A model generated the notes under the pieces. The model had not been told where the DNA came from. It worked only from the letters and a program-made list of their open reading frames with translations, and did not search any database. The position numbers and the translations under genes were made by a program. A DNA stretch of 42,657 nt from a virus (lineage: Duplodnaviria > Heunggongvirae > Uroviricota > Caudoviricetes), in the IMG/VR virus record IMGVR_UViG_2541047850_000006, positions 1-42,657 of that record, one strand, 5' to 3'. Positions within the stretch are counted from its first letter, which is position 1, and every line of letters starts with the position of its first letter. This document shows, in pieces, positions 1 through 42,657 of this stretch.

Positions 1-211
1 TCGTGAAAACGATAAAGCGTGACTACATCAGTATCATGCCCAAACCAGACGGGTTAACGGCAGCAAAGAACCTTGCAGAGGCGTTCGAGCATTATAACGA
101 ATGGCATCCGCATAGTGCGCTGGGTTATCGCTCGCCACGGGAATATCTGCGGCAGCGGGCTTGTAATGGGTTAAGTGATAACAGATGTCTGGAAATATAG
201 GGGCAAATCCA
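1..211 (+). mobile_element. insD: IS2 (IS3 family) right-end fragment: 3' end of orfB/InsD transposase plus terminal repeat; the element body lies upstream of the window
   Basis: ORF 3..200 ends ...[29 protein letters not shown] (rve-type DDE transposase C-terminus) and the DNA ends ...TGTCTGGAAATATAGGGGCAAATCCA at ~211; both match my recollection of IS2, not database-verified. Confidence 0.8.
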
Positions 212-954
212 AGCCCCTCTTTCTCCGTAACTTGTTTACGACAAAGCTATGCTTGATAAGCTATAGCCTCACCACTAGGCCTCTCCATAGGGCTGCGTTT
301 GGGAAACGTACAATATTGTACGGTTGCGTTATCGCGGTAGGGTGTACTCCCATGCTATACGGTGTTTGGCAGATCTCTAGGGACATGAGATAACCTAAAT
401 GCGATAAGAAAAAAGCAATAACTTAAAAGCGATAGCTGATCACGATGAATCAATCAGTTACTTATCCACGTTGGTTAAAAAATGCTCCTGACGTACAATA
501 ATTTCCGTTGCCCAAACCGACCCCTACATACATGATGAAGTGACACAGGCTGGTAGCTACTATCTAAAACCATCGTTTATCACAAGGCTTGTTCGAGTTT
601 GTGTCTCCAATAACTACGTGAAAAAGTTATATGGTTTGATTATGCCGATTGGCGTTGTTGTTAGATGTTAAATGATGTATGGAATCATTATGTTCTCATT
701 TTTAGGAGCGTATCCTTTTCACTAATCTGTTAATTCCCCTCGACCTTCCGGTTTTTGCACGAGCTTAAAGCTAAACGGTTTGAGCTGGCTCCTTGAAATG
801 CCAGACAGTGGATGTATCTTAAAATAAGAGATAGGCTTGGATATATATACCAATGCTTGGAACTTTGCTGGGGCAGGAGCTTCGCAAACGTAAAACTCCT
901 CAGGAAAAAATTGCCACTATTCAGCAAACAATGTAGCTTGGCATGACGGCAGTC

Positions 955-1180
955 AGTAGCCCTCAGAGTAATGGAATGGCAGAACGGTTCGTTAAAACAA
1001 TGAAGGAAGACTACATCTCGTTCATGCCGAAACCGCATGTAAGAACGGCATTGCATAACCTTGCAGTGGCGATCGACATTACAATGAAAACCATCCGCAT
1101 AGTGCGTTGGGTTATCATCGACGTCAGTGGGTCATGTTAACTTAAGATACAACCCCTGTCTGGAAATAAGGGGGCAAGAA
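955..1180 (+). pseudogene. Degenerate second copy of an IS2-like orfB 3' end and terminus (frame-disrupted remnant)
   Basis: ORF 943..1140 (...[30 protein letters not shown]...) is a diverged paralogue of 3..200; it is followed by ...TGTCTGGAAATAAGGGGGCAAG resembling the IS end at 190-211; the frame breaks before the conserved HSALGY motif. Confidence 0.6.
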
Positions 1181-1239
1181 CACGTAAGATAAGCTGTCTC
1201 CTAGTGTGTACATATTAGGCTTAAGTGCGTTCAACTTTT

Positions 1240-1722
1240 TCATTGTTGTTTTGCCTCCATATGTTGATTGATTTGCTCATGTGTTTCTTTTGTTGTTTCT
1301 TCAAGCAACGCCGCATACACGTCAGTGATCGCTGTTTGTGATGTAGCGCTCTTCTTAACCATGCCATTAATCGTTACACCGTCACGTTTTCGTTTTATAG
1401 TTCTGGCTTGTTTATTCCGTTCTTCAACCTCCTTAATTAGCGCGGTCATATCTTCGAAATACAGAGATTCTCCTTTATGAATCTCTTCAACCATCATTTT
1501 TAACGCCTTGCATTTGCCTGCTTTGATAGCGGTTGCGCACGACTGGAATGAAGTTCGAGGAAGACGGTTTTCTTTGAAGGCAAGAATGGTGTGCTGGCAA
1601 ACAGAGTAGCTGCAATATGCCGACTCACCGTTTATCTTTACTTCCTCACAACGAAGTGAATAACCGTTATTTCCTGAAATAGAAGGGATTTTTGACAAAT
1701 CATCTTTCACAATTACCGCCAA
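1240..1722 (-). CDS. Hypothetical protein (160 aa, several Cys; possible zinc-binding)
   Basis: Track ORF; the start codon is TTG with no clear SD, so the start is uncertain; no recognisable catalytic motif. Confidence 0.4.
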   Translation of the reverse strand: MAVIVKDDLSKIPSISGNNGYSLRCEEVKINGESAYCSYSVCQHTILAFKENRLPRTSFQSCATAIKAGKCKALKMMVEEIHKGESLYFEDMTALIKEVEERNKQARTIKRKRDGVTINGMVKKSATSQTAITDVYAALLEETTKETHEQINQHMEAKQQ

Positions 1723-1777
1723 AAATAATCTTGTGCTTACTTATCATTATTTGCGTAAAAAACGACACACAGAGAGC

Positions 1778-2560
1778 TTACCAACTTCCCCAGCTAATCA
1801 TCTTGCGCTGATCGCTTTCTAAGCGATAGGGGGCAAGAAGCTCTGTGACATGATTGGTGGCGTATGATTTAGCCTCTTGCTCTATCATCGGTAATTCGTT
1901 AGCAATCCTGACCATCTTCCCAGCAAATTCCGCCATTACTCCATCACATGCCTTCCCCGCATCAACAACGATATGCACCAGATCCAACTGGCTTTTGCAC
2001 ATGTCCCAAAGAGTCGAATATTCGCTCTCTCTGATTAGGTTTACAGCATCATTAGCCCCTTTATTAATCAAAACCTCCAACAGATTTGTCGGGGTGACGA
2101 AATCGGCTTTCAGAGACAATGTTGGTTCAGCTTTTACCGACTGCAAGTAATCTTCAAAGTTTTGCTTGTCTTCCAGCAAAGCTAAACTGCGCATAGCCCG
2201 AATAGATTCTCGAATGACGGCTTCAATATGTTCGTCACCTGGATGACAGATAATGGTATCTGTATAGATGACTCTGCCATCAAACCACGCCCCAACCTGC
2301 ACTTTTAGAGTACGTAAGTTTTCTTTGGGTACAAAAACAACTAATGCAGAACGTCGTGCATGTGCAGGTTCGCCCCATACGCACAACTTAACCTTCAGAT
2401 AAGGTAGCCCCGGTAGCGGGATCTCGACCAAACGAGTGGCGATATGATCCATTGCTGTTTTTACGGCTTTTTCAATGATGTCTAGCCGATTGCTCTCGCT
2501 GATTTCTAAACCAGTTTTATCAATGATGTCGCAGGCTAATTTCTGAATTTCGTCTTTCAT
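1778..2560 (-). CDS. Hypothetical protein (260 aa), replication-module associated
   Basis: Track ORF with ATG start and AGGAG SD about 6 nt upstream; the 20-bp palindromic motif lies ~40 bp upstream (2602-2621). Confidence 0.55.
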   Translation of the reverse strand: MKDEIQKLACDIIDKTGLEISESNRLDIIEKAVKTAMDHIATRLVEIPLPGLPYLKVKLCVWGEPAHARRSALVVFVPKENLRTLKVQVGAWFDGRVIYTDTIICHPGDEHIEAVIRESIRAMRSLALLEDKQNFEDYLQSVKAEPTLSLKADFVTPTNLLEVLINKGANDAVNLIRESEYSTLWDMCKSQLDLVHIVVDAGKACDGVMAEFAGKMVRIANELPMIEQEAKSYATNHVTELLAPYRLESDQRKMISWGSW

Positions 2561-2635
2561 ACCAACTCCTAGCTAACAGATGAAAGTATTTTTACAGAAA
2601 GATAAGTAATCATATACTTATTTTAAAGGTGATTG

Positions 2636-3889
2636 TTATGATAGAGCCTTAATGCCCAAAACCTTGCTTTGTAACTCCAACTGCTTGGTATACGGTTTTG
2701 CCCGATAATAGGCTTTGATAATTTGTTCTGGCGTTGCACCGCCCGGGTCGAGTCCTTCCTCACCCAAACACGCAACTTTGACATTAAGACCGATACTGGT
2801 CAGTCGCCTAGCTGCGGGCATAGTGTTGCGTATAGCTTGCTTTTCACTATCCCACATCATGATCACATTACGTAACCCACGCGCCTTGAGCGTCAGGAAC
2901 GCGCCTAACTGATCTTCTGCATCCTGAGTGGTGTTGCCAGATAGATGCATCCCGAACGTTCCTATTGGTTCCACGTAATCACGTAATGTTTCTTCATCAA
3001 AAATAGCTCGTTTAACCCCCATAACATCGAACGCCCCCTCACAGACAACTACAGTCTGTTTGCCGACCGCATTATGGCCGTTGTAGAGAAACTTACCTGA
3101 AGCTGGAAGTTGCATAGGAAAGAGGTAGCGGCGTTCTGCTGTACCGGTAATGTCTCGTCCCTGAAATGTCTTCATTACCCCATCCAGATCGTAAATCGGT
3201 ATCAGTATTCGCATATCGAATATCTGCCCTTTAACCTGATCTGTATACGGATCTACATAAGCGTGCTTGCCTTCGACGCAGTATCGTAGGTCAAAATACT
3301 TTGCCATTTCAGGTGATATGTTTCGTTCAACCAGATAGTCTGGAAGACGGCCATCTATAGGAAGCTCGTAATGACGAGGGAGTGCAACTGGCCCCTCTAA
3401 CTCGACTGTGCTTGCAAGCACTAGCTCTTCTTTCTTTGGTGCCCACCCCTGGGAAAGAAGGGCGTTCTGCACATATTCCTCGAACTGTCGTCGTGATTTA
3501 CCGCTGTAGTGCTTGAGGAAGACCAGCTTATTGAACTGAATCTCTTCGGGATGATCACCAGCGAAGCATTTGCCGACGCCACTGGTCAGATTGAAATATA
3601 CCTTCCAGTTGGAGCTGCCGCATACCGGACACTCCTTGATATTCACTTCACGACCGCGAGCACTCACACCTCCACGTCGATAAACGATACCTTCAGTATC
3701 CAACCATTGTTCAAAATCTAATTCGGCAATTAGCTCTTTCAGCTCGCTCACGATAATTCCACTTTTAACAGGCAATATTATGACCAACATAAATGTTGAT
3801 ATAACATAAAGGCTCATGTGTTTTTCTTTTGTGGTTTGGCAAAAGAAAAGTTGTTTCACCAATGAATCAAGCGTGGAGGTGTTCTCCAC
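2636..3889 (-). CDS. DNA primase (zinc-binding domain + TOPRIM), T7 gp4 primase-domain-like; N-terminus probably over-extended (likely ATG near 3817)
   Basis: CPVCGSS...C..GDH zinc-ribbon-like motif; VVVCEGAFDVMG and MMWDSEKQA TOPRIM-like acidic motifs; the track start is GTG inside a hairpin at 3870-3892. Confidence 0.75.
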   Translation of the reverse strand: MENTSTLDSLVKQLFFCQTTKEKHMSLYVISTFMLVIILPVKSGIIVSELKELIAELDFEQWLDTEGIVYRRGGVSARGREVNIKECPVCGSSNWKVYFNLTSGVGKCFAGDHPEEIQFNKLVFLKHYSGKSRRQFEEYVQNALLSQGWAPKKEELVLASTVELEGPVALPRHYELPIDGRLPDYLVERNISPEMAKYFDLRYCVEGKHAYVDPYTDQVKGQIFDMRILIPIYDLDGVMKTFQGRDITGTAERRYLFPMQLPASGKFLYNGHNAVGKQTVVVCEGAFDVMGVKRAIFDEETLRDYVEPIGTFGMHLSGNTTQDAEDQLGAFLTLKARGLRNVIMMWDSEKQAIRNTMPAARRLTSIGLNVKVACLGEEGLDPGGATPEQIIKAYYRAKPYTKQLELQSKVLGIKALS

Positions 3890-3900
3890 GCTTATTTTTT
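3870..3900. terminator. Stem-loop (9-bp stem AGCGTGGAG/CTCCACGCT) between helicase and primase genes; followed by TATTTTTT on the plus strand
   Basis: Inverted repeat read directly; the U-tract is strong only for plus-strand (antisense) transcription and weak for the minus strand, so it may be an attenuator or an antisense terminator. Confidence 0.4.
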
Positions 3901-5239
3901 AGGTAACGTCTAAGATTCGCTCAATGAAGCGCATTTGTTCGAGGTTTTGTTTAACGCGAATGCTGATCCCTCCCTGTTGGTTACGTGAACCGGCAAAGTA
4001 GAGACGAGCCTCTCCTTTCGCTTCTTCTTCTTCGGTTTTGTTGATCGTTATTACCAGGTCAGCAATACGTACTTTTTCGATGTTGTCGGCAGCGTGCATC
4101 ATTGTGGCAACTTCTGACGCGCCACCTTCACGGTTTGTCTGCGATGCCGTGATCCCAGCAACGTTATGCTTGTCATAAAGAGCACGTAAATCGGTGTAGA
4201 TACTACGAATGTTGGCGCGATCATCACGAAGGTCATAACTGGCACGCATCAAATCTGCGTAGTCGACAACAACCATGTCAGGCACCATGCCGTTGGCTTT
4301 CATGCTGTTAAGCATACGGTCCAGATCTGCCGGTGACATACTTCCTGACGGACGCTCAACCACCCACAAACTACCAATCCCCTTCGTGGCTCCCAACTCT
4401 GCCAACTTACGGTGAACCTGATCGCGCCGTTCCACCAGCTTGGACATTTCCGTCTCCGACAATCTTGCATCAAAACGGTCAGATAAAATGGTGGTGTGAA
4501 CCTCCAGCGAGAGATACAGAACATTGTAGCCAGCAAGCGTTGCGTTTATGGAAAACTCACCCATTGCGGTCGATTTACCGGATTTAGCGAACCCCATGAA
4601 GAGCACCATTTCACGCTTCGCCCAGCCTTTTTGGTACAGCAACCTATCGAGCAGAGGGAGTCCAGTTGTAATGCTGTTTGGCACATACTCCTCTGAAGCC
4701 TCATATTCACGCGCTTTCAATCGCTCACTTGCGGAGGTGTAGTAGTCATAGATTCCGGTCGCTTCGTTCGATCCAATCTGCTGAACCTTGGCCATGATTG
4801 CCATCGCCCCCTGAAAGTCGCCCTTCTCTTTCAGTTCAGCAGCCTTAATCAGAGCATCATCAAACGCTACACTTTTTGCGAAGGTTGATACCTGGTCAAC
4901 CATGTACGAGGTATCGGACAATTTTTCTGCAAGAATGCGCTTAAACGCAGCAACAACATCGGCGAATAGTTCCTCACGGATAGTCTTATCGCGTTTCGCA
5001 CGCTTAAGCATATCCAGAATTGCAGATGAAGAGGGCGCGCTCTTGTACATACGGTAATAGCCCGAAACCATATTAACCAATATGGCATTGGCCGCATTGG
5101 CAAATTGGCTAGGCACAACCAGATCTCCCGCACGAGTAAGAAACTCGTGATCACGACAAAAATATGCCGTCAGTCTGTTCTGGAAATCTTCATCAAACTC
5201 TTCGGACAGCCCGCGTCCTGTATGGCAAAGTTCGGTCAT
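3899..5239 (-). CDS. Replicative DNA helicase, DnaB/RecA-fold (T7 gp4 helicase-domain-like)
   Basis: Walker A GFAKSGKST, Walker B MVVVDYADL, QTNREG region; ATG start with AAGGAAA SD. Confidence 0.8.
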   Translation of the reverse strand: MTELCHTGRGLSEEFDEDFQNRLTAYFCRDHEFLTRAGDLVVPSQFANAANAILVNMVSGYYRMYKSAPSSSAILDMLKRAKRDKTIREELFADVVAAFKRILAEKLSDTSYMVDQVSTFAKSVAFDDALIKAAELKEKGDFQGAMAIMAKVQQIGSNEATGIYDYYTSASERLKAREYEASEEYVPNSITTGLPLLDRLLYQKGWAKREMVLFMGFAKSGKSTAMGEFSINATLAGYNVLYLSLEVHTTILSDRFDARLSETEMSKLVERRDQVHRKLAELGATKGIGSLWVVERPSGSMSPADLDRMLNSMKANGMVPDMVVVDYADLMRASYDLRDDRANIRSIYTDLRALYDKHNVAGITASQTNREGGASEVATMMHAADNIEKVRIADLVITINKTEEEEAKGEARLYFAGSRNQQGGISIRVKQNLEQMRFIERILDVT

Positions 5240-5282
5240 GTGCTTTCCTTTGTTTTTTAAACAAATTGTTTTCTAGTATTAG

Positions 5283-6032
5283 TTAATTATATAGGGGATC
5301 AATAAACCACCGTGCTTCTTCCAGTTCTTCTGGAAAGTGGGCGGAAATAAGGCGCTCTGGAACGATTTCCATTAGCCAGATAGCGGAGAAAATTGCGCGT
5401 ATGCGCTTGCTGCGAGGGATGGTGCGCAAACGCTCCAGAATCCACTCAAAATAGCTTTCCTGAATCGGGTTGAACTGCATGTCTCCCATATGCTTAAAGC
5501 TAACCAGAGAGTCATCCAGACGGGTTGTTGCGCGTCTGGCTAATTTCTCTTCAAATATCTCAATCAGTTCTGGCTGCCATAAATGCTGCGGACGCGGCAG
5601 CTTGTCCCACAGACGTCGTGCAGCTGCGGAAAGCACGGTGGAGATAAAGTAGTCGTATGAGCAACAATAGCGGTCAGCAAACTGGCGTGCTTTCCATAAC
5701 GACGTTTTATTGGCAGTCGACAACTCCTGATAAGGCAGGCGTTTTAACCCGGTGGTGAACGGAGCTGTTTCAAAGTGTTCGCGACCGTGCGTCAGCATGA
5801 TATTTGAGTACTGACGTTTGTATGCCTCCGTAAAAAGACAGGTGGCCATGAGAGGATGCATGTCGCAGTAATCAAACCACTTCGTCTCGAAGAGTTCAGC
5901 CTCGTCTTTACAGCGCGACAAACCAATGTTTTCAGCGACCCACTTGTCCATAACAGCGGTATTCCACTCTGTCATGAAGTCGTACTGGTCGTTGTCGATG
6001 GTATCGAAAAAGATTTGGCTCATGTGGCTCAC
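5283..6032 (-). CDS. Hypothetical protein (about 246 aa from ATG at ~6023)
   Basis: Track ORF (GTG start); an in-frame ATG 9 nt downstream has an AGGTGA SD; a palindromic motif overlaps the start region (6036-6055). Confidence 0.5.
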   Translation of the reverse strand: MSHMSQIFFDTIDNDQYDFMTEWNTAVMDKWVAENIGLSRCKDEAELFETKWFDYCDMHPLMATCLFTEAYKRQYSNIMLTHGREHFETAPFTTGLKRLPYQELSTANKTSLWKARQFADRYCCSYDYFISTVLSAAARRLWDKLPRPQHLWQPELIEIFEEKLARRATTRLDDSLVSFKHMGDMQFNPIQESYFEWILERLRTIPRSKRIRAIFSAIWLMEIVPERLISAHFPEELEEARWFIDPLYN

Positions 6033-6137
6033 CTGGTAGGTAGTTACTTACTTATTACAATGAGCGGATGATAGCGACTGGTGGCAGTTTTTGGAAGTGG
6101 AAACGAAAGGGAGTTGTTCTGGTTGTGTCTTTTAAAA

Positions 6138-6196
6138 GACCTGCTTCTGTATATATTTAATAAGTTACTTATTATTTATATATACGGAAGCAGGCA
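6138..6196. repeat. Long near-perfect palindrome A (about 17-bp arms CCTGCTTCTGTATATAT / ATATATACGGAAGCAGG around an AT-rich core AATAAGTTACTTATT); copy 1 of 2
   Basis: Read directly; a second copy in inverted orientation at 35661-35716. Confidence 0.75.
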
Positions 6197-6309
6197 TACA
6201 TAACTTGTCGTCTTAGACGCCCAGAAGCTCTACACTTTGAGCCTGTTAAATTGATTAAAAACTTATGTGTAAAATAGAACGCATTAGTCAGTAGCTAAGA
6301 GATGCAATA

Positions 6310-7077
6310 ATGGACGATTTATCGGTATACGCGAGATCATTGGATAAGGCTAAATACTATGTTTACTGTCTCTATGATACAGAAGACAAGATGAAAAGAC
6401 CGTTTTACATAGGAAAAGGCAAATCGACTCGTTGTCTCGATCACATCAAGTATCCCGATGACTCTCCCAAATCCATGCGGATCAAAGAACTTTTGGCTAA
6501 TAAAAAATTAGGCATAGATATACTTCGTCATGGTATGGATGAAACCACAGCCAAACTTGTTGAGGCGACATGCATCGACCTTATGGGGGTCGGAGAGCTT
6601 ACGAATAAGGTTCGAGGAAGTGGTTCCATGATGGGCAGAATATCACTGGACGCCTACCATCACTTAGTGCTGCAAGAGGAAACTGAAATTGCTCCTGAGC
6701 ACGCCGGTCTTGCCTTCCTGCTAAACAGCACCTACAAGTCAGGAATGTCCGCTCTGGCATTATATGAAGCTACGCGTGGCGTATGGGCAAAGGTTCCAAG
6801 AGACGAGAATCTCAAATATGCCTACGCTACATATGGTGGGCTAATAATGGAAGTTTATCGGATTGAATGCTGGGTCAAAGCCGGTTCTCAGCAGTACTTT
6901 ACAAGGGATATAGCTCTTGGCCCCGACACAAAACGTTATGAATTTGTTGGCAGAATAGCCGATGAGCATATTAGAAAACTGTATGTAGGCAAATTAATCA
7001 AGAAGCCACCAAGCTACGGTAGCCCTTTTGTGAAGGTTGGAGTGGTTAGGACTGAACATAGTGTTAGCGCGGCATAA
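6310..7077 (+). CDS. GIY-YIG nuclease-domain protein (255 aa), stand-alone on the opposite strand
   Basis: N-terminal YYVYCLYD...PFYIGKGK...R..H and downstream Glu/Asn consistent with a GIY-YIG catalytic core; ATG start; followed by a strong terminator. Confidence 0.6.
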   Translation: MDDLSVYARSLDKAKYYVYCLYDTEDKMKRPFYIGKGKSTRCLDHIKYPDDSPKSMRIKELLANKKLGIDILRHGMDETTAKLVEATCIDLMGVGELTNKVRGSGSMMGRISLDAYHHLVLQEETEIAPEHAGLAFLLNSTYKSGMSALALYEATRGVWAKVPRDENLKYAYATYGGLIMEVYRIECWVKAGSQQYFTRDIALGPDTKRYEFVGRIADEHIRKLYVGKLIKKPPSYGSPFVKVGVVRTEHSVSAA

Positions 7078-7093
7078 AGCTGACACTGTAGTT

Positions 7094-7140
7094 ATGCATT
7101 GGCGCAATGTACGCGCCAATGCATGATTTTTAACCTTTTT
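7094..7140 (+). terminator. Rho-independent terminator (12-bp perfect stem ATGCATTGGCGC...GCGCCAATGCAT, then GATTTTTAACCTTTTTT)
   Basis: Inverted repeat plus T-tract read directly; sits between the convergent GIY-YIG and partition genes. Confidence 0.65.
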
Positions 7141-7489
7141 TCATCAACTCTCGTTTGATTTCATCGGTACGCATCGTGACATCGGCAGCTGTGATCGCCT
7201 CGTTCAGTTTCACGATGTCCTCGATTTCCTGCGGTGACTTCTCTGCCAGATGGAAAATGGCTGCGCGAATCACGTCAGAACGGGTGAACTTCTCGAAACG
7301 AGGGATGAACTTCATCATCTCCAGCAGTTCGAAGTATTCGTCTTCCAGTGACATTGTGCGGCTTTTAATTTTCTCTTTGCCACGAGTCGGGCGTCCCTGT
7401 GGTCTGACTGGTTGGCGCAAAGGAGTTGTGTTCTTAGCCGGTGCATCAGGCTCTTTGCGCTTTGCTAGGTCACCCATTTTCATGGACAT
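7130..7489 (-). CDS. ParG-like ribbon-helix-helix centromere-binding protein (partition adaptor)
   Basis: Basic disordered N-terminus followed by an RHH-like segment RTMSLEDEYFELLEMMKF...SDVIRAAIFHLAE; its start overlaps the stop of the upstream ParA gene by 1 nt. Confidence 0.55.
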   Translation of the reverse strand: MSMKMGDLAKRKEPDAPAKNTTPLRQPVRPQGRPTRGKEKIKSRTMSLEDEYFELLEMMKFIPRFEKFTRSDVIRAAIFHLAEKSPQEIEDIVKLNEAITAADVTMRTDEIKRELMKKG

Positions 7490-8157
7490 TATTCTTCTTC
7501 CTCCAGACTCAACAGATAATCTACAAATTCTTCAAACTCGGCTTCCGCCTTTTTGTCGCGCTCGCTACCGGTCATTTCAAAGATAGAACGACCAGACTCT
7601 TCCGCATCATCATAGACGTTGCGGTTATATAGATTGACTGGCGCAGACTCGATGCCAAACGTCTCGACAATCTCTTTAGCCGCCAGAATGCGAGACACTT
7701 GTGATGGCAAAGCCGGGCACTGGTTCATGACCGCGCGGACCTTCACTTTATCGTTTACATTACGAACATTGTCGATAATAGGATCGATGTCACGCAGGGA
7801 TTTCAAATCACGACGCTTAGGACGAAGCGGGATAATGATAACGTCGGCCATCAGCATCGCTTGTCGCTGAATTTCGGAGTCGAAGCCACCAGCATCTACC
7901 ACTACAAACTCAGCTCTACCCTGAAGCGATTTTAGGTGCTTAATGATGTCATCCTGAACGTATGCAAAAGGAATCAGCTCAAGGTCTTCGTTCTGTCGAC
8001 GGTCTTCACACCAGCTCGTTGTCGTGCGCTGAATATCTATATCGGTAATATAAACCTTCTTCTTCTTTTTGACTTTCAGGCAAACGGCAATTTGCTGGGC
8101 AACGGTGGATTTGCCAGGCCCGCCCTTTGTGCCGCCAACCACAAAGATCTTGGTCAT
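7489..8157 (-). CDS. parA: ParA/ParF-type partition ATPase (small type Ib, 222 aa)
   Basis: Deviant Walker A GGTKGGPGKST near the N-terminus; size and absence of an N-terminal HTH fit the ParF class; AGGGAA SD. Confidence 0.8.
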   Translation of the reverse strand: MTKIFVVGGTKGGPGKSTVAQQIAVCLKVKKKKKVYITDIDIQRTTTSWCEDRRQNEDLELIPFAYVQDDIIKHLKSLQGRAEFVVVDAGGFDSEIQRQAMLMADVIIIPLRPKRRDLKSLRDIDPIIDNVRNVNDKVKVRAVMNQCPALPSQVSRILAAKEIVETFGIESAPVNLYNRNVYDDAEESGRSIFEMTGSERDKKAEAEFEEFVDYLLSLEEEE

Positions 8158-8290
8158 TGGAGAGTTCCCTTTGCGTATATAATTATCGTCTGAAACAACT
8201 TGTTTTCTTATATGTGATATAGCCTAAATGCCTACGGCTGCTGTGTAAAGGTTTAATGATAGGTACATAGATTTGGTAAGGACTTAATAA

Positions 8291-8316
8291 CAAAAAACCC
8301 GCCGTAGCGGGTTTAG
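8291..8316 (-). terminator. Rho-independent terminator (AACCCGC-CGTA-GCGGGTT followed by a T-tract on the minus strand)
   Basis: Read directly; immediately downstream of the stop of gene 8320..9096. Confidence 0.7.
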
Positions 8317-8319
8317 GAA

Positions 8320-9096
8320 TTAGTGGTTGGTAAACCTGGCATCAAATGTTGTAACGCCCACTTCAATGTGGCGGTCTTCTTTGGAGATGATGGTGAGAAT
8401 CTGACTAGATGGGTCTATGCTGACAGCCATAGGGTTCCAGTGACGTAACTGAGCCTCTCTGTTCAATAGCAGCGCATCCCACGGTTTGACGCCATTCTGC
8501 CCAATACCACCCTCAACAAGGACATCTATAAATTCTTTATTTAAATTGTCATAGATTTGGACACGCCCGACCAGAAGCATACCGACCGCCCAAATTCTGG
8601 CACCGTAAACCGTCTGATGGTCATCACATACCACATGGTCATGCCAATTGAGAAGGAAATTGTAAACTCTTCTAGCAAGTCCCTTTTGTTCCTTTGAAGG
8701 GGTTACAAATGCCCCTTTGATCTGGACACCAAGGTGAGAGCCTTTTTGTGAGCGAAACTGGAAACGCTTGTAGACGAACCTGGCAATCTGAATGCCGTCA
8801 TCATCTTCTTGTTCATCACCAACTAACTCACGAACACTATGAACTATCTCTGCTTCTGAATACCCCTGCTCGTCAAGATCCATTGCATGTTCTTGAAGCC
8901 AATCTGCATCATGGTCGCCTACAAATGACACTGTCAAACAGTAATCATAATTAGACCCGATCAAAGACCACTCTGTGAGCCGTAAAACAGAAAAATCAGA
9001 GTTAACCATGTAGCCAACTCTGATTTTCTCTCTTGCTTCACATTCAGGGAAATCTGACAGTACTTTTGAATACTCTGCTATGAATGATGGTGACAT
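8320..9096 (-). CDS. Hypothetical protein (258 aa)
   Basis: Track ORF, ATG start abutting the stop of 9097..9495; has its own terminator; no confident domain (a GDHDADW segment is only weakly suggestive). Confidence 0.5.
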   Translation of the reverse strand: MSPSFIAEYSKVLSDFPECEAREKIRVGYMVNSDFSVLRLTEWSLIGSNYDYCLTVSFVGDHDADWLQEHAMDLDEQGYSEAEIVHSVRELVGDEQEDDDGIQIARFVYKRFQFRSQKGSHLGVQIKGAFVTPSKEQKGLARRVYNFLLNWHDHVVCDDHQTVYGARIWAVGMLLVGRVQIYDNLNKEFIDVLVEGGIGQNGVKPWDALLLNREAQLRHWNPMAVSIDPSSQILTIISKEDRHIEVGVTTFDARFTNH

Positions 9097-9495
9097 TTAG
9101 TTAGCAAGCCGCATATCCGTAGATGAATCCAGTTTTGCTATTTTAACATCTACGCGGTATTTATCTTTGATAAATTTAGCTATTTTGCTTTCAATCTCAT
9201 AGAAAGCATCCTGTTCACAACGCACAACATCGGGAAACTGTTTTTCTGGCTTAACAAGAAAACGTAACCGATTGTTGAGCACCATCATTTCTGCAAACAA
9301 TTTGATGGTAAACTTGCCTTCTTCAACGTCACTTTTAAGGTTAACGATGAAACGCTGATCCTTAAGCATACCCGGTTTGTTCATTTCACGAATTTGGAGC
9401 GAGTCATTCCAATGCCGCAACGGAACCGATGCGATCATCTTGGTACAGTCTCTTATCGTCTGAATAGAACGAGATGCGTTAAGCGCAGTATGCAT
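9097..9495 (-). CDS. Hypothetical protein (132 aa)
   Basis: ATG start with strong AAGGTGG SD; 174-bp intergenic region upstream. Confidence 0.5.
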   Translation of the reverse strand: MHTALNASRSIQTIRDCTKMIASVPLRHWNDSLQIREMNKPGMLKDQRFIVNLKSDVEEGKFTIKLFAEMMVLNNRLRFLVKPEKQFPDVVRCEQDAFYEIESKIAKFIKDKYRVDVKIAKLDSSTDMRLAN

Positions 9496-9669
9496 GTTTC
9501 CACCTTAGCCGGTAATAACTTTATGTCATAGCGGCGACCTTGTCGGTTTAGAGGCTACGAGTATGCGTCGATTTATTAAAACAAGGTATGATTTACTTGA
9601 CATCCATGCTTCAAATCTACCTTGTGCTCTAATAATATGCAAATTTTATGTTAGAAAATTCCGCTTTTA

Positions 9670-9978
9670 TTATGGCACTTTTCTGCCCCATCCACACAAT
9701 CGCTCCCCTATCATATTGTGAAAAAGTACTTCCCTTTCAGTCTCTTCGGTCATGAGATCATCACGGCTGATGTATAGCGGTGTAGCCGCATCGCAGAAAA
9801 GCACACCAGAGGATTGAGGCTTAATCACGCAACCACTTATTGTGCAACTCATGATGAACAGTAGAAGCATCTTTGCGCCGTAACTCATCAAGCGTTTCAT
9901 TTTTGACATCCACTGTGCTTTGAAGTCGTTTCCTGTCTTCCTGTTTTGCCTTCTCTTCCATTGCTCGTCGCGCCGCAT
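9670..9978 (-). CDS. Candidate o-spanin (outer-membrane lipoprotein), probably starting at an internal Met near 9909
   Basis: Internal MKRLMSYGAKMLLLFIMSCTISGC resembles a lipoprotein signal with lipobox ISGC; the ORF overlaps the 3' end of the i-spanin candidate in another frame. Confidence 0.4.
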   Translation of the reverse strand: MRRDEQWKRRQNRKTGNDFKAQWMSKMKRLMSYGAKMLLLFIMSCTISGCVIKPQSSGVLFCDAATPLYISRDDLMTEETEREVLFHNMIGERLCGWGRKVP

Positions 9979-10072
9979 TTCCGCCCATCGTGTAAGCGCC
10001 GACCAGAACGAAAAGAACGGCAGCCAGAGTAATCAAAGCAACTTTTAGCTTTATCATCAGGCTACCTAGCAT
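9821..10072 (-). CDS. Candidate i-spanin (N-terminal TM + charged coiled coil)
   Basis: Hydrophobic LKVALITLAAVLFVLVGAY followed by an ARRAMEEKAKQEDRKRLQ-type helical region; located after the lysin candidate. Confidence 0.5.
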   Translation of the reverse strand: MLGSLMIKLKVALITLAAVLFVLVGAYTMGGNAARRAMEEKAKQEDRKRLQSTVDVKNETLDELRRKDASTVHHELHNKWLRD

Positions 10073-10073
10073 A

Positions 10074-10793
10074 TTAGGCCATCCCTTTCTGGTGTTTTCT
10101 TACCTGCGACCAGGCAATGAATCCTGCCACAACAATAGTGGCAATACCGAAGATGATGCGTACTGTATCCCCACTAGAGATATGACCTTGTGCTTTATCC
10201 ATAGCAGCGGAAACCTGCGGCATAACATCGGCCAGCTGCGCCAGACCAATACCTGCTGTAACAGTTGCGCCTGCTGTTTCTTTAGTTACAGGAACAGCCT
10301 TCACGGTTTTCACCGGCTTAACGACTCCAGCTCGACGCAGACCTTCCTCAATAACTTCTGCCGCATACCAGGTGTTCAGCGTTTTTAGCGGACCTCGCCC
10401 ATTCTCATGGCGAATGATTGCCTCAACCAAAGGTCGAAGGATGTCGTAATCATGCAGATCGATGATCATGTCTGCGGTTACACCAACGGCTTTAGACACC
10501 TCATTAATGTAGGCGTCAGTATTGTTTTCATTCGGCGGTGCCCAACGTTCAATAACTTCACGAATGGTATCGATACTTGAGCCGTCTTTTGCGCGACGTT
10601 TGTCGTGGTAGGTAATTAGAGTCACCGCCAGCGCACGAATCCCCCAAACAGGGTCTTTAAACGTGCAAAAGCGCGGTTCGTCTGGATTCGCAACCAGACC
10701 TTGCCACGGTGATCCTTTATCCAGATTACCGGGGTTATTATTACGAATGCCTCTCGGAGTCTTCATCCTTGATCTCCTGTTATTGCAGTCCAT
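10074..10793 (-). CDS. Putative cell-wall hydrolase / endolysin candidate with C-terminal hydrophobic helix (likely start at ATG near 10766)
   Basis: Position between membrane proteins and spanin candidates; AGGAG SD precedes the internal ATG (MKTPRGIRNNNPGN...); C-terminal IIFGIATIVVAGFIAW segment; the enzymatic family is not identified. Confidence 0.4.
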   Translation of the reverse strand: MDCNNRRSRMKTPRGIRNNNPGNLDKGSPWQGLVANPDEPRFCTFKDPVWGIRALAVTLITYHDKRRAKDGSSIDTIREVIERWAPPNENNTDAYINEVSKAVGVTADMIIDLHDYDILRPLVEAIIRHENGRGPLKTLNTWYAAEVIEEGLRRAGVVKPVKTVKAVPVTKETAGATVTAGIGLAQLADVMPQVSAAMDKAQGHISSGDTVRIIFGIATIVVAGFIAWSQVRKHQKGMA

Positions 10794-11124
10794 TTTTTAC
10801 GCCATACGCGGCTAACCCCAAAAGCAGTGCGGTAATAATGAACGACGTTATTTTAGATACAATGTCGCCAAAGAACCCACTGGAGATGGAATCTAACCGG
10901 TTAAGGAGTTTGTCCAGATTAGAGTGTTGAATACTATGTTGCGCAGGGGTCATGTCACCAAAGTAGGTTTTAAGCTGGTCGTTGACCTCTTGGCCAATTT
11001 CTTCTCGTAGCTCTTTACCTAATTTGCCAACAACTTCCCTAGCAACGATCGCGGCAATGCGCTCAACTTGCTCTGTTGTCACGCTCGCCATCTCGTTCGA
11101 CATATTTCCTCCATGAAAAGCCAA
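10780..11124 (-). CDS. C-terminally anchored membrane protein, lysis-associated (holin/antiholin candidate); likely start at ATG near 11103
   Basis: GGAGGAAAT SD before the internal ATG; a single C-terminal TM (FIITALLLGLAAYGV) after a soluble N-domain. Confidence 0.4.
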   Translation of the reverse strand: MAFHGGNMSNEMASVTTEQVERIAAIVAREVVGKLGKELREEIGQEVNDQLKTYFGDMTPAQHSIQHSNLDKLLNRLDSISSGFFGDIVSKITSFIITALLLGLAAYGVKNGLQ

Positions 11125-11164
11125 ATCGGGATGGCGGATTTATATCACATTTTATCTTTTTTAT

Positions 11165-11184
11165 ATAGGTATGCACTTACCTAT
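11165..11184. promoter_or_regulatory. 20-bp palindromic motif ATAGGTA-TGCACT-TACCTAT upstream of the lysis genes
   Basis: Perfect 7-bp inverted half-sites with a 6-bp spacer; the same architecture recurs at 2602, 6036, 14260, 27556, 30182 and 38943. Confidence 0.55.
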
Positions 11185-11283
11185 CTGTAAATAACCTTAA
11201 ACACCAACAATAAATTACCTCAGAACATCTCTCTTTATATTTATTACCTTCTTTGCGTAAGCTATATCTCAGTTAATCTTATA

Positions 11284-11568
11284 TTAAATAAAAATATATA
11301 ATAATGTGCACGCTAAAAGTGGAATCGCAAAATCCATCAGGCTTGCCACATCCCATGCACGTGGATCAAAACCGCCCCACCACGGCATATTCATTCGCTT
11401 GCCATGCCCGAACATTTCAATCCAGCGATATTCTGCCTGGGTGTGTTCACGCGCAATGAAGAACGTACAACCGGCTATCGCCCCGTAAGCCCAGTTTCCG
11501 GTAAAAAGACCAGCCAGTACCTGCACCGCCACGGCACAAAGCGCATGAAGTATCGACGTGATATCCAT
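11284..11568 (-). CDS. Small three-TM membrane protein (class I holin candidate)
   Basis: 94 aa with three hydrophobic segments; ATG with AAGGA SD. Confidence 0.4.
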   Translation of the reverse strand: MDITSILHALCAVAVQVLAGLFTGNWAYGAIAGCTFFIAREHTQAEYRWIEMFGHGKRMNMPWWGGFDPRAWDVASLMDFAIPLLACTLLYIFI

Positions 11569-11577
11569 CTGCTATCC

Positions 11578-11856
11578 TTAAAACCACTCCCTGAGCGGGC
11601 GCTCTGGTGTAACCACCCACTCACGGAACACGGAATCATCAAATCCATCGTCAAGAAGACGGATATTAACAAAGTACCCTTCGTTTCGCGTGTATTCTGG
11701 TTCTCCGTCATCAGAAACATCTGTCTCCCTGAACGTAAAACCAATCTCATCAACCAGAACGGCATTCTGCAGCTCTTCGTCCTCTTCCCAGTTAAGTTTC
11801 CTGAGAAATGCCCTGAAATCTGCTTTATCACTGAAACGCAACGTGAAATCTCTCAC
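11578..11856 (-). CDS. Small acidic protein (92 aa), possibly a tail-fiber accessory
   Basis: GTG start overlapping the tail fiber stop (GTGA) with GGGGAGG SD; function unknown. Confidence 0.4.
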   Translation of the reverse strand: MRDFTLRFSDKADFRAFLRKLNWEEDEELQNAVLVDEIGFTFRETDVSDDGEPEYTRNEGYFVNIRLLDDGFDDSVFREWVVTPERPLREWF

Positions 11857-14216
11857 TCCACAACCTCCCCAAGCTGCGCATCTGTTAGCTCTTTATGCCA
11901 GAGACGAAAATTCCTCACATGCCCAAATAAATGGCGTAATCCTGCTGTAGTTTGTCCACCAATGCGAATGGTTGCTGTACTCCGGATATATTCCCATTTG
12001 GTTTTAGTTTCGCTGCTTAACTTACCGTTACTGACTACACATGTGGACCGTTCGGACTTTACCCGCATACCAATAAGCATTTTTTTCAGCCCGGCATTTT
12101 CATTTATTCGTCGGTCTGAACCACCTATATCGCAATACGGAAAACCGTCGTACCCACCTGATGAACCAAACCCCATTACGATCCCCGCTCCGGTTTGATG
12201 ACCGCCGGTATCAAAAACACGCGGCGCTACATTTGGCGTTTTATACCAGTTCTTATGTACCTCACAAAAAACCGTAAAAGGAAGATTATAAAGATTATTC
12301 TTAATCGGAACTGTAACCATATCGCTTGCCCGCGTCGCCGCCGTCGTTCCTGATATAATAAAAGATGATACACACGAACCATCCTCAACCTGAGGGGTAG
12401 CCAGATAAATATAGTCACCAGATTCAACGACACCACCTTTTTTTGGTGCGTATTGTATTGCAGAGGTTATGTAAGTTTCTTTACTTGCTTGAATCGTTGC
12501 CTCTGCAAAAATCCAGCCCGTAACTTCATCTTTGTTAACTCGTGCGGTGAGCCTGTCGGCAGCTACACCGGTGATTTCAACCAATAAAGACCGCGTATTA
12601 ACAATGGCATATCCAAGATTAGATGAAGCGCTGCCATTGAAGGCTTCAAACCTGATCTTTAACAGGAGTTCCAAATCCGTTTTAAATCTGCACGATGTCG
12701 TCACGCACTTATTATCGCCTGATACATCGACAGCCCCCGAGGTTGAAACTACTGCCATATTAAGGGTTGTACTTTGCCCAATTAATGATTCATTACAAAC
12801 AAACTTTCCATAAGTAAAACCAAAACCATCAGTTCCAACCTCAGCGACATTCATATTTGCAGATTTACCCCAAGAAGCTGGAGTTGCTGAATTTAACATG
12901 TAGTTGGTTCGCTGACCTTCAATCAATAAACCTTCTTTTTCAAATCGTGGCTCATTAATTTCCGCCGTTTTCAGTTCGCCAGATTTGTTGATATATGTTG
13001 CCGTTGATGCGCGACTGAAATTAACCTGTTTATCACTGGCAACCTGAACCACATTATCACCAATCTTCACTTTTTTATAACCCGGAGAATAGCCCGTAAT
13101 CATATCCAGCGAATCATTAAAGGGTATCCACACATCCGGCAGCGGCTGTAAAACATATCTGTACGGCTCTGCTGTCTGGTTTGCGTATTCTCTGGCAGCA
13201 TCTTCACTTGCTTTTGCTGCCGTCTGGCTTGCTGCCGATGCTTTCGCCGAGTTCGCCGCCGCTGTTTCGCTCACCTTTGCGTTGGCTTCACTGGTTTTTG
13301 CTGCTTTTTGACTGTTAGCTGATGCAGTGGCAGAAGCAGCCGCCGCGCTTGCAGAACTGGCTGCGGCACTCTCGCTTTGGGCCGCTGCATCCTGACTGCT
13401 TTTCGCCGCAGTTTCACTGGCTTTGGCATTCGTTTCGCTGGTCTTCGCTGCCGTCTGGCTGGACTTTGCGTTAGTTTCACTCGTCTTCGCAGCTTTCTGG
13501 CTGTTAGCCGCGGCAGTTGCTGATCCGGCAGCTGAAGTCGCAGAACCAGCTGCGGCACTCTCGCTTTCGGCTGCCGCCGCCTGGCTGTTTTTTGCTGCGG
13601 TAGCGGAGTTGGCGGCAGCACTCTGACTCGATTTTGCAGCTACCTCGCTATTTTTCGCATTAGTTTCGCTGGTCTTTGAAGCTGTCTCACTCGCTTTTGA
13701 GTTAGTTTCTGATTTTTTGGCCGCTGTTGCGCTCGCTGCCGCCTCTTTAGCTTTTTGTGCAGCGGTGTTAATTATGGGAGTATTTTCTTTATACCATTCT
13801 AGGTTCTCATTGTGCTCATTAACGATCTGCGTAAGGGATTTTACGGTTAATTCCGTGCCATCTTCACGCTCAATTGTTATTTTATCCACAGCAGTCAGCC
13901 AACTACGCATCATTTTTGAATCGGCTGACATGCGAGACATAAGCGCAGTAAAACGAGCACTAAATTGGGTCAAATCACCTTCATAGGTCGTAATTATTCT
14001 GCACGGAACATTTGTTTGGGTGCTGCCACCGTAGGCTTCAACAAGAGTTAACGAAGTGTCACTCTCGATTGATTTTATTTCATATAACTTATTATCGGGG
14101 CCAATCAATATCATACCTGGAAGGACGCCGTTCGTCGTCACTCCCCAGGCTGTGCCTGTTCCCACTACAGTTTTATTTCCTTTAGTGAGATTTATTGTAC
14201 CTTCCCTGTACCACAT
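11853..14216 (-). CDS. Side tail fiber protein (lambdoid Stf-like) with Ala/Ser/Thr-rich KSETNAK-type tandem repeats
   Basis: Repeat block ...AAKKSETNSKASETASKTSETNAKNSE...SQKAAKTSETNAKSSQTAAKTSETNAKASETAAKSSQ... matches my recollection of lambdoid Stf repeats; ATG with SD; located after J. Confidence 0.75.
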   Translation of the reverse strand: MWYREGTINLTKGNKTVVGTGTAWGVTTNGVLPGMILIGPDNKLYEIKSIESDTSLTLVEAYGGSTQTNVPCRIITTYEGDLTQFSARFTALMSRMSADSKMMRSWLTAVDKITIEREDGTELTVKSLTQIVNEHNENLEWYKENTPIINTAAQKAKEAAASATAAKKSETNSKASETASKTSETNAKNSEVAAKSSQSAAANSATAAKNSQAAAAESESAAAGSATSAAGSATAAANSQKAAKTSETNAKSSQTAAKTSETNAKASETAAKSSQDAAAQSESAAASSASAAAASATASANSQKAAKTSEANAKVSETAAANSAKASAASQTAAKASEDAAREYANQTAEPYRYVLQPLPDVWIPFNDSLDMITGYSPGYKKVKIGDNVVQVASDKQVNFSRASTATYINKSGELKTAEINEPRFEKEGLLIEGQRTNYMLNSATPASWGKSANMNVAEVGTDGFGFTYGKFVCNESLIGQSTTLNMAVVSTSGAVDVSGDNKCVTTSCRFKTDLELLLKIRFEAFNGSASSNLGYAIVNTRSLLVEITGVAADRLTARVNKDEVTGWIFAEATIQASKETYITSAIQYAPKKGGVVESGDYIYLATPQVEDGSCVSSFIISGTTAATRASDMVTVPIKNNLYNLPFTVFCEVHKNWYKTPNVAPRVFDTGGHQTGAGIVMGFGSSGGYDGFPYCDIGGSDRRINENAGLKKMLIGMRVKSERSTCVVSNGKLSSETKTKWEYIRSTATIRIGGQTTAGLRHLFGHVRNFRLWHKELTDAQLGEVVE

Positions 14217-14309
14217 TTATCCTTTGCTCCTAGATATGGTGGGCGTTCTATGCTCACCATTAAGTTAGTACCTACCTATTTTTACAGAAATGATTATTTT
14301 TTTCCACAA

Positions 14310-17300
14310 TCAAAGTCGACCAATTCTTACCCTGAGTACATTATTGTCGTCGTAAACGTCGATTCTCTGCCCATTGATAACTAATCTCCCATTTCCGCCA
14401 CTGTTACCGTTAATCTCAAGCGTTCCGTTTTTGCCAAATCTCCATCCGGCTCGTCCTCTTACGAAGTTTGTTGATTGTAAGTCACCTACCTTTGCGTTTG
14501 TGATAGTGCCATCTTTGATATAAGCACCGTTCATATACGCAACGCTGTTTTCGATAACAAATGGCGTTGTGATCTTCCCATTAACATTGTTGACCAAACC
14601 AAATCGATCTGCCCGCACCAAAAACTGAGAAAGCCCCGTTGTATCAATACCCAGCGCAATGCCCGCTACATACTTCTGCCCACCACTCGTTGAAGTTTCC
14701 ATCTTCAATGTGTACGAGGTTGATACTTTTCTATTAGCGTCAGCTATAGCAGAAGCCTGCTGCTGAATAACGGCAACATTTCCATCTACAGACGCTTTCA
14801 GTGTATCAATTCGTTTTCCTAGAGCGTTGTCTGCACTTGTTCTGGCCTTTGACTCTGACGTAATCGCTGCATTGATATAATTTGTTGTTTGCGACTGGAG
14901 ATTAGTTACCCTTGTCGAAAGCGCTGCATCAGCATCAGTTCTGGCTTTCGTCTCTTCTGCTACAGCAGCCTTTATATCTTTACCTGTTTGTGTCTTTAGT
15001 GAGTTAATCTGCGACGTCAATGCGGTATCAGCGGCAGCTCTTGCTTGAGTTTCAACCGCAACAGCTGCACTTATATCCTTAGCAGTTTTTGTTTTAAAAC
15101 TTGCCAAGTCTTTTGCAATGGCAGAATCCTGACTTGTACGAGATGTCGATTCTCGCTCTATCGAGGACTGAAGATTATTAGCCCTCGTAGTAAGAGAAGA
15201 AATTTGTCTGGATAATGCATCGTTAGCGTCAGTTCTTGCTTTGGTTTCAACTGCTACCGCCGCTGCAATATCTTTACCTGTTTTTGTTTTTAAACTACTA
15301 ACTTCTCTTGATAGTGCACTATCGCCTGATGCTCTGGCTTCTCTTTCCTCATTAATAGCAGCAGATATATCGTTATTAACTTTTGTTTGAAGTTGAGTTA
15401 TTTGCCTTGATAATGCTTCATCTTGCGTTGCTCTTGTTTGTTGCTCTTCTCTAATAGCGGTTGAAATATCAGTATTTACTTTAGACTCCAGTTGTGTGAT
15501 CTGCTTTGAAAGAGTCTCATTGGCCGATGCTCTTGCAGATTGTTCGGTCCTTATTGCGGCACTGATATCACCTTCAAATTTACTCTGTAATTGTGTCACA
15601 CGATTGGCTAACGCATTATCACCATCAGTTCTGGCTGTCGCTTCTTCGAGAATAGATGCTCGAATGTTGTCACCAATCTCGGCTCGTATCTCTTCAACCT
15701 TAGACGCCATTGCTGACACATCATCGACAAGAATCTTTTGAGTCGTGGCAATTTTCGCGTTATTTACCAGCTGTCTGTGCTGATCTTCGTCCTGCCGCAA
15801 CGCAAGATCGATATTTGTCTTAGAAATGGCTTCAAGATTAGTTGTGATTTCTGAACTTACTCTTCCTACCTCAGCAACCGTTCTCCGCATTTCTTCTACA
15901 GCCGCAACACTTTCATCAACCGATGATCTCATCGTTTCTATCTTTTTAGCATTCGCTAGATCTGCTTGTGCACGAACTTTACGCTCTTCGGCAATTAAAG
16001 ATGATGCATTTTCAAGTGCCGCATTTGCTGCTTCTACGACACCAGCAACAGAATCACCTTGTTTTGATACTGTATTACGTAGTTCAATAAGTGCTGCATT
16101 TGAATTTTCAACTTGTCGTAATGCATCATCTACTTTTTCCCGAGTGCTAGAAACTTCCGTTCTAAGCTCGCTTTGCGCATTCTCCAGTGTCTCGCTGCGT
16201 TCAGTAAACGATGTTTTGAACTCATCGATACTACTCGTTAGCTCCTTATTTAATGCGGAAATTTCACCTTCCAGAGATTCGACGCTCTGATCGATATGAT
16301 TATTGATTTCATCAACAGCTTGTTGAGAAGCCTTACTGTCAATTTCCTCATTTAAAGCCTGGCCAAGTTCTGACGAGGTAATTTTATTGGCTAAAAATGA
16401 AAGAACATCTCGCGTTGTGGCCTCTGTACCAAGATTTGAGTTTGGGCGACTCAACATGCCACGCTTATTTGCTGATCTAACCCAGTAATACCAAGTTTCA
16501 CTATCCCCAAGACCAGCATGTGTAAAGGTGGTGCTTGCAGACTCTGCGATCAGTTTCGCCGTATCCAGATTGTTGGTCTGGGATGCGTAAACATTAATGT
16601 GATCAAGGTCTACCGAATCTGGATTGACCCAATTCAGTATCACATTACGATAGTCCCCAACTGCCGTTAATGACGTTGGTGCATCCGGCGGTGTCATTGT
16701 GCCCAGCACCTGATAAACGGTACTGATAATCTCTGTTTTTTTACCGTTGAATGAAACCGCATACAGTTGGAAGTCGTAGCGTCCATTCTCCGCGACATTA
16801 ACGATTTCGTATTGCTCTTCGGTTACACGTGCCGATTGCCAGTTCGATACATTGTTTTCATCAGAACGTCGCCAACTGATCCAATACTCTGGAGATTTCC
16901 CTTCCCATGTTGCAGTCAGTTTTACTGACAGGTTGCCTGGGCTTGAGAGATAAGTCCCTTCGGTGATTTGCAAATTAGACGGCTTGGAGTAAGTCGGGTC
17001 CAATACCGTCGTATTCTGCGGGATAAGCGTTGCACCATTGTCGATTGCCTCATATTTAGACGGATTGTTCTCAACAGCGGTGATGTCAAAGCTACCCGAC
17101 GTTTCCCCCTGAGCGATGTTAACGATGCGAACGCGCATAGGTTCGAGATCTGGTTCTGTGATTGTCCATACACCGTTCAAAACAGGCGTTTCCGCTGACG
17201 ACAGAGCTTTTGAAAACGTAACCTTTGTTATGTTTTCGCCAGTTTCAAGAACATCGCGTTCAACGATTTTGCCTTCCTGATTCAATATCCGAATAAAGCT

Positions 17301-18923
17301 GCCGCTTTTAGCTAACGACACAGGCGCATCGAGAGTGATGCTGTTTTTGGTAAACTCCACAATTCGACCGGAGTTACGTTTACCTGCACGATATTTGTTC
17401 TGAATCAGAACGGTTTCACCAGGCATCAGAAACGAGGCGTCTAAACCGGCAGTAAATGTAATTACATCCGACTCCATTCTGGCGGTATACAAAAGCCATA
17501 AACCAACTCGGTGAGCCTGGCCTCGGCTTGTACATCCAAATGCTACGACTTCTGTTTTACGCTCACCATAACGGCGCATTGCGTCCTGATCTTCAACGTA
17601 CTCAATGTTTTGCTTATAACCGTCCTCCTTGTTGTTGTAGGTCACGAGCGCAACGGATGGGCGATCTTTACGCGCAGAACCTTTATAGGTAAACAATCCA
17701 TCTTTGACGTTCGAGTTGGTAAACATCATTACTGGATCTGATGGGCTATCCTGCATGATGTTAACCATGCCACCAGCCCAAAACACCATGCCGCGGAATG
17801 CACCGGCAATATCCTGAATTAGTCGGTATGCATCCTGTCTACTGGTGATCTGCGTATTGATTGCAAAGCGTTTCTCTTTACCACCAAAGCCATCATCAAC
17901 CTCTTCGTCACAATATCGACCGATCTGGTACAGTTGGCCGAGATCAATCATAGATTCCGACACATACTGACCAAGCCCATATCGAGAGTTGGTAAGCAAG
18001 TCGAAGAGAATCCACGCAGGGTTTGAAGATGACAACAGCTTAAAAGAGCCATCCCATACGCCATCATAAGTGTTGCTAGTCTCGTTGTAGTTTGATGGTA
18101 CGCGAATTTTTAATCCCCGCACCAGATAGGAACGAGAAGGCATAGAGCCGCCAAACTGCTCAGAATTAACCTTCAGTCCCACCAACGCAGAGTTTGGGTA
18201 GTTCATCGGTGTATCAACGATCTCACCGATTGAGTCCACCCATGTATCGTTATAAAGATACTGACCGCTGTTATCATCAGTAATACGAACTACTCGAACA
18301 CTGTATGCCCGACCTGGCTTGGGTAACTTCAGCTCATAACTACGATAATAAGCACCGGTTTTCTTCGCTGTTAACTTAATACCAACGTTTTTTTCACCTT
18401 CTGCGACCACATCTACAAATGTTGAATCTCCATTTGAGATCTGGAACTTATACTCAACGGTAGTGCCGTTTGTATCACCCGTTTTTTGGTCTATTCTTCG
18501 CAGAGAAGGGAACTTCATGATGACTCGAACACGATCGGCCTCATCGTTATCTATTGAAACCGTCACATAATGCGATTTCTTTAGTTGGATATTGATCGAT
18601 TTAGGTGTTTCGACGAAATCAAAGCCAGACATTGGTGTCTGGTCTTGCGAGCCGTCTCGAAAATCCCATGAAATTCCGCTAAAGTTTGAAGAGCCGTCTT
18701 CATTTACTATGGGCAAATCGTCGACAAAAATAGATCTTGCGCCATTTACCAAGCCGCCAATTACGCCTTCTCCAAGAAGATCGAGAATAGAGGCCATAGC
18801 ACGAGAATTTACGGTATCGTCTGCTTCAACTGGTGTGCGACTAGAGCTTTTGCTACTTTTTTTGCCACCAGAACCTGCAATTAATAGAGGTAACTTTTTC
18901 TTCTTGAACTGTTCCATGTCCAA
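14310..18923 (-). CDS. Host-specificity / central tail fiber protein, lambda J-like (1537 aa) with expanded coiled-coil repeat region
   Basis: YPNSALVGLKVNSEQFG and AFGCTSRGQAHRVGLWL segments recall lambda J; C-terminal ...KYVAGIALGIDTTGLSQFLVRADRFGLV... recalls the J C-terminus; about nine ~33-aa repeats precede it. Confidence 0.85.
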   Translation of the reverse strand: MDMEQFKKKKLPLLIAGSGGKKSSKSSSRTPVEADDTVNSRAMASILDLLGEGVIGGLVNGARSIFVDDLPIVNEDGSSNFSGISWDFRDGSQDQTPMSGFDFVETPKSINIQLKKSHYVTVSIDNDEADRVRVIMKFPSLRRIDQKTGDTNGTTVEYKFQISNGDSTFVDVVAEGEKNVGIKLTAKKTGAYYRSYELKLPKPGRAYSVRVVRITDDNSGQYLYNDTWVDSIGEIVDTPMNYPNSALVGLKVNSEQFGGSMPSRSYLVRGLKIRVPSNYNETSNTYDGVWDGSFKLLSSSNPAWILFDLLTNSRYGLGQYVSESMIDLGQLYQIGRYCDEEVDDGFGGKEKRFAINTQITSRQDAYRLIQDIAGAFRGMVFWAGGMVNIMQDSPSDPVMMFTNSNVKDGLFTYKGSARKDRPSVALVTYNNKEDGYKQNIEYVEDQDAMRRYGERKTEVVAFGCTSRGQAHRVGLWLLYTARMESDVITFTAGLDASFLMPGETVLIQNKYRAGKRNSGRIVEFTKNSITLDAPVSLAKSGSFIRILNQEGKIVERDVLETGENITKVTFSKALSSAETPVLNGVWTITEPDLEPMRVRIVNIAQGETSGSFDITAVENNPSKYEAIDNGATLIPQNTTVLDPTYSKPSNLQITEGTYLSSPGNLSVKLTATWEGKSPEYWISWRRSDENNVSNWQSARVTEEQYEIVNVAENGRYDFQLYAVSFNGKKTEIISTVYQVLGTMTPPDAPTSLTAVGDYRNVILNWVNPDSVDLDHINVYASQTNNLDTAKLIAESASTTFTHAGLGDSETWYYWVRSANKRGMLSRPNSNLGTEATTRDVLSFLANKITSSELGQALNEEIDSKASQQAVDEINNHIDQSVESLEGEISALNKELTSSIDEFKTSFTERSETLENAQSELRTEVSSTREKVDDALRQVENSNAALIELRNTVSKQGDSVAGVVEAANAALENASSLIAEERKVRAQADLANAKKIETMRSSVDESVAAVEEMRRTVAEVGRVSSEITTNLEAISKTNIDLALRQDEDQHRQLVNNAKIATTQKILVDDVSAMASKVEEIRAEIGDNIRASILEEATARTDGDNALANRVTQLQSKFEGDISAAIRTEQSARASANETLSKQITQLESKVNTDISTAIREEQQTRATQDEALSRQITQLQTKVNNDISAAINEEREARASGDSALSREVSSLKTKTGKDIAAAVAVETKARTDANDALSRQISSLTTRANNLQSSIERESTSRTSQDSAIAKDLASFKTKTAKDISAAVAVETQARAAADTALTSQINSLKTQTGKDIKAAVAEETKARTDADAALSTRVTNLQSQTTNYINAAITSESKARTSADNALGKRIDTLKASVDGNVAVIQQQASAIADANRKVSTSYTLKMETSTSGGQKYVAGIALGIDTTGLSQFLVRADRFGLVNNVNGKITTPFVIENSVAYMNGAYIKDGTITNAKVGDLQSTNFVRGRAGWRFGKNGTLEINGNSGGNGRLVINGQRIDVYDDNNVLRVRIGRL

Positions 18924-18933
18924 AAATCCTTGA

Positions 18934-19527
18934 TTACATAAGCTGGTCGATGGTGATAGAAGAACTCACGACCTGTGAGCCAACTAAAATTTCCTCGCCA
19001 TAGATAAGCTGTACAGGGTTCCCCTGGTTTGTTGTGTTTTGAGGTCCATCAAAGTAATAAGAGTTCGAGTTATCCGCCTGCCTCACACTTTCGTTAGTGG
19101 CTTGCGGAGATATGATTTGCGCTATACCGCCCATCATCAGTGACAAACCGAGAGGGGCAAGAGCGGGCATCATTACCGCCGATACAACCAACAAAGCGGC
19201 CCCTACTACCGTCTGAAACAACCCAAAAGCAGATCCGCCGCTTCCTCGCGGAACAGGGGTAATGCGGATTTTGGCAATGTTGTCAGACTGCCCCATCATC
19301 TGATATTCACTCTCGTCCACAGACCACTTGTGGCCCTGTTTATTGGTGATCTGGATGTGGTATCTGTCATAGGTTTTGATATTGCGCTTCATCCATGCTT
19401 TAAAACCAGGCTTATTGGCCTCAATTAAATCCAGAGCCTGTTTTGTATTGCGCACCTTTAGATGCCAGTGGCGGCCAAAATGTTTGGCCATAGGGCCGCC
19501 AAGCTGCACATGAACTAACTCAGACAC
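18934..19527 (-). CDS. Tail assembly protein, lambda I-like
   Basis: Synteny (K-I-J) and a hydrophobic C-terminal region; size 197 aa. Confidence 0.65.
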   Translation of the reverse strand: MSELVHVQLGGPMAKHFGRHWHLKVRNTKQALDLIEANKPGFKAWMKRNIKTYDRYHIQITNKQGHKWSVDESEYQMMGQSDNIAKIRITPVPRGSGGSAFGLFQTVVGAALLVVSAVMMPALAPLGLSLMMGGIAQIISPQATNESVRQADNSNSYYFDGPQNTTNQGNPVQLIYGEEILVGSQVVSSSITIDQLM

Positions 19528-20339
19528 GTCTCATCTCCCTTGAGCAAGTCTCTATGACGCAAGTGATGCGTCGTATGTTTCTGATACATCCCGCCGTAAT
19601 AAGCACGACAACTAAGGCGGTCGATCTGGTGATGAAGAATCATTCCATCGCCGATATAAACCGCACAGTGGTCAGGCATTTTTCCGTATTGGATAAAGAA
19701 GACGTCCCCACGTTGAGGTTCTGTTCCGGGCGCAAGCCGTACCAATCCTTCGTTTCGGTAGTTCTGGTCGAGAATGTCGTTATCGCCGGTGTACCACGAT
19801 GGAATATGCAGGTGTGCGTTCGGGTTTAGTTCGACGTTAAACTCACGCTTCAAATAGTCCCGACACAACATCCAGCAATCGAATACGCCAAATACATACG
19901 GTCTGCCCAGGTATGGCATTTCGAAACCATCAGGTGTGATCACATTCATCTCGCTAAAATGGAAAGGGGCATCTACCTCAACATTCTTGCGAATAGCCAG
20001 AATCATCCACGGAACTTCCGTCGCTTCGCAGCCTGCACGATCGGCATCAGATGCTTCTGCTGATTCATCAGTATGTGAATGCCAGATTGCGATAACATCA
20101 CCCGCATCCTCTGCCGCCATAATGTCGTCAACGTGCATTACAAAAGTGTTCTGCGGGTTCTCCGAAACATTCCGCGCTTCCATAAAGCGATATTTGTCGC
20201 CATTAGTTCTAACCAGAAAGCCACACGCTTCATTAGGGTAGCGATTTATGGCGCAGAGATAGATTTGCTGCATAACGTCAGAGCCAAGCTCAGGGATTGC
20301 TTTATTACCCATACCGCGTAGCTCCAATAAATCCGCCAA
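19515..20339 (-). CDS. Tail tip assembly protein, lambda K-like (MPN/JAMM + NlpC/P60 domains)
   Basis: JAMM-like AIWHSHTDESAEASD motif; NlpC/P60-like Cys (FDCWMLC) and His (HCAVYIGDGMILHH); synteny. Confidence 0.8.
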   Translation of the reverse strand: MADLLELRGMGNKAIPELGSDVMQQIYLCAINRYPNEACGFLVRTNGDKYRFMEARNVSENPQNTFVMHVDDIMAAEDAGDVIAIWHSHTDESAEASDADRAGCEATEVPWMILAIRKNVEVDAPFHFSEMNVITPDGFEMPYLGRPYVFGVFDCWMLCRDYLKREFNVELNPNAHLHIPSWYTGDNDILDQNYRNEGLVRLAPGTEPQRGDVFFIQYGKMPDHCAVYIGDGMILHHQIDRLSCRAYYGGMYQKHTTHHLRHRDLLKGDETCLS

Positions 20340-21036
20340 AATGGATCACACCGTCGGCAAAATAATTCCGACGCGCATTACAGGCGTCATAACGTTTTGT
20401 GCAGTAATCCGAACCAGACATAGTCGTCTGCTGGTTATTTTTGTCGAAATATGGACCGGTATAGCCGCATTCTGGCCCTCGGTATTTCCACGGGCAGGTG
20501 TTTTTAATGATCTGACGATACGGCAGTTGCACCCCCATCAAATCGAACACACTGGACAATTCAAACTCGACAACCTGATGAGTTTCGAGAGTTTTCTGTT
20601 CGATAAACCACATTTCATCGGGGAAATGTTGGTTTGGATCTGCTGTTGGGTTGCCGTCTTTAAAATTAACGGCATCGAGGAAGCGAGCCAGCGTCATCTT
20701 GCGAATAATGCGGCAGCCAACAAGATCGTCGTTTGCCTGAACTTCCGCAGAGACGGTTCCGGCAAAGTTCGATACCTGAATTTTTGGACGTGGCAACGTT
20801 CCCTGGCCCGTTTTGTCAAAACCTGATGCTTTGATTGGCCACGGCTCGTATGTCACTCCTTGCCAGACGACCGGTTGCATCAGTTCGTTTGTTCCGGCGT
20901 GGAAGAATAGCTTCCCCCCTGAAGTTGTATTCGACATATCCAGTACGAACAACTCAATGAGTGCAGAGGGAGATAAGCTCTGAATATCAGCTTTAATTCC
21001 CATTGTTTCATCCTTGAAATAAGTAGGCGCTGACAT
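20305..21036 (-). CDS. Minor tail protein, lambda L-like
   Basis: NTCPWKYRGPECGYTGP motif matches the lambda L Cys-rich motif as I recall it; synteny M-L-K. Confidence 0.85.
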   Translation of the reverse strand: MSAPTYFKDETMGIKADIQSLSPSALIELFVLDMSNTTSGGKLFFHAGTNELMQPVVWQGVTYEPWPIKASGFDKTGQGTLPRPKIQVSNFAGTVSAEVQANDDLVGCRIIRKMTLARFLDAVNFKDGNPTADPNQHFPDEMWFIEQKTLETHQVVEFELSSVFDLMGVQLPYRQIIKNTCPWKYRGPECGYTGPYFDKNNQQTTMSGSDYCTKRYDACNARRNYFADGVIHFGGFIGATRYG

Positions 21037-21085
21037 CCTGTCAGCGCCACAATAATAGTAAATTAGTACTTACTTATCCAGATGC

Positions 21086-21421
21086 TTAAACCTCAAATAC
21101 TTGTCTGAATGTAGCAGTTAAGACACAGTACCCCTGATATCGCTTGACCGTATGACTGTCACATACAACTACAATCTGCTTGCCTCTTGGATTAACCCAA
21201 TAGAACGATTCAACGCCTGATCGCTCAGTCAGGAAGTCATCGATTGCATTAATTTCGTTGTATGATCTGGTAAAGGTTAACGACCATTCTTCTTTAATAC
21301 GATTAAGACCTTGAGCCTGTCGCTGCTCGTAGTCATCACCAAAATTAAGTACCGTTACATTCGGTTTTACGCTTTTTTCAGATTCGTAATCTGGATACCA
21401 ATTAAACGTTTGTCTTTCCAT
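21086..21421 (-). CDS. Minor tail protein, lambda M-like
   Basis: 111 aa; FGDDYEQR and SFYWVNP segments resemble lambda M; directly downstream of the tape measure. Confidence 0.75.
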   Translation of the reverse strand: MERQTFNWYPDYESEKSVKPNVTVLNFGDDYEQRQAQGLNRIKEEWSLTFTRSYNEINAIDDFLTERSGVESFYWVNPRGKQIVVVCDSHTVKRYQGYCVLTATFRQVFEV

Positions 21422-21463
21422 CTCACATCCTTGTGAGACTACCCCGGTCGGGGCAGTCGATAG

Positions 21464-24400
21464 TTAGTTACGTTGAGTGTTTGGGTTGAGTGATCCGCCA
21501 GGGCGTTTCTCTTGAGCGATAGTCTCAAGCGCGATTGCTTTCATCCGTTGAGCGGCATTGTTCCATATGCTTTCTGTATCGCCGGATTCAGTTGTGCTAC
21601 CGTCACTATGGACGTTGATCTCAATTGATACCGGAGAAAGAACATTTCCTCCTCCACTCATACCATCGGTACTGAGCGTTACAGGGATTGTTCGACCATC
21701 AGGCAATGGAACATACGCCTCATTCATATCGCCTTCCCCAAACAACGCCAATTGAGGTGAGTTGGCGATACCGCCTTTTTGGTATGCCCGGAGCGGGATC
21801 ACGCCGTCTTTTCCGAATATTCCTCCATTTGCAAACTTCGGGATTGCAGGAATGCCTTTAGTTCCGTCAGCCACACTGCTGGTTGCGGTTTTAGCAGAGC
21901 TTGATGTCACGCTGTCGAAACCACCGCCAGCCCAAGCTGAAACAAGACCAGATGCAACCGTTGCTCCAAAACTCAACCACTTATTACCAGAGCCGGAAGC
22001 ATTAGCTCCAAGCATTGCAAACGCGGCAGACAGCGCGCCGGTAACAGAGCTGAGGTTCTGCATCGAGAAGATGGAGTCCTTCACGGCTTTTGTCTCGGCA
22101 TCTTTGGCTTCAGTGCTATCAAATAGCCCTGATACCCAGCTACCAATCGCATTTGTTGCAGTGCCAATTGCGCTGGTGGTCTGCTGTGTTGTTTGCCCCA
22201 ATCCAGTTACCGAACTGGACGTCTCCTTCGTGGCTTCTCCTACAGACTTGTCGCCGTTAACAGTGTTGCCCATTCGTACCCCTTGATTGGCAACGGCGGA
22301 AGCAACCCCGGTCAGCAAATTACCACTCTGTGAACTACCAGCTGCGGTGGTTCCCATCCCCAACATGTTCATTAGAGGCAGCGTGATCTGCGACTTCACG
22401 ACCATATTGGTGATATCTTTCAAAATAGACTGAGATAGGCTGGAGAAACTCATCTTCCCGTTAATAACGAAATCAGTCAGGACATCAGTTAAGCCACTAA
22501 ACAAATCAGTCCAGGTGCTTTCGATCTGCTCTGCCAGGTTTTCGTATTCCAGTGCCAACTTCTGCGTCGCAGTCCCCGTCTCTTTAATAAGCGCGGTATT
22601 GCCAGCAGCAATCAGTTGATTGATTTTCTTTGTATAAAGCGCCACAACTTTAGGATCAGACGCCTTATCACGAAGTTCTATCAACGCTTTGAGATTGCGG
22701 TTGTAGGTGTCTTCGAAATCAGCAACTTTCTCTTCACGAGACGGCGTATAGCCAGCACTAATAATGGAATCCGACTCCGGTGCCCAGGTGGAGATCATCT
22801 GCTCAACATTGCGGCGATTAAACATCTCGCGATATTCAGGTGTCGCATTTTTGAGGTCTTCAAGACGTTTTTTCGCCTTGTCGATCATCTCTTGAGTGAT
22901 GAACTCGTTAGGAACCGCATTAGCCAAATCTGTCAGCGATTTCGTTGTATCGCGAAGAGACTGATCAAACGATACCGTAGCCTTAGAGCTTTCACCCATT
23001 TGCCCCATAAGCTGATCGGCTTTGTCCAGAGCCTTCTGGTATCCGGCTGCCAGTTTCTGTTGCGCTGCCTGTTCTTTCTTGGCCGCACGCTGCGAGGCAT
23101 TAGCTGATCGTTGGGCTGCTTTCTCGGCGGCTGCGGCATCCTGTTCACGAGCTTTAGTCAGTGCGGCAATGGCTGCGGCACGCTCTTCATCGCTCATTTT
23201 CTCCAGAGAGCTGGCACTGGATGCTTTCTGCAAATTAAGCTGCGTCTTGAGTTGTTTAGGCCCAATAATCGGCTTACCTTCGAAGTCCATCATCGGAGTG
23301 CCGTCAGGCAAAGTACGTTGATAAGTCGCAGAATCCATCTGGTTTCGCATATATTGCGCCAGCGCCTTCTGAGCTGCTTTATCAGTTGTACCTAACCCCA
23401 GAACATCTCCATTGATTGACACTAAGCCATTACCACTTTTGGCCGCGTTATCCCTCTTAAACTCTGCCTGAGTCAGTTCTTGAGCAACGACTTCCAAATG
23501 CTCCTGATAGCCACGAATACTTCCTTGCAGTTTCTGAATCTGCTCGGTATTTCCTTCCTTTTTCGCTTTTTCAAGCTGATCATTAAGAGTCGCGATTTGC
23601 TTCTCGGTCGCATTCTTACGAGAAGAAAGTGAATCAACCAGTTTTTGCGCAGGCTCCAGATAGCTTTTGTTTACCGTTTCACGTAACGGTGCCAATAGCT
23701 TGTTCTTTTCGTCATCCGAAAGTGAACCGTCATCCTTGATTTTCTGGATTTTCTCCAGAGCCTCCTGACGAGCTTTCACGAACGTTGCCGCAAAGTCTCT
23801 ATTCTCTTCGAGTATTTTCTCTATCTGGGATTCTGCCGTCTCTTTTGCCAGACGTTTGGCTACAGCAATGTCTCCGCGTTCAATTGCCCCAGTAGTTTTA
23901 TCGTGTTTCTTACGAAGGTCATTTAGCTCATTTTCTATACGCTTACGTTCATCCTGATTAATCTTTACTGTAGTTCCGGCCATACCCGGCCCATAAACCA
24001 CCTTTTCGCCAGATTTTAACTCTTGTTCCTTTTGCGTGATTTGTTGCTCAAGACGCGCTTTATACTCCGCCATCTGTGCACGTTTGGCCGCCGTCATCGC
24101 CTCTGGTATTTTCCTAATCTCGTCAACGACCTTTGAAGTTTCGCTGCGGAGCATGGTCATGTACGTGATTAGGCCAGCAACAGCTACAGTGGCAACTGTA
24201 AATGCTGCCCCTATAGGATTTGCTGCAATGAACGCCGTTAATCCAGCAAAAGCGCCTTTAAGCCCCGTAATCGCCCCACGGATGGCGAAAATAAGAGAGG
24301 GGATCGGAGCCAGCCCCATACGTGCCGCACGATTGAATCGAGTTACTGCTGTAGCGCCGAGGTTAAATGGAGTCTGTATGGCGGTCGCCATCGTGGCAAA

Positions 24401-26047
24401 GGTGCTAACCATCTGGCTGCCTGCGCCAACTACCCCCATGATCCCTGCTCGCATCAGTTTGAACGCAACCATCGCGGCCACGACCTTACCGAGATTAATT
24501 ACCAGCTCTTGGTTCTTTGCTAACCATTGAGCAAGCTGACGCAACCCATCGATTGCCGTTGTTAACCCCGAACCTAAAGAATTGGCAAACGAAATCCCTT
24601 CGGCGCTATTCATGATTGAAGCCAGTTCTTTCATCCCCTTCGATAGAGAATCCAGATATCCGGCCTGACCAACCCGATCAGCAAATAACGTGAATGACGT
24701 CTGAAGTTGCGCCAGCGCACCTGTGTAGGTTTGCATCATGTCTTTCGCTGCGTTCTCATTCTCCGCACGCAGACCAACAAACATCAGAGACAACGCCTGT
24801 TTTGCCTCAACCGTACCGCTGGCAACGGCTTTAGTCAGTTCCCCCATAGTGATGCCTGCTGCGTCTGCCATTGCCTGCATCGCGTTAGGAACGGCTTCAC
24901 CTAATTGCTGACGTAGCTCTTCCATTGACACAACGCCCTTACCGGACATCTGCTGAACGGCCACAGCCGCACGTTTCAACAGCTCACTATCACCACCAAA
25001 ACGAGCAACGGAGTCCACCAGCGCCTTCAGAGAACCATCGGTTGGTTCTAAGCCAGCAGAACGAAACTTCACGAAGGAGTCTGTTAACGCCTGCATCGCG
25101 AACGGCGCATTTTGAGCCATGTCTACGATGTACTTCATATCATCAGCGGCAGCCTGGCCCGGGTTGGACTTCTCCTTATTCAACCCTCGAAGCATCACCC
25201 GCATACGTTCCATTTCGGCCGCAGCTTCAATAATAGGCTTCTGCCAACCAAACATGATACTGGTGACGGTTCTTGCAGCATCTCCGATCTCACCAAGCAG
25301 GAAAATGTTGCCACGAAGGCCAGAGAACATACTGCCTTCGTTATTTTTACCGATATGCCAAGAGTAACCACCACGTCCACCGCTACCCCCACCATTTCCG
25401 CTTCCTGATGTGCGAACGCGTACAGGCTTGTTAATCAGTTGCTGACGTCCGATAACTTCGTCCATCTGCTCACGAACTTTTTTTAGTCCCTCGGCAGCCT
25501 GGCTTGTTGTCACACCCCAATTACTGAGTCGCTTCGTCGTGGTATTAAGGCGCGTATTCATGCCACTCACGGACGCAGAGGCTTCTTTGACCTCCGTACC
25601 AAAACGGCTTGCGCTTTTGCTTGCATAGGTCGCCCAGTCAGAGAAATCATTTAGCTCTGATTGCACTTTACGTAATGACGCGGTGAGTTTATCTACTGAA
25701 GAAGTTGTCGTATCGACGCGCTCAATCAGAGCTTTAAGACCAGAATTGAGGCTGGTGATGTTGCCACGCATTTTACGCGTAGCATCTGAAGCAAGCTCAA
25801 AACCGACAGCTACATCCTGTAGTTTATCTGCCGTAGAATCGAGCTTGCTTTCCAGAACGCCAATGATACGGGCGACCGAACCCAAAGAGCGTTCAAAGGT
25901 TTGGATTTTTTGAGCAGGCTTTGTTACCTGCTCACCAAATCGAGTAAGCAATTTTCCCGCACGATCGATTGACGCTGTAAACTGTTTGTCTTCCAGCGAC
26001 AGGATAAACTCTACGTTTTGTGACATTCCCTTGTCATCCTCTGCCAA
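21464..26047 (-). CDS. Tail tape measure protein (1527 aa)
   Basis: Very long, Ala/Gln-rich helical protein with hydrophobic internal segments, between the G/T chaperones and M; TTG start as called by the track. Confidence 0.85.
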   Translation of the reverse strand: MAEDDKGMSQNVEFILSLEDKQFTASIDRAGKLLTRFGEQVTKPAQKIQTFERSLGSVARIIGVLESKLDSTADKLQDVAVGFELASDATRKMRGNITSLNSGLKALIERVDTTTSSVDKLTASLRKVQSELNDFSDWATYASKSASRFGTEVKEASASVSGMNTRLNTTTKRLSNWGVTTSQAAEGLKKVREQMDEVIGRQQLINKPVRVRTSGSGNGGGSGGRGGYSWHIGKNNEGSMFSGLRGNIFLLGEIGDAARTVTSIMFGWQKPIIEAAAEMERMRVMLRGLNKEKSNPGQAAADDMKYIVDMAQNAPFAMQALTDSFVKFRSAGLEPTDGSLKALVDSVARFGGDSELLKRAAVAVQQMSGKGVVSMEELRQQLGEAVPNAMQAMADAAGITMGELTKAVASGTVEAKQALSLMFVGLRAENENAAKDMMQTYTGALAQLQTSFTLFADRVGQAGYLDSLSKGMKELASIMNSAEGISFANSLGSGLTTAIDGLRQLAQWLAKNQELVINLGKVVAAMVAFKLMRAGIMGVVGAGSQMVSTFATMATAIQTPFNLGATAVTRFNRAARMGLAPIPSLIFAIRGAITGLKGAFAGLTAFIAANPIGAAFTVATVAVAGLITYMTMLRSETSKVVDEIRKIPEAMTAAKRAQMAEYKARLEQQITQKEQELKSGEKVVYGPGMAGTTVKINQDERKRIENELNDLRKKHDKTTGAIERGDIAVAKRLAKETAESQIEKILEENRDFAATFVKARQEALEKIQKIKDDGSLSDDEKNKLLAPLRETVNKSYLEPAQKLVDSLSSRKNATEKQIATLNDQLEKAKKEGNTEQIQKLQGSIRGYQEHLEVVAQELTQAEFKRDNAAKSGNGLVSINGDVLGLGTTDKAAQKALAQYMRNQMDSATYQRTLPDGTPMMDFEGKPIIGPKQLKTQLNLQKASSASSLEKMSDEERAAAIAALTKAREQDAAAAEKAAQRSANASQRAAKKEQAAQQKLAAGYQKALDKADQLMGQMGESSKATVSFDQSLRDTTKSLTDLANAVPNEFITQEMIDKAKKRLEDLKNATPEYREMFNRRNVEQMISTWAPESDSIISAGYTPSREEKVADFEDTYNRNLKALIELRDKASDPKVVALYTKKINQLIAAGNTALIKETGTATQKLALEYENLAEQIESTWTDLFSGLTDVLTDFVINGKMSFSSLSQSILKDITNMVVKSQITLPLMNMLGMGTTAAGSSQSGNLLTGVASAVANQGVRMGNTVNGDKSVGEATKETSSSVTGLGQTTQQTTSAIGTATNAIGSWVSGLFDSTEAKDAETKAVKDSIFSMQNLSSVTGALSAAFAMLGANASGSGNKWLSFGATVASGLVSAWAGGGFDSVTSSSAKTATSSVADGTKGIPAIPKFANGGIFGKDGVIPLRAYQKGGIANSPQLALFGEGDMNEAYVPLPDGRTIPVTLSTDGMSGGGNVLSPVSIEINVHSDGSTTESGDTESIWNNAAQRMKAIALETIAQEKRPGGSLNPNTQRN

Positions 26048-26400
26048 ATATTTGCATCAGTTGCTCTTTGGCGTCAGGGTCTGCCCTATCCTGGCTTGGA
26101 TCGTAGACTTTATCTGTTACGACTGGTCTTCCAATCCTGAGTTGCAAACCCTCCATGAACGCCTTCACGCTCTCGCCATCTGCCTGAGCAGCGCGAGCGA
26201 CTTGCAGGTTGCGGACATCCTCTTCCGCACGTAGACGGTCGATGTTGCGACTGAGCATCCAGAACATCGTGAGAGGGATGTTCAGTAGTTCTAACGGCGA
26301 CACGGCGTAGTGAGCAACTACACGACTGAAATAGAATCCGAGATCTATTGAGACGGTCCTTGTCCCGGATTCATCGCGGGAAATTACTTTGCCCCTTCGC
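26034..26400 (-). CDS. Tail assembly chaperone gpT-like segment, probably expressed as a G-T fusion by -1 programmed frameshift
   Basis: The frame of ORF 26034..26303 stays open upstream through the G stop and is offset by -1 relative to G; the slippery site is not pinpointed. Confidence 0.45.
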
Positions 26401-26701
26401 CAGCCGCTTTTTCGTTTTCTTCATCAATCACTTCCATAGCGAAGGTGAAGATCTGCTGAAGTTGCGGAACAGTCAGTTTTTCAAGAACTTCGTCGGGCAC
26501 TGAAGGGATAACCTTGCGAACCAGATCTGCATAAGCTGTCACTTGCTCAACAGGAGACATATTGGTCAGATCTTTACCTTCAATCTGCTTAATGGAAACG
26601 AACAGACCTACCGTCATTTCAACGATGGGATATTCCTGGCCGCCAAATTTGACACTTTTTTTAGGAGGTAGGATGGAGTCGAGATCGAGTAATTTTGTCA
26701 T
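26384..26701 (-). CDS. Tail assembly chaperone, gpG-like
   Basis: 105-aa ORF immediately upstream of the tape measure; a downstream ORF is open in the -1 frame across its stop. Confidence 0.6.
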   Translation of the reverse strand: MTKLLDLDSILPPKKSVKFGGQEYPIVEMTVGLFVSIKQIEGKDLTNMSPVEQVTAYADLVRKVIPSVPDEVLEKLTVPQLQQIFTFAMEVIDEENEKAAGEGAK

Positions 26702-26768
26702 TTGTTAAAATCCTTTTAAAAGAGAGGCCCATCATGAGCCTCAATTTATAGATTAATAAGTTGCTTGA

Positions 26769-27506
26769 TTATTGATTAACCGTCACTAATTTGGTTACTT
26801 TCTTGCTACCGCTATTGCTGGTGAATGATATGTTTGCAGAACCTTGTTCCACACCACGCACAAGACCAGTCTGATCAACAGTGGCTTTTTTATTATCAGA
26901 TGACCATACGCCTGTTTTATCAACTACATCATCTGGGGTGAAATTAGCAGTCAGTTGAACTGTCGCCCCGACCTTTACACTCGGAGATTCAGGTGTAATC
27001 GTCACGTTTTTCACCGGTTTTGGGCCACTCATTTTGCCAAGAACCCCCTCATCATCAGGGTACGCGTTGAACTGAACAGAGAACACACGTACATCATCAG
27101 ACTGGTAGGACATAGTGAAGTTGCCAGCGGTTGCCGCTTTCGGGAGCGTCAACACATAGTCGGTGGTGTCCTGCGGTGTCAGGACGAGTTCCTTCGCCAC
27201 GTTGATCAGATTTACGCCCTGTGCAGATGTGATGGTGACGGAGTTGTCATCTTCGCTCAAAGTAGAACCTGGCATAAGATCGACCATGTTTTTGAGCACA
27301 GACTCGGCCAGAGGTGCGGTAATGGTAATGTTACGCCCCTGAACCAATTCAGAGATTACAGTCTGACCTTGTTGATCGACTGTAACTTTAAGCGTTTCAG
27401 TGGCTACTTCAACCTGAACACCACCTTTGGTGTAACCCAGATCCACACCACCAAATGATACCTTGCAGGCACCAAGCTTGATGTTTTTTACATGGGTATT
27501 AGACAT
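26769..27506 (-). CDS. Major tail (tube) protein with C-terminal Ig-like (Big_2-type) domain
   Basis: C-terminal VTITPESPSVKVGATVQLTANFTPDDVVDKTGVWSSDNKKATVDQTGLVRGVEQGSANISF pattern; located upstream of G/T. Confidence 0.75.
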   Translation of the reverse strand: MSNTHVKNIKLGACKVSFGGVDLGYTKGGVQVEVATETLKVTVDQQGQTVISELVQGRNITITAPLAESVLKNMVDLMPGSTLSEDDNSVTITSAQGVNLINVAKELVLTPQDTTDYVLTLPKAATAGNFTMSYQSDDVRVFSVQFNAYPDDEGVLGKMSGPKPVKNVTITPESPSVKVGATVQLTANFTPDDVVDKTGVWSSDNKKATVDQTGLVRGVEQGSANISFTSNSGSKKVTKLVTVNQ

Positions 27507-27555
27507 TGATGGAAACTCCTTTTTCCGTTAATTTCACGCATTCATTGCGCTATAT

Positions 27556-27575
27556 TTAAGTATATACTTACCTAT
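27556..27575. promoter_or_regulatory. 20-bp palindromic motif TTAAGTA-TATACT-TACCTAT upstream of the major tail gene
   Basis: Same half-site architecture as 11165-11184. Confidence 0.5.
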
Positions 27576-27579
27576 TTAT

Positions 27580-28068
27580 TTAATTCAATAAATAGCCAGC
27601 AAATTCAACTGGAATACCGGCTTCTATTAACGATCCATCATTTTTCGGATAAACGACAGGCATAGCCATAGGCCGTACAAGTCGAAAATAGACCTCTCCA
27701 GATTCCGTTTCCTCTACGGGAAACATATCAATGATCTTACGCGCTTTCTCAATAGTCGTTGTAATTGACGAGCCACGCACAATGATTGTGAACGACTCAT
27801 GATAAAAGCCCTGTAACTCATGATCGATACTGATACCGGTATTTGGGTTAATAAGCAGGACACCGGATTTGACATAGGCAGGTAAGTAATGACAGAAAAT
27901 GTCTGTCCCTACCGTGCCAATCTTTGCCTTCTGCATCAAATTTGCAAATGCTTCAATAAACACATTAACCTCTCGTAAACCCGGCTTTTTTGGCAGCCTC
28001 AAGAATCGCTTCGGAGAACTGCTTCTCGCTAATTTCCACCGCTCTTTCCAGAAAGTGTGGACCAACAC
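27580..28068 (-). CDS. Tail terminator / tail completion protein candidate (likely start at ATG near 27936)
   Basis: Synteny only; the track ORF overlaps the upstream gene by ~100 nt, and the internal ATG removes the overlap. Confidence 0.45.
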   Translation of the reverse strand: MLVHTFWKERWKLARSSSPKRFLRLPKKPGLREVNVFIEAFANLMQKAKIGTVGTDIFCHYLPAYVKSGVLLINPNTGISIDHELQGFYHESFTIIVRGSSITTTIEKARKIIDMFPVEETESGEVYFRLVRPMAMPVVYPKNDGSLIEAGIPVEFAGYLLN

Positions 28069-28438
28069 GAGGTTTTACACCTTCAATTGGTGGGTTTGTC
28101 ACGTTCTTCATTCGAGAAAGATAACCGAGACGGTATTTGCCCAGCTCCATGTACTTAGCATAGTCACCTACTTCTACGCCAGGATGCCCCTGACGTGGCT
28201 TTGCCCCAGACACAGAAAGCTCAATGCGCAGCCCTGAATAACCTTCTTTAATCACCCTAGCAAAGATGGCTGTCTCCAGAGATCCGGTTTCCAGCGGGGC
28301 CATTGCACGGCTGAGGCGCTCAACCAAACGCGCCAGCTTTTCCATGTCCCGAATAAGATATCGCTTAAATGCTTTCTGGCTGTTGTTGAGTCTATTCCCC
28401 GCACGTTTGAACTGATGCGCATCGTATTTCAGACCCAT
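27965..28438 (-). CDS. Head-tail connector / tail-attachment protein candidate (HK97 gp10-like by position)
   Basis: Synteny between head and tail modules; 157 aa. Confidence 0.45.
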   Translation of the reverse strand: MGLKYDAHQFKRAGNRLNNSQKAFKRYLIRDMEKLARLVERLSRAMAPLETGSLETAIFARVIKEGYSGLRIELSVSGAKPRQGHPGVEVGDYAKYMELGKYRLGYLSRMKNVTNPPIEGVKPRVGPHFLERAVEISEKQFSEAILEAAKKAGFTRG

Positions 28439-28773
28439 ATATTCGCCCCTACTTCAAGATGCCCAGGTCTTCCTCGTAGCCCCCAGCGGCGATGAACACT
28501 GGACACCTTTAATTTTTGACCTTCAAGGATCAGTACATCATCAAGTTGTACAGCCGATTCCAAAGGGACAACTAACACAGCATCAAACAGCTCCAGACTC
28601 GCCTTGCCACGACTACCAGAGCTATCAGCACGAACTGACGATCTCTCATTACTCTGTTCGAATTTAACTACACCTACATTCGTCTTCCTGACGAACTGCA
28701 ATTGCGCTTCACCGTAGACGTTCTTTGTGCCAAAGCGGTAGATCGCAATTTCTGTTTGCCATGAAATATTCAC
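28429..28773 (-). CDS. Head-tail joining protein candidate
   Basis: Synteny; 114 aa. Confidence 0.4.
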   Translation of the reverse strand: MNISWQTEIAIYRFGTKNVYGEAQLQFVRKTNVGVVKFEQSNERSSVRADSSGSRGKASLELFDAVLVVPLESAVQLDDVLILEGQKLKVSSVHRRWGLRGRPGHLEVGANIWV

Positions 28774-28844
28774 GCTCTCTCCCTGTTGTCGATCTCATTG
28801 CCAGCCAAAACTATTGCTTCCAAAACCAAATAATGAGAAAGACA

Positions 28845-29678
28845 TTACGAACGTCGGACAATCATACGATTGTCTATATAACGGATCAGTAAACGCCAGG
28901 TGCTGCGAGCAACATGCACGTTTGCTGATTTACCGGTACGATACATGTTGGTCGTTTCACCGATAGATTCTGACAAAATGCCATCCTCTCGTGCTGCGAC
29001 GATATCATTGCCATTTGCTATCTCACACGCTTCATTAACAACGGCTAGCATTAACGCTTCTTTGAAGTAGTCAGGGAACTCTTCAAACTTCTCCTGAGTA
29101 ATCTTTTCCCAATCGACTAAATCATGCCGGTACGCTCCATCTGCTCCCCACGGAATGTCATACACATTCAGCATATTTTGAGGGCGATCGTATCGGTCAA
29201 AGTCGATACGTAGAATTTTGCGGATTGAGAACGGTAAAGTTTTAATACGTCTTGTAGCCTCAATGAGACGCTTGCGCATTAAGCCTTCACCATCCGACAG
29301 CAAAGTGTCCCCATTCAGCATATCGATCGCCTGCATTTGAGCATCAGCGACAGTTGCAAACGACTGTTCTGGTATCGACAGTTCAAAAGTATTCAGCAGA
29401 ACATACATTTGACGCTCTTCATGCGTCAGGCCCGATGCAACAGCCTTCACAATGACGTACCGCAGATCTCGCTCTTTCTCAGAGAGCTGGTTATATTCAG
29501 CCGACACGACAACCGGAATCGACATTTGACCGCTGGTAATTTCTAGCGGCTCGCCATCAACGAGAATAGCCCCGGTGCTGTCCTTTACTGTGTAGGTGGC
29601 AGATTCGATATCCAGCACGTTGAAGGCAAATGAAAGAGAAACAGCTTCACCGCTACGATACGAGTCGATCTGCGCCAT
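28845..29678 (-). CDS. Hypothetical head-associated protein (277 aa)
   Basis: Position downstream of the capsid gene; no motif recognised. Confidence 0.4.
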   Translation of the reverse strand: MAQIDSYRSGEAVSLSFAFNVLDIESATYTVKDSTGAILVDGEPLEITSGQMSIPVVVSAEYNQLSEKERDLRYVIVKAVASGLTHEERQMYVLLNTFELSIPEQSFATVADAQMQAIDMLNGDTLLSDGEGLMRKRLIEATRRIKTLPFSIRKILRIDFDRYDRPQNMLNVYDIPWGADGAYRHDLVDWEKITQEKFEEFPDYFKEALMLAVVNEACEIANGNDIVAAREDGILSESIGETTNMYRTGKSANVHVARSTWRLLIRYIDNRMIVRRS

Positions 29679-30112
29679 TACTCACCGCCTTGTGCTTTCA
29701 GGATGCCGTCAATCATTTCGACAATTCCTTTCGCCTTAACACCAATCTTATTCCCAATTGAACGTAAACCGGCAATACCCTCACTATCAGCAATTGACTC
29801 CAGTTCTTCCCGTGTGAAAGTTTGAATTGGTTTAGCTGGTTCATCTGCCGTTCCGCGCTTCATTGGAACAATGTCAGGTGCTGATGGCTCAACAATCTGA
29901 TCTACGTTCAGATCATTACGTTCGCCATATGCAGCAGATGGAGAAACGTTTTTACCCTCAACAGTTGATGCGCGCATTGATGCACAAATCCTCTGCTGGT
30001 CGATAAAAGGTAACTCGGAAACGGATACCCCATTCTCAAACTTAACTCCACACAACATTCCCGAATAATCAGAAAATTGCGGTTCCAATAAACGAATTTT
30101 TGCTGGTTTCAT
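29678..30112 (-). CDS. Hypothetical head-associated protein (144 aa)
   Basis: Position; starts right after the capsid-gene terminator. Confidence 0.4.
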   Translation of the reverse strand: MKPAKIRLLEPQFSDYSGMLCGVKFENGVSVSELPFIDQQRICASMRASTVEGKNVSPSAAYGERNDLNVDQIVEPSAPDIVPMKRGTADEPAKPIQTFTREELESIADSEGIAGLRSIGNKIGVKAKGIVEMIDGILKAQGGE

Positions 30113-30140
30113 TACGCTTTCTCGCTATACAGGCATATTT

Positions 30141-30177
30141 AAAACCTACAAAAAGGGTGGGCGTATAGCCCACCCTT
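30141..30177 (-). terminator. Strong rho-independent terminator after the major capsid gene (10-bp stem AAGGGTGGGC/GCCCACCCTT, then TTTTTGTAGGTTTT on the minus strand)
   Basis: Read directly. Confidence 0.8.
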
Positions 30178-30181
30178 AAGC

Positions 30182-30201
30182 ATAGGTAATTACATACCTA
30201 T
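30182..30201. promoter_or_regulatory. 20-bp palindromic motif ATAGGTA-ATTACA-TACCTAT between the capsid stop and its terminator
   Basis: Perfect inverted half-sites; same family as 11165-11184. Confidence 0.5.
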
Positions 30202-30209
30202 TGTTTTAG

Positions 30210-31130
30210 TTAAATTTTTACATTGTTCAGTGCAGCGATAGCCTTATCGTGCTTATTCGCCAGAGAGCAGTACCATTTCACACGAGTACGTACTGCATCT
30301 TTATTCTGTACCGTGCCAATGTTCTCCACAACGATACCAGCATTGTCACCGCCATACAGACCGGTAAGACCATTTTCTTCTGACAAATGCAGACAATAAA
30401 TGTTAGCAGTACCTTCCTGGCCTTCCGTTTTCTGCTCTGAACCTTCAGTAACTTTAACCCCATTTTTAGGAATGAAGTCGTTAACAATAAATGGAATACC
30501 ATTATGGCACAGCATAGGACGACCGAAGTTCTCCATCATGATTTCAGACGGGCCTACGTTTACTGTACGCAGCAGCGCACGGTAAGCACGCAGGTGCTCT
30601 GAACGCATCATGATGCAGTCAGCGCCCAAATCTTTCACCGCATCGACCAGCTCGTCGAACATAGAGAAAGTCATAGATGCACCAGCAATGTCGATCTTCT
30701 GATCTTTGTGCATCAGACGCGGAATACCATCAAACGCTTTGGTATTAGTTTCAGAATTACCCAAGATCAGATTTCGACGGAATGCACGAGCCAGACCTTT
30801 CACTTTCTGGCGAACCTGAACAGCCAACTGATTGTTAGTATCGGACATAGTTGTTGCCAAGAATTTATCAACGTCAACGTCACCAGCCAGAATACGCAGT
30901 TTTGCAACATGTTCGCTGAATGTTGCTGCGCCTTCCGCAATAGTATCGTTTACATCAATAAAGGTCGCTTCACTAAGCGTTGCTTCGCGATTATAAAGAT
31001 ATGCCTTCGAGTTAATCTTCATAAAAGGCAGAATCGCAAACAGGTCATCGCGATCGATGATAGTTTCGATCACACCCTGTTCAAGTTCATTATTGGATAG
31101 CTTTTCAGCTTCTTCACGCAGTAATGGCAT
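30210..31130 (-). CDS. Major capsid protein candidate (306 aa)
   Basis: Position after portal and scaffold; followed by the strongest terminator in the window (typical of highly expressed capsid genes); sequence family not verified. Confidence 0.6.
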   Translation of the reverse strand: MPLLREEAEKLSNNELEQGVIETIIDRDDLFAILPFMKINSKAYLYNREATLSEATFIDVNDTIAEGAATFSEHVAKLRILAGDVDVDKFLATTMSDTNNQLAVQVRQKVKGLARAFRRNLILGNSETNTKAFDGIPRLMHKDQKIDIAGASMTFSMFDELVDAVKDLGADCIMMRSEHLRAYRALLRTVNVGPSEIMMENFGRPMLCHNGIPFIVNDFIPKNGVKVTEGSEQKTEGQEGTANIYCLHLSEENGLTGLYGGDNAGIVVENIGTVQNKDAVRTRVKWYCSLANKHDKAIAALNNVKI

Positions 31131-31155
31131 CTATCAATTCCCTTTGATTTAGATG

Positions 31156-32043
31156 TTACTTAAGTCCAATTTTCCCAAGACCAGAGGTCAACTTATCCAT
31201 CGTCGACTTAGACTTCTGTTGGACTACCTTATGGGTTGGTTTGCTATTAGAACCAGCACCCTGTTTGGCTTCGCTGCGCATGACTGCGTCAGCCTCTGGA
31301 TCTGCCCGCACAATGCGTTCAATCGCAGATTCAAATGACAACGTGTTTCCTTCACCGTCAACCAGAACAGCTCGATCTTTGTGGCCTGCCGGTTTGTCAT
31401 AACCCACTACGCTACCGTCATCACCGACTTCAAAATGAGAACCGTAGATCACGCGAGCTTTCGCGGGAGTCATTAGAACTTTGTCACGAAGGAAGGCAGA
31501 ATTACTAAATGACGCGCCAACGGTCATCTCAACTAATTGAGATTTCAGTGATGCGTTTTCACTTTCCAGTGCTGCATAACGTTCGTCACGCTGTGCCAGC
31601 TCTGCCTGGTGTGCTTCGATCATCTGTTTTTTAACAGCATCGAACTCACCACGACGCTCCAGTTCAGCTTGCTCCGCCTCACGACGTGTGTTTTCTGCGG
31701 CCTGTTCAGCCTCTAAAAGCTGGCGAGCACGCGCCGGGTCGATATCACCGTACTGAGCAAGCTGATCGGCCAATGTGCGCTCTTTCTCTTTGCGCTTCAT
31801 GTTCTCTTTCAGCAGTTCAGCACCAGCTTTCTTGGTTTTGCGAAGTTCGGCCAGTAACTCTTCATGAGTCATGCCAGCGTATTCGCCATCACCCTTCGGC
31901 TGCTCTTTTTGTTCACCCTGCTTGTCAGGATCTTGTGTACTCTGCTCATTATCAGCAGCTACACCGCCAGCGCCCCCACGCTCATGCGCTTCAGCAACAT
32001 TCATCAGACCACGACGGGCCATAAGCATTTGCCACAAATTCAT
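31156..32043 (-). CDS. Scaffolding protein candidate (coiled-coil rich)
   Basis: Long charged helical region ...RQLLEAEQAAENTRREAEQAELERR...; between portal and capsid genes; AAGGGAA SD. Confidence 0.6.
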   Translation of the reverse strand: MNLWQMLMARRGLMNVAEAHERGGAGGVAADNEQSTQDPDKQGEQKEQPKGDGEYAGMTHEELLAELRKTKKAGAELLKENMKRKEKERTLADQLAQYGDIDPARARQLLEAEQAAENTRREAEQAELERRGEFDAVKKQMIEAHQAELAQRDERYAALESENASLKSQLVEMTVGASFSNSAFLRDKVLMTPAKARVIYGSHFEVGDDGSVVGYDKPAGHKDRAVLVDGEGNTLSFESAIERIVRADPEADAVMRSEAKQGAGSNSKPTHKVVQQKSKSTMDKLTSGLGKIGLK

Positions 32044-32106
32044 AAAAGTTCCCTTTATTACTTATCACTCGTTCTCTTGAGTAGATGAGTCCCCATTCCC
32101 TCGGGG

Positions 32107-33663
32107 TTAATTTTGTCCGCTTTCTTGGACAGCACTGCGATCATAGGTAAGTACAGACTTATTTTCAAGAGCATTAAGATCATTTTTTGGCGGAAATTTC
32201 AAGAGATCTTTATCAAATTCCTTTTTCATCGCTTCAGTGATATTAGGGAAAATCTTCTCAATCAGCATTTCCATCTGCTGACGACGTACAGAGTCCGGTG
32301 CCTGAAGTAACGATAGTTTCTCCGCAACAGAAAATTCATCAGTAAGCCCGCGAATATCAAAACTTTCTGGATATGCTATTAGAGAGTGATCTTCGTCCAG
32401 ATCTACCCCCATCCATTTAGCAACCAGTTGCATGATTTGGCGTTCAGCCCTTTCAAGACGATCTGCTTTTGTGACAAGCAAGCTATTTACACGCTGGAAG
32501 TCATACATTTTTGCAGCACCAGATGAATTATCTATTCCCTGTGCGTTGTCCTGCTTCGTTCGCTCGCCAGCTACACCAACTGAATGGTAGATTTCGTTAA
32601 TCACCGTCTTAATCGTAGTGATGATCATCTGAGCTTGTTTAGGGTCTGGTGATAAATAAAACGGCTGGTTTCCACCTTCAGAATCGTAGGTAAAGACACG
32701 TTTTGTCCCCATTTCAAGAACTTTAGTGTGATTATCATCACCAGGTAAAAGTGACTGCACCGGTATGGCCAACTGGCTAAATGTCTGATCCTGAATAATG
32801 GCATCAAGGTTTGACAGATAGTTTGCAACCGCACGATCAAGATAAGCGATATCATCGATCAACGATGGGCTGAAATACGGTGATTCACTTTCTCCAATAC
32901 AATCAACAGGAAACACAGGAACTACGCCCAGATTATGCTCGTCGCTATCCTCTAAAATAACTTTTGCCTGACGACGAGCTGCTCCACTAGCGCCCTTCTT
33001 CACTTCCTCACGGAACAGATACCACTCGTTTTGTGTCCAAAGACGATAACGTTGGTATTCCTGACCTGTAGAAGTAAAAGGATCTGCGTCATCACGAGCG
33101 ACTTCCACAATTAACGCCCATAACATATTCCCGTCGTCGTCCCATGCCACATCCAGCATTTGCTGCGGTGAAATCCAGTAGGCGTAGGCACGAGCATCTT
33201 TCTTTTTCTCGTCAGCGACTGATTCAACATCACCACTCATCGTGCTATCGACAACAACCCAGATACGACCGTATATAGACGATTGCAAATCAATCGCGGC
33301 CATAAATGAATCAATAGAGGCATTCTGGCGAGTCGCTCGTTTCCAGAAATTGCGGATCTGCTCTGGCGATTCTTCAATATTTCGATGAATATCTTCTTTA
33401 AAAAGATACTTGTTAATGAGATTTACCACTTCACGGGTGTGGTTGAATCGATAAGCACGCTCAACTCGCTCCTTAAATTCCTGGTCGCCCTCTTTAAAGT
33501 ACCTAAATATATTTTCGCTAAACCAACCACGCCCGCCAGCATAGGTGCTAGCGAGAAAGTCCCAATGTTCTTTTTTCTTTTCGTATTCCGGGTGGCGTCG
33601 CGCCACCAGATCCTTAATTTGTTTGTCGTTCAATTCCATTTGAATACCCTTAAATAACCACAC
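32107..33663 (-). CDS. Portal protein candidate (518 aa)
   Basis: Size and position directly downstream of the large terminase. Confidence 0.7.
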   Translation of the reverse strand: MWLFKGIQMELNDKQIKDLVARRHPEYEKKKEHWDFLASTYAGGRGWFSENIFRYFKEGDQEFKERVERAYRFNHTREVVNLINKYLFKEDIHRNIEESPEQIRNFWKRATRQNASIDSFMAAIDLQSSIYGRIWVVVDSTMSGDVESVADEKKKDARAYAYWISPQQMLDVAWDDDGNMLWALIVEVARDDADPFTSTGQEYQRYRLWTQNEWYLFREEVKKGASGAARRQAKVILEDSDEHNLGVVPVFPVDCIGESESPYFSPSLIDDIAYLDRAVANYLSNLDAIIQDQTFSQLAIPVQSLLPGDDNHTKVLEMGTKRVFTYDSEGGNQPFYLSPDPKQAQMIITTIKTVINEIYHSVGVAGERTKQDNAQGIDNSSGAAKMYDFQRVNSLLVTKADRLERAERQIMQLVAKWMGVDLDEDHSLIAYPESFDIRGLTDEFSVAEKLSLLQAPDSVRRQQMEMLIEKIFPNITEAMKKEFDKDLLKFPPKNDLNALENKSVLTYDRSAVQESGQN

Positions 33664-33665
33664 AC

Positions 33666-34922
33666 CTATCTCGAACCACCAAGAATAACACGGTTTTTTA
33701 CTGGATACCTACGATGTACTGGGTAGCCCAATGCGTCTGCACTATGCTCAATGCCACCTGTCTTATCCATATCTCGTGTTCCAGGCTTGTAGATGACCTT
33801 TTCCAGCGAATCAATCAAATGCTTGCATTTCGGATCGATATACAGCCTGATATCCCCAGATGCGGTCATCAGCATTCGGTTAACTGCATTAACACGATCC
33901 GCAATTGGCGGGTGTTTTTTTGAATAATCGACACGCAAGAATCCCTTCTCTTTGAATATGTCGACGTCAGACTCACCGCGAGCATGTTGACGATAAGCAC
34001 CAGCCGGAGCAGGAAATACCGTTATCTGTGATTTCCATCGCCAGAAACGTCTCTCCAGCTCATCACACACTTCTGCCGTGTTAGAGGAAAAGAGCACCAA
34101 TTCATCAATTGCCCATAGCTCACCGTTTGGCTGAGGTTGCAAAATTACGGAAGACATCGGGTCAATGTTGAAGTCCTGCCCTACCCATATAGGCAACCGA
34201 GGGTTGAACTGAAGCGGTTTTACATGCACGTTACGATCGAACGGGTAGTAAACGCGCCCGGACATGTTCTCAAAGCTGGCTAGGTACTCCTGAGCGAACG
34301 ATTTCGGGTCCATATCGTTCTTAGCAGCTTCAATTTCCGCCGTAGGTACGAACGGAGAATCGGCAGTTACAAACTGCCAGCTTTTCCACTGTCCCTTTCT
34401 TTGCAGCTCTACGTTCTGGCCTATAGTCCACAGTTTGTGAAATTCCGAGAAGCCTTTTGGCGTACCAATGATCAGTGCACCGCCACGTGTCGATGAAAGA
34501 GTAGGTCGTAACACCTTGTACCAGGTGTCAGCCTTCATATCCTGAAATTCATCAAGAACTACAAAATGCAACGCTACGCCGCGCAGAGTGTCAGGCTTAT
34601 CAGCACCTTTGAGGGCGATCTCCGAACCGTTCTTCAACACGATTGTCATCGTGGTGTCGTTCTTTTTTCTAACCCACTTACGAGGCAGAACTTCCTGTAG
34701 ATCGTCCCACAAAATCTGGCGAGCCATCTGGTAAGTAGGAGCGACATACCAGACCCTTTGCTTTTTTTCCTTTGCCGCCGCACGAATAATAGTGGAGATC
34801 GACAACCGGGATTTTCCCCAGCGTCGACCAGCACAAACAACTTTAAATCGATGGGGAGACTGGAAGACTTTCATCTGTCCAGAATGCAGTTGCACAAGAC
34901 TGAGCGAGGACGGGATTGCCAT
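33666..34922 (-). CDS. Terminase large subunit
   Basis: Walker A-like VVCAGRRWGKS, Walker B-like VVLDEFQDM, C-terminal nuclease-size domain; overlaps the small-subunit stop. Confidence 0.8.
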   Translation of the reverse strand: MAIPSSLSLVQLHSGQMKVFQSPHRFKVVCAGRRWGKSRLSISTIIRAAAKEKKQRVWYVAPTYQMARQILWDDLQEVLPRKWVRKKNDTTMTIVLKNGSEIALKGADKPDTLRGVALHFVVLDEFQDMKADTWYKVLRPTLSSTRGGALIIGTPKGFSEFHKLWTIGQNVELQRKGQWKSWQFVTADSPFVPTAEIEAAKNDMDPKSFAQEYLASFENMSGRVYYPFDRNVHVKPLQFNPRLPIWVGQDFNIDPMSSVILQPQPNGELWAIDELVLFSSNTAEVCDELERRFWRWKSQITVFPAPAGAYRQHARGESDVDIFKEKGFLRVDYSKKHPPIADRVNAVNRMLMTASGDIRLYIDPKCKHLIDSLEKVIYKPGTRDMDKTGGIEHSADALGYPVHRRYPVKNRVILGGSR

Positions 34923-35554
34923 TATTCGTCCTCCCCTTCACTTCCATCATCTGTCGCATCAAATTCGCTTAGAGCTTCTTCTTCCAACGTCTCAAGCAAT
35001 TCGTCATCGATGATTTCAGGCTCGTCGTCTTCCTGACGTAATTTCGCCACCTGGGAAGGCGTAAGTTCGCCAAATACCAGGTTCGGAATTTCTTCCTCGT
35101 CATTTTCTGCATGATCCATACCCAACGCTTTGGACGAAACTTCAAAGCATTTTGCAAGGGTATTACTTGCTCTCTGTAAGCTCTTGAGAGAATCCTCAAT
35201 CACCCCTAAAGGCTTACCCTCACGTTTGGCCGTAGTGACTTCGACCATCACCATCTGCCCCAACGCATACGCCCAGCCGTCATAACGTGTACGACGTTCT
35301 TCTATCTTTTCCGCACGGGCTTTAGCGCGAAGCTCTGCGTCAGATTTAAGAGACTCACGAACCATCTTCCCAACAGAGTCCGCGCCTTTCTCTAATCCTC
35401 GCTTTTTGAAATGTCTGGAGAGTGTTTCACGACGAATGCCGTACTCTTCCTCCAGCTTTGAGAGTGTATATTCGCCTGACGTCCATTTGGCTTCAGCTTC
35501 GGCCCACTCCGCTGGTGTCAGGCGAGTTTTTACCTCGTCTTTTTCGACAGTCAT
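34922..35554 (-). CDS. Terminase small subunit candidate (N-terminal HTH, acidic C-terminus)
   Basis: Position immediately upstream of TerL; HTH-like LSKLEEEYGIRRETLSRHFKKRG; GAGGGA SD. Confidence 0.55.
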   Translation of the reverse strand: MTVEKDEVKTRLTPAEWAEAEAKWTSGEYTLSKLEEEYGIRRETLSRHFKKRGLEKGADSVGKMVRESLKSDAELRAKARAEKIEERRTRYDGWAYALGQMVMVEVTTAKREGKPLGVIEDSLKSLQRASNTLAKCFEVSSKALGMDHAENDEEEIPNLVFGELTPSQVAKLRQEDDEPEIIDDELLETLEEEALSEFDATDDGSEGEDE

Positions 35555-35640
35555 AGATCCCTCTAAAACACACAGAGCGCGTCCATGCGCTCTAAAACAA
35601 CTTGTTTACTGCATCTACTAACCAACTTGTTTTCTGAGGT

Positions 35641-35738
35641 GTTTAATTAGGTCTGGGCATGTCTTATTAAGCCTGCTTCTGTATATATATTTAATAAGTT
35701 ATTTATTATTTATATACAGAAGCAGGTCTTTAAAATAA
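35641..35738. repeat. Long palindrome B (core 35661-35716 CCTGCTTCTGTATATA...TATATACAGAAGCAGG with extended imperfect symmetry GTCTGGG...CCCAGAC); copy 2 of 2, inverted relative to copy A
   Basis: Read directly; lies between the wHTH gene stop and the terS start region. Confidence 0.75.
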
Positions 35739-35751
35739 GCTCCCAGACCGA

Positions 35752-36018
35752 TTACATCACCAGTAACTTCGCTTTGGCTCGACCTAAAGTGGTTAACCCA
35801 AGAGTTCGGCGGTGATAGCGATTGTCACTGCGTTGGCGCGTATGCCCTTTCTCCACCAGCCCCTTTTTTATCAGAGCGCGAATTGAGAACTGGATACTTT
35901 GCTTTGTTGTCTTGTACGGCAAAACTTCAAGCAATTCGTCCAGATCAAGTAGATGACCTCGCTCATAACCGAGATTGAGCGTTTTGATGATGTCCTTTTG
36001 TTTATTGGTTAATGTCAT
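35752..36018 (-). CDS. Small winged-helix DNA-binding protein candidate (88 aa)
   Basis: Helix-turn-helix plus basic wing pattern ...TKQSIQFSIRALIKKGLVEKGHTRQRSDNRYHRR...; last gene of the coupled operon. Confidence 0.45.
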   Translation of the reverse strand: MTLTNKQKDIIKTLNLGYERGHLLDLDELLEVLPYKTTKQSIQFSIRALIKKGLVEKGHTRQRSDNRYHRRTLGLTTLGRAKAKLLVM

Positions 36019-36027
36019 GGCAAATCC

Positions 36028-36918
36028 TTATGCCGGTAAAGCAATTTCTAACGGTTTATCCAAAGGTTGTTTGTCGAATGCCAGCAGTGGCAGCGTGTCA
36101 GGCAGTCGACGACCAAAGTCAGGGTTTCGGTACACACCATACAACGGAGACGTAAAGCTCAGGTTGTGAATGTCCTTGAGCAGCTTCACAATGCTGGCCT
36201 CGTCCACCAGACTGTCGGCAATGTCCTGAATCGTCGTGCCACGATTCCGCCCAGCTTTTGCCAGGGAACTGTTCTTGTGGTAGTCCGCCACCAGATCACG
36301 CAGTGCACGGCGACGACGAGACTCGCTCATTGCGAACAACTCTTTGACGATCGCCTCGTTATCACCCGTGTCGGAACGGAAATGGCGCTGGAATACACGC
36401 AGTGCACTTTCATAGCTCTTCGGTCGCTCAGGGCGGATAAACTTAAACCCTGCTTTCATGGCGAAGGGATTGTATTTGCTCATCGAGGACTGGATCTCAA
36501 TGATTGGCCGGTCATGCATCCTGCTAACCAGGTTAATCATTCGATAAGAGACGCCTACGCCACGATACTGAGTATCCACAACTGAGCGACTGATCACCGC
36601 AAAGTTGTTATTCACGTACCGACCCCAGTACTGGTTAGCCACGGTGGTATTAGTGGTTGGTTTCAACTTAGGAAACATGCGGTGGCGAGGTGCCAACAGT
36701 AGTTTCGGGTAAGCCATAACCACGACGCCCACCAGACGATCATCAAGTTCGCAGCGATAGTAAGTTGGCGCGAAAGGTTTGCCGTCTGTTTTGTAGTGAA
36801 GCGACTTAAGAGCGTGCCAGTCCTCTACAGTTCCCTTTGTAACAGTCATTCGCTCCAGAAAGTCCAGATGACGCGGAAACTCTTCAGGGCGGTAGCGTTT
36901 AATGATGATGTCCGTCAT
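36028..36918 (-). CDS. GNAT-fold (acyl-CoA N-acyltransferase-like) protein with ~130-aa C-terminal extension
   Basis: QYRGVGVSYRM fits the GNAT Q/R-x-x-G-x-G/A acetyl-CoA loop, preceded by beta-strand-like YYRCELDDRLVGVVVMAY; its start overlaps the ATPase stop. Confidence 0.5.
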   Translation of the reverse strand: MTDIIIKRYRPEEFPRHLDFLERMTVTKGTVEDWHALKSLHYKTDGKPFAPTYYRCELDDRLVGVVVMAYPKLLLAPRHRMFPKLKPTTNTTVANQYWGRYVNNNFAVISRSVVDTQYRGVGVSYRMINLVSRMHDRPIIEIQSSMSKYNPFAMKAGFKFIRPERPKSYESALRVFQRHFRSDTGDNEAIVKELFAMSESRRRRALRDLVADYHKNSSLAKAGRNRGTTIQDIADSLVDEASIVKLLKDIHNLSFTSPLYGVYRNPDFGRRLPDTLPLLAFDKQPLDKPLEIALPA

Positions 36919-37580
36919 AAATGGACCTCATCATGACTACCATTGTGATATTCCACCTTCACGCGTTCTTTGTAGTGCTTGATGATCTGCATATCCGGGC
37001 GCAGCGCGTTCTTCAGGTCTTCGTGAGTCGTCGCCACCATTACCGTCGCACCAACCTTTCGAGCGGCACGCTGGAGGTTAGATGCCACAACCTGAGCGGT
37101 TACACGGTCTAGAACAGCACCGAACTCGTCAGCAGCCCACACTTTAGCGCCTGACTCAATCAGTTTGGCAATCTTGAGACGATATTTCTGGCCGTCTGAC
37201 ATTTCAGAAGGCTTGCGAACAAACAGATATGCATCGTTCAGACCAGCCATAGATAACAACCCAAGCGCATCGCTGGTCGTTTTGCCCAACTGATCGATGA
37301 CGTTAACCTCATTATCGAAGGTAAAATCATCGATGGAGGCTACAGACAGCCCTTCATCCTTCATCTGTCGTTGCAACTCGCGCAGCACAACGGATTTGCC
37401 GGAACCGGATTGGCCGGTGATGTACACCACATCGCCCTGCTTCACTTCCAGCTCCAGATTGTCGTAAAGCGTCCACTCTTTTTCGTCCAGGCCAAGCCCG
37501 AACGACTCAGCGATTTCCAACGTGCGCGTGGTTTTATTTACGTGTGTCTGAAACGATACGTTGATGTTGTATTTGCTCAT
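36915..37580 (-). CDS. Small stand-alone ABC-type ATPase (221 aa)
   Basis: Walker A GQSGSGKS, ABC signature LSDGQKYRL, Walker B VWAADEF, H-loop-like VMVATTHE; 4-nt overlaps with both neighbours. Confidence 0.7.
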   Translation of the reverse strand: MSKYNINVSFQTHVNKTTRTLEIAESFGLGLDEKEWTLYDNLELEVKQGDVVYITGQSGSGKSVVLRELQRQMKDEGLSVASIDDFTFDNEVNVIDQLGKTTSDALGLLSMAGLNDAYLFVRKPSEMSDGQKYRLKIAKLIESGAKVWAADEFGAVLDRVTAQVVASNLQRAARKVGATVMVATTHEDLKNALRPDMQIIKHYKERVKVEYHNGSHDEVHL

Positions 37581-38278
37581 GCAGCCATCTCCCCGGAAGA
37601 GATCTTCTCCGCATATGCCACAAATGCGTCTACCCCGCTTTCTCCCGTCATTTCTTCCATATGGGCAAGCAAATCACCAACAACAATGGCAGAGCCAGCA
37701 GGGAGAGTTTTAAAGCCCAATACGTCGACAACACGTACTTCTTCCGCTGCAACTTCACGACTGATCTCGGTGTGTTCATCCTTCTGTCGTTTAGTTTCTT
37801 CGCCAAGATCGATAACTAGCGAGTCGGTGTCCATTTCTTCTGTCATACTGCCAACGAGAACATTCAACTCACGCTCTTCAAAGCCGAAAACCTCGATATC
37901 GTCCAGAACAAGCGACTCAAGCTCTTTCTGTAGCTTAATTGCATCGTAATCAATGCTGGCAAGTCGGTTATCTTCAAGGCGCTTCGCACGAACCTCGTCA
38001 TCACTGAGATCATCGCGAACAATAACCGGTACACGCTCAAGTCCAGCAAAAATTGCAGCCTCACGGCGGCCGTGGCCAGTAATAATTACGTCGTTCTTAT
38101 CGACCGTAATTGGCTGGTCAAATCCGCGCTTTTTAATGGCTGCGGCCAGATCTCTGATCTGCTGTTCATCATGCTTTTTGGCATTCATCTCATAGGGAAT
38201 AAGATCTGCCGGGTCGCGATATACGATTTCAAACTTTTTGGTCATTACATACGCTCCTTGTAGTAGTCGACCAGCCAC
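37577..38278 (-). CDS. ParB/Srx-fold domain protein 2 (likely start at ATG near 38245)
   Basis: ParB N-terminal-domain-like ...VIITGHGRREAAIFAGLERVPV...; the ATG overlaps the stop of the upstream ParB-like gene. Confidence 0.65.
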   Translation of the reverse strand: MAGRLLQGAYVMTKKFEIVYRDPADLIPYEMNAKKHDEQQIRDLAAAIKKRGFDQPITVDKNDVIITGHGRREAAIFAGLERVPVIVRDDLSDDEVRAKRLEDNRLASIDYDAIKLQKELESLVLDDIEVFGFEERELNVLVGSMTEEMDTDSLVIDLGEETKRQKDEHTEISREVAAEEVRVVDVLGFKTLPAGSAIVVGDLLAHMEEMTGESGVDAFVAYAEKISSGEMAA

Positions 38279-38943
38279 ACCAGAGCCTCACCAGCGTTTT
38301 CCATTTCATTGCCAGTATTAATTGCCTGGTCTTTGATGATGTTTTTTATGGTTTCTGCAACGCGATCTGACGCATCGAAGGTTACTTTGAAGCGCATGGT
38401 CTGATGTTCCGCACCGACACGTTCGGTTTTCTCTCGTTTGTCGGTATCGACAGGCTCATCACTACCACGAGACAACGCCTCCAGTGCTTCAAGGTCAATT
38501 GCCGCCTCTTTTGCTAAAACCATCGAGATTTCGTCGTCATACGGGGCGATTTCAGACAGTTGATAGTCAAGTTCTGACTGAATTTCTTCAATGAAGCGTT
38601 GCAATGCGATTTGGTCGTCTTCACCGTATCGCTCGTTGTCCACCAGTGACATCTGTTTTGCCACGACATCGCTAATTTTGCCCACAGAAAGCACAGGAAC
38701 CGTTGAAATTCCTTGCTCAATAGCAGCACGCCAGCGATGTTCGCCGCCGAGGATTTCAAAAAATCCATCTTCAAGCTCACGAGCCAAAATTGGCTTAAAA
38801 AAGCCCAATTTTTCGATAGAACCTTTCAGTTTTTCGAAATTCTGCGCACCAACCGAATTGGTGTTCCAGGTATTCGGGCGAAGGTTGGCAACATCAACCT
38901 GCAAAATCGTGATTTTTACGTCCATTTTATTGCTACAATCCAC
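38245..38943 (-). CDS. ParB/Srx-fold domain protein 1 (likely start at ATG near 38925)
   Basis: ParB N-terminal-domain-like ...FEILGGEHRWRAAIEQGISTVPV...; first gene of the operon; palindromic motif immediately upstream. Confidence 0.65.
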   Translation of the reverse strand: MDCSNKMDVKITILQVDVANLRPNTWNTNSVGAQNFEKLKGSIEKLGFFKPILARELEDGFFEILGGEHRWRAAIEQGISTVPVLSVGKISDVVAKQMSLVDNERYGEDDQIALQRFIEEIQSELDYQLSEIAPYDDEISMVLAKEAAIDLEALEALSRGSDEPVDTDKREKTERVGAEHQTMRFKVTFDASDRVAETIKNIIKDQAINTGNEMENAGEALVWLVDYYKERM

Positions 38944-38962
38944 TAAGTAATCACTTACTTAT
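38943..38962. promoter_or_regulatory. 20-bp palindromic motif CTAAGTA-ATCACT-TACTTAT in the divergent region between the ParB-like operon and the SF2 helicase
   Basis: Same half-site architecture as 11165-11184. Confidence 0.5.
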
Positions 38963-39007
38963 CATAATAGCCAAATAACATACAAAAGGCACTAAGGAAA
39001 GAGGTTT

Positions 39008-40567
39008 ATGACTGTTCGGATTGTATCTAACGCAGTAAATGCGCTTATTTCTGGCGCAGATGACAAGGTAAAGCAACTGGTGCAGCAAATGTTGAGCTAC
39101 GAAGTCGAGGCTGGCGACTGGAAGGGCACAAGCACAATGTTCAACTGGAGCAAAAACTCGTTCCCTGCTGGCTTTGCCAAGCCCGTGGCGGCTAATTTGA
39201 ACAAGGCGGGCATCAAATGTGTTCATATCCGCAAAGACAAAGCCCCGGCGCTTGGTAAACCAAATCCGGCGGTTAACCCATTCCCATACAATCCTGATTA
39301 TGCGTATCAGGATCAGACTGTGGAAACACTGGTTCGAGAGGGAATGATGATTGCGCAGATCGCTACTGGTGGCGGGAAATCTAACGTTGCCTGCAAAGCA
39401 GCTGCACGTATCGGTCGAATGACATTATTTTTAACAACCCGCTCTGTTCTGATGTTTCAAATGGCCGAAAACTTCCAGAGATCCATCGACTACCGCGCCA
39501 AAAATGGCGAACCGTGGTTAAAAGACCAAAAGGTTGGAGTCATTGGCTCGGGTGAGTTCCAGGTATCACGACATATCAACGTCGCTACAGTTCAAACTCT
39601 TGCAAGTTTCCTCGAAGAACCACCACGCGATGCAACACCAGATAAGAAAAGCTACCACCTCAAACGTCGGGAGTTGGTGAAACGCTTCCTTTCAAGTGTC
39701 TCTCTTCTTATTCTGGAAGAGGCGCATGAGTCTTCAGGCTCAAATTTCTATGACATCGCCAGATTATGTGTGAACGCAGACTATCGTCTGGCGCTTACAG
39801 CCACGCCGTTCATGAAGGATTCGACGGAAGCCAACATGCGCCTGATGGCGGTGGCCGGGCGAATTGAAATTAAAGTCACAGAAAAGTATCTGATTGATCG
39901 AGGCATTCTGGCAAAGCCGTACTTCCTTTATCATAAAGTTGCCTACAAGCCAGACGAGGCCAGAATCAAGGCCGAACTTGCCAACAAACACCTCAATTTT
40001 AGAGTTGGTATGAGCACCGCCTACCAAAAGGCTTATCAGTTGGGGATCGTGTATAATTTGGGACGTAATGAGGCCATTGTTCGCGAAGCATTGCTCTATA
40101 AGCAACATTCTCTCAATTGTATGACTCTGGTTCGTCTTAAACGCCACGGGCAAATCCTGATGGAAATGATGAAAGAGTCCGGCCTTAGAGTTGACTTCAT
40201 CTATGGGGAATCGAACCAGGCGACAAGGCAAGCAAAGCTGAACAGTTTAGCGTCTGGCGAAATAGATGTTTTAATAGGCTCGACTATTCTGGATGTCGGT
40301 GTTGATGTGCCAAGCGTTGGTGCGGTCATTCTGGCTGGTGGTGGGAAAGCAGAAGTTGAAATGAGGCAGCGTGTCGGTCGTGGCTTACGAGCCAAGAAGA
40401 ATCAGGCAAACGTGTGTTTTATCACTGATTTCATTGACATTAGCAACAAATACCTGTTGTCTCACTCTTATGAGCGAAAACACATCATCGACACCACACC
40501 TGGCTTTGCGGAAGGTGTATTGCCTATTGATGGCGCATTCGATTTTGGAGTTCTGAAACGAGATTAG
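39008..40567 (+). CDS. Superfamily-2 helicase (DEAD/DEAH-box, ResIII-like), 519 aa
   Basis: Walker A ATGGGKS, DEAH-like LEEAH, motif III LTATP, motif VI-like GRGLR; ATG with AGGAAAGAGG SD. Confidence 0.75.
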   Translation: MTVRIVSNAVNALISGADDKVKQLVQQMLSYEVEAGDWKGTSTMFNWSKNSFPAGFAKPVAANLNKAGIKCVHIRKDKAPALGKPNPAVNPFPYNPDYAYQDQTVETLVREGMMIAQIATGGGKSNVACKAAARIGRMTLFLTTRSVLMFQMAENFQRSIDYRAKNGEPWLKDQKVGVIGSGEFQVSRHINVATVQTLASFLEEPPRDATPDKKSYHLKRRELVKRFLSSVSLLILEEAHESSGSNFYDIARLCVNADYRLALTATPFMKDSTEANMRLMAVAGRIEIKVTEKYLIDRGILAKPYFLYHKVAYKPDEARIKAELANKHLNFRVGMSTAYQKAYQLGIVYNLGRNEAIVREALLYKQHSLNCMTLVRLKRHGQILMEMMKESGLRVDFIYGESNQATRQAKLNSLASGEIDVLIGSTILDVGVDVPSVGAVILAGGGKAEVEMRQRVGRGLRAKKNQANVCFITDFIDISNKYLLSHSYERKHIIDTTPGFAEGVLPIDGAFDFGVLKRD

Positions 40568-40569
40568 TT

Positions 40570-40848
40570 ATGAGCGAAAAGAAAACAACTTATTGCCAAG
40601 TGGCATTGTCTGATAAGGCCAATGAAAAACTTGGAAAATTCCAAATAAAACTCAAAGAGAAAAAAATCAAGATGTCTAAGGCTGAAGTTATCAATGCCAT
40701 TCTGGAGACGATGACTATGGCTGAATTTGACAAAGTCACATCTGCCGTTGGGGTTTCCGCTAAGACGCGTGAGAAAATCATGCGCATCTATGAAAACTCC
40801 AATATGACAAAAAAAGATCTAGAGGAAATACTGAGCAGGTTGCCGTAA
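40570..40848 (+). CDS. Small ribbon-helix-helix-like protein candidate (92 aa)
   Basis: N-terminal beta-strand-like TTYCQVAL followed by two helices (SDKANEKLGKF..., MSKAEVINAILETM); begins 3 nt after the helicase stop; visibly AT-rich. Confidence 0.4.
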   Translation: MSEKKTTYCQVALSDKANEKLGKFQIKLKEKKIKMSKAEVINAILETMTMAEFDKVTSAVGVSAKTREKIMRIYENSNMTKKDLEEILSRLP

Positions 40849-40880
40849 CATTTCATATTTACCCCCTATCTACTAATTCT

Positions 40881-40916
40881 ATGATGTGCTCACTTGTTAG
40901 AAAGGAGCACATCATG
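40881..40916 (+). promoter_or_regulatory. 11-bp perfect inverted repeat ATGATGTGCTC-N13-GAGCACATCAT enclosing the SD (AGGAG) and ATG of the downstream gene
   Basis: Read directly; either an mRNA hairpin sequestering the RBS or a palindromic operator. Confidence 0.5.
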
Positions 40917-41480
40917 AGTTGGTTAAAAGAATTATCATTTGTTGACACCACTGGCGCTAAGAAAAATCATTCTTTCTGGAAAGTCAGCGATCCTTCTGAT
41001 TTTCTTGTTGGCGTTAATGCTGCTTTTGAATTGCTTAACTTTTATCAACGTTATCCTGAAATGAAACACAGTCCACTCCTGTACAGAATAACAAACGATA
41101 TGAATAGGTCTGGTTTATTATCAAGTGAGTCAGCGAAAGGCTTTTTTAGCAAAATAACGCCACACATATCATTCGATGCTGCAAACGAAATTGATTATCT
41201 ATCCACGAAACCTCAAGAACAATTATCTGTACTACCTGAGAAAAAAGAAAGACGAATTGCCAGCATTGAAAATATATCGAAAGAGCTTCGCACAACAACG
41301 TTGAGGCTGCTGAACTTTCTTACGCTACTAAATTGGATAGATGATCAAACATTGATTCCATCAACCGATGCGTTGGATAACAGAGTCCTTAGGCTGAACA
41401 AAAAATCGCAATTTGGTTTTGTGTTCACCAAAAAAGGTGAAGATTTAATCAAAAGAAAATATAGATTATTGAATGATTAA
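40881..41480 (+). CDS. Hypothetical protein (about 188 aa from ATG at ~40914), AT-rich
   Basis: Track ORF; the ATG inside the inverted repeat is preceded by AGGAG; no recognisable domain. Confidence 0.5.
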   Translation: MMCSLVRKEHIMSWLKELSFVDTTGAKKNHSFWKVSDPSDFLVGVNAAFELLNFYQRYPEMKHSPLLYRITNDMNRSGLLSSESAKGFFSKITPHISFDAANEIDYLSTKPQEQLSVLPEKKERRIASIENISKELRTTTLRLLNFLTLLNWIDDQTLIPSTDALDNRVLRLNKKSQFGFVFTKKGEDLIKRKYRLLND

Positions 41481-41486
41481 TAGTCT

Positions 41487-41536
41487 ACATGCAGGTGTAT
41501 GAGAGCACCTGCATGTGACATTCATCACATTTTTTG
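41487..41536 (+). terminator. Terminator-like hairpin (11-bp stem ACATGCAGGTG/CACCTGCATGT) with a downstream T-run
   Basis: Read directly; the T-tract is displaced ~15 nt from the stem, so efficiency is uncertain. Confidence 0.45.
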
Positions 41537-41624
41537 AAGTGCACACCTCCGGCTGAAAAAAATTCTTGATTGGCTGAATGATATTTGTAGGCTTCATCGC
41601 TGAGTTTGGTCGAAGGGATAGCTA

Positions 41625-42200
41625 ATGGCTCTTTCAAATACACAACTTCACACGATATTGGATAAAGCTTCATATGTATCAAATGGGACACTTAGCGAAA
41701 ATAACATTCAGATACAACGGGGGAAAGAAACGAAAGATAAAATTCACGCTAAAGGTTTCTACTTCGGAAAGAGTTCAGCATTACGAGAATCTTATTCAAA
41801 AAACAACCCTTACTACATTTATTTAATTTCACCAGACAATGAGGAAAGACGAGATGATTATTCATTGGTCATTTTCCCTTTCCAGATAAAAGAAATACTT
41901 CCTGTGATCGAAAGTATAGATGGTATTACCCCAGGATATATTCAGTTAAGCTCAAACTTCAATACGTTCAAAATTCACAATCGCTTAAAAAGTGATTCAT
42001 ATTGTGGCGTAGGCTACTCTATAAAGGTTGAGAACGAAGACAGTCTATGGGAACTTATTGTGCAGATCAAGAAAAGGCTTGAGTTACCTAGAGGAGATAA
42101 GAACAGACTATCGACGCTACCTCAGAATGGATTACCTAAGACAAAAGAGGAAAATACACCTCAAAAGCTGATTGTAGATCTGCTCAACAAACGCTCATAA
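41625..42200 (+). CDS. Hypothetical protein (191 aa), AT-rich
   Basis: Track ORF; no confident domain. Confidence 0.5.
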   Translation: MALSNTQLHTILDKASYVSNGTLSENNIQIQRGKETKDKIHAKGFYFGKSSALRESYSKNNPYYIYLISPDNEERRDDYSLVIFPFQIKEILPVIESIDGITPGYIQLSSNFNTFKIHNRLKSDSYCGVGYSIKVENEDSLWELIVQIKKRLELPRGDKNRLSTLPQNGLPKTKEENTPQKLIVDLLNKRS

Positions 42201-42207
42201 ACTCTCA

Positions 42208-42582
42208 TTGTCAAAGACGGTTAAAAAGATGAAGTCTAAAAAAATTCAATTTTTTTCTATGGCACTCTTGGCATTCTATATAGGAAATACAGTAGCCAAA
42301 CCTTTAACGCCCGTTCAGCAAGATTACATTAAAAATATTATAGAAAAACAATTACTGGCCCCGGATGCAGCTAAATACAAATTCCCAGATCACGTTGAAG
42401 GTAGCAATACATATTGTTTCAAACTAAATGCGACTAACTCATATGGTGGGTATACAGGTTACAGATGGGTACAAATTCCTTACAATGACGTGTTAACCAA
42501 GAACAGCAACACTATTGTAGATCTAAATATCCTACCTAAAGAGGTTTTTGAAGAAAGCTGTAAAGAATTAGGGTATAAGTAG
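42208..42582 (+). CDS. Small secreted/periplasmic protein candidate (124 aa) with N-terminal signal peptide
   Basis: MKSKKIQFFSMALLAFYIGNTVA resembles a Sec signal peptide; two Cys in the mature part. Confidence 0.5.
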   Translation: MSKTVKKMKSKKIQFFSMALLAFYIGNTVAKPLTPVQQDYIKNIIEKQLLAPDAAKYKFPDHVEGSNTYCFKLNATNSYGGYTGYRWVQIPYNDVLTKNSNTIVDLNILPKEVFEESCKELGYK

Positions 42583-42657
42583 CTCATCACTTGGAAGCAT
42601 ACCCTCGACAATATCAGAAAGATTTGTCGAGGGTTCGGACTTTCCCTATGTCTGAAC

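Follow-up and report, generated by a model that had tools for sequence, protein, structure and literature searches.

The 42,657-nucleotide stretch of viral DNA analysed here (the window) is ~100% identical to Escherichia phage PhiR41_1, an SSU5-like phage-plasmid, and a first-pass annotation had described a single palindrome scattered between its genes, which raises the question of whether this motif is real and what might read it. The motif is real. The annotated pattern gives 7 exact strand-hits in the window (0.00 expected; shuffles never reach 7) and 23 hits with up to two mismatches (1.27 expected; no shuffle reaches 23), and all seven copies listed as full were recovered in place. PWM scanning yielded nine strong copies scoring 22–28 and two degenerate ones, compared with a top score of 18.9 and a mean maximum of 11.1 across 100 whole-genome shuffles. 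The complete 108-kb PhiR41_1 genome carries 18 strong copies, 17 of them intergenic in a genome that is 88% coding (binomial P = 2.8e-15), and the whole-genome scan found no strong copy in its 20–42 kb accessory region. The core is the 20-bp ATARGTAAGT|ACTTACYTAT, and its weaker flanks extend the symmetry to a full 26-bp consensus, aWR-ATARGTAAGT|ACTTACYTAT-YWt; SSU5-like phage-plasmids have ~20 intergenic occurrences each of this 20–26 bp palindrome.

Copies occupy the short gaps between genes in all lytic modules, from nucleotide metabolism and replication through lysis, tail and head to packaging. An exact match at 2602–2621 (PWM 23.8) separates the primase stop from the minus-strand gene that follows (1778–2560), 41 nt from the start of the latter; it reads TTTAAA-ATAAGTATATGATTACT-TATCTT in gene sense and has orthologous copies in Cyrano and SSU5. 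The copy at 6036–6055 (PWM 24.0; orthologues at SSU5 33600 and Klebsiella 74983) occupies a divergent intergenic region, 13 nt upstream of the first gene (5283–6022) of the helicase-primase operon. Since a Shine-Dalgarno-like GGTGAG comes directly after the motif, this copy lies at or after the transcription start, and it has no in-register promoter. The window's best copy, an exact match at 11165–11184 (PWM 27.8), is upstream of a holin-like gene (10780–11124), and its orthologues precede the holin gene in SSU5 (27474), Klebsiella (69442) and a distant relative (L118).

Among the tail genes, one copy (14260–14279; PWM 22.3; orthologues at SSU5 21937 and Cyrano 22448) separates the genes for host-specificity tail protein J and the side tail fibre. 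Another, between tail genes M and L (21058–21077), had been taken for a weak or half-site copy and is in fact strong (PWM 22.4). Here a promoter-like TGGATA-17-TATTAT sits in a second register, its −35 overlapping the motif's left end, and the minus-strand promoter scan match (21080–21052) is followed by a terminator-like hairpin (21048–21026). A further exact match at 27556–27575 (PWM 24.1) lies 4 nt past the stop of a tail-completion gene, with the major tail (Ig-domain) gene 49 nt further on; it has a promoter-like match at 27588–27559 on the minus strand and an orthologue at 14289 in the GC-rich relative L101.

In the head region, an exact match at 30182–30201 (PWM 27.7) lies 8 nt past the major capsid stop, and a minus-strand terminator-like GC hairpin with a T run (30159–30175) follows within a few nt downstream, such that a start ~7 nt after the −10 would fall in the 5′ arm of the hairpin. 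The same site-then-hairpin layout follows the capsid gene in the distant lineages L041 and L101, where the post-capsid copies are set as TTGAAA-17-TACAAT (L041 3293) and TGGACA-17-TATAGT (L101 11001). The claim that all copies are intergenic holds for 17 of the 18 in PhiR41_1; the exception is a strong copy that had been overlooked (32143–32162; PWM 25.8), within the 3′-terminal part of the portal gene. Here the motif makes up the spacer of a minus-strand sigma-70 promoter close to consensus (32140–32168; TTGAAA-17 bp-TATGAT) that points at the next gene (31156–32043). This is the segment's best promoter-like match (10/12), and it has conserved counterparts at SSU5 3544, Klebsiella 42093 and Cyrano 3527. 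The last strong copy (38943–38962; PWM 23.9) lies in the divergent region between a ParB-like gene (38245–38925, minus strand) and a helicase gene (39008–40567, plus strand). Read on the plus strand, its last bases are TATCAT, with the helicase start 45 nt further on, and therefore it may serve the ParB-like gene, the helicase gene or both; the same divergent junction carries the motif in GC-rich relatives (L101 856, L129 6662, L041 13063).

Both degenerate copies score 12.2. That at 1725–1744, 15 nt upstream of the gene at 1240–1709, is weak as annotated and falls under the shuffle maximum, with one good half-site (ATAAGTAAGC in gene sense) and one degenerate half; Cyrano (35607) and SSU5 (39087) keep the good half at the orthologous position. 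The decayed copy at 33650–33669, at the large-terminase/portal junction, has strong orthologues in SSU5 (2031, score 26.8) and Klebsiella (40580, 31.2), and its orthologues in GC-rich relatives lie within full promoters (e.g., L129 13321, TTGCAA-17-TACAAT). A proposed copy at 32046–32065 is none (score −14.9), and the cores noted within two long palindromes have a shortened 13-bp centre with a different half-site spacing, making them a separate element.

The motif is deeply conserved. Salmonella and Klebsiella relatives have copies at the orthologous junctions between genes (~21 in SSU5, ~20 in Klebsiella pJN2-26 and ~22 in Cyrano), and distant relatives with 40–64% GC and proteins only 30–58% identical still carry 2–9 copies per fragment. 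Such invariance across lineages would be unusual for the operator of an immunity repressor, because immunity repressors normally diversify.

We built a logo from 121 non-redundant copies, and it is fully symmetric, centre and flanks included, so the reported common orientation of the copies has no meaning; the one-sided AAGT look of the motif is a sampling accident of the window copies. The two halves vary independently: the counts at pair 4:17 (AT 38, AC 34, GT 23, GC 21) are exactly those expected under independence, and double changes at the central pairs are fewer than expected (5 vs. 14.6). This bears on an RNA-level hairpin, acting as a processing site, stabiliser, terminator or translational operator, which corresponds to the UTR element once suggested. 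Perfect copies can fold a 7-bp RNA hairpin (−5 to −8 kcal/mol, z about −3), copies lie between cistrons and often beside ribosome-binding sites or terminators, and a FljA-like repressor, of a family reported to act on fliC mRNA, is encoded nearby. However, covariation is absent at every pair (75.8% paired vs. 75.5% in shuffles; covariation score 0.155 vs. 0.149), A-C mismatches are as frequent as G-U, and three of six window copies, all bona fide (14260, 6036 and 32143), fold no better than shuffles (z = +0.56 for 14260). The window has no Rfam match, and neither the strand-symmetric logo nor a divergent-region copy common to two strands suits an RNA element. The RNA-level reading is thus already largely refuted, and we give it the lowest probability of the readings considered. 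Independent half-sites without covariation argue instead for a duplex-DNA site bound by a protein dimer, and the dimeric regulator with dispersed operators put forward in the first-pass annotation is supported by these properties together with the promoter register.

That register was measured on 94 non-redundant copies from GC-rich relatives. TTG occurs at −6 to −4 on the gene-sense side of 23 copies and on the antisense side of 1 (P = 7e-7), and complete sigma-70 promoters with 17 bp between the hexamers number 20 in sense and 2 in antisense (P = 5e-5). In a quarter of these copies, as at 32143 in the window, the motif exactly fills the spacer of a gene-directed TTGnnn-motif-TAYnAT. Where a promoter is recognisable, the −35 hexamer abuts the motif's left end, the motif spans −29 to −10, and the −10 hexamer opens with the final three bases of the motif (TAT or TAC). 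The spacer between −35 and −10 is a position typical of repressors. About three-quarters of copies lack a recognisable −35, and the −10-like TAnnnT may be just a part of the palindrome, since it is equally common on both strands (46 sense vs. 44 antisense). Several copies end 1–17 nt short of a start codon, leaving the ribosome-binding site between motif and gene (6036; PhiR41 7947 and 103132), and these cannot be promoters in that register.

We infer from this arrangement that a protein binds the motif and acts negatively: with moderate confidence, we regard it as the operator of a phage-encoded dimeric repressor that would silence the virus in the plasmid state, the likeliest repressor being an XRE-family protein. 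A less probable account is an activator-dependent phage promoter element, in which a conserved phage activator such as a MarR-like 88-aa protein binds the palindrome and replaces the −35 contact; a single factor would then switch on all lytic genes. The lack of a −35 at most copies, which nevertheless end in a −10-like TAT(C/T)AT, would fit this account, as would a palindrome centre near −20, close to the P1 late promoter arrangement, and the invariance of the motif, which suits a core factor. Against it, one in four copies from GC-rich relatives combines a −35 and a −10 that are close to consensus and optimally spaced at 17 bp, and therefore needs no activator; a protein lying over the entire spacer and half-way into the −10 would normally block RNA polymerase; and copies abutting start codons cannot be promoters. 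The 88-aa protein (35752–36018, minus strand), encoded by the last gene of the operon starting at copy 38943, is indeed the winged-helix protein it was annotated to be: it has no Pfam family, but its AlphaFold model (pLDDT 81.6) matches MepR/MarR in Foldseek (TM 0.70–0.76), and syntenic orthologues occur across the whole family in every lineage sampled. Its recognition helix, however, differs among lineages that share the same motif, and as an in-window candidate binder it is neither proven nor favoured. The other binder suggested, a 92-aa protein described as ribbon-helix-helix-like, gives a poor structure model in which that fold is not obvious.

As the first-pass annotation allowed, the best candidate for the repressor lies outside the window: a 128-aa XRE-family helix-turn-helix protein encoded beside the integrase. 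The XRE gene has a conserved promoter, TTTACA-16-TAATAT followed by C-RGTAAGYACTTACC in ~78 of 80 loci (the spacer varies), which places the motif's inner 14 bp at the transcription start predicted from the −10, a repressing position that also speaks against an activator. In PhiR41_1 this is the sole such core outside the canonical copies; it scores just ~10 with the full matrix because the outer triplets differ. The protein's helix-turn-helix segment is at least 90% conserved. Its Cyrano counterpart, CYRAN_45, is listed as a putative (master) repressor, its expression in the LF82 lysogen reaches 10x background, and Cyrano is induced 39-fold by ciprofloxacin (PMC9928086). SSU5 lacks the XRE gene, the integrase and the small divergent genes, yet retains all motif sites, so that, if the XRE protein is the binder, it is not needed as an activator. 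XRE homologues were found in enterobacterial elements only, and none was found in ~1 Mb of motif-bearing fragments from GC-rich relatives, which sample only the surroundings of motif copies.

The element also encodes two ParB_N proteins, which opens an improbable third route: the copies could be loading or binding sites of a ParB-like CTPase, in KorB-like global silencing or as a dispersed centromere (cf. RK2 and prophage N15). The first of these proteins (38245–38925, minus strand; Pfam ParB_N 3.4e-13; PHROG 'ParB-like partition protein'), whose gene and operon follow the conserved copy at 38943, aligns through its DNA-binding region to residues 23–171 of Thermus Spo0J (1vz0; E = 2.7e-9) and is 35–48% identical in GC-rich relatives. 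The second (37577–38278) follows it, and both are conserved in all motif-bearing lineages. Yet nothing connects these proteins with the motif sequence, which at 20–26 bp exceeds the 13–16 bp of ParB, Noc and KorB sites, and a centromere role would leave the fixed −35/−10 register unexplained. The element has its own, separate partition operon, encoding ParA and a small protein. KorB does silence promoters from about a dozen palindromic RK2 operators (PMC11790492). The Cyrano genes with reported expression in lysogens do not include the ParB-like ones (PMC9928086). Very unlikely, finally, is a host transcription factor site or the promoter of a phage-encoded RNA polymerase. An identical motif in hosts of very different GC could be explained by a very widely conserved host factor, but our scan of public genomes returned only isolated, scattered occurrences, as chance could produce. 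The length of the motif superficially resembles single-subunit polymerase promoters, but a symmetric palindrome does not, and neither the annotated PhiR41_1 products nor a non-exhaustive Pfam scan of six large genes outside the window (usher, CobT, gp32-like, SbcC-like and similar) yielded an RNA polymerase; the phage-specific promoter suggested earlier is unsupported in this sense. To our knowledge, the motif matches no E. coli factor consensus.

Palindromes placed like this one are known from other phage promoters. The P22 Arc operator (Pant) lies between, or overlaps, −35 and −10, but controls one promoter pair through a tetramer of ribbon-helix-helix dimers. P1 late promoters combine a −10 with a palindrome centred near −22 that is bound by Lpa, with no −35; these are activator sites. 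The present motif, in contrast, recurs at many places with one sequence, and a good −35 accompanies a sizeable subset of its copies. Among dispersed systems, the closest analogues are the P1 C1 operators, mycobacteriophage stoperators and RK2 KorB. The C1 repressor of P1 likewise has operators dispersed across the genome. Both elements are plasmid-prophages in which one repressor, its own gene under such a site, controls (here, is proposed to control) many operators that overlap promoters of lytic functions over a ~100-kb genome, and the operator is conserved among relatives. The P1 operators, however, are asymmetric, 17 bp long and monomer-bound, in contrast to the 20–26 bp palindrome suited to a dimer; C1 is not XRE-type and there is no sequence similarity; and P1 late structural genes are under Lpa rather than directly under C1, whereas here one site is shared by replication genes and by the head, tail and lysis junctions.

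In Cluster A mycobacteriophages (L5 gp71 and relatives), the short gaps between genes likewise contain tens of repressor sites genome-wide, structural genes included, which are thought to silence read-through transcription in lysogens (PMC9283540, PMC5712189, PMC6550527), and in both families a lytic relative without the repressor gene keeps the sites (D29 there, SSU5 here). Stoperators are asymmetric, 13–14 bp long, monomer-bound and oriented with transcription, unlike the symmetric motif, a subset of which lies inside canonical promoters and not just in transcribed spacers. KorB OB sites of RK2 are also palindromic operators, a dozen or more per mobile element, in global negative control of backbone genes, and ParB-family proteins are encoded in both; OB is 13 bp, acts at variable promoter distance and involves a sliding clamp (PMC11790492), whereas the present motif is longer and keeps a fixed place in the spacer wherever a promoter can be seen.

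If the motif is a repressor operator, one subunit would contact each half on double-stranded DNA, and the dimer would exclude host sigma-70 RNA polymerase because the site spans −29 to −10 and enters the −10 hexamer; copies past the transcription start or without a recognisable −35 may act as roadblocks or auxiliary sites. The XRE protein would limit its own synthesis through the weaker copy at its predicted transcription start. In the plasmid-prophage state, repressor on ~20 sites simultaneously would keep the whole lytic programme silent, and its loss or inactivation would release all modules together.

The window belongs to the SSU5/pHCM2-type phage-plasmid family, whose members occur commonly in E. 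coli, Salmonella and Klebsiella and can bear resistance genes. Bases 20000-42657 are ~100% identical to Escherichia phage PhiR41_1 (PV340561.1, 108 kb, circular); their identity is 94-98% with other E. coli elements and ~80% with Salmonella phage SSU5 and with relatives from Klebsiella. The window corresponds to the reverse complement of PhiR41_1 from ~38.6 to 81.3 kb and contains the helicase/ParB region, the packaging, head, tail and lysis genes, a ParA partition operon and a helicase-primase operon, with almost all genes on the minus strand. Since window bases 1-200 have no exact match in PhiR41_1 despite the ~100% identity over 20000-42657, we treat the window as a close relative of that phage and not as the exact record.

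A 20-bp palindrome recurs throughout this genome. The pattern proposed by the first-pass annotation gave seven exact strand-hits in the window against 0.00 expected, and 23 matches against 1.27 expected when up to two mismatches were allowed. With a symmetric weight matrix built from copies across the whole PhiR41_1 genome, 18 copies score at least 20 (here called strong), compared to a mean maximum of 11.1 and a highest score of 18.9 in shuffled sequences, confirming that the motif is real and enriched. Seventeen of the 18 are intergenic in a genome that is 88% coding (P = 2.8e-15), and they are distributed across the nucleotide metabolism, packaging, head, tail, lysis and replication modules, with none in the 20-42 kb accessory block. 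Nine strong copies lie in the window, named here by their first coordinate (2602, 6036, 11165, 14260, 21058, 27556, 30182, 32143 and 38943), along with two degenerate copies (1725 and 33650). The first-pass list had missed the strong copy 32143, which falls within the 3′ end of the portal gene, so that its description of all copies as intergenic holds for 17 of 18 genome-wide but not for this one. It had also ranked 21058 as a weak or half-site copy, although this is among the nine strong ones; 1725 is degenerate as claimed, and 32046 scores -14.9 and is not a copy.

Read in gene sense, the window copies conform to ATARGTARGTnnnTACYTAT and had been described as sharing one orientation. Many copies in SSU5 and in the Klebsiella phage-plasmid pJN2-26 are perfect 20-bp palindromes (ATAGGTAAGTACTTACCTAT). 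Moreover, we gathered 121 non-redundant copies (contexts <85% identical) from public viral contigs, mostly enterobacterial with four divergent loci included, and their logo is symmetric at every position, both in the core and in weaker flanks that bring the element to 26 bp (left flank A-W-R, right flank Y-W-T). The seeming orientation is therefore not a property of the element.

The network extends well beyond close relatives. SSU5, pJN2-26 and the related phage-plasmid Cyrano carry ~21, ~20 and ~22 strong copies, respectively, at gene junctions matching those of the window. Together with PhiR41_1 (18), the count is 18-22 copies per genome across all lytic modules, late genes included. Two pattern scans of viral contigs recovered many fragments of far more distant relatives (40-64% GC), in which the terminase, portal, capsid, tail, helicase and ParB-like proteins share 30-58% identity with their PhiR41_1 counterparts. 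Each fragment has 2-9 copies that preserve the core TAAGTAA-N6-TTACTTA, located in the helicase/ParB divergent region, at the terminase/portal junction, on both sides of the capsid gene, and upstream of the major tail gene, the holin gene and the replication operon. An AT-rich palindrome left unchanged in genomes of 60% GC is strong evidence of function. A scan of public genomes for the palindrome returned scattered single matches only and was uninformative on host factors; among the matches to TAAGTAAGNNCTTACTTA (genome contig loci L130-L249), many single ones fall in Pyrinomonadaceae and Blastocatellia genomes. Matches to the 20-mer ATAGGTAAGTTTATACCTAT (loci L011, L026, L030, L037, L040 and others) were discarded as codon-driven rather than instances of the element, because they lie inside a conserved coding region of an unrelated phage group.

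We evaluated whether the element acts as a structured RNA (hairpin, terminator or processing site) or as duplex DNA. At pair 4:17, the 121 copies contain A-T 38, A-C 34, G-T 23 and G-C 21 times, with A-C mismatches as common as G-U and Watson-Crick pairs at 59 versus 59.0 expected from independent columns. Double changes at the three central pairs are below expectation (5 vs. 14.6 for pair 9:12), a scarcity that fits selection for at least one good half-site. A covariation tool returned 75.8% paired cells vs. 75.5% in shuffled alignments (173 of 500 shuffles as high) and a score of 0.155 vs. 0.149. Perfect copies folded as RNA give weak hairpins only (-5 to -8 kcal/mol), three of six copies folded (14260, 6036 and 32143) do no better than shuffles, and an Rfam search of the window found no match. 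Covariation at the shuffled level, poor folding and the lack of an Rfam family lead us to reject the RNA reading, and in view of the missing compensatory arm changes we take the element to be a duplex-DNA site for a symmetric dimer: it is two-fold symmetric, with halves that are each conserved yet vary independently.

In a subset of copies, the element stands in a fixed relation to promoter elements. Among 94 non-redundant copies from GC-rich relatives, oriented by homologous flanking genes, TTG occupies -6 to -4, the start of a -35 that abuts the motif, on the gene-sense side in 23 and on the antisense side in one (P = 7e-7). A complete sigma-70 promoter (at least four of six matches per hexamer, a 17-bp spacer and the -10 at motif positions 18-23) is present in gene sense in 20 of these 94 vs. 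two in antisense (P = 5e-5), and in nine vs. two copies of the 121-copy set; examples are TTGCAA-17-TACAAT, TTGAAA-17-TATGAT and TGGACA-17-TATAGT. In such copies the motif extends through the spacer into the -10, of which it covers the first half (approximately -29 to -10). About three quarters of copies are without a visible -35, and the -10-like TAnnnT shows no strand preference (46 sense vs. 44 antisense), indicating that it is part of the palindrome. The clearest window promoter is that of 32143 (TTGAAA-17-TATGAT, 10/12), the top promoter-like match in its 20-kb segment; 21058, 27556 and 2602 resemble sigma-70 promoters weakly, and 6036 lacks such a -35/-10 pair. Copy 6036 directly precedes a ribosome-binding site and start codon, which places it at or after the transcription start. 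A second register occurs at 21058, where the left flank and the motif start form a -35 (TTGATA or TGGATA) and the -10 directly follows the motif; read by eye, the ribonucleotide reductase copy shares this register. Sigma-70-like hexamer pairs are depleted in window bases 1-40000 relative to shuffles (15 vs. 32.2 and 17 vs. 24.4), which makes their coincidence with motif copies more telling. A promoter for a phage RNA polymerase was rejected as an explanation on a screen of six large PhiR41_1 genes outside the window, a sample of the gene content, whose products are usher, CobT, DUF4942, gp32-like, SbcC-like and AAA proteins. The promoter register in a subset, together with symmetry, independent halves and intergenic placement, supports the main reading of the first-pass annotation, a dimeric DNA-binding regulator with dispersed operators.

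Two further features accompany late-region copies. An extra element, ATTTAR(G/C)C, lies ~7-14 nt upstream (window 30202-30216 and 21078-21092; 13300-13320 in the distant-relative locus L129), gives both logos a T peak at -13 to -11, and could be an UP-like element or a site for a second factor. After the capsid gene in three distant lineages, a strong GC hairpin and T run come within 1-7 nt downstream of the motif (window 30159-30201, L041 3293 and L101 11001), bearing out the reported copy between the capsid stop and its terminator. The post-capsid copies of the GC-rich loci L041 and L101 have a promoter, and in the window copy only a -10-like TATGCT is recognisable. Transcription initiated at the customary spacing would begin within the 5′ arm of the hairpin, so that upstream transcripts could terminate while new ones escape.

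The proposed sign of regulation is negative, as reasoned from promoter strength and the need of the prophage for silence. Near-consensus hexamers at optimal spacing would let these promoters fire unaided, and the plasmid-prophage state would need the portal, capsid, tail and lysis promoters off. A dimer bound over the spacer and -10 would exclude polymerase and keep them off; the Arc operator of P22 Pant is likewise placed over the spacer and -10. Copies lacking a promoter could serve as roadblocks, like the stoperators of Cluster A mycobacteriophages (PMC9283540).

The binder is probably the integrase-adjacent XRE-family repressor, a candidate reasoned from gene context and sequence. A 126-128-aa XRE-family HTH protein is encoded beside the integrase in PhiR41_1 (87738-88124), Cyrano and pJN2-26, divergent from a 70-aa gene and outside the window, as the first-pass annotation had allowed for the true regulator; this module (PhiR41_1 86640-88584) is present in E. 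coli and Klebsiella elements. One base past the XRE gene promoter, TTTACA-16-TAATAT, and approximately at the predicted transcription start, lies RGTAAGYACTTACC, which corresponds to the inner 14 bp of the motif; this is the sole core of its type in PhiR41_1 outside the canonical copies. Of 80 loci, ~78 retain both the promoter hexamers and the palindrome unchanged, with a variable spacer. Apart from their helix-turn-helix segment (GYKNxNNLSLIKSGKIPLP), which is conserved to at least 90%, the aligned proteins share 52-77% identity with the first, E. coli-type, sequence in the alignment. The Cyrano homologue, CYRAN_45, is listed by its annotation authors as a putative (master) repressor and is expressed at 10x the local background in the LF82 lysogen, and ciprofloxacin induces Cyrano 39-fold (PMC9928086). 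The SSU5 record is without the integrase, XRE and 70-aa genes yet retains all motif copies; if the XRE protein binds the motif, the copies thus need no XRE activator, and SSU5 may, judging by its gene content, be a repressor-less derivative. Homologue searches found the XRE protein solely in enterobacterial elements of ~100-116 kb, and those with the XRE and the 88-aa proteins returned close enterobacterial relatives only, with uninformative names. A profile search found no XRE homologue in the GC-rich fragments, which says little given that these cover motif-copy neighbourhoods only.

We also considered, as an unlikely alternative, that the binder is a conserved core protein (a ParB-like CTPase pair or the MarR-like 88-aa protein) rather than a rapidly evolving immunity repressor. 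Two ParB_N proteins, conserved in the family, are encoded in the window, and the first aligns to Spo0J through the DNA-binding region. Known ParB-family sites (parS, NBS, KorB OB) are palindromes of 13-16 bp, and the motif is longer. Given this conservation and alignment, a KorB-like reading stays viable (PMC11790492). The 88-aa protein, proposed in the first-pass annotation as a winged-helix binder, does model as a MarR-like winged helix (pLDDT 81.6; TM 0.70-0.76 to MepR/MarR) and has syntenic orthologues throughout the family, but its recognition helix varies between lineages sharing the same motif; the genes reported as expressed in the lysogen do not include it. The 92-aa protein, previously called RHH-like, gave a poor structure model unfit for structure search and without ribbon-helix-helix appearance. 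The phage-plasmid also codes for a FljA-like "repressor of phase-1 flagellin" (PF03614, E = 1e-68; PhiR41_1 37192-37710, ~1 kb past the right end of the window), which is not favoured as a binder given that no motif lies near its gene, it has no solved relative, and it is not among the Cyrano genes expressed in the lysogen. Were a core protein the binder, the SSU5-like family would be governed by a plasmid-type global circuit in the style of KorB. One palindrome, frozen across lineages of 40%-64% GC, would gate every lytic promoter and also occupy the centre of the long palindrome by the packaging genes, coupling silencing, partition and perhaps packaging.

Long palindromes related to the motif are a further feature of the family. 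A ~56-bp palindrome, CCTGCTTCYGTATATATAAATAA..TAAGT.ACTTATTA..TATATACRGAAGCAGG, is present in three copies per genome with arms alike within a genome; pattern searches place it at window 6139-6200 and 35671-35732, at PhiR41_1 13434, 45581 and 75114, and at SSU5 33457, 78303 and 103262. Bordered by an A run and a T run, it resembles a bidirectional terminator. The first-pass annotation placed the motif core in the centre of long palindromes A and B; what stands there is the motif minus its middle portion. The linear records of SSU5 and Cyrano are cut within the ~56-bp copy that precedes the small-terminase gene. At six GC-rich loci (L308 3773, L263 2868, L274 3271, L101 5216, L129 11279 and L041 9104), a full motif copy occupies the position 5′ of this gene. 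It is the top score of its locus in two of the six (L129 and L041; ~29.5) and is centred in a long palindrome in the other four (L308, L263, L274 and L101). The outer arms of this palindrome vary between genomes yet stay complementary, a pattern that points to a conserved hairpin or cruciform enclosing one special copy.

Dispersed C1 operators are known from phage P1, and P1-type late promoters, which depend on Lpa, have a -10 without a -35 and an activator-bound palindrome centred near -22. The geometry here is similar (motif centre at approximately -20), but a quarter of the GC-rich copies have a good -35. By analogy, the element may work like the dispersed C1 operators of P1, L5-like stoperators (PMC9283540, PMC6550527) and the KorB operators of RK2 (PMC11790492). 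However, P1 C1 and Cluster A stoperator sites are asymmetric, monomer-bound and oriented with transcription, whereas the motif is a palindrome with no strand asymmetry and therefore falls outside both families. SSU5, which keeps the motif copies without the XRE gene, has a parallel in mycobacteriophage D29, a relative that lacks the repressor yet keeps its stoperators (PMC5712189).

Taken together, the element is a highly significant, deeply conserved palindromic sequence that we interpret, from its sequence context, as an operator in or adjoining the promoters of all SSU5-like lytic modules. A full-text search of the SSU5 literature for operator, palindrome, repressor or promoter found no description of the motif, nor did the literature searched describe how SSU5/pHCM2-like phage-plasmids are silenced in the plasmid state. 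One operator sequence at ~20 promoters and junctions, with a named candidate repressor, opens that question to simple experiments. Furthermore, the motif provides a compact signature for spotting distant members of the family, and the placing of its promoters under one proposed common repressor offers a possible lever for forced induction or curing.

What the first reader, a model, noticed from the sequence alone, without database searches (positions are those of the whole stretch)
2636..8157. Plasmid-style maintenance genes embedded in a tailed-phage genome (phage-plasmid signature)
Seen: a ParA/ParF-type Walker ATPase with a downstream RHH adaptor gene (1-nt stop/start overlap) and separate primase and DnaB-like helicase genes lie contiguous with lambda-like tail and head genes. 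No integrase is present in 42.6 kb. Established: type I partition systems are hallmarks of low-copy plasmids and phage-plasmids. Inference: the element is probably maintained extrachromosomally; the centromere may be among the intergenic repeats near 8160-8290.
Basis: partly seen in the sequence, partly recalled or inferred. Interest (0 to 1): 0.5.

Follow-up and report, generated by a model that had tools for sequence, protein, structure and literature searches.

The report
Known SSU5-type phage-plasmid partition module

Summary
The window is 99.9% identical and colinear with Escherichia phage PhiR41_1 (107,998 bp, circular). It is about 95-97% identical to many 106-115 kb circular E. coli, Shigella and E. 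albertii plasmids, and about 81% to Salmonella phage SSU5. The par cassette occurs in 264 of 5,426 complete E. coli genomes, always on plasmids and never on a chromosome. Extrachromosomal maintenance is therefore well supported, and already known.

Corrections:
- The helicase and primase belong to the phage replisome. The plasmid replicon (Rep3-type RepA plus iterons) lies outside the window.
- The complete element does encode a tyrosine recombinase, about 5.5 kb beyond the window.
- There are no iterated repeats upstream of parA. That region holds a promoter-like block, nearly invariant across genera, with a 13-bp palindrome that recurs at 18 places in the genome.
- The RHH fold of the partner protein has only sub-threshold support.
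- The centromere remains unidentified.

The parts
7489..8157 (-). parA: small (222 aa) ParF-like deviant Walker-A partition ATPase without an N-terminal DNA-binding domain
   Evidence: Pfam MipZ/AAA_31/CbiA/ParA. PDB ParF 4dzz and 5u1g, E 1.2e-10. NCBIfam ParA_partition positions 6-202 of 203, E 1.9e-33, 115.7 bits, below the cutoff of 180. PHROG 164 ParA-like. Motif KGGPGKST.
7130..7489 (-). 119-aa partner gene, the putative centromere-binding adaptor. It has a conserved MGDLAK(R/K) N-terminal tip, a disordered Arg/Pro-rich linker, an RHH-like core (SRTMSxEDE ... TRSDVIRAAI) and two further helices. Its ATG overlaps the parA stop codon by 1 nt.
   Evidence: Sequence. Always adjacent to parA in relatives. 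Orphan family: 25 hits among 5.8 billion proteins and 18 representatives among 1.84 billion; phrog_5111, function unknown. The AF2 monomer (pLDDT 63) is disordered over residues 1-46, followed by helices 48-60, 70-84, 86-98 and 101-118. Sub-threshold RHH_1 hits in two family members over the equivalent stretch and a sub-threshold aCcr1 hit.
8191..8252 (-). 62-bp core upstream of parA: -35 TTTACA (8244-8249), 17-bp spacer, -10 TAGGCT (8221-8226), palindrome TATAT-CAC-ATATA (8209-8221) and palindrome AAACAAGTTGTTT (8193-8205). It is a probable promoter/operator and the best remaining centromere candidate.
   Evidence: 60 of 62 bases are identical between the window and Klebsiella phages whose parA coding sequence is only 77.5% identical. 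Homology to the Klebsiella phages stops about 110 nt upstream of the ATG. The hexamers were read from the sequence; the consensus scan did not call them.
8295..8314 (-). Intrinsic terminator of the upstream cargo gene 8320-9096
   Evidence: 8-bp stem followed by a T run.
7094..7124 (.). Perfect 12-bp inverted repeat between the convergent 119-aa gene and the GIY-YIG gene. It is terminator-like and not conserved in relatives.
   Evidence: I22. RNA fold -25.1 and -22.3 kcal/mol. Sequence downstream of the partner gene is not conserved in SSU5, Klebsiella or Cyrano.
6310..7077 (+). Variable cargo gene: GIY-YIG nuclease-like protein matching the anti-phage defence family PD-T4-3
   Evidence: Pfam LEM-3_GIY-YIG, E 5.6e-7. 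PADLOC PD-T4-3, E 1.6e-23. Replaced by other genes in Cyrano and SSU5.
5283..6032 (-). Conserved 249-aa gene of unknown function at the head of the helicase-primase operon
   Evidence: phrog_2500, function unknown. No Pfam, NCBIfam or PADLOC hit. Syntenic in all relatives.
3899..5239 (-). DnaB-like replicative helicase (phage replisome)
   Evidence: Pfam DnaB_C, E 3.6e-13. NCBIfam phage_DnaB, E 4.2e-14, below cutoff.
2636..3889 (-). DnaG/Toprim-type primase. The true start is probably downstream of the GTG listed, because relatives are annotated at 371-393 aa.
   Evidence: Pfam DNAG_N, 26.9 bits against a cutoff of 26; Toprim_2 below threshold. TIGR01391, E 6.2e-9. Annotations.
5259..5271 (.). 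Copy of the dispersed 13-bp palindrome (AAACAAATTGTTT), 19 nt upstream of the helicase start codon
35595..35632 (.). Two copies of the same palindrome, 25 bp apart, upstream of the small terminase gene
   Evidence: The pair is conserved in pMT1.
6139..6195 (.). AT-rich palindrome of about 55 bp (CCTGCTTCyGTATATA...), one of three copies in the genome
   Evidence: RNA fold -26.2 kcal/mol, z -7.25.
35669..35730 (.). Second copy of the ~55-bp palindrome, upstream of terS
   Evidence: Fold -27.6 kcal/mol, z -7.45. Also present upstream of terS in pMT1.
37577..38943 (-). Two overlapping ParB N-terminal-domain genes (37577-38278 and 38245-38943) next to an ABC-type ATPase and terS. They are backbone genes and are not the partner of the small ParA.
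   Evidence: Pfam ParB_N, E 3.4e-13 and 1.5e-8. PHROG 723 and 930. Retained in pMT1, which lacks the small ParA.
1..211 (+). Right end of IS2 (C-terminus of InsD plus the terminal inverted repeat), absent at this point in PhiR41_1

Best explanation
The finding covers the partition operon and part of the phage replisome of an SSU5-supergroup phage-plasmid. This is a temperate siphovirus of about 108 kb that persists in Enterobacteriaceae as a low-copy circular plasmid.

Shown:
- The window is near-identical to phage PhiR41_1 and to many E. coli plasmids.
- The window encodes a ParF-like ParA.
- An invariably adjacent, translationally coupled small gene follows parA.
- The cassette occurs only on plasmids in complete E. 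coli genomes.

Inferred mechanism:
- parA and the 119-aa gene form a type Ib-like two-gene partition system.
- The small protein dimerises through an RHH-like core and binds DNA in the invariant 62-bp block just upstream of parA. There it would both autoregulate the TTTACA-17-TAGGCT promoter and mark the plasmid.
- Its disordered basic N-terminal tail, with the conserved MGDLAK(R/K) tip, would stimulate the ATPase of nucleoid-bound ParA dimers. Plasmid copies would then be moved apart by a ParA gradient.
- The operon also carries the genome-wide 13-bp palindrome between its -10 box and its ribosome-binding site. This ties it to the same unidentified regulator as about 17 other sites, including those upstream of the helicase and terminase operons.

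Other maintenance functions:
- Plasmid-mode replication is provided elsewhere, by a Rep3-type RepA flanked by iterons.
- The DnaB-like helicase and DnaG-like primase in the finding belong with the phage's own Pol III alpha and epsilon, ligase, SSB and UvsW/UvsY/RecA-like genes.
- A tyrosine recombinase with a lox-like palindrome just upstream of its gene lies outside the window. It most likely resolves plasmid multimers rather than integrating the phage.
For: - Identity and colinearity with PhiR41_1: 99.9% over window 212-42657, and the reconstructed genome is 107,997 bp against 107,998 bp for the record.
- Relatives are circular 106-115 kb non-mobilizable plasmids.
- The par cassette is in 264 of 5,426 complete E. 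coli genomes at 265 places, all on plasmids.
- ParA resembles ParF and the NCBIfam small ParA model.
- The partner gene is adjacent in E. coli, Salmonella and Klebsiella elements down to 48-50% protein identity.
- There is RHH-like secondary structure and there are sub-threshold RHH hits at the expected position.
- The upstream core is 97% identical where the coding sequence is 77.5% identical.
- The palindrome is dispersed: 18 sites against 0.4 expected, and 4 against 0.28 in the window.
- RepA (Rep3_N, E 3.6e-9), its iterons, the tyrosine recombinase (Phage_integrase, E 1e-9) and the lox-like site are all present in the complete genome.
- Literature: the SSU5 supergroup is an established phage-plasmid group with lambdoid-like tails and persistent tyrosine recombinases (PMC7969092). 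Cyrano is present at about 5.5 copies per cell, makes virions, and expresses the partner-gene homologue in lysogens (PMC9928086). SSU5 parA is used as a screening marker (bioRxiv 10.1101/2025.09.12.675607).
Against: - No centromere was identified. There are no iterated or tandem repeats next to the operon, which is unlike TP228 parH, pB171 parC or the pSM19035 heptads.
- In the most diverged cassettes only the promoter hexamers and the genome-wide palindrome stay conserved upstream of parA, so no par-specific site stands out.
- The RHH fold is not established. The window protein has no Pfam hit, profile searches of the PDB found nothing, hhalign against ParG gave probability 0.1, and Foldseek on the low-confidence monomer model found nothing.
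- Partition activity of this cassette has not been tested experimentally in any paper I could find.
- The replicon state of the window's own source cannot be read from the window, because its left end runs into IS2.
Confidence: 0.88

Rival explanations
1. The 119-aa protein is both a centromere binder and a global regulator. It would bind the dispersed 13-bp palindromes (18 sites), so the centromere is distributed over the genome and partition is coupled to phage gene control, as with KorB/OB in RK2, omega in pSM19035 or the scattered Sop sites of N15.
For: - The palindrome is the only non-promoter element conserved upstream of parA in all cassettes, including the most diverged.
- The putative DNA-reading strand KSRTMS is invariant across the family.
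- The palindrome is strongly enriched and sits between the -10 box and the ribosome-binding site of many operons.
Against: - pMT1 lacks the small ParA and the 119-aa gene (tblastn found none) yet keeps six intact palindromes, including the terS pair, against 0.16 expected.
- A 6-1-6 palindrome also fits an HTH dimer, and the backbone encodes several HTH regulators that pMT1 retains.
Confidence: 0.1
2. The real partner of the small ParA is one or both of the ParB N-terminal-domain proteins at 37577-38943. The 119-aa gene would then be unrelated cargo, for example a toxin as annotated in phage Cyrano ('RelE/ParE putative toxin').
For: Two ParB_N proteins are encoded in the window. Cyrano's annotation calls the 119-aa homologue RelE/ParE.
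Against: - The ParB_N pair lies about 30 kb away next to the terminase genes, and pMT1 keeps it although pMT1 has no small ParA and uses a P1/P7-type parAB.
- The 119-aa gene is always fused or abutted to parA.
- It has no RelE/ParE hit in Pfam, NCBIfam or PADLOC-independent searches, and it is predicted to be a disordered tail followed by helices.
Confidence: 0.04
3. The element in this particular sample is an integrated prophage or a degenerate plasmid remnant, rather than a free and functional phage-plasmid.
For: - The window's left end is an IS2 copy absent from PhiR41_1, an IS3-family remnant lies at about 940-1170, and the DNA ligase gene of relatives is missing.
- The family encodes a tyrosine recombinase.
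- Degenerate derivatives on 141-231 kb plasmids exist.
Against: - 42.4 kb of the window is colinear and 99.9% identical with a phage genome deposited as complete and circular, with MG1655 given as host.
- None of the 265 copies of the cassette is chromosomal.
Confidence: 0.05

Closest known systems
Escherichia phage PhiR41_1 (PV340561.1); phage Cyrano/pLF82 (OV696614); Salmonella phage SSU5 (NC_018843). These belong to the SSU5 supergroup of phage-plasmids, specifically the pSLy3 and SSU5_pHCM2 groups of Pfeifer et al. 2021.
   Same: The sequence is 99.9% identical to PhiR41_1, about 96% to Cyrano and about 81% to SSU5. The gene order is the same: terminase, head, tail, lambda-like tail tip, lysis, cargo, parA and 119-aa gene, cargo, helicase, primase.
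   Different: IS2 sits at the left end of the window. The cargo genes flanking parAB differ from those of Cyrano and SSU5: a PD-T4-3-like GIY-YIG gene, and two unknown genes in place of the KacT toxin-antitoxin pair.
ParF-ParG-parH of Salmonella plasmid TP228 (type Ib partition)
   Same: A small deviant Walker-A ATPase whose best solved relative is ParF. A small downstream partner with a long flexible N-terminal tail and a C-terminal helical core that may be RHH.
   Different: There is no detectable sequence relation between the partner and ParG (hhalign probability 0.1). The partner is longer, with two extra C-terminal helices. There is no array of short repeats upstream.
RK2 IncC-KorB with 12 dispersed OB palindromes; pSM19035 delta-omega; the N15 SopAB system with scattered centromere sites
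   Same: A partition operon sits in a genome that carries a dispersed short palindrome at many promoters, including the par promoter itself.
   Different: The protein that binds the palindrome is unknown here. pMT1 keeps the palindromes without this par system. This is an analogy from my own knowledge of those systems, not a tested relationship.
P1 (ParA-ParB-parS, Cre-loxP, dispersed C1 operators)
   Same: A tailed phage kept as a low-copy circular plasmid, with a partition operon, a tyrosine recombinase with a nearby palindromic site, and a dispersed operator-like motif.
   Different: P1 has a type Ia ParA with an HTH domain and a large ParB. The genes and virion type here are unrelated to those of P1.

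Membership tests
SSU5-supergroup phage-plasmids | Genome-wide sequence and gene-order similarity to SSU5, pHCM2, pSLy3 and similar elements | tested here: met
   99.9% to PhiR41_1, about 96% to Cyrano, 81% to SSU5 and 79% to Klebsiella members, with the same synteny.
SSU5-supergroup phage-plasmids | Siphovirus structural module with lambdoid-like tail genes | tested here: met
   Phage_min_tail, Phage_tail_L, the NlpC/JAB K-like protein, J-like tip protein domains and TerL. The literature description is in PMC7969092.
SSU5-supergroup phage-plasmids | Plasmid replication initiator (IncFIB-like RepA) and a circular extrachromosomal state | tested here: met
   Not in the window. In the near-identical complete genome there is a Rep3_N RepA at 104369-105463 with at least five ACCGCTGACAGCATAC iterons. 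Relatives are circular plasmids. The state of the window's own source is not testable.
Type Ib (ParF-like) plasmid partition systems | Small ParA (about 200-230 aa) with a deviant Walker A motif and no N-terminal HTH domain | tested here: met
   222 aa with KGGPGKST at residues 11-18. Full-length match to the 203-position NCBIfam ParA_partition model and to ParF. The score of 115.7 is below the equivalog cutoff of 180, so it is a relative rather than a curated member.
Type Ib (ParF-like) plasmid partition systems | Small centromere-binding protein encoded immediately downstream in the same operon | tested here: met
   A 119-aa gene with a 1-nt overlap, always adjacent in relatives. DNA binding itself was not tested.
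Type Ib (ParF-like) plasmid partition systems | The centromere-binding protein has a ribbon-helix-helix fold | tested here: inconclusive
   Sub-threshold RHH_1 hits in two homologues (E 0.0053 and 0.11, below the gathering score) and an aCcr1 hit (E 2.3e-4, 21 bits against a cutoff of 60), both at the expected position. The helix pattern fits. There are no PDB or Foldseek hits. A dimer model could not be run.
Type Ib (ParF-like) plasmid partition systems | Centromere made of iterated short repeats next to the operon | tested here: not met
   No tandem or direct repeats in 5900-9300 or 8150-8330. There are only single short palindromes in a conserved 62-bp block.
Type Ib (ParF-like) plasmid partition systems | Stabilises a plasmid in vivo | not testable with these tools
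   I found no experimental test of this cassette in the papers searched.
ParG family (TP228) | Sequence homology to ParG | tested here: not met
   hhalign of the family profile against ParG gave probability 0.1. The ParG sequence used was verified as 1p94. There is no Pfam ParG hit.
RelE/ParE toxins (annotation of the Cyrano homologue) | Match to RelE/ParE family models | tested here: not met
   No such hit in Pfam at E up to 10 across 13 family members, nor in NCBIfam.
Integrative temperate prophage | Integrase with attachment sites, and chromosomal copies | tested here: not met
   A tyrosine recombinase exists outside the window, but 0 of 265 cassette copies in complete E. coli genomes are chromosomal.

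The most novel reading that the evidence does not exclude
The orphan 119-aa partner of ParA is an RHH-type protein that recognises the 13-bp palindrome AAACAAnTTGTTT. That motif is found at 18 sites, mostly between the -10 box and the ribosome-binding site of operons, including parAB, helicase-primase and the terminase/structural operon. The phage-plasmid would then use a dispersed centromere. Its partition adaptor would double as a global regulator linking plasmid segregation to the lysis-lysogeny programme, a KorB/omega-like logic not described for SSU5-type elements.
Probability: 0.1. Interest if true: 0.55.

Novelty: already known. Interest (0 to 1): 0.12.

Why it matters
SSU5-like phage-plasmids are common: this par cassette is in about 5% of complete E. 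coli genomes. They carry resistance and defence cargo, so recognising them correctly matters for annotation. The phage-plasmid nature of this element is, however, established and adds nothing new. The only open points are mechanistic. The partner of ParA is an uncharacterised orphan family. No centromere has been defined. A dispersed operator-like palindrome of unknown binder controls many operons, including par. Resolving these would explain how this large family couples plasmid maintenance to phage development.

Tried and rejected
- **Iterated centromere repeats.** I looked upstream and downstream of parAB with the repeat finder and Tandem Repeats Finder and found none.
- **The perfect 12-bp inverted repeat downstream of the partner gene (7094-7124) as centromere.** Rejected. 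It is not conserved in SSU5, Klebsiella or Cyrano cassettes and looks like a terminator for the convergent GIY-YIG gene.
- **The 13-bp palindrome and the ~55-bp palindrome as par-specific sites.** Weakened, because pMT1 lacks the cassette and keeps both.
- **Fold evidence for RHH.** The AF2 monomer had low confidence. Foldseek against the PDB gave no meaningful hits. Two PDB profile searches gave none. hhalign against ParG gave none.
- **A non-SSU5 context for the cassette, to separate par-specific from backbone motifs.** The 86-88% identical copies on 141-231 kb plasmids are still SSU5-derived, degenerate or cointegrate elements.
- **The 'MinD' gene of Cyrano and PhiR41_1 as a second ParA.** Rejected. 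It is an Mrp/NUBPL-type protein (PF10609, E 2.4e-102).
- **The exact source of the window's IS2 junction.** No record in the complete E. coli genomes holds it.
- **Gilcrease and Casjens 2018, and a 2026 preprint.** Neither could be opened.

Full report
**What is there.** Six ORFs fill the finding.
- 2636-3889(-) is a DnaG/Toprim-type primase. Pfam DNAG_N scores 26.9 bits against a cutoff of 26, and TIGR01391 gives E 6.2e-9.
- 3899-5239(-) is a DnaB-like helicase (DnaB_C, E 3.6e-13).
- 5283-6032(-) is a conserved gene of unknown function (phrog_2500).
- 6310-7077(+) is a GIY-YIG protein that matches the anti-phage defence family PD-T4-3 (E 1.6e-23).
- 7130-7489(-) is a 119-aa protein with no Pfam hit.
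- 7489-8157(-) is a 222-aa ParA.

The ParA has the deviant Walker A motif KGGPGKST. Its best solved relatives are ParF of TP228, 4dzz and 5u1g, at E 1.2e-10. It aligns end to end with the 203-position NCBIfam 'ParA family partition ATPase' model (E 1.9e-33), though below the curated cutoff. The ATG of the 119-aa gene shares its A with the parA stop codon, and a GGAGG lies 10 nt upstream. Lysis genes and lambda-like tail-tip genes M, L, K and J follow directly. No homologue of the family's integrase or RepA is in the window (tblastn, best E 1.4).

**What element this is.** Window 212-42657 is 99.9% identical and colinear with Escherichia phage PhiR41_1, a 107,998-bp circular record whose host is given as MG1655. 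Splicing the window into that record gives 107,997 bp with matching junctions. The window is about 96% identical to phage Cyrano (pLF82) and about 81% to Salmonella phage SSU5. It is 93-97% identical to dozens of circular 106-115 kb plasmids of E. coli, Shigella and E. albertii, typed as non-mobilizable.

This is the SSU5 supergroup of phage-plasmids. Pfeifer et al. 2021 described it as having lambdoid-like tails, persistent tyrosine recombinases and variable plasmid genes (PMC7969092). Cyrano was measured at about 5.5 plasmid copies per cell. It produces siphovirus particles, and the homologue of the 119-aa gene is expressed in lysogens (PMC9928086). SSU5 parA is already used as a screening marker for such elements.

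The par cassette alone (7130-8270) is present in 264 of 5,426 complete E. coli genomes, at 265 places. All of them are on plasmids and none is on a chromosome.

1. The complete element does encode a tyrosine recombinase, at PhiR41_1 86640-87743 (Phage_integrase, E 1e-9). This is about 5.5 kb beyond the window's left end, next to an HTH repressor-like gene. Cyrano and pMT1 have the same pair. A lox-like palindrome, GTAATGATTCCATAC-ATAGTAG-GTATGGAATCATTAC, lies about 100 bp upstream of that gene. Single half-sites occur at window 675-690 and at genome position 92553. Because no chromosomal copies exist, multimer resolution is the likeliest role; this is an inference.
2. The helicase and primase are not plasmid-style genes. 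They sit with the phage's own Pol III alpha and epsilon, ligase, gp32-like SSB, UvsW, UvsY and RecA-like genes. The plasmid replicon is a Rep3-type RepA (E 3.6e-9) flanked by at least five ACCGCTGACAGCATAC iterons, outside the window.
3. The 'intergenic repeats near 8160-8290' do not exist. Tandem Repeats Finder and the repeat finder return nothing except the terminator hairpin of the upstream gene at 8295-8314.

**The partner protein.**
- Its family is tiny. There are 25 hits among 5.8 billion clustered proteins and 18 representatives among 1.84 billion. All with known context come from SSU5-like elements, and always directly after parA.
- The invariant features are an MGDLAK(R/K) N-terminal tip, a variable linker, an RPQGRPTRGK stretch, SRTMSxEDE, and TRSDVIRAAI.
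- The AF2 monomer model (pLDDT 63) is disordered over residues 1-46, followed by helices 48-60, 70-84, 86-98 and 101-118. This fits a strand-helix-helix core with a flexible tail, as in ParG.
- The RHH label has only sub-threshold support. RHH_1 hits two homologues over the equivalent residues (E 0.0053 at 17.1 bits against a cutoff of 20.5, and E 0.11). An aCcr1 hit reaches 21 bits against a cutoff of 60.
- There is no relation to ParG (hhalign probability 0.1). PDB profile searches and Foldseek found nothing. A dimer model could not be run.
- Cyrano's 'RelE/ParE toxin' annotation has no support.

**The upstream region and the centromere question.** Megablast homology to Klebsiella phage-plasmids covers exactly parA, the partner gene and about 110 nt upstream. 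Within that stretch a 62-bp core (8191-8252) is identical at 60 of 62 positions, while the parA coding sequence is only 77.5% identical.

The core reads as follows:
- -35 TTTACA, a 17-bp spacer, and -10 TAGGCT;
- a palindrome TATAT-CAC-ATATA;
- a palindrome AAACAAGTTGTTT, 35 nt before the ATG.

The hexamers were read from the sequence; the strict consensus scan did not call them.

The last palindrome is not specific to par. With at most one mismatch it occurs 18 times in the 108-kb genome against 0.4 in shuffles. In the window it occurs 4 times against 0.28 expected, at 5259, 8193, 35595 and 35620. Most copies lie between an ATAAT-like box and the ribosome-binding site of an operon, 11-40 nt from the start codon. 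These operons include helicase-primase and, as a pair of sites, the terminase operon.

In the most diverged cassettes, whose partner proteins are 50-64% identical, only the hexamers and this palindrome survive upstream of parA. Yet pMT1 of Yersinia pestis has the SSU5 backbone, uses a P1/P7-type parAB and has no homologue of the small ParA or the 119-aa protein. It keeps six copies against 0.16 expected, including the terS pair. The palindrome is therefore most simply a backbone operator for an unidentified regulator. The centromere of the small par system remains undefined, and the invariant core is the best candidate.

A palindrome of about 55 bp, AT-rich, is present in three copies, two of them in the window at 6139-6195 and 35669-35730. 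It is likewise a backbone feature that pMT1 retains.

**Alternative partner.** The window also encodes two ParB N-terminal-domain proteins (37577-38943) next to an ABC-type ATPase and terS. pMT1 keeps them without the small ParA, so they are not its dedicated partner.

**Verdict.** The residual interest lies in the orphan adaptor, the missing centromere and the dispersed palindrome.

Noticed in passing
window 5259-5271, 8193-8205, 35595-35607, 35620-35632 (and 14 more sites in the reconstructed 108-kb genome): The 13-bp palindrome AAACAAnTTGTTT is dispersed: 18 sites against 0.4 expected. It mostly lies between a -10-like box and the ribosome-binding site of operons. It is retained in pMT1. 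It looks like the operator of an unidentified global regulator of SSU5-type phage-plasmids.
   Followed up: partly
window 6139-6195 and 35669-35730; PhiR41_1 13435-13487: There are three copies of an AT-rich near-perfect palindrome of about 55 bp (CCTGCTTCyGTATATA...). Predicted hairpins are -26 to -28 kcal/mol (z about -7). One copy sits upstream of terS, also in pMT1. Its function is unknown; it could be a terminator, a protein-binding site or an origin.
   Followed up: partly
L010 6507-6541 (PhiR41_1 86507-86541); window 675-690; PhiR41_1 92553-92568: A lox-like site (15-bp inverted arms, 7-bp spacer) lies directly upstream of the element's tyrosine recombinase gene. Single half-site copies lie about 6 kb to either side, one of them inside the window. 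This suggests a multimer-resolution system.
   Followed up: partly
window 6310-7077 (+): The GIY-YIG gene wedged between the par operon and the replication genes matches the anti-phage defence family PD-T4-3 (E 1.6e-23). Other relatives carry different cargo at this position (DUF2971, a TPR protein, or a hypothetical gene), so it is a cargo hotspot.
   Followed up: partly
window 8320-9495 (-): Two genes of unknown function (phrog_3307 and phrog_2594) occupy the slot between lysis and parA. Cyrano and other relatives carry a KacT/DUF1778 toxin-antitoxin pair there, so this is a second cargo hotspot flanking parAB.
   Followed up: no
window 1-211 and about 940-1170: The window begins inside the right end of IS2, which is absent at this point in PhiR41_1. 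It also contains an IS3-family (ISEc48/IS2-like) remnant. The DNA ligase gene that relatives carry next to gene 1240-1722 is missing here and in PhiR41_1.
   Followed up: partly
window 36915-38943 (-): Two ParB N-terminal-domain genes plus an ABC-type ATPase and an ATPase/acetyltransferase-like gene lie just upstream of terS. They are conserved across the supergroup, including pMT1. Their role is unknown and is possibly linked to packaging rather than partition.
   Followed up: partly
L017 and L018 (E. coli plasmids pLR-46_1, 231 kb, and pB379_2, 152 kb): Copies of the parAB-helicase region that are 87-88% identical sit on much larger plasmids. In these, the phage structural genes are truncated or interrupted by IS elements and metabolic genes. 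They are examples of phage-plasmids decaying into plain plasmids or cointegrates.
   Followed up: no

What the first reader, a model, noticed from the sequence alone, without database searches (positions are those of the whole stretch)
6138..6196. Long palindromic element A in the divergent intergenic region of the replication module, one of two near-identical copies ~29.5 kb apart
Seen: about 59-bp near-perfect palindrome with ~17-bp arms (one mismatch) around an AT-rich core that itself contains the ATAAGT..ACTTAT core. It sits in the 277-bp divergent region between the 5283..6032 gene and the GIY-YIG gene. The flanks (TTTTAAAAGACCTGCTTCTG... / ...CGGAAGCAGGCATACATAA) match palindrome B in reverse-complement orientation. 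Inference: a high-affinity operator, a bidirectional stem-loop, or a site for a site-specific DNA transaction (origin-like or recombination site). The two inverted copies bracket the partition-lysis-tail-head-terminase arc.
Basis: partly seen in the sequence, partly recalled or inferred. Interest (0 to 1): 0.62.

Follow-up and report, generated by a model that had tools for sequence, protein, structure and literature searches.

The report
Conserved three-copy palindromic terminator, phage-plasmid
The palindrome is real and is one of three conserved copies of a hairpin element at module boundaries of SSU5-type phage-plasmids; this copy most likely stops transcription from the partition and cargo genes running into the lytic replication genes, and its unusually conserved arms hint at a second, unknown DNA-level role.

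Summary
Window 6140-6194 is a 55-nt palindrome with 17-nt arms, one T·G mismatch and an AT-rich core. A near-identical copy lies at 35672-35726. The window is an SSU5-like phage-plasmid, 99.9% identical to Escherichia phage PhiR41_1, and the whole genome holds a third copy, C, outside the window.

All three copies (A, B, C) sit at the same syntenic intergenic sites in every relative whose contig reaches the site: 78, 73 and 72 IMG/VR loci. In 5,426 complete E. coli genomes, 1273 of 1275 matches lie on ~105-115 kb plasmids.

In the direction of the genes (window minus strand), A and C are followed by a T-rich tail in nearly all lineages; B never is. In the relative Cyrano, published RNA-seq falls from log2 ~8-10 (parA operon) to the detection floor in the gene just after hairpin A.

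Best reading: A is an intrinsic terminator or insulator that shields the replication module from par and cargo transcription. It also marks the edge of a cargo hot spot, with 18 left-flank types.

The arm sequence is conserved far beyond what a terminator needs, the copies evolve in concert, and B lacks a U-tract. A DNA-level role (centromere, pac, origin or break site) is therefore not excluded. No inversion of the A-B segment was seen.

The parts
6140..6194 (-). Palindrome A, 55 nt. Arms are 6140-6156 and 6178-6194, with the centre at AATAAGT-T-ACTTATT (6159-6173). It is read as an RNA hairpin on the minus strand, which is the gene direction.
   Evidence: Sequence. The fold gives -26.8 kcal/mol with z -7.0 on the minus strand. 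The arm motif is enriched. It is present in 78/78 relatives whose contig reaches the site.
6130..6139 (-). T-rich tail directly 3' of hairpin A on the minus strand (TCTTTTAAAA).
   Evidence: Sequence. There are 4-7 T in the 8 nt after the stem in all 28 distinct flank types of A, although the tail sequence differs between lineages.
6117..6122 (.). Outer inverted-repeat half TTCTGG on the replication-module side of A. It pairs with CCAGAA at 6222-6227.
   Evidence: Sequence. The core TCTGG...CCAGA recurs around A, B and C in most lineages.
6222..6227 (.). Outer inverted-repeat half CCAGAA on the cargo side of A.
   Evidence: It is missing in some cargo variants (L158, L164), so it is not essential at A.
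35672..35726 (-). Palindrome B, 55 nt, with perfect 10-bp GC-rich arm bases. It lies between the 88-aa gene and the small-terminase-like gene.
   Evidence: The extended form folds at -47 kcal/mol with z about -10. It is present in 73/73 relatives, and no T-rich tail occurs in any lineage.
35650..35749 (.). Extended palindrome B, about 100 bp, with outer arms GGTCTGGG (35650-35657) and CCCAGACC (35742-35749).
5283..6032 (-). 249-aa gene (phrog_2500, function unknown). It is the first gene after hairpin A, followed by the DnaB-like helicase (3899-5239) and the primase (2636-3889).
   Evidence: Its Cyrano orthologue CYRAN_31 is at the detection floor in the lysogen. The fold search gave no significant match.
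6310..7077 (+). GIY-YIG (LEM-3-like) gene, one of many alternative cargo cassettes on the cargo side of A.
   Evidence: It is absent from SSU5, Cyrano and CMS-2020a SCU-175.
7130..8157 (-). The parA (7489-8157) and 119-aa partner (7130-7489) operon, whose transcription runs towards A.
   Evidence: The Cyrano orthologues CYRAN_28 and CYRAN_29 are expressed in the lysogen.
34922..35554 (-). Small-terminase-like DNA-binding protein gene, the first late gene downstream of B.
35752..36018 (-). 88-aa gene (phrog_900) that ends about 25 nt before extended palindrome B. It is conserved next to B even in Xenorhabdus and Raoultella.

Best explanation
Palindrome A belongs to a family of three sequence-related hairpin elements (A, B, C). 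They sit at fixed intergenic boundaries between the functional modules of SSU5-type phage-plasmids, where almost all genes point one way (the window minus strand).

Proposed mechanism for A. RNA polymerase arrives from the constitutively expressed partition operon and the variable cargo genes. It transcribes the 55-nt palindrome, and the RNA folds into a long hairpin closed by a 10-bp G+C-rich base, followed directly by UCUUUU. This gives intrinsic termination. In the plasmid (lysogenic) state it keeps the lytic replication genes (249-aa gene, DnaB-like helicase, primase) silent.

The hairpin fold, the tail, the position and the expression drop are shown. The termination event itself is inferred.

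The three copies share 55-100 bp of identical sequence, so they also recombine. This homogenises the copies and makes the cargo-side base of A a junction for cassette exchange.
For: (1) The hairpin folds strongly on the sense strand: -26.8 kcal/mol, z -7.0.

(2) A T-rich tail lies directly after the stem on the sense side only. This holds for A (4-7 T of 8) and for C in nearly all lineages, even though the tail sequences differ (TCTTTTAA, TCTTTTTC, TTTTTTTA, CTGTTTTG, CTTTTTAA...), which indicates selection for T-richness. The opposite flank is not A-rich.

(3) In relatives without the GIY-YIG cassette, A lies 10-30 nt after the stop codon of the last gene of the parA operon or cargo, and 110-170 nt before the 249-aa gene.

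(4) Published RNA-seq of the Cyrano lysogen (PMC9928086, S1 Table) supports termination. CYRAN_28-30 read log2 5.2-10.8. CYRAN_31, just past hairpin A, reads 2.3-4.2 against a floor of 2.32. The mean drop is about 6 log2 units over ten samples, and the hairpin is the only strong structure in that 193-nt gap.

(5) More distant relatives (Morganella, Xenorhabdus) carry an ordinary GC hairpin plus T-run at the same position.

(6) Pairing is maintained. 97.1% of cells in the 10 outer pairs are paired, and 3 pairs show compensatory double changes, matched by 11 of 500 shuffles. One example is CCTGTTTC/GAAACAGG.

(7) U·G wobbles on the sense strand outnumber C·A mismatches 32 to 2 in class A.

(8) The cargo side of A has 18 flank types among 77 genomes, against 5 on the module side. 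An insulator makes sense at such a site.
Against: B, the most perfect copy, never has a T-rich tail on either side.

Half of the outer stem pairs never vary, and the arm sequence CCTGCTTCYGTATA persists where the neighbouring protein is only 54-64% identical. In Raoultella B and in Xenorhabdus the arm motif survives without forming a compact hairpin. A plain terminator does not need this.

The outer inverted repeat TCTGG...CCAGA lies beyond the termination point.

In class C, wobble and non-wobble mismatches are equally common.

In this window A is not directly downstream of a co-directional gene, and its own stem has a C·A mismatch on the sense strand.

The expression evidence is gene-level and comes from a relative. 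No 3' ends are mapped.

The stem of about 25 bp is longer than typical terminators.
Confidence: 0.55

Rival explanations
1. The palindromes are DNA-level protein-binding sites shared by the three copies. One version is dispersed plasmid centromeres, like the palindromic sop sites scattered in N15, bound by the 119-aa partner of ParA. Another is recognition sites for the small-terminase-like or the 88-aa DNA-binding protein (pac-type). A third is operators of a phage regulator. Any terminator activity of A and C would then be secondary.
For: The arm sequence and the outer TCTGG/CCAGA repeat are conserved much better than the spacers between them.

The arms persist as motifs at 54-64% protein identity, and as TATGGGAGCA half-sites in Xenorhabdus and Morganella with partner distances of 20-130 nt.

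B has no U-tract.

In Raoultella, A starts 10 nt after the parA/120-aa operon, the position of P1 parS or F sopC. B lies directly upstream of the terminase genes and next to a conserved 88-aa gene.
Against: The distance between arms varies from 51 to 57 nt through TA slippage, and by much more in distant relatives, which is awkward for a fixed dimer.

Mismatched arms are tolerated (G/A, T/C, C/A), and compensatory changes occur.

The one-sided T-rich tail of A and C has no DNA-level rationale.

pMT1 keeps a perfect B although it lacks this ParA type.

No binding protein could be identified. The 119-aa and 88-aa proteins have no Pfam or PDB matches.
Confidence: 0.2
2. The AT-rich palindromes are lytic replication origins, or programmed hairpin or cruciform break sites. 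Cleaved by the phage's own SbcCD-like or RuvC-like nucleases, they would start T4-style recombination-dependent replication from a circular plasmid.
For: Cyrano is annotated with SbcC- and SbcD-like, RuvC, UvsX/RecA, UvsY, UvsW and gp32-like genes.

The core is AT-only and clamped by G+C-rich arms, and the three copies are spread round the circle at 32, 29.5 and 46 kb.

The copies evolve in concert: A = B in several E. coli genomes and A = C in another lineage.

Mosaic junctions lie exactly at the base of A.

A lies next to the helicase and primase genes.
Against: Cumulative GC skew rises monotonically with no inflection at A, B or C. This is a weak test because all genes share one strand.

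Gene conversion and mosaic junctions are expected for any repeated 55-bp identity.

There is no direct evidence of breaks or of initiation.
Confidence: 0.08
3. It is a repeated palindromic 'linker' with no dedicated function. It would persist because it is a safe intergenic recombination joint, maintained by hairpin-templated repair and gene conversion.
For: Concerted evolution occurs. The palindrome interior flips, as in L134 and window A against the common form. TA-repeat slippage is visible. Cargo junctions lie at A.
Against: The element is present in 100% of relatives at the same three sites across Escherichia, Salmonella, Klebsiella, Enterobacter, Yersinia and others.

There are only three copies per replicon, and essentially none outside this plasmid family.

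The T-rich tails of A and C are conserved, and expression drops across A.
Confidence: 0.1
4. A and B are crossover sites of a site-specific inversion system that flips the 29.5-kb late-gene arc.
For: There are two near-identical palindromes 29.5 kb apart, and a tyrosine recombinase gene elsewhere in the genome.
Against: There are three copies, not two.

The flanks of B fall into two lineage clusters that are the same on both sides. No genome among 73-77 joins an A flank to a B flank.

Gene orientation is the same in PhiR41_1, SSU5, Cyrano and pMT1.

No recombinase gene lies next to either site.
Confidence: 0.02

Closest known systems
Rho-independent (intrinsic) transcription terminators that insulate operons, such as lambda tR' or T7 T-phi (named from general knowledge)
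   Same: A has a G+C-rich stem base followed directly by a U-rich tail on the transcribed strand. It lies at the 3' end of an expressed operon, and transcript level drops sharply across it.
   Different: The stem is about 25 bp with an AT-only upper part. Three copies share the same stem sequence, which is conserved across genera. A second, outer inverted repeat is present. One family member (B) has no U-tract.
PeSL (promoter-early stem-loop) cassettes at the borders of variable gene blocks in T4-type phages (recalled from the literature, not checked here)
   Same: A repeated stem-loop sits at module borders and coincides with junctions of swapped gene cassettes. Recombination between the repeats is implied.
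   Different: There are only three copies, at fixed syntenic sites. No promoter was recognised inside the element. It is far longer and more palindromic, and it occurs in an unrelated phage group.
Dispersed palindromic centromere sites of the linear plasmid-prophage N15 (recalled from the literature, not checked here)
   Same: A few palindromic sites are scattered through a phage-plasmid genome, and one lies next to the partition genes.
   Different: N15 sites are 16-bp perfect palindromes bound by SopB of a type Ia system. Here the elements are 55-100 bp, the ParA is a small type Ib-like ATPase, and binding is untested.
ERIC/REP-type intergenic palindromic repeats of enterobacteria
   Same: They are imperfect palindromes in transcribed intergenic regions that can form long RNA hairpins.
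   Different: Those families have tens to hundreds of dispersed chromosomal copies. This element has three syntenic copies, is confined to one plasmid family, and matches no Rfam family.
AT-rich palindromic replication origins such as herpes simplex oriS and oriL (general knowledge)
   Same: An AT-rich centre is flanked by inverted conserved boxes, with several copies per genome.
   Different: No initiator protein was identified, and there is no skew or other replication signal.

Membership tests
Intrinsic (Rho-independent) terminator | A stable G+C-containing stem-loop in the RNA of the transcribed strand. | tested here: met
   On the minus strand the fold gives -26.8 kcal/mol with z -7.0, and the stem has a 10-bp base with 6 G-C pairs. 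In 56 distinct relatives, 97.1% of outer stem cells are paired.
Intrinsic (Rho-independent) terminator | A U-rich tract directly 3' of the stem. | tested here: met
   A has UCUUUUAAAA. There are 4-7 T of 8 in all A flank types, and mostly 5 or more in C. This is not met for copy B, which has 2-4 T.
Intrinsic (Rho-independent) terminator | It lies at the end of a co-directional transcription unit. | tested here: met
   This is met in SSU5, pJN2-26, Cyrano and Raoultella. In this window an opposite-strand GIY-YIG cassette lies between the par operon and A.
Intrinsic (Rho-independent) terminator | Transcripts end there. | tested here: inconclusive
   Gene-level RNA-seq of the relative Cyrano drops by about 6 log2 units across the hairpin. 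No 3'-end mapping is available.
Plasmid centromere (parS/sopC-like, N15-type dispersed) | A repeat or palindrome adjacent to the par operon. | tested here: met
   A begins 10 nt after the parA/120-aa operon in Raoultella and lies downstream of the par operon in Cyrano.
Plasmid centromere (parS/sopC-like, N15-type dispersed) | It is bound by the cognate centromere-binding protein and gives stabilisation or incompatibility. | not testable with these tools
   The 119-aa partner has no recognisable domain or solved relative.
Plasmid centromere (parS/sopC-like, N15-type dispersed) | It co-occurs with its par system. | tested here: inconclusive
   pMT1 lacks this ParA type yet keeps a perfect B. However, pMT1 is a recently decayed relative.
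Site-specific inversion system | Both orientations of the bracketed segment occur among relatives. | tested here: not met
   No exchanged flanks occur in 73-77 genomes. Gene order is the same in all complete records read.
Site-specific inversion system | A recombinase gene lies next to a crossover site. | tested here: not met
   The neighbours are the 249-aa, GIY-YIG, 88-aa and TerS-like genes.
Dispersed miniature repeat (REP/ERIC/MITE-like) | Many copies at non-syntenic sites, also outside this replicon type. | tested here: not met
   There are three syntenic copies per genome. 1273 of 1275 E. coli matches are on ~105-115 kb plasmids. There are no extra degenerate copies in the window.
Palindromic replication origin | An AT-rich unwinding core between inverted conserved boxes. 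| tested here: met
   The sequence architecture fits. This is a resemblance of form only.
Palindromic replication origin | A replication signal (skew inflection) or an adjacent initiator. | tested here: not met
   Cumulative GC skew is monotonic. The 249-aa protein has no significant fold match. Both are weak tests.

The most novel reading that the evidence does not exclude
The three palindromes are primarily cis-acting DNA sites of the phage-plasmid life cycle, and their terminator activity is a secondary use. One possibility is hairpin or cruciform sites cut or loaded by the phage's own SbcCD-, RuvC- or UvsW-type enzymes, which would switch a circular plasmid into T4-style recombination-dependent lytic replication. 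Another is N15-style dispersed centromeres or packaging-start sites.
Probability: 0.15. Interest if true: 0.8.

Novelty: new variant of a known kind. Interest (0 to 1): 0.45.

Why it matters
SSU5/pHCM2/pMT1-type phage-plasmids are common in clinical Enterobacteriaceae. There were 778 PLSDB records with this element and 260 of 5,426 complete E. coli genomes. They carry variable cargo, including toxin-antitoxin and resistance genes.

A conserved insulator at the edge of the cargo hot spot would explain how arbitrary expressed cargo can be inserted without switching on the lytic replication genes. It would also give a defined landmark and recombination joint for cassette exchange.

The palindromes break short-read assemblies. 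The SSU5 reference record itself starts inside copy B, which matters for annotation and for any inference about genome ends.

If the conserved arms turn out to be a protein-recognised DNA site, they would identify the still unknown centromere, pac site or lytic origin of this family.

Tried and rejected
Rfam: nothing at gathering thresholds over the whole window. Only sub-threshold generic miRNA-hairpin matches appeared at A.

Simple terminator scan: it does not flag A because the tail has 4 consecutive T and the rule needs 5 of 8. It does flag ordinary terminators at 8314-8295(-) and 35594-35573(-).

Physical genome end at B: the SSU5 linear record begins inside palindrome B. However, the joined sequence has exactly the length of B in other phages. 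Four IMG/VR contigs also start inside hairpins A or C. I therefore read this as an assembly break and not as a cos or telomere site.

LexA box: the arms contain CTGTATAT...ATATACAG, but the halves are about 35 nt apart and many copies have CCG in place of CTG. Rejected.

Sigma-54 and phage RNA-polymerase promoter resemblances: the spacing does not fit, and no RNA polymerase gene is annotated in the records read. Rejected.

GC skew gave no signal.

PDB sequence searches of the 119-aa and 88-aa proteins found nothing.

Literature searches for SSU5, pHCM2 or pMT1 with palindrome, inverted repeat or PhageTerm found no description of the element. The PhiR41_1 preprint could not be opened.

pMT1 keeps only B, which is uninformative for the centromere question.

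Full report
**What the window is.** Bases 5000-8000 are 99.9% identical to Escherichia phage PhiR41_1 (PV340561, 107,998 bp, circular) and 83% identical to Salmonella phage SSU5. The window is therefore a 42.7-kb stretch of an SSU5/pHCM2-type phage-plasmid. It corresponds to PhiR41_1 positions of about 81.3 to 38.7 kb, reversed. Nearly all genes lie on the window minus strand.

**The observation.** The palindrome is real. Arms CCTGCTTCTGTATATAT (6140-6156) and ATATATACGGAAGCAGG (6178-6194) carry one T/G mismatch. They flank an A+T-only core centred on AATAAGT-T-ACTTATT.
- The element lies in the 277-bp gap between ORF 5283..6032(-) and the GIY-YIG ORF 6310..7077(+).
- A second copy is at 35672-35726. 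As expected for palindromes, it matches in both orientations.
- The arm 14-mer occurs four times in the window against 0.02 expected, with no further degenerate copies.
- Both strands fold far better than shuffles, with z from -6.5 to -11.
- B is in fact a roughly 100-bp palindrome with outer arms GGTCTGGG and CCCAGACC. A weaker TTCTGG/CCAGAA pair flanks A.

**There are three copies, at fixed sites.** The complete PhiR41_1 genome has a third copy, C, at 13435-13487, after a DNA methylase gene. SSU5 has the same three sites.
- I fetched relatives through the neighbouring proteins and not through the palindrome itself. This gave 80, 75 and 74 IMG/VR loci for sites A, B and C. The hairpin is present in 78, 73 and 72 of them.
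- The six misses are contigs that start inside the hairpin or stop short of it.
- The element occurs in 778 PLSDB plasmids of Klebsiella, Escherichia, Enterobacter, Salmonella, Yersinia (pMT1), Citrobacter and Cronobacter.
- In complete E. coli genomes, 1273 of 1275 matches lie on ~105-115 kb plasmids.
- It is therefore neither a chance palindrome nor a generic dispersed repeat.

**Position in the genome.** The three copies divide the one-directional gene circle into three parts:
- B to A holds the late structural, lysis and partition genes.
- A to C holds replication and nucleotide metabolism.
- C to B holds accessory and regulatory genes.

In SSU5, Klebsiella pJN2-26, Cyrano and a Raoultella plasmid, A lies between co-directional genes. 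It starts 10-30 nt after the stop codon of the last par or cargo gene and ends 110-170 nt before the 249-aa gene that precedes the DnaB-like helicase and primase. The 'divergent' setting in this window is a local accident. The GIY-YIG gene is one of at least 18 different sequences found on that side of A in 77 genomes, whereas the other side falls into 5 lineage clusters. The flanks of B are stable. The similarity between genomes with different cargo ends exactly at the base of the hairpin.

**Evidence for a terminator or insulator.**
- On the gene strand, A is followed by TCTTTTAAAA. Across lineages the tail sequence changes (TCTTTTTC, TCTTTTAC, TTTTTTTA, TCTGTTTT) but stays T-rich, with 4-7 T of 8. 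The same holds for C. The opposite flank is not correspondingly A-rich.
- Sense-strand U·G wobbles outnumber C·A mismatches 32 to 2 in class A.
- The outer ten stem pairs are paired in 97.1% of cells, with three compensatory pairs, matched by 11 of 500 shuffles. Stepwise C-G to U-G to U-A paths are visible.
- More distant relatives (Morganella, Xenorhabdus) have an ordinary GC hairpin plus T-run at the same position.
- The published RNA-seq table for the LF82/Cyrano lysogen (PMC9928086, S1 Table) is the most direct evidence. It shows parA, CYRAN_29 and CYRAN_30 at log2 5.2-10.8 in ten samples. CYRAN_31, the first gene after hairpin A, reads 2.3-4.2 against a floor of 2.32. The 193-nt gap between them contains the hairpin plus TCTTTT, about 25 nt after the stop codon.

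I therefore take A to be an intrinsic terminator. It would keep par and cargo transcription out of the lytic replication genes in the plasmid state. The termination event itself is inferred, because no 3' ends are mapped.

**What a plain terminator does not explain.**
- B, the most perfect copy, has no T-rich tail in any lineage.
- Five of the ten outer pairs never vary. The arm sequence survives where the neighbouring protein is only 54-64% identical (L363, L364, L378).
- In Raoultella B the two arm motifs are present but no longer form one hairpin.
- In Xenorhabdus and Morganella a related motif, TATGGGAGCA, persists at A and B, with its inverted partner 20-130 nt away or absent.
- The spacers between the inner and outer repeats diverge freely, while the repeats do not.
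- The copies evolve in concert. A equals B in several E. coli genomes, A equals C in another lineage, and arm variants are shared between B and C in Klebsiella. The interior can flip.

Some sequence-specific constraint, or frequent gene conversion, acts on top of hairpin formation. Candidate DNA-level roles are dispersed centromeres, a pac or TerS site at B, an operator, a lytic origin, or a break site for the phage's SbcCD-, RuvC- and UvsX/Y/W-type machinery (annotations). I could neither support nor exclude any of them.
- GC skew is featureless.
- The 249-aa, 119-aa and 88-aa neighbours have no informative domain, fold or solved relative.
- pMT1 keeps only B.

**The inversion idea.** It fails the comparative test. 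No A flank is ever joined to a B flank in 73-77 genomes, and gene order is the same in all complete records read.

**The SSU5 record.** The SSU5 reference record starts inside palindrome B. The joined sequence has the normal length, and other contigs break inside A and C. I read this as an assembly break, not a genome end.

**Known or new.** No Rfam family matches, and I found no paper describing the element. In kind it is an intrinsic terminator or insulator, but of an unusual sort. It is long, it has three sequence-identical copies at module borders conserved across genera, it evolves in concert, it marks a cargo-exchange junction, and one member lacks a U-tract. I class it as a new variant of a known kind, of moderate interest. 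The interest would be considerably higher if the conserved arms prove to be a protein-recognised DNA site.

Noticed in passing
window 5255-5274, 8189-8208, 35591-35610, 35616-35635: A 13-mer palindrome AAACAAnTTGTTT occurs here. The whole PhiR41_1 genome has 18 copies against 0.13 in shuffles. All lie just upstream of genes on the coding strand and share the context TTTAC-N8-AGAAAACAAnTTGTTT. It is probably a phage-specific promoter or repressor-operator family, reminiscent of the dispersed C1 operators of P1.
   Followed up: partly
window 35573-35594 (minus strand): An ordinary GC hairpin plus T-run (GAGCGCATGGACGCGCTC TGTGTGTTTT) lies between the two motifs above and the start codon of the terminase-small-subunit-like gene. 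It is conserved in SSU5, Klebsiella and Raoultella. It looks like a leader terminator, which suggests that the late operon is controlled by antitermination or attenuation.
   Followed up: partly
window about 7086-7120: A perfect 13-bp GC-rich hairpin ATGCATTGGCGCG-TACAT-TGCGCCAATGCAT lies between the 119-aa gene and the 3' end of the GIY-YIG gene, with a T-run only on the plus strand. Relatives carry it with the loop inverted. It is probably the cassette's own terminator.
   Followed up: no
window 6197-7129 (cargo side of hairpin A): This is a cargo hot spot, with 18 different left-flank sequence types among 77 related genomes. In Cyrano the same region holds expressed genes next to toxin-antitoxin pairs. 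Here it holds a LEM-3-like GIY-YIG nuclease gene.
   Followed up: partly
L005:1-18 with L007:3263-3299 (SSU5 NC_018843), and L142, L146, L294, L306: The SSU5 reference record and several IMG/VR contigs begin inside one of the palindromes. Assemblies of this plasmid family break at these elements, so record ends there should not be read as physical genome ends.
   Followed up: yes
window 90-206 and 1077-1177: Two direct repeats (40 nt at 85% and 36 nt at 78%) lie about 980 bp apart, near a fragment annotated 'mobile element protein' in PhiR41_1. They may be remnants of an insertion sequence.
   Followed up: no
window 13190-13650 and 14830-15650: Internal repeats with periods of 63-99 nt and their multiples occur inside the tail-fibre gene (11853-14216) and the host-specificity (J-like) gene (14310-18923) (families D1-D5).
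   Followed up: no
Cyrano annotation in PMC9928086 S1 Table (homologous regions lie outside the window): The phage-plasmid carries SbcC- and SbcD-like, RuvC-like, UvsX/RecA, UvsY, UvsW and gp32-like genes. This is a T4-style recombination set in a genome that maintains three long palindromes.
   Followed up: no

Follow-up and report, generated by a model that had tools for sequence, protein, structure and literature searches.

We found that the plus-strand gene at 6310-7077 of the window, by which we mean the whole stretch of 42,657 nucleotides that was analysed (IMG/VR record IMGVR_UViG_2541047850_000006), probably encodes a nuclease of the PD-T4-3/CMoRE family, a type IV restriction enzyme consisting of one protein, and serves as defence cargo of an SSU5-like phage-plasmid. 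Together with ~115 bp of upstream DNA and a downstream hairpin of its own, the gene forms a cassette, which occupies a slot in the backbone of this element and has been recombined between diverged backbones. The substrate specificity of the enzyme, its expression during lysogeny and its avoidance of self-cleavage without an acidic lid are what we infer beyond this.

The region of the window that contains the gene shares 99.9% identity with Escherichia phage PhiR41_1 and 98.4% with phage CMS-2020a. Salmonella phage SSU5 and phage Cyrano are collinear with it. The flanks of the gene are common to 704 PLSDB plasmids, the majority of which were typed as non-mobilizable. From these identities, the collinearity and the shared flanks, it was concluded at the sequence level that the window is part of a temperate SSU5-group phage-plasmid. 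The ORF list confirmed an open reading frame of 255 amino acids at 6310-7077 with an ATG start. As the initial annotation of this DNA had claimed, the frame lies on the strand opposite to its neighbours; it is the sole exception, every long neighbouring ORF being on the minus strand. The description of the region as one of replication and partition was also right, as can be seen from the primase, DnaB-like, ParA and parB-like neighbours. The features of the region are as follows:

2636-3889, minus strand: primase-like gene (ORF list)
3899-5239, minus strand: DnaB-like helicase gene (ORF list)
5283-6032, minus strand: 249-aa backbone gene, left flank of the slot, kept in all relatives compared
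6116-6226, no strand: palindrome A, with inner arms at 6140-6156 and 6178-6194 and outer arms GTTCTGG (6116-6122) and CCAGAA (6221-6226)
6195-6309, plus strand: upstream part of the cassette, with an AAGAG ribosome-binding site and a weak promoter candidate
6310-7077, plus strand: PD-T4-3/CMoRE-family gene of 255 aa, predicted type IV modification-dependent nuclease (PADLOC, PHROG, phmmer, Foldseek, dN/dS)
6343-6624, plus strand: GIY-YIG domain (Pfam PF22945, invariant residues, alignment to CMoRE)
6445-6474, plus strand: short α2-α3 loop, aa 46-55 (IKYPDDSPKS), at the position of the CMoRE lid (alignment, AF2 model)
6631-7044, plus strand: C-terminal domain (aa 108-245), homologous to the CMoRE modification-sensing domain (PDB searches)
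7094-7131, plus strand: hairpin and T-run, terminator-like, between the convergent nuclease and parB genes (folding)
7130-7489, minus strand: small parB-like gene, right flank of the slot and start of the partition operon span (7130-8157)
7489-8157, minus strand: ParA gene, right flank (ParA/MipZ Pfam matches)
8320-9096 and 9097-9495, minus strand: two further ORFs (ORF list)

The 249-aa gene, the parB-like gene and the ORFs in 8320-9495 matched zero Pfam or PADLOC families. The dN/dS of the gene at 6310-7077 was calculated to be 0.08-0.12 against three alleles, indicating purifying selection and, therefore, a functional coding gene. No partner gene for the nuclease was found within the cassette.

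The PADLOC model of PD-T4-3 (PDLC04031) matched the protein with an E value of 1.6e-23, residues 11-231 lying on profile positions 11-238 of 256 (89% covered). A full-length match to PHROG 5356, a family of unknown function, was also obtained (E 2e-99), and an NCBIfam search of the protein gave zero matches. When it was compared by phmmer with all PDB sequences, only the CMoRE entries 9U7U/9U7Z and 9U75/9U8D were matched (E 2e-15), with residues 12-230 aligned to chain residues 17-243, so that both domains were spanned. The AlphaFold2 model of the protein, made with 35 homologues as input, had a mean pLDDT of 81. A Foldseek search of the PDB with this model returned CMoRE structures as its top four matches (9u75/9u7u/9u7z, E ~1e-11, probability 1.0), and the GIY-YIG domains of UvrC ranked next. 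The global superposition of the model on CMoRE was poor (TM 0.38, rmsd 16 Å), because the two domains, which are joined by a low-confidence linker (aa 94-107), differ in orientation; for this reason, weight was given to sequence and profile searches of the individual domains and not to the TM-score. These results demonstrated that the protein is a divergent member of the PD-T4-3/CMoRE family, which counts 1,778 representatives at E <=1e-3 and 640 at E <=1e-10. The nuclease-based exclusion function that the initial annotation had put forward as one of its options holds in spirit.

[quoted passage not shown] It functions as a tetramer and degrades DNA with 5hmC or 5ghmC, whereby T-even phages are blocked, but leaves DNA with plain cytosine or 5mC intact (PMC12923530). 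Its cuts, at CN11/N9G, produce 3' overhangs of 2 nt. Its N-terminal GIY-YIG domain has an extra tyrosine (GIYxY-YIG), and a novel C-terminal domain recognises the modified DNA (PMC12923530). In the original PD-T4-3 paper (PMC9519451), a text search found a GIY-YIG nuclease mentioned once and the string 'PD-T4-3' absent. The 255-aa protein resembles CMoRE in being the product of a single gene of about the same length (~255 aa), with the GIYxY-YIG arrangement, the catalytic Arg/Glu/Asn, a flexible linker and a homologous C-terminal domain without further relatives in the PDB; the family is carried by temperate mobile elements, as here. Unlike CMoRE, to whose characterised enzymes it is only ~28-30% identical, the protein has no acidic lid and contains a conserved pair of cysteines, C42 and C88, which is specific to its clade.

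In the N-terminal part, the Pfam family LEM-3_GIY-YIG (PF22945) matched residues 32-104 with an E value of 5.6e-7, which exceeds the gathering score. The two GIYxY tyrosines, Y17 and Y19, are encoded at 6358-6366 within the motif YYVYCLYD, and the YIG tyrosine, Y33, at 6406-6408 within PFYIGKGK. The catalytic residues R41 (6430-6432), E85 (6562-6564) and N99 (6604-6606) were present, as was H45. All seven residues showed no variation among the 35 close homologues and were kept in 105 or more of the 111 family representatives, and they aligned to their CMoRE counterparts, including the catalytic residues that have been mutated there. Mutation of Y17, Y19, Y31 or other key active-site residues abolishes the activity of CMoRE (PMC12923530), the three tyrosines being equivalent to Y17, Y19 and Y33 in the 255-aa protein. 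The GIY-YIG-like core, which had been read from these two motifs and the following arginine, was thus borne out, with its catalytic residues intact and in register with the core.

It was found that the acidic autoinhibitory lid, one of the two features that define CMoRE, is absent from the 255-aa protein. In CMoRE, an acidic α2-α3 loop over the active site blocks the cutting of ordinary DNA; the loop occurs in 'most' members, and removal of its charges leads to activity on ordinary DNA and to toxicity (PMC12923530). The equivalent stretch of the 255-aa protein is 10 residues long with two adjacent acidic residues (DD), versus 18 residues with DDDE/DDDD in CMoRE. In the AF2 model, helices 41-47 and 53-63 are separated by ~5 residues. 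The short loop was common to all of the close homologues (35/35) and to 66 of the 111 family representatives. Because removal of the lid charges is toxic in CMoRE, the lid-less clade must prevent self-cleavage in some other way.

The C-terminal region of ~160 aa, which the initial annotation had noted as unassigned, is present but can be assigned, since it is homologous solely to the sensing domain of CMoRE/PD-T4-3. When the C-terminal 148 residues alone were searched against the whole PDB as a single sequence, only CMoRE was matched (9u7u/9u75, E 1.9e-4); with a profile of 20 sequences, this sole match reached an E value of 3.3e-8. The region belongs to no Pfam family, and a Pfam search at E up to 1 found none of the NUMOD, IENR1/HTH or zinc-finger modules. 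The core residues of the sensing domain are conserved between the 255-aa protein and CMoRE. Y127 of CMoRE, which contacts 5hmC through its main-chain oxygen, aligns to L122. As this reported contact is made by a main-chain atom, substrate specificity is not deducible from the sequence, and an assignment by means of the 5hmC-binding residue was rejected.

From the homology with CMoRE, we propose that the C-terminal domain would recognise a modified base when phage DNA enters the cell, the likeliest being the 5-hydroxymethyl- or glucosyl-hydroxymethyl-cytosine of T-even phages. The GIYxY-YIG domain (Y17, Y19, Y33, R41, E85 and N99) would then cut the modified DNA, whereas neither the host chromosome, which is unmodified, nor the phage-plasmid would be cut. 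In this way the lysogen, and hence the phage-plasmid, would be protected from virulent competitors. PD-T4-3 is reported to be active in a native E. coli host (10.1101/2024.12.20.629700). What weighs against this reading is the low identity to the characterised enzymes, the missing lid, a 5hmC contact that does not reveal specificity, the low global TM-score and the failure of two scans to give a convincing promoter. The label of possible homing endonuclease would thus be replaced by a specific function, type IV restriction of phages with modified cytosine, on a type of carrier, the SSU5-like phage-plasmid, that is common in E. coli. If this is true, T-even-like phages would be blocked in the lysogens, which matters for host range in phage therapy, and there would be a bearing on the competition of phage-plasmids with virulent phages.

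It might also be considered that the protein belongs to the same family but has another target. The lid-less clade would then recognise a different hypermodification, for instance Mom-type adenine or some other adduct on cytosine or thymidine, or would be under different control, and its range of phages would be unlike that of CMoRE. The identity of only ~30%, the absence of the acidic lid throughout the clade and the known 5hmC contact, which as a backbone atom places no constraint on specificity, all point in this direction. So does the plasticity of PD-T4-3 homologues: the Capnocytophaga homologue, which is 48% identical to PD-T4-3, is modification-dependent and needs its GIY-YIG active site, and it cuts not only T4 DNA but also Mom-modified Mu DNA (PMC12366544). 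Like the 255-aa protein, PD-T4-3Capno is a divergent family member, and it shows that function is kept over a large sequence distance; the cutting of Mom-modified Mu DNA, on the other hand, is a feature of the Capnocytophaga enzyme, and its 48% identity is one with PD-T4-3. Against another target stand the requirement for modified cytosine in T4 restriction by all characterised members and the sensing-domain core residues that the 255-aa protein shares with CMoRE. We consider this reading unlikely, and type IV restriction directed at hydroxymethylated or glucosylated cytosine remains the preferred one.

The position of the gene in related elements was examined by BLAST of the window against nine relatives. 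Homology stopped at 6194-6198, in the right arm of palindrome A, and restarted at 7126-7134, at the parB stop codon. Between these two points, the following contents were observed:

Cyrano and SSU5: DUF2971 protein (PADLOC candidate PDC-S31)
pGMI17-003_2: KAP-family NTPase (PDC-S49)
Cronobacter pH322_1: PD-T7-5 (E 5.5e-138)
pLAU-OXA1: 352-aa gene, no family
WEM25 p1: 225-aa gene, no family
pSAN1-1735: empty, flanks ~26 bp apart

The gene is thus not universal at this position, the slot being empty or otherwise filled in relatives, and an empty site of the kind that the initial annotation had advised looking for in gene-less relatives does exist, as in pSAN1-1735. For a wider census, 80 IMG/VR loci were fetched via the conserved 249-aa gene, and both flanks were present in 74 of them; occupants were counted by gene family, with combinations counted under each family. 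The GIY-YIG gene was found at 24 of the 74 loci, the DUF2971/PDC-S31 gene at 18 (in either orientation) and a gene of 351-374 aa without annotation at 17. Pairs of small membrane proteins occurred at 8 loci, the KAP NTPase (PDC-S49) at 6, PD-T7-5 at 4 (E 1.5e-139) and a lipoprotein-like gene at 1. The slot was empty at 5-6 loci (L005, L010, L031, L035, L077 and L085), and at three empty-slot loci the flanking protein was 98% identical. At least seven unrelated types of cargo, in both orientations, otherwise fill the slot, and about half of the types have no known defence annotation.

The slot shows what is seen at a defence hotspot, namely a fixed site between core genes, alternative cargo enriched in defence and a turnover that outpaces the divergence of the backbone. 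It resembles the P2/P4 hotspots in its fixed position between core genes, in its alternative defence cassettes of a single or few genes in either orientation with their own terminators, and in the swapping of cassettes faster than the backbone diverges. It differs from them in its carrier, which here is an SSU5-group plasmid-prophage, and in its location between the parB stop codon and an AT-rich palindrome.

The downstream edge of the cassette is marked by the strong hairpin that the initial annotation had described. The hairpin at 7094-7124 has 12 perfect pairs, or 16 on folding, and is followed by GATTTTT; its dG was calculated to be -25.1 kcal/mol (z -5.4), and equally stable structures were obtained in 0 of 200 shuffles. 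A scan of 5950-7250 for consensus promoters and terminators flagged nothing, this hairpin included. In every alternative cargo allele, a different GC-rich hairpin was found at the same place, adjoining the parB stop codon. As each allele brings its own hairpin, the insulating terminator of the initial annotation is a general property of these cassettes. In the upstream part, a manual scan gave as best-match guess a candidate promoter with -35 TTAAAT (6246-6251), an 18-nt spacer and -10 TAAAAT (6270-6275).

Exchange of the cassette was evident from the census loci. At L050-L053 and L057, the nuclease gene was 98.6-98.8% identical to the copy in the window and the 111 bp upstream of it were 98-100% identical, versus only 83-86% for the 249-aa flank gene and only 86-87% for parAB. 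At L049, L055 and L059, one flank was near-identical and the other diverged. As an identity of ~98.7% in the cassette stands beside one of 83-87% in the flanks, this unit of upstream region, gene and hairpin must have been recently exchanged between diverged backbones. The earlier view of an independently acquired and insulated cassette was confirmed in this respect. The exchange route was most likely homologous recombination in the flanks; the ORF list contained no integrase or transposase.

The protein is encoded at >=95% identity by 135 PLSDB plasmids, nearly all from Escherichia. More distant homologues (71-77% identical) are solo genes that lie elsewhere, on chromosomes or plasmids, in unrelated contexts without shared flanks. 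A Salmonella chromosomal homologue (76% identical protein) is a solo gene that adjoins guaA, and a homologue on a Leclercia plasmid lies among unrelated genes. No transposable unit common to the gene and the Salmonella homologue was identified, the nucleotide similarity of 71% being confined to the coding region. On a prophage-like E. coli plasmid, a classical CMoRE-type gene of 257 aa (32% identical) was found beside a type II RM system.

These data bear on the proposal of the initial annotation that the gene is a homing-endonuclease insertion, that is, a free-standing GIY-YIG enzyme which cuts the gene-less allele and spreads by repair-mediated copying. The protein does share with I-TevI-type enzymes the GIY-YIG fold of its catalytic domain, a similar length, a phage-encoded origin and a presence/absence polymorphism at a fixed site, empty sites included; moreover, the cassette is better conserved than its flanks, and distant homologues in jumbo phages are annotated as homing nucleases. 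It differs from them in its C-terminal domain, which is the sensing domain of CMoRE and not one of the sequence-specific DNA-binding modules (NUMOD, IENR1 or zinc-finger). The slot, furthermore, is shared with unrelated non-nuclease cargo in either orientation, and therefore its occupancy does not depend on this nuclease. The insertion is intergenic and beside a hairpin, not in or beside a conserved target gene, and the 71-77%-identical homologues stand outside any homing context. A homing endonuclease is thus very unlikely, and this part of the initial annotation was abandoned in favour of restriction by a PD-T4-3/CMoRE nuclease.

Least probable of all, to the point of being barely credible, is a nuclease of the replication/partition module with a role in maintenance or against plasmids, for example in excluding competing plasmids or resolving replication intermediates: the gene does sit between the replication genes and parAB, and repair nucleases such as UvrC likewise contain GIY-YIG domains, but the majority of relatives that share these replication and partition genes have no such gene (empty-site elements included), Pfam and NCBIfam revealed no resemblance to known factors of resolution or partition, and in one study PD-T4-3 left vertical plasmid transmission unaffected in E. 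coli NILS69 (10.1101/2024.12.20.629700), which speaks against the anti-plasmid role suggested earlier.

Both the family and its mechanism are known from the literature, and a 2025 preprint has already placed PD-T4-3 and PD-T7-5, by DefenseFinder calls, in SSU5-group phage-plasmids of E. coli and Shigella (10.1101/2025.09.12.675607). The exact slot, the evidence for cassette exchange and the lid-less state of the clade appear to be undescribed; a literature search found no description of this particular slot or of phage PhiR41_1. A bolder proposal, which we regard as speculative and rather doubtful, is that, within PD-T4-3/CMoRE, the lid-less clade forms a branch with a function of its own, marked by another modified-base specificity or another safeguard against self-cleavage. 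The slot between parB and the packaging-site-like palindrome would in the same proposal be a hairpin-associated site devoted to the exchange of defence cassettes among SSU5-group phage-plasmids, and its frequent unannotated occupants, above all the 351-374-aa protein, would be new defence genes. The lid-less clade offers a natural experiment on how CMoRE-type enzymes spare host DNA, and the slot yields a short list of unannotated candidate defence genes.

Palindrome A, which forms the left edge of the slot, had been described as an upstream boundary of the gene. The palindrome is real, a long structure with an AT-rich centre, but it is part of the conserved backbone and not of the insert, being kept in all relatives compared, those with an empty site included. 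In the window, 4 occurrences of the 16-mer arm were counted, versus 0.01 expected. A search of the literature on an SSU5 cos site or palindrome gave nothing relevant. The palindrome copies may be packaging sites, centromeres, terminators or merely hairpins that break assemblies. A paralogous copy was observed at 35652-35735 of the window, just upstream of the DNA-binding and large-terminase genes (the packaging region), and the linear GenBank records of SSU5 and Cyrano start and end inside this second copy.

In relatives of the window from IMG/VR, the cargo slot, the variable site between palindrome A and the parB stop codon, carried DUF2971 (PDC-S31) in both orientations, plus in L061, L067–L069 and L071 and minus in L015, L016 and L034. 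Because the plus and minus alleles also differed in their junction sequences and terminator hairpins, it was suggested that this cargo arose by separate acquisitions or by inversion. The backbones of three further IMG/VR loci (L049, L055 and L059) were mosaic. Their parAB genes were 98–99% identical to those of the window, whereas the 249-aa gene on the opposite side of the slot showed only 82–87% identity. That one flank was near-identical and the other diverged indicated a recombination breakpoint within or beside the cargo slot.

Among the 74 IMG/VR loci, a protein of 351–374 aa ranked second in frequency as a single occupant of the slot; it was found in 17 of them, alone or together with DUF2971:
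L006 2614–3672, plus strand, gene for the 351–374-aa protein (also in L018, L019, L023 and others, same slot)
The protein had no match in Pfam or PADLOC; its location in the slot makes its gene a candidate for a new defence function. In one locus (L088), the gene was split by a frameshift.

For the GIY-YIG nuclease that occupies the slot in the window, two cysteines were invariant across 35 close homologues:
6433–6435, plus strand, C42, adjoining the catalytic R41
6571–6573, plus strand, C88, three residues past E85
In contrast, Ala, Val or Leu stands at these positions in CMoRE and in the majority of the broader family. Homologues with 25–36% identity over 39–88% of the length of the window protein were also observed in virulent jumbo phages (ON287375; MK994515, Serratia phage Moabite; MN642089, Klebsiella N1M2; JN627160, Pseudomonas OBP). 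Their records call them homing endonucleases or G-I-Y Y-I-G endonucleases, but they may instead be modification-dependent nucleases of the PD-T4-3 type that serve phage–phage competition.

Palindrome A, which adjoins the cargo slot beside parB, has a paralogue elsewhere in the window, with 82–86% identity between the copies:
35652–35735, second copy of palindrome A, with inner arms at 35672–35687 and 35711–35726 and outer arms GGTCTGGG/CCCAGACC
Both termini of the linear GenBank records of SSU5 and Cyrano fall within the counterpart of this second copy, directly upstream of the genes for a DNA-binding (small-terminase-like) protein and the large terminase. The second copy may be a packaging or cos region, or a hairpin that caused an assembly break.

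Across the slot from palindrome A, a small parB-like gene lies downstream of parA:
7130–7489, small parB-like gene
L002 (phage Cyrano) 4818–5177, its homologue CYRAN_29, annotated as "RelE/ParE putative toxin"
The window gene had no match in a Pfam search. Both its place and its size are consistent with a small centromere-binding protein that partners a type Ib ParA, and thus the toxin label of CYRAN_29 looks doubtful.

Comparison with relatives revealed another variable slot on the far side of parA (8320–9495), which in the window contains two ORFs that matched no family in Pfam or PADLOC:
8320–9096, minus strand, ORF of 258 aa
9097–9495, minus strand, ORF of 132 aa
In Cyrano, pLAU-OXA1, WEM25 p1 and Cronobacter pH322_1, these ORFs were replaced by a DUF1778 and GNAT (KacAT-type) toxin–antitoxin pair, and in SSU5 and pGMI17-003_2 by different genes. 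In pSAN1-1735, the second slot held no annotated genes, and the lysis-module genes came straight after parA.

Follow-up and report, generated by a model that had tools for sequence, protein, structure and literature searches.

The closest described counterparts of the locus studied here are the type II toxin-antitoxin pairs that combine a GNAT toxin with an RHH antitoxin (TacAT, AtaRT, KacAT, ItaRT and GmvAT), the type VII pairs (HepT/MntA and TglT/TakA), and the phage morons in the sense of Hendrix and colleagues. The GNAT/RHH pairs are coupled bicistronic operons of plasmids and prophages, in which a small partner lies upstream of a GNAT-fold protein. Type VII pairs are likewise two-gene operons of a small protein and an enzyme-fold protein; to our knowledge their antitoxin enzymes are nucleotidyltransferases or kinases, not acyltransferases. 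Morons bring their own promoter and terminator, have a slightly lower GC content and take accessory positions between functional modules. The operon described below, A/B, shares each of these general traits.

The locus lies in a 42,657-nt stretch of viral DNA, here called the window. Region 8100-9900 of the window is 100% identical to Escherichia phage PhiR41_1 (PV340561.1) and 98-99% identical to ~110-kb non-mobilizable plasmids of E. coli, Shigella sonnei and E. albertii, and its flanks match Salmonella phage SSU5, which identifies the window as an SSU5-type phage-plasmid. Elements of this type (pHCM2, pWPMR2-like, pKpn, pLF82) are frequent among clinical isolates of E. coli, Shigella, Salmonella and Klebsiella (10.1101/2025.09.12.675607). 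Genes A and B lie between holin/endolysin/spanin genes upstream (gene names follow the SSU5 annotation, the homologous region being 78% identical) and the gene for a ParA ATPase downstream, with the following features:

9496-9669: upstream spacer of 174 bp, reaching the end of an Rz1-like ORF at 9670
9642..9614, minus strand: putative sigma-70-type promoter (-35 TTGCAT at 9642..9637, 17-nt spacer, -10 TAGATT at 9619..9614)
9493..9608, minus strand: 5' leader of ~115 nt with hairpins H1-H4 (covariance model R1)
9561..9547, minus strand: conserved leader motif CTCGTAGCCTCTAAA, upstream of AAGGTGG and the ATG
9506..9500, minus strand: Shine-Dalgarno sequence AAGGTGG of A, 4 nt before the ATG
9495..9097, minus strand: gene A, 132 aa, ATG start, pI 9.45 (basic)
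9096..8320, minus strand: gene B, 258 aa, pI 5.09, net charge -14 (acidic)
8314..8295, minus strand: intrinsic terminator stem-loop with an 8-bp stem (5 G-C pairs) and a 4-nt loop, then TTTTTTGTTATT
8265..9687, minus strand: exchangeable unit (promoter, leader, A, B and terminator), from blastn of the window against relatives
8157..7489: ParA ATPase, the downstream neighbour (Pfam MipZ/AAA_31/CbiA/ParA)

A sequence-only reading of this DNA had reported a 132-aa ORF with AAGGTGG abutting a 258-aa ORF, a 174-bp spacer upstream and a clean terminator downstream, and all of these were confirmed. At the junction of the genes, TAA-ATG (9099..9094), stop and start are adjacent, and inspection of the upstream sequence found no Shine-Dalgarno sequence belonging to B itself, which implies that B is translationally coupled to A. 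The genes overlap by 16 nt in most relatives, and abut in the lineage of the window. Each matches a phage protein family over its full length, A phrog_2594 (2e-46) and B phrog_3307 (6e-90), both annotated 'unknown function'; this membership, together with dozens of homologues for each, indicates that the ORFs are not due to chance. The fold, pairing and leader described below are not part of the annotation of either PHROG. The terminator, whose T-rich tail runs on to 8286, closes the unit ahead of the parA promoter region. GC content is 42.0% in the exchangeable unit versus 45.8% in the window.

The two flanks of A/B were joined and used as a query, matching 306 plasmids. In none of the 306 are the flanks adjacent (within 700 nt); the slot is never empty. 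This contradicts the earlier picture of A/B as a moron inserted where lysis and partition genes would otherwise adjoin. Of the moron idea, the own putative promoter and the terminator hold up; the presence/absence pattern does not, since relatives carry diverged A/B alleles or other cargo in the slot. Thus A/B differs from morons in that no relative has joined flanks, and that alleles or whole cassettes are replaced rather than an insertion being present or absent.

Homologous but highly diverged A/B alleles occupy the slot in SSU5 and in those relatives from Klebsiella, Cronobacter, Enterobacter and Franconibacter that were examined. The close sister p009_B is 96-98% identical to the window by blastn up to 8264 and again from 9492, at the start codon of A; its A shares 48% identity with that of the window and its B 33%, and the limits of the match confine the swap to the A/B coding region and terminator. 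Alleles with 30-48% protein identity are thus embedded in backbones of 96-98% identity, and the recombination breakpoints fall at the leader and at the terminator. Such extreme allelic diversification in near-identical backbones fits genes of conflict or addiction. Phage Cyrano (plasmid pLF82) matches the window at 98% identity up to 8264 and at 93% from 9688, and carries in the slot, on the opposite strand, a TacA1-type antitoxin (PF08681, 8e-26) and a GNAT toxin (PF13508/PF00583), so that a GNAT/RHH pair shares the slot of A/B in sister phage-plasmids; the whole TacA-GNAT cassette is found in 143 plasmids. In S. Typhi pHCM2 the slot holds a single unrelated 183-aa ORF of unknown function. 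The absence of joined flanks and the alternative cargoes show that the locus is a slot adjacent to the partition operon that always holds some cargo, A/B among others, rather than a sporadic insertion; A/B is its most widespread and most diversified occupant.

All fetched loci were translated in six frames and searched with HMMs of the A and B families, and A was found directly upstream of B in every B-containing locus (~60 loci). The pair is known from at least eight contexts, among phage-plasmids, P2-like and lambdoid prophages, Acinetobacter plasmids and tiny chromosomal islands. Copies in SSU5-type phage-plasmids (Escherichia, Klebsiella, Cronobacter, Enterobacter, Franconibacter) always lie between lysis genes and parA, as does that of SSU5 itself (SSU5_031/032). 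A P2-like prophage of Yersinia frederiksenii has A/B between gpV and gpS, a moron-like place that adjoins PIN and RelB-YafQ modules, and lambdoid PhiR12 phages have it next to int. Acinetobacter plasmids of ~111 kb and 10 kb carry it, the 10-kb ones together with OXA-72, and it was also found on a plasmid- or ICE-like contig near ArdC. Bare A/B islands sit among housekeeping genes: between rsmI and LigB (Pectobacterium), downstream of hslO, and between rplI and oapA (Erwinia tasmaniensis). A/B is thus a self-contained, horizontally mobile operon. The suggestion of an autonomous accessory unit is thereby borne out, with a conserved putative promoter, an own terminator and genes that move jointly between unrelated contexts.

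Among 33 distinct pairs, the identities of A and of B are correlated at r = 0.95 (528 comparisons), and B diverges faster than A. An obligately linked, co-transcribed and co-evolving pair on mobile elements, as is generic for toxin-antitoxin systems, is therefore what we find, and A and B presumably interact physically. Faster evolution of B, not A, sets the operon apart from GNAT/RHH pairs; this is the opposite of the pattern usual for a type II antitoxin in the position of A, and counts against a module of that sort. One A homologue is partnered by an unrelated 150-aa protein, a further observation on that side.

At the sequence level the earlier statement that neither protein shows an assignable motif stands: neither A nor B gave a significant match in Pfam, NCBIfam, PADLOC or PDB sequences. 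By structure it does not, as B has a predicted GNAT fold. The B family is small: clustering at 90% identity gives 19 clusters, and 1.84 billion proteins contain 49 representatives of it. Against the PDB, its profile reached the GNAT 7n1l at no better than a non-significant E value of 0.74, and hhalign of B against the KacT of Cyrano gave a probability of 0.3%, i.e. no GNAT link at the sequence level. The AlphaFold2 model (17 homologues, pLDDT 76.6, pTM 0.75) contains the mixed alpha/beta GNAT core. Residues 136-141 of the model, E-Q-K-G-L-A, lie between strand 119-130 and helix 140-148, which is where GNATs hold the motif A pyrophosphate-binding loop Q/R-x-x-G-x-G/A (beta4/alpha3). Of 61 family members, most retain the pattern x-x-x-G-x-[GA], and some have the complete canonical motif (Q-S-S-G-L-G, Q-K-A-G-V-G); the first position in the window allele is E. 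Q125, Y145, D158, Q161 and W169 do not vary among 48 diverse sequences; these five residues map to beta4, alpha3, the final part of beta5 and alpha4, which line the active site in GNATs. We therefore assign B to the GNAT (acyl-CoA N-acyltransferase) fold with good confidence, and regard it as a highly divergent but probably active enzyme that would use acyl-CoA.

B nonetheless differs from the toxins of GNAT/RHH pairs, which acetylate aminoacyl-tRNA and are neutralised when their antitoxin binds them. It is 258 aa long versus ~170 aa (test range 160-180), is acidic, and lacks a match to Acetyltransf_1/7 or any other GNAT Pfam family; the KacT of Cyrano, by comparison, has 173 aa, a pI of 8.7 and PF13508/PF00583 matches. 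TacT and AtaT have a catalytic Tyr, where B has Trp and its own set of invariant residues. Acidity is a constant trait, with a pI of 4.5-5.2 and a net charge of -8 to -18 over all alleles of B. The acidity, the Trp in place of the catalytic Tyr and the size of B make direct tRNA binding doubtful.

The A family is larger than that of B (70 clusters). Its structure model is confident (pLDDT 82.6), but no fold could be assigned to it, and Pfam, NCBIfam and structure comparison revealed neither RHH/DUF1778 (TacA1, PF08681) nor another recognisable DNA-binding domain, whereas a comparable scan of the Cyrano antitoxin gives PF08681 at 8e-26. Nor does A have a recognisable toxin fold; a GNAT likeness of A was not reproduced in Foldseek, and hhalign found no relation between the A and B families. 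A pI of 7.9-9.7 was calculated over the alleles of A. Conserved motifs of A are an N-terminal R-S-I-Q-T-I-R-D-x-T and K-Q-[YF]-P-E, both of which are kept in Acinetobacter homologues with unrelated upstream DNA, so that constraint acts on the protein. Two defining features of TacAT/KacAT, a DUF1778/RHH antitoxin and a small, basic toxin recognised by Pfam, are thus lacking in A/B, which for that reason is not filed there, though it may work alike.

The upstream DNA of A was aligned over different contexts, and ~150 nt of it were found to travel with the cassette in enterobacterial copies. TTG and GTAGATTT are invariant in 13/13 upstream regions from different contexts, at a spacing of 17-18 nt; the wider enterobacterial set agrees, except for TAAATT variants. 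The TTG-17-TAGATT site is a putative promoter, with 7/12 consensus positions, and was missed by a generic promoter scan.

The leader, a structured RNA of 115 nt that GNAT/RHH pairs do not have, follows the predicted promoter and closes with CGGCTAAGGTGGAAACATG. It is near-identical in close sisters such as p009_B, despite their strongly diverged proteins. Individual leaders fold into four consecutive hairpins, 9 of 12 with z scores of -2.2 to -4.4 against dinucleotide shuffles; the window leader folds weakly (z -0.62), with H2 and H3 shortened. Covariance model R1 found 26 leader copies, including that of the window at 9493-9608 (63.3 bits, E 3.6e-13), where it had no other match. Among 25 distinct sequences 79.5% of the alignment cells form pairs versus 67% when shuffled, with 0/500 shuffles as high, figures to be read with the caveat that the alignment was itself fitted to the covariance model; sliding the partners lowers the value to 30-46%. 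Both sides vary in 24 of the 33 base pairs, and pairing reaches 94.7% in helix 3. From plain MAFFT alignments, RNAalifold recovered parts of the leader only. No Rfam match was obtained at E up to 5, with either the window copy or a better-folding Erwinia copy. The exact leader 15-mer has 26 genuine copies in IMG/VR, and in all those whose stored sequence is long enough the leader is followed by A, then B. A structured leader beside the ribosome-binding site suggests tight post-transcriptional control, and the leader may act in translational or stability control, perhaps via the invariant basic N-terminus of A. Some finer ideas about it were set aside. RNAalifold proposed that CCUCU pairs with GGUGG in the ribosome-binding site, but this pairing shows no covariation and is not part of the minimum-free-energy structure of individual sequences, and is kept as a hypothesis only. 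H1 as an A-allele-specific operator was rejected because the same H1 occurs with very different A alleles (L036/L013; window/L019). The structured leader, which lies inside the 174-bp spacer, did not figure in the sequence-only reading.

Our preferred reading, to which we give a probability of roughly 0.4, is that A/B is a toxin-antitoxin-like addiction and/or abortive-defence module. It is drawn from the combination of an obligate, coupled and co-evolving pair, an enzyme fold, expression signals, mobility, diversification, and interchange in the slot with a GNAT toxin-antitoxin pair. The sites of A/B (beside parA or int, between gpV and gpS, on 10-kb plasmids, and in bare islands) are typical of toxin-antitoxin and defence cargo and support it as well. 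Its operation can be pictured as follows. A moderately weak, strictly conserved promoter would give a ~1.3-kb transcript with a predicted start ~7 nt beyond TAGATT, the four-hairpin leader folding just 5' of a strong ribosome-binding site. A would be made first, and B by termination-reinitiation at UAAAUG, and the strong terminator would shield the partition operon. In lysogeny the pair would stabilise the phage-plasmid, or guard the host, through a harmful activity of one partner restrained by the other, with B using an acyl-CoA donor.

Either partner could be the toxic one. Gene order and the GNAT analogy lead us to favour an arrangement like that of TacAT/KacAT, with B as the effector and A as its closely co-evolving partner or regulator. 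The opposite polarity, with a basic A toxin neutralised or modified by B, is by analogy to type VII a real possibility; it is favoured by the acidity of B, its Trp for the catalytic Tyr, the basicity of A and the slower divergence of A, and the charge complementarity and conservation pattern of A/B would fit an enzymatic neutraliser. On the side against any such module, occupying the slot of a toxin-antitoxin pair amounts to guilt by position, and pHCM2 holds an unrelated ORF there. Neither A nor B matched the PADLOC-DB v2 defence models at E up to 1, and literature searches (the pair, its accessions, SSU5 toxin-antitoxin systems, acetyltransferase antitoxins) returned nothing specific. The toxin-antitoxin-like, exclusion and anti-defence classes all remain live candidates for A/B.

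Phage GNATs can be anti-defence proteins, AcrVA5 being an example, and A/B might be a non-toxic two-subunit acyltransferase for lysogenic conversion, superinfection exclusion or anti-defence, with no addiction. The acyl groups would go to a basic molecule of the host or of a phage, be it a polyamine, an aminoglycoside-like compound or a lysine in a protein, with B as the enzyme and A as substrate adaptor or regulatory subunit. As an acidic GNAT, B does resemble enzymes that act on basic substrates; the moron-like expression signals of the unit agree with such a role, and the fast evolution of B fits the tracking of a target in an arms race. Yet chromosomal islands and 10-kb plasmids are better homes for a selfish or self-stabilising module than for a phage-specific function, the alternative occupant of the slot is a toxin-antitoxin pair, and the GNAT likeness of A fails in Foldseek; we give this explanation an appreciable chance, well short of even. 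More doubtful is a conflict module of three parts, the leader RNA, a basic A and an acidic GNAT B that is not a tRNA-acetylating toxin, in which the leader would be the control or sensing element. B would there be an enzymatic antitoxin or sensor acylating A, or an effector freed by phage infection or plasmid loss, and the invariant R-x-x-Q-T-x-R motif of A would bind the leader.

Toxin-first operons and enzyme antitoxins are known, as in HepT/MntA, and a type VII-like pair could be formed here by a basic toxin A, for instance a nucleic-acid binder, and a GNAT antitoxin B that acylates and inactivates it. The charge pattern is consistent with this over all alleles, A is the more conserved and B the faster-evolving, and A can have a different downstream partner. 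An acetyltransferase antitoxin is not described in the literature searched, however, A is without a recognisable toxin fold, and coupled translation would yield the toxin first and in excess, so that we consider this pair unlikely. Lowest in our ranking, as very improbable, is an ordinary phage-plasmid function, a late-lysis or partition accessory expressed by read-through from the lysis operon. In most SSU5-type elements A/B does lie alongside the lysis and par genes and on their strand, and the terminator scan found no terminator from the spanin gene to A. But the cassette also occurs in chromosomes, small plasmids and unrelated prophages without adjoining lysis or par genes, a distribution that essentially excludes a core lysis or partition role; viable sister elements have a toxin-antitoxin pair or another ORF instead, and the cassette has a conserved putative promoter of its own.

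The maintenance of SSU5-type phage-plasmids is largely unannotated, and for this family of 'hypothetical proteins' the fold, the partner, the regulatory signals and a testable hypothesis are new here. The slot amounts to a natural experiment, holding either the A/B cassette or a classical GNAT toxin-antitoxin pair. If the addiction or defence module is real, the GNAT-based systems would gain one with an RNA leader and a partner outside the RHH class, and the module would help explain the persistence of SSU5-type elements and of the small OXA-72 plasmids of Acinetobacter. If instead the three-part arrangement is correct, A/B would be the addiction or immunity module native to those SSU5, pKpn and Acinetobacter phage-plasmids that circulate in clinical Enterobacterales, and, with B as the antitoxin, would provide the first acetyltransferase-type 'type VII' antitoxin.

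We note some minor observations. A promoter-like site (8937..8908) and an AT-rich hairpin (9028..8991) inside B were taken as chance matches. One locus (L026), the sole natural disruption encountered, has a frameshifted A with an intact B; it also has a second indel and no substitutions, is probably an assembly error, and was rejected as evidence on toxicity. A small ParB-like gene is also found downstream of A/B. The Klebsiella allele of A is present in 4,621 indexed blocks of the assembly collection.

Wherever the A/B cassette occurs in an enterobacterial context, a promoter and a 5' leader accompany it. The leader, about 115 nt long with a conserved promoter ahead of it, forms four hairpins that show covariation, and it is without an entry in Rfam. 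In close sister elements it is near-identical, whereas the proteins encoded behind it are only 33-48% identical there. The leader copies, and two further signals within the 5' part of B, are as follows (L040 and L007 are loci fetched from related elements or genomes):

window 9493-9642 (-), promoter and four-hairpin 5' leader, conserved, with covariation
L040:3888-4003, L007:5486-5608 and 23 other loci, further leader copies
window 8991-9028 (-), AT-rich hairpin of 17 pairs, then a T-run
window 8908-8937 (-), sigma-70-like site matching the consensus at 10/12 positions

The last two signals both fall within the coding region and probably arose by chance.

One locus has A with another partner, and two loci carry copies that read as disrupted:

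L042:4001-4788, A homologue and an unrelated 150-aa protein, Salmonella 245-kb phage-like contig
L024:2-1076, A/B cassette adjoining int, lambdoid Escherichia phage PhiR12_2 and siblings
L026:3001-4187, A and B with indels, K. pneumoniae JAMRMV010000016.1

The L042 homologue has 112 aa (E 3e-41 against the A profile), and its 3' end is overlapped by 4 nt by the 150-aa protein gene, which stands in the place of B; the 150-aa product is not a B homologue and has no match in Pfam or PHROG. This pairing suggests that A may be modular, serving as partner to different effectors. In the PhiR12 phages, a frameshift divides B into ORFs of 66 aa and 196 aa. The split may mean that the copy is decaying, or it may come from an error in sequencing; A is incomplete at L024 because the record begins inside it. 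At L026, a 1-nt deletion cuts A to 80 aa and a 2-nt indel lies close to the 3' end of B; apart from these two changes, the region does not differ from L036, another fetched locus. Both indels are probably assembly errors, so the truncated A was dropped as a clue to the toxic partner, and the locus is uninformative on which partner that is.

Cargo of other kinds was found in the slot between the lysis genes and parA, and next to the parB-like gene:

L100:3424-3975 (+), 183-aa ORF, S. Typhi pHCM2 (NZ_CP029901.1)
window 6310-7077 (+), 255-aa ORF with a LEM-3-like GIY-YIG nuclease domain (PF22945, 5.6e-7)

The pHCM2 ORF, on the opposite strand and without a Pfam match, is the sole gene in the lysis-parA slot and constitutes its third cargo type, besides the A/B alleles and the TacA-GNAT toxin-antitoxin pair. 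The GIY-YIG ORF sits, on the opposite strand, between a parB-like gene and a 249-aa gene; since SSU5, pHCM2 and Klebsiella relatives have a DUF2971 gene or other ORFs in the equivalent place, this interval is a second variable cargo slot. Elsewhere in the window, the 787-aa tail-fibre protein (11853-14216, -) has a long repeat region rich in Ala, Ser and Thr, with units that are variants of KTSETNAK.SETAAKSSQ.AA.

Follow-up and report, generated by a model that had tools for sequence, protein, structure and literature searches.

The DNA analyzed here, a 42,657-nt stretch of the viral record IMGVR_UViG_2541047850_000006 (hereafter the window), carries the late lysis operon of an SSU5-like phage-plasmid; to this reading, together with the roles proposed below for its products, we assign a probability of roughly 70%. 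In this operon, a gene in the holin slot is followed by genes for an endolysin, an i-spanin and an o-spanin, all on the minus strand. Taken as a whole, the cassette is a standard one whose type is known, and its only under-described part is a tail-anchored 107-aa protein encoded upstream of the lysin.

Gene order and conservation of the lysis cassette

All ORFs described for this region were found in the window on the minus strand, Shine-Dalgarno sites were present and the gaps between the cassette genes amounted to 1-13 nt. Each cassette protein matched a PHROG family (E-values from 1e-22 to 1e-89), and searches of Pfam and NCBIfam returned no match for any of them. The four-gene order was kept in 76 of 76 related SSU5-like viral contigs with enough flanking sequence and is shared by the phages Cyrano and SSU5. 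Because every protein has its PHROG match and the order of the four genes is conserved, a chance pattern of ORFs can be excluded, and the lysis cluster proposed in a preliminary description of this DNA agrees with the ORFs, the PHROG matches and the conserved order alike. The window is 99.8% identical to Escherichia phage PhiR41_1, and the cassette was found on plasmids in 214 of 5,426 complete E. coli genomes (~4%). The annotations of SSU5 and Cyrano already name the cassette genes as holin, endolysin and spanins, the RefSeq labels are just 'membrane protein' or 'hypothetical protein', and a search of the literature turned up no study of the SSU5-type cassette or of tail-anchored holins. The functional evidence for the SSU5-type cassette is borrowed from homologues (~56% identity) or analogues.

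A 94-aa protein encoded further upstream (11284-11568, minus strand), with two clear hydrophobic segments and one weaker one in the hydropathy profile, had been counted as a three-TM member of the lysis cluster and was considered here as a holin. This candidate was rejected. The protein belongs to a trio of tail-fiber, 92-aa and 94-aa proteins that is shared at 84-99% with lambdoid phages having their own lysis genes, and its gene was present in 2 of 79 SSU5-like loci; Cyrano and SSU5 lack it at this position. It is an accessory of the tail-fiber module, not a lysis gene.

The endolysin and its catalytic domain

The lysin ORF (10793-10074, minus strand) encodes 239 aa. Its likely start is the ATG at 10766, since this codon is preceded by AGGAG and agrees with the Cyrano and SSU5 annotations; the resulting protein of 230 aa (10074-10766; MKTPRGIRNNNPGN) is of the Enc34/M4Lys type, with a catalytic domain of the PHA02564 family, a linker and a C-terminal membrane module. 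In a phmmer search against the PDB, the N-terminal domain matched 7q47_A, a crystal structure of the Enc34 endolysin (E = 1.5e-54, residues 10-160 of the 239-aa form), and the protein matched the endolysin family phrog_873 (E = 6e-89). Over its full length, including the membrane module, it is 56% identical to gp34 of the chi-like phage FSL SP-088, and it is homologous over the full length to Enc34 ORF39, BSPM4 M4Lys and the Siskin endolysin (55-59% identity). The AF2 model, in which the catalytic domain reached a pLDDT of about 90 or more, gave 7q47_B and 7q47_A as best Foldseek matches (E = 8e-17, target-normalised TM-score 0.81), and the modeled fold is all-helical and resembles the lysozyme alpha-lobe.

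Alignment to 7Q47 and residue mapping placed the catalytic domain at residues 4-150 (10317-10757, minus strand), with W75, Y86 and E121 (230-aa numbering) as the equivalents of Enc34 Trp79, Tyr95 and the catalytic Glu131. These three residues were invariant in 29 homologues. By these sequence criteria the lysin is a glycosidase-type peptidoglycan hydrolase of the Enc34/M4Lys family and a real endolysin, in keeping with the muralytic activity of the M4Lys and Enc34 ORF39 catalytic domains (PMC7143992, PMC8943055). The lysin candidate of the preliminary description was thus correctly taken for a peptidoglycan hydrolase: the profile search suggested there did find the fold (7Q47, phrog_873), and the other possibility raised, a protein that would not be the endolysin at all, is refuted. 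A second, canonical endolysin was rejected as a candidate; no other endolysin is annotated in the whole 108-kb genome of the close relative Cyrano, and no second copy of the catalytic domain was found within the window.

The C-terminal membrane module of the endolysin

Hydropathy, hydrophobic moment and predicted helices delineated a membrane module at the C-terminus of the lysin (10089-10244, minus strand), consisting of an amphipathic helix, an SSG loop, a TM helix and the basic tail RKHQKGMA. The amphipathic helix (residues 175-194) is weakly hydrophobic; the TM helix spans residues 199-226 with a core at 203-222, and the Kyte-Doolittle peak of 2.07 lies at residues 213-231 of the 239-aa form, directly followed by the basic tail. 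The sequence of the module, including the polar residues G174, Q177, S198 and G199, is kept in chi-like, Aeromonas and Pasteurella homologues. At the other end, the N-terminus MKTPRGIRNNN is hydrophilic and no hydrophobic segment was found in the first 150 residues, so that, as judged from hydropathy, the lysin is devoid of an N-terminal export signal and, with no N-terminal SAR domain, is not a SAR endolysin.

The hydropathy data thus bear out the earlier view that C-terminal anchoring departs from both soluble and N-terminal SAR endolysins. Its novelty did not hold up: the class of endolysins with a C-terminal TMD was already described in 2019-2022, with reports on Siskin (PMC6498227), M4Lys (PMC7143992), Enc34 (PMC8943055) and AP1 LysAP (PMC8879335). 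Toxicity or lysis by the homologues came from the full-length protein only, required neither a holin nor Sec and was lost upon C-terminal truncation (PMC7143992, PMC8943055); M4Lys lysed E. coli also when its slot protein was left out (PMC7143992). Lysis by these homologues alone was seen with the proteins strongly overexpressed, a situation that may differ from infection. Published accounts disagree on the topology of the module, some giving two helices in N-in/C-in orientation and others one helix in N-out orientation, and the authors of the Enc34 study state that no known translocation mechanism accounts for the export of such an endolysin (PMC8943055).

The overlapped spanins

The ATG of the i-spanin gene (9821-10072, minus strand) lies 1 nt past the endolysin stop codon. 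The encoded protein has 83 aa; its TMD occupies residues 6-27 near the N-terminus (Kyte-Doolittle 2.44), and its periplasmic part is helical and charged. It matched the Rz-like spanin family phrog_1026 (E = 4e-23) and is weakly similar to the 84-aa i-spanin of chi-like phages. The o-spanin ORF (9978-9670, minus strand) is out of frame with it and has its likely start at 9909 or 9900. Its product (9670-9909), a lipoprotein with a mature part of 53 aa containing two further Cys, matched the Rz-like spanin family phrog_1275 (E = 9e-23) and is 40% identical to the o-spanin of Aeromonas phage phiWae15. Its signal peptide and lipobox ISG|C (nt 9829-9840; cleavage context MKRLMSYGAKMLLLFIMSCTISG|CVIK, with no Asp at +2) are encoded within the 3' end of the i-spanin gene in the other frame; the two genes overlap by up to 89 nt (nt 9821-9909), and the o-spanin gene ends beyond that of the i-spanin.

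This arrangement is kept in related loci. In the literature, the SSU5 i-spanin is listed in SpaninDB as a singleton of the overlapped class, and the SSU5 o-spanin was assigned to the Chi o-spanin family by Kongari 2018 (PMC6139136). From their sequences, the last two genes of the cassette are an overlapped two-component spanin of catalogued families; the two PHROG matches, the lipobox and the 89-nt overlap uphold the initial spanin calls. The architecture is that of P2 LysB/LysC, in which likewise the i-spanin has an N-terminal TMD and the o-spanin starts inside the i-spanin gene and extends past it, but the present i-spanin is very short (83 aa versus about 150 aa for lambda Rz).

Candidate regulatory elements

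The palindromic motif reported earlier for the intergenic region was recovered by pattern counting as a perfect palindrome, ATAGGTA-N6-TACCTAT (11165-11184). It lies in the 159-nt gap that precedes the cassette, some 60 nt before the first cassette start codon. At up to 2 mismatches it had 6 matches in the window versus 0.05 expected, mostly upstream of minus-strand genes, and is a candidate for a shared late promoter or operator element. A scan for sigma-70 promoters found none in the 159-nt gap, and the gap folded as RNA no better than its shuffles (z = +0.7). About 35 nt past the o-spanin stop codon, an imperfect A+T-rich hairpin followed by UUUU (9573-9635, minus strand; MFE -17.9 kcal/mol, z = -3.1 versus shuffles) may be the terminator of the lysis operon, an assignment that is tentative because a simple terminator scan missed this hairpin. 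An Rfam search of the window gave no match.

The 107-aa protein in the holin slot

The gene in the holin slot (10780-11103, minus strand) has GGAGGA in front of its ATG at 11103 and ends 13 nt upstream of the endolysin start. Its product is a tail-anchored membrane protein of 107 aa that matched phrog_5093 (E = 7e-68), a family listed by PHROG as of unknown function. An acidic helical N-domain is followed by the juxtamembrane residues G49, H56 and H60, a single C-terminal TMD and a 5-aa tail (KNGLQ); the only TMD is at residues 85-102 (10798-10851; ITSFIITALLLGLAAYGV), with a Kyte-Doolittle mean of 2.04. A protein of about this size with a single C-terminal TM had been noted from the start, together with the rule that holins have N-terminal TMs. 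The hydrophobic segment at residues 85-102 confirms the former; the rule was over-generalized, and what stands of it is that the C-terminal-only TMD of the 107-aa protein differs from the slot proteins described so far.

An alignment of 26 phrog_5093 representatives, which share 21-55% identity, revealed the highest conservation at residues 47-72 (10888-10965, minus strand; YFGDMTPAQHSIQHSNLDKLLNRLDS), a segment predicted to be cytoplasmic and membrane-adjacent that contains an H-x3-H pair. Conservation was 2.6 bits per column in this segment versus 1.9 in the TMD, and G49, H56 and H60 were invariant. The N-domain has a net charge of -4 in the window protein and of 0 to -7 across the family, and the C-terminal tails were 1-19 aa long in all 26 representatives. 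Neither the 107-aa protein nor any of the 26 family members matched an entry in Pfam or NCBIfam, and within PHROG all 26 matched phrog_5093 alone; no curated holin family of Pfam, NCBIfam or PHROG was matched by the 107-aa protein. AF2 returned four low-confidence helices (pLDDT 47), and this model was left out of the fold search.

In the 78 SSU5-like viral contigs comprising all loci that reach the endolysin gene, the 107-aa gene was located directly upstream of it with a gap of 13-17 nt, and the accessory genes further upstream varied among loci. Homologues directly upstream of an endolysin gene were also found in Xenorhabdus (61% identity) and Providencia (52%) elements. Distant phrog_5093 members head cassettes with an M15-peptidase endolysin (locus L013) or with phrog_669 endolysins and spanins (L014 and L094), and members co-occur with separate multi-TMD holin-like genes in L013, L014, L094 and L012, the distant-context evidence thus comprising a small sample of 4 loci. 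A genome scan for phrog_5093 yielded one locus, and in the cultured-phage database the family was confined to SSU5-like phages plus two doubtful matches.

Possible roles of the 107-aa protein

We propose that the 107-aa protein may serve as a tethered trigger or regulator and not itself form holes. The enzyme would accumulate at the inner membrane, anchored there by its C-terminal module, with the catalytic domain and the basic tail both on the cytoplasmic side. At a set time the membrane would be compromised, the catalytic domain would reach the wall and the spanins would fuse the inner and outer membranes. Because the homologues lyse E. coli alone, and only with the module intact, we suggest that the membrane lesion would be contributed by the endolysin's own C-terminal module. 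The 107-aa protein would be a tail-anchored factor facing the cytoplasm, which would set the timing or promote release in a pinholin-like or Mu releasin-like manner; formation of large holes by this protein would be disfavored. Observations speaking for a tethered factor are the conservation peak at the juxtamembrane H-x3-H with lower values in the TMD, the acidic N-domain, the short tails in 26 of 26 representatives, the separate multi-TMD holin-like genes beside the members in the four distant loci, the lack of toxicity of the chi-type and AP1 slot proteins when expressed alone, and the mirror-image design of the Mu gp25 releasin. Speaking against it, the SSU5-type cassette encodes no small membrane protein besides the spanins and the 107-aa protein, as would be expected if the latter were a true holin.

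In its most far-reaching form, the proposal would make phrog_5093 an unrecognized class of tail-anchored, cytoplasm-facing lysis factors. Through their invariant juxtamembrane H-x3-H motif they would act on lysis proteins embedded in the membrane, as functional counterparts, with mirrored topology, of the Mu releasin or of an antiholin. The SSU5-like phage-plasmids would then have no dedicated holin: the endolysin, with its conserved module as the hole-former, would be a holin and an endolysin naturally fused into one protein, whose timing the 107-aa protein would set. We put this forward as speculation that, as a whole, is somewhat unlikely to be right.

A canonical holin-endolysin pair is possible, if doubtful. 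Here the 107-aa protein would be a holin or pinholin whose TMD oligomers permeabilize or depolarize the inner membrane, and the endolysin module would be a mere anchor (a C-terminal SAR) that is freed on depolarization. This is how the AP1 study models its own system, a pinholin plus a C-terminal SAR, with HolAP speeding lysis and binding LysAP (PMC8879335). The 107-aa gene is moreover the first of the cassette, its small, membrane-inserted product has no competitor among the non-spanin proteins and the annotations of SSU5, Cyrano and pJN2-26 call it a holin. However, the protein resembles no holin family of the three databases, its conservation peaks in the cytoplasmic motif and not in the TMD, it has no charged C-terminal tail, its distant relatives adjoin separate multi-TMD holin-like genes, the conserved polar residues of the endolysin module exceed the needs of an anchor and M4Lys lyses without its slot protein (PMC7143992).

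We consider it unlikely that the 107-aa protein is an antiholin-type inhibitor, which would prevent premature lysis by delaying the hole-forming activity of the endolysin module or, elsewhere, of separate holins. The co-occurrence of family members with separate holin-like genes would fit such a role, the conserved cytoplasmic motif is of a kind that would suit binding, and co-expression of the analogous chi-type ORF_37 slightly slowed lysis by M4Lys, but the BSPM4 authors ascribe this delay to expression levels (PMC7143992). The direction of the effect differs between systems, since the AP1 slot protein speeds lysis (PMC8879335) and that of BSPM4 slightly delays it (PMC7143992). As neither the chi nor the AP1 protein is a homologue of phrog_5093, the carry-over of their function to the 107-aa protein is weak.

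That the 107-aa protein has no role in lysis and is a tail-fiber-adjacent accessory, for example a superinfection-exclusion or conversion membrane protein, is very improbable: the site downstream of the tail-fiber genes is a known accessory slot (holding Cor and outer-membrane genes in SSU5 and the 92-aa and 94-aa genes in the window) and PHROG assigns phrog_5093 no function, but the gene adjoins the endolysin gene strictly (13-17 nt) in 78 of 78 SSU5-like loci while the upstream accessories vary, and in distant elements the family heads cassettes with three unrelated endolysin types.

Relation to known lysis systems

The cassette shares with Enc34, M4Lys and Siskin an all-helical catalytic domain with the Trp/Tyr/Glu residues, a linker and a C-terminal module with a basic tail, as well as the position of the lysin gene between the holin-slot gene and short overlapped spanins, the o-spanin being of the same family. 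It differs in its host element, a phage-plasmid of roughly 108 kb as compared with the 59-kb virulent siphovirus of the chi-like type, and in its slot gene, which is unrelated and encodes the TMD at the opposite end. BLASTP of the 107-aa protein gave no significant alignment to the chi-like slot protein FSL SP-088 gp35 (phrog_7686; E = 10) or to HolAP. The single-TMD holins of chi, Enc34 and AP1 (N-out, C-in; proposed 'class IV') carry an N-terminal TMD and a charged cytoplasmic C-terminal domain, an order that is reversed in the 107-aa protein. The endolysin class, which the literature limits to Chivirus and close relatives, proved here to be abundant also outside them, in phage-plasmids from many Enterobacterales and other hosts.

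LysAP of Acidovorax phage AP1 likewise has a C-terminal module with an amphipathic stretch, a small-residue loop, a TM helix and a basic tail, which is needed for localization and lysis (PMC8879335), and a single-TMD partner is encoded directly upstream. Its catalytic domain, in contrast, is GH24 lysozyme-like and unrelated to that of the present lysin, and the TMD of HolAP is N-terminal, with no similarity to the 107-aa protein. The Mu gp25 releasin (DUF2730; PMC9239132) resembles the 107-aa protein in design only: roughly 100 aa in length, it is tethered to the membrane, has an acidic cytoplasmic domain, exposes few residues to the periplasm and is encoded in a lysis cassette, and its family members, too, are found beside other kinds of endolysin. 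Its target is a membrane-anchored endolysin with a short, basic cytoplasmic segment (PMC9239132). Its TMD is N-terminal and that of the 107-aa protein C-terminal (tail-anchored), and the partner endolysin of the latter is anchored at the C-terminus, with its catalytic domain probably cytoplasmic; neither the window protein nor the 26 family members matched DUF2730 at E-values up to 0.01. With canonical holins of classes I-III, the 107-aa protein shares the small size, the membrane nature and the adjacency to the endolysin, but not a curated family match or a highly charged hydrophilic C-terminal tail.

For the question of how an endolysin with a C-terminal membrane module and no N-terminal signal gets to the cell wall, the SSU5-like phage-plasmids provide a natural comparison, as they combine endolysin and spanins of the chi-like types with an unrelated, oppositely oriented partner, and this comparison bears on whether such partners are generic membrane triggers or specific release factors. 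SSU5-like elements are common and often carry resistance genes, and the annotation of their lysis cassette is directly improvable.

A late lysis operon on an SSU5-like phage-plasmid

The ORF layout and the positions of the transmembrane domains (TMDs) reported in the preliminary description were confirmed, the latter by hydropathy analysis, and all genes of the region lie on the minus strand. In transcription order, a 787-aa tail fibre (14216..11853), a 92-aa protein (11856..11578) and a 94-aa hydrophobic protein (11568..11284) are followed by a gap of 159 nt, after which the lysis cassette begins with a 107-aa protein (11103..10780; ATG at 11103 after GGAGGA) containing a single C-terminal TMD. 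Next come the 230-aa endolysin (10766..10074; ATG at 10766 after AGGAG), an 83-aa i-spanin (10072..9821) starting 1 nt past the endolysin stop codon and, in an out-of-frame ORF with a plausible start at 9909, the 79-aa lipoprotein precursor of the o-spanin (9909..9670). The 230-aa endolysin form is preferred to a 239-aa form starting at 10793, for which homologues gave no support. The locus is securely assigned as a late lysis operon encoding a membrane-tethered endolysin of the glycosidase type and a two-component spanin.

Escherichia phage PhiR41_1 (108 kb) is 99.8% identical to the region, and phage Cyrano and Salmonella phage SSU5 are 81-93% identical; in both of the latter the same four genes are annotated as holin, endolysin and Rz/Rz1-like spanins. 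Among 5,426 complete E. coli genomes, 214 carried the cassette, in every case on a plasmid of ~108-113 kb. Because of these identities and this confinement to plasmids in E. coli, the window is part of an SSU5-like phage-plasmid.

The 159-nt gap ahead of the cassette carries the perfect palindrome ATAGGTA-N6-TACCTAT (11165-11184). The 20-bp palindrome ATA(G/A)GTA-N6-TAC(C/T)TAT occurs at six sites in the window (2602-2621, 6036-6055, 11165-11184, 27556-27575, 30182-30201 and 32143-32162) versus 0.05 expected, with weaker sites at 14260-14279 and 38943-38962. The copies are intergenic, most of them 40-70 nt ahead of a minus-strand gene. The palindrome is probably a regulatory site common to late genes, perhaps a promoter or operator. 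The copy at 30182-30201 does not fit a simple promoter role: it has a stop codon on one side and a strong terminator-like hairpin on the other. About 35 nt past the o-spanin gene, a hairpin is followed by UUUU (-17.9 kcal/mol, z = -3.1). Simple promoter and terminator scans and an Rfam search found nothing.

The endolysin is of the Enc34 type and carries a C-terminal membrane module

The preliminary description had left room for the lysin candidate not being an endolysin and had proposed a profile search for hydrolase folds. Pfam and NCBIfam, neither of which has a model covering the Enc34-type catalytic domain, returned no match, and PHROG 873 ('endolysin') was matched with an E-value of 6e-89. 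An AlphaFold model built with 29 homologues reached a pLDDT of ~90 over the catalytic domain, and its closest structure was 7Q47, the crystal structure of the Enc34 endolysin catalytic domain (target-normalised TM-score 0.81). The residues W75, Y86 and E121, invariant across the homologue alignment, are the counterparts of Trp79, Tyr95 and Glu131, which are of catalytic importance in the Enc34 endolysin (PMC8943055). The fold match, the conserved residues and the PHROG assignment refute the non-endolysin reading.

By hydropathy, the hydrophobic helix spans residues 203-222 of 230 and is followed by RKHQKGMA; besides a flexible linker, two helices are predicted in the model, one weakly hydrophobic (175-194), the other long and hydrophobic (199-226). 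Over its full length the protein shares 56% identity with its counterpart in the chi-like phage FSL SP-088, and this alignment extends through the C-terminal region with conservation of the polar residues G174, Q177, S198 and G199. In the phage database, 182 records match at least 80% of the endolysin length, and the catalytic domain alone is also found in internal virion and tape-measure proteins of other phages. Full-length homologues of ~230 aa were retrieved from a large protein collection, in phage-plasmids of Cronobacter, Klebsiella, Serratia, Photorhabdus, Xenorhabdus and Providencia, with further ones in Pasteurella and Alcaligenaceae.

C-terminal anchoring had been proposed to be unusual and to imply a non-standard release route. 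This part of the interpretation stands, but the feature is not new: endolysins of this kind have already been published for Siskin, BSPM4 (M4Lys), Enc34 and AP1, and the anchored lysin thus represents a real and unusual but described class. The architecture was first noted in 2019 in Salmonella phage Siskin, together with the proposal of a new holin class with an N-terminal TMD (PMC6498227). M4Lys of phage BSPM4 is muralytic and lyses E. coli alone, without its neighboring gene and even under Sec inhibition; truncation in the C-terminal region abolishes lysis, and the TMD by itself is bacteriostatic (PMC7143992). The authors of the Enc34 study, in which the catalytic domain structure was solved, stated that a C-terminal signal exporting an N-terminal domain fits no known translocation mechanism, and wrote of an arrangement that 'appears to be limited to' Chivirus and its relatives (PMC8943055). 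HolAP-LysAP of Acidovorax phage AP1 is an analogous system (PMC8879335). According to our sequence check, the GH24-type catalytic domain of LysAP (AP1 locus L095, 1129-1812) is unrelated to that of the window endolysin, whereas its C-terminal membrane module has a layout very similar to that encoded at window positions 10089-10244: an amphipathic stretch, a small-residue loop, a transmembrane helix and a W..V(K/R) basic tail. Like modules on unrelated catalytic domains suggest either a transferable module or convergence.

The spanin pair is typical of the overlapped class

The spanin candidates were upheld by family matches, lipobox and gene architecture. The 83-aa protein has an N-terminal TMD by hydropathy and matches the Rz-like spanin family PHROG 1026, and the lipoprotein ORF contains the lipobox ISG|C and matches PHROG 1275. 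The o-spanin signal sequence is encoded inside the final 89 nt of the i-spanin gene, i.e. the architecture is 'overlapped'. In the catalogue of Kongari et al. the SSU5 o-spanin belongs to the Chi family together with Chi, Enc34, FSL SP-088 and iEPS5, and the SSU5 i-spanin is a singleton of the overlapped class (PMC6139136). The window o-spanin is 40% identical to that of Aeromonas phage phiWae15, whose endolysin is of the same Enc34 type. There is nothing atypical about this pair.

Other loci differ in gene content. Two extra genes without TMD (~105 aa and 220-227 aa) lie between endolysin and spanins in the Providencia phage-plasmid L010 (3231-4621), which has an overlapped spanin pair at 4228-4621, and in the Xenorhabdus phage-plasmid L009 (3237-4545), where simple criteria did not reveal a clear spanin pair. 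In phiWae15 (L004, 1008-2015), a gene annotated as RNA-directed DNA polymerase precedes the endolysin by ~0.5 kb, and neither a chi-type nor a phrog_5093 gene was recognisable ahead of the endolysin.

The 94-aa protein belongs to a variable tail-fibre module

The 94-aa protein with three TMDs (phrog_1443) had been counted as a member of the lysis cluster and was ruled out as a lysis gene. Together with the tail fibre and the 92-aa protein it forms a trio (11284-14216) that many lambdoid phages share at 84-99% identity; these phages, ev243 (gp23-gp25) among them, have their own lysis cassettes elsewhere. The 94-aa gene is present in only 2 of 79 SSU5-like viral loci. Cyrano lacks any gene at this position, and SSU5 encodes Cor and other membrane proteins there. 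The 94-aa protein is hence a variable accessory of the tail-fibre module. Since the trio is shared with lambdoid phages and missing from Cyrano and SSU5 at this site, the comparison shows that host-range modules are exchanged between phage-plasmids and integrated lambdoid prophages. Downstream of the cassette and on the same strand, two conserved genes (132 aa, phrog_2594; 258 aa, phrog_3307) occupy 8320-9495; Cyrano carries a KacT-type toxin-antitoxin pair at the equivalent position, which is another variable slot.

A predicted tail-anchored partner protein linked to lysis cassettes

The 107-aa protein is the sole part of the cassette not covered by published work that we found. It falls in PHROG 5093 (listed function unknown), matches no family in Pfam or NCBIfam, and has no similarity to AP1 HolAP or to the chi-type slot protein, i.e. 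the small membrane protein encoded just upstream of the endolysin (FSL SP-088 gp35). The latter two have a single N-terminal TMD, whereas the hydrophobic helix of the 107-aa protein is C-terminal (residues 85-102 by hydropathy, followed by a tail of 5 aa). In the cultured-phage database, two doubtful hits aside, the protein is restricted to SSU5-like phages. In each of the 78 SSU5-like viral loci extending as far as the endolysin, the gene of the 107-aa protein lies 13-17 nt upstream of it, with both spanin genes next in 76 of them, and it has the same placement in the Xenorhabdus (61% identity) and Providencia (52% identity) phage-plasmids.

An exhaustive profile search for phrog_5093 yielded 58 representative clusters, and the layout was compared in 26 full-length representatives (~95-140 aa). 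All 26 have an acidic helical N-domain (net charge 0 to -7) and one C-terminal TMD with a tail of 1-19 aa. Conservation was highest in the juxtamembrane motif (FGDM..P..H...H.R...LL; G49, H56 and H60 invariant), with 2.6 bits per column versus 1.9 bits for the TMD. As an 84-residue charged N-domain without signal peptide is not plausibly exported, the 107-aa protein should be tail-anchored, with the N-domain and both histidines in the cytoplasm.

In distant loci, the genes after the homologue encode a Peptidase_M15_3 endolysin and a 72-aa protein with two TMDs (L013), a holin-like protein with three TMDs, a phrog_669 endolysin whose N-terminus is hydrophobic, an i-spanin and an o-spanin lipoprotein (L014 and the alphaproteobacterial contig L094), or two small membrane proteins (L012). 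By these contexts, the family is linked to lysis cassettes irrespective of the endolysin type, and beyond the SSU5 group its members adjoin other holin-like genes.

Proposed mechanism

We think that the endolysin catalytic domain is held on the cytoplasmic side through the C-terminal module, whose basic tail faces inward, and that this module itself contributes to the membrane lesion, by analogy to the behavior of M4Lys and Enc34 ORF39. The 107-aa protein would then be a membrane-tethered cytoplasmic factor timing or promoting the lesion step. Among described designs, that of the phage Mu releasin gp25 comes nearest: this 99-aa protein has its TMD at the N-terminus, exposes four residues to the periplasm and carries an acidic domain in the cytoplasm. 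It is required for freeing a membrane-anchored endolysin with a short basic cytoplasmic segment and is harmless alone (PMC9239132). The 107-aa protein is a mirror image of this design, and neither it nor the 26 family members belong to DUF2730. The conventional reading, a holin or pinholin, is a serious rival. An antiholin function is also possible.

RefSeq labels the cassette genes on E. coli plasmids (for example NZ_CP104116.1, 69705-71138) solely as 'membrane protein' or 'hypothetical protein', and the standard pipeline leaves the endolysin and spanins of these common E. coli phage-plasmids unnamed. The distinguishing feature of their cassette is the predicted tail-anchored partner protein family phrog_5093.
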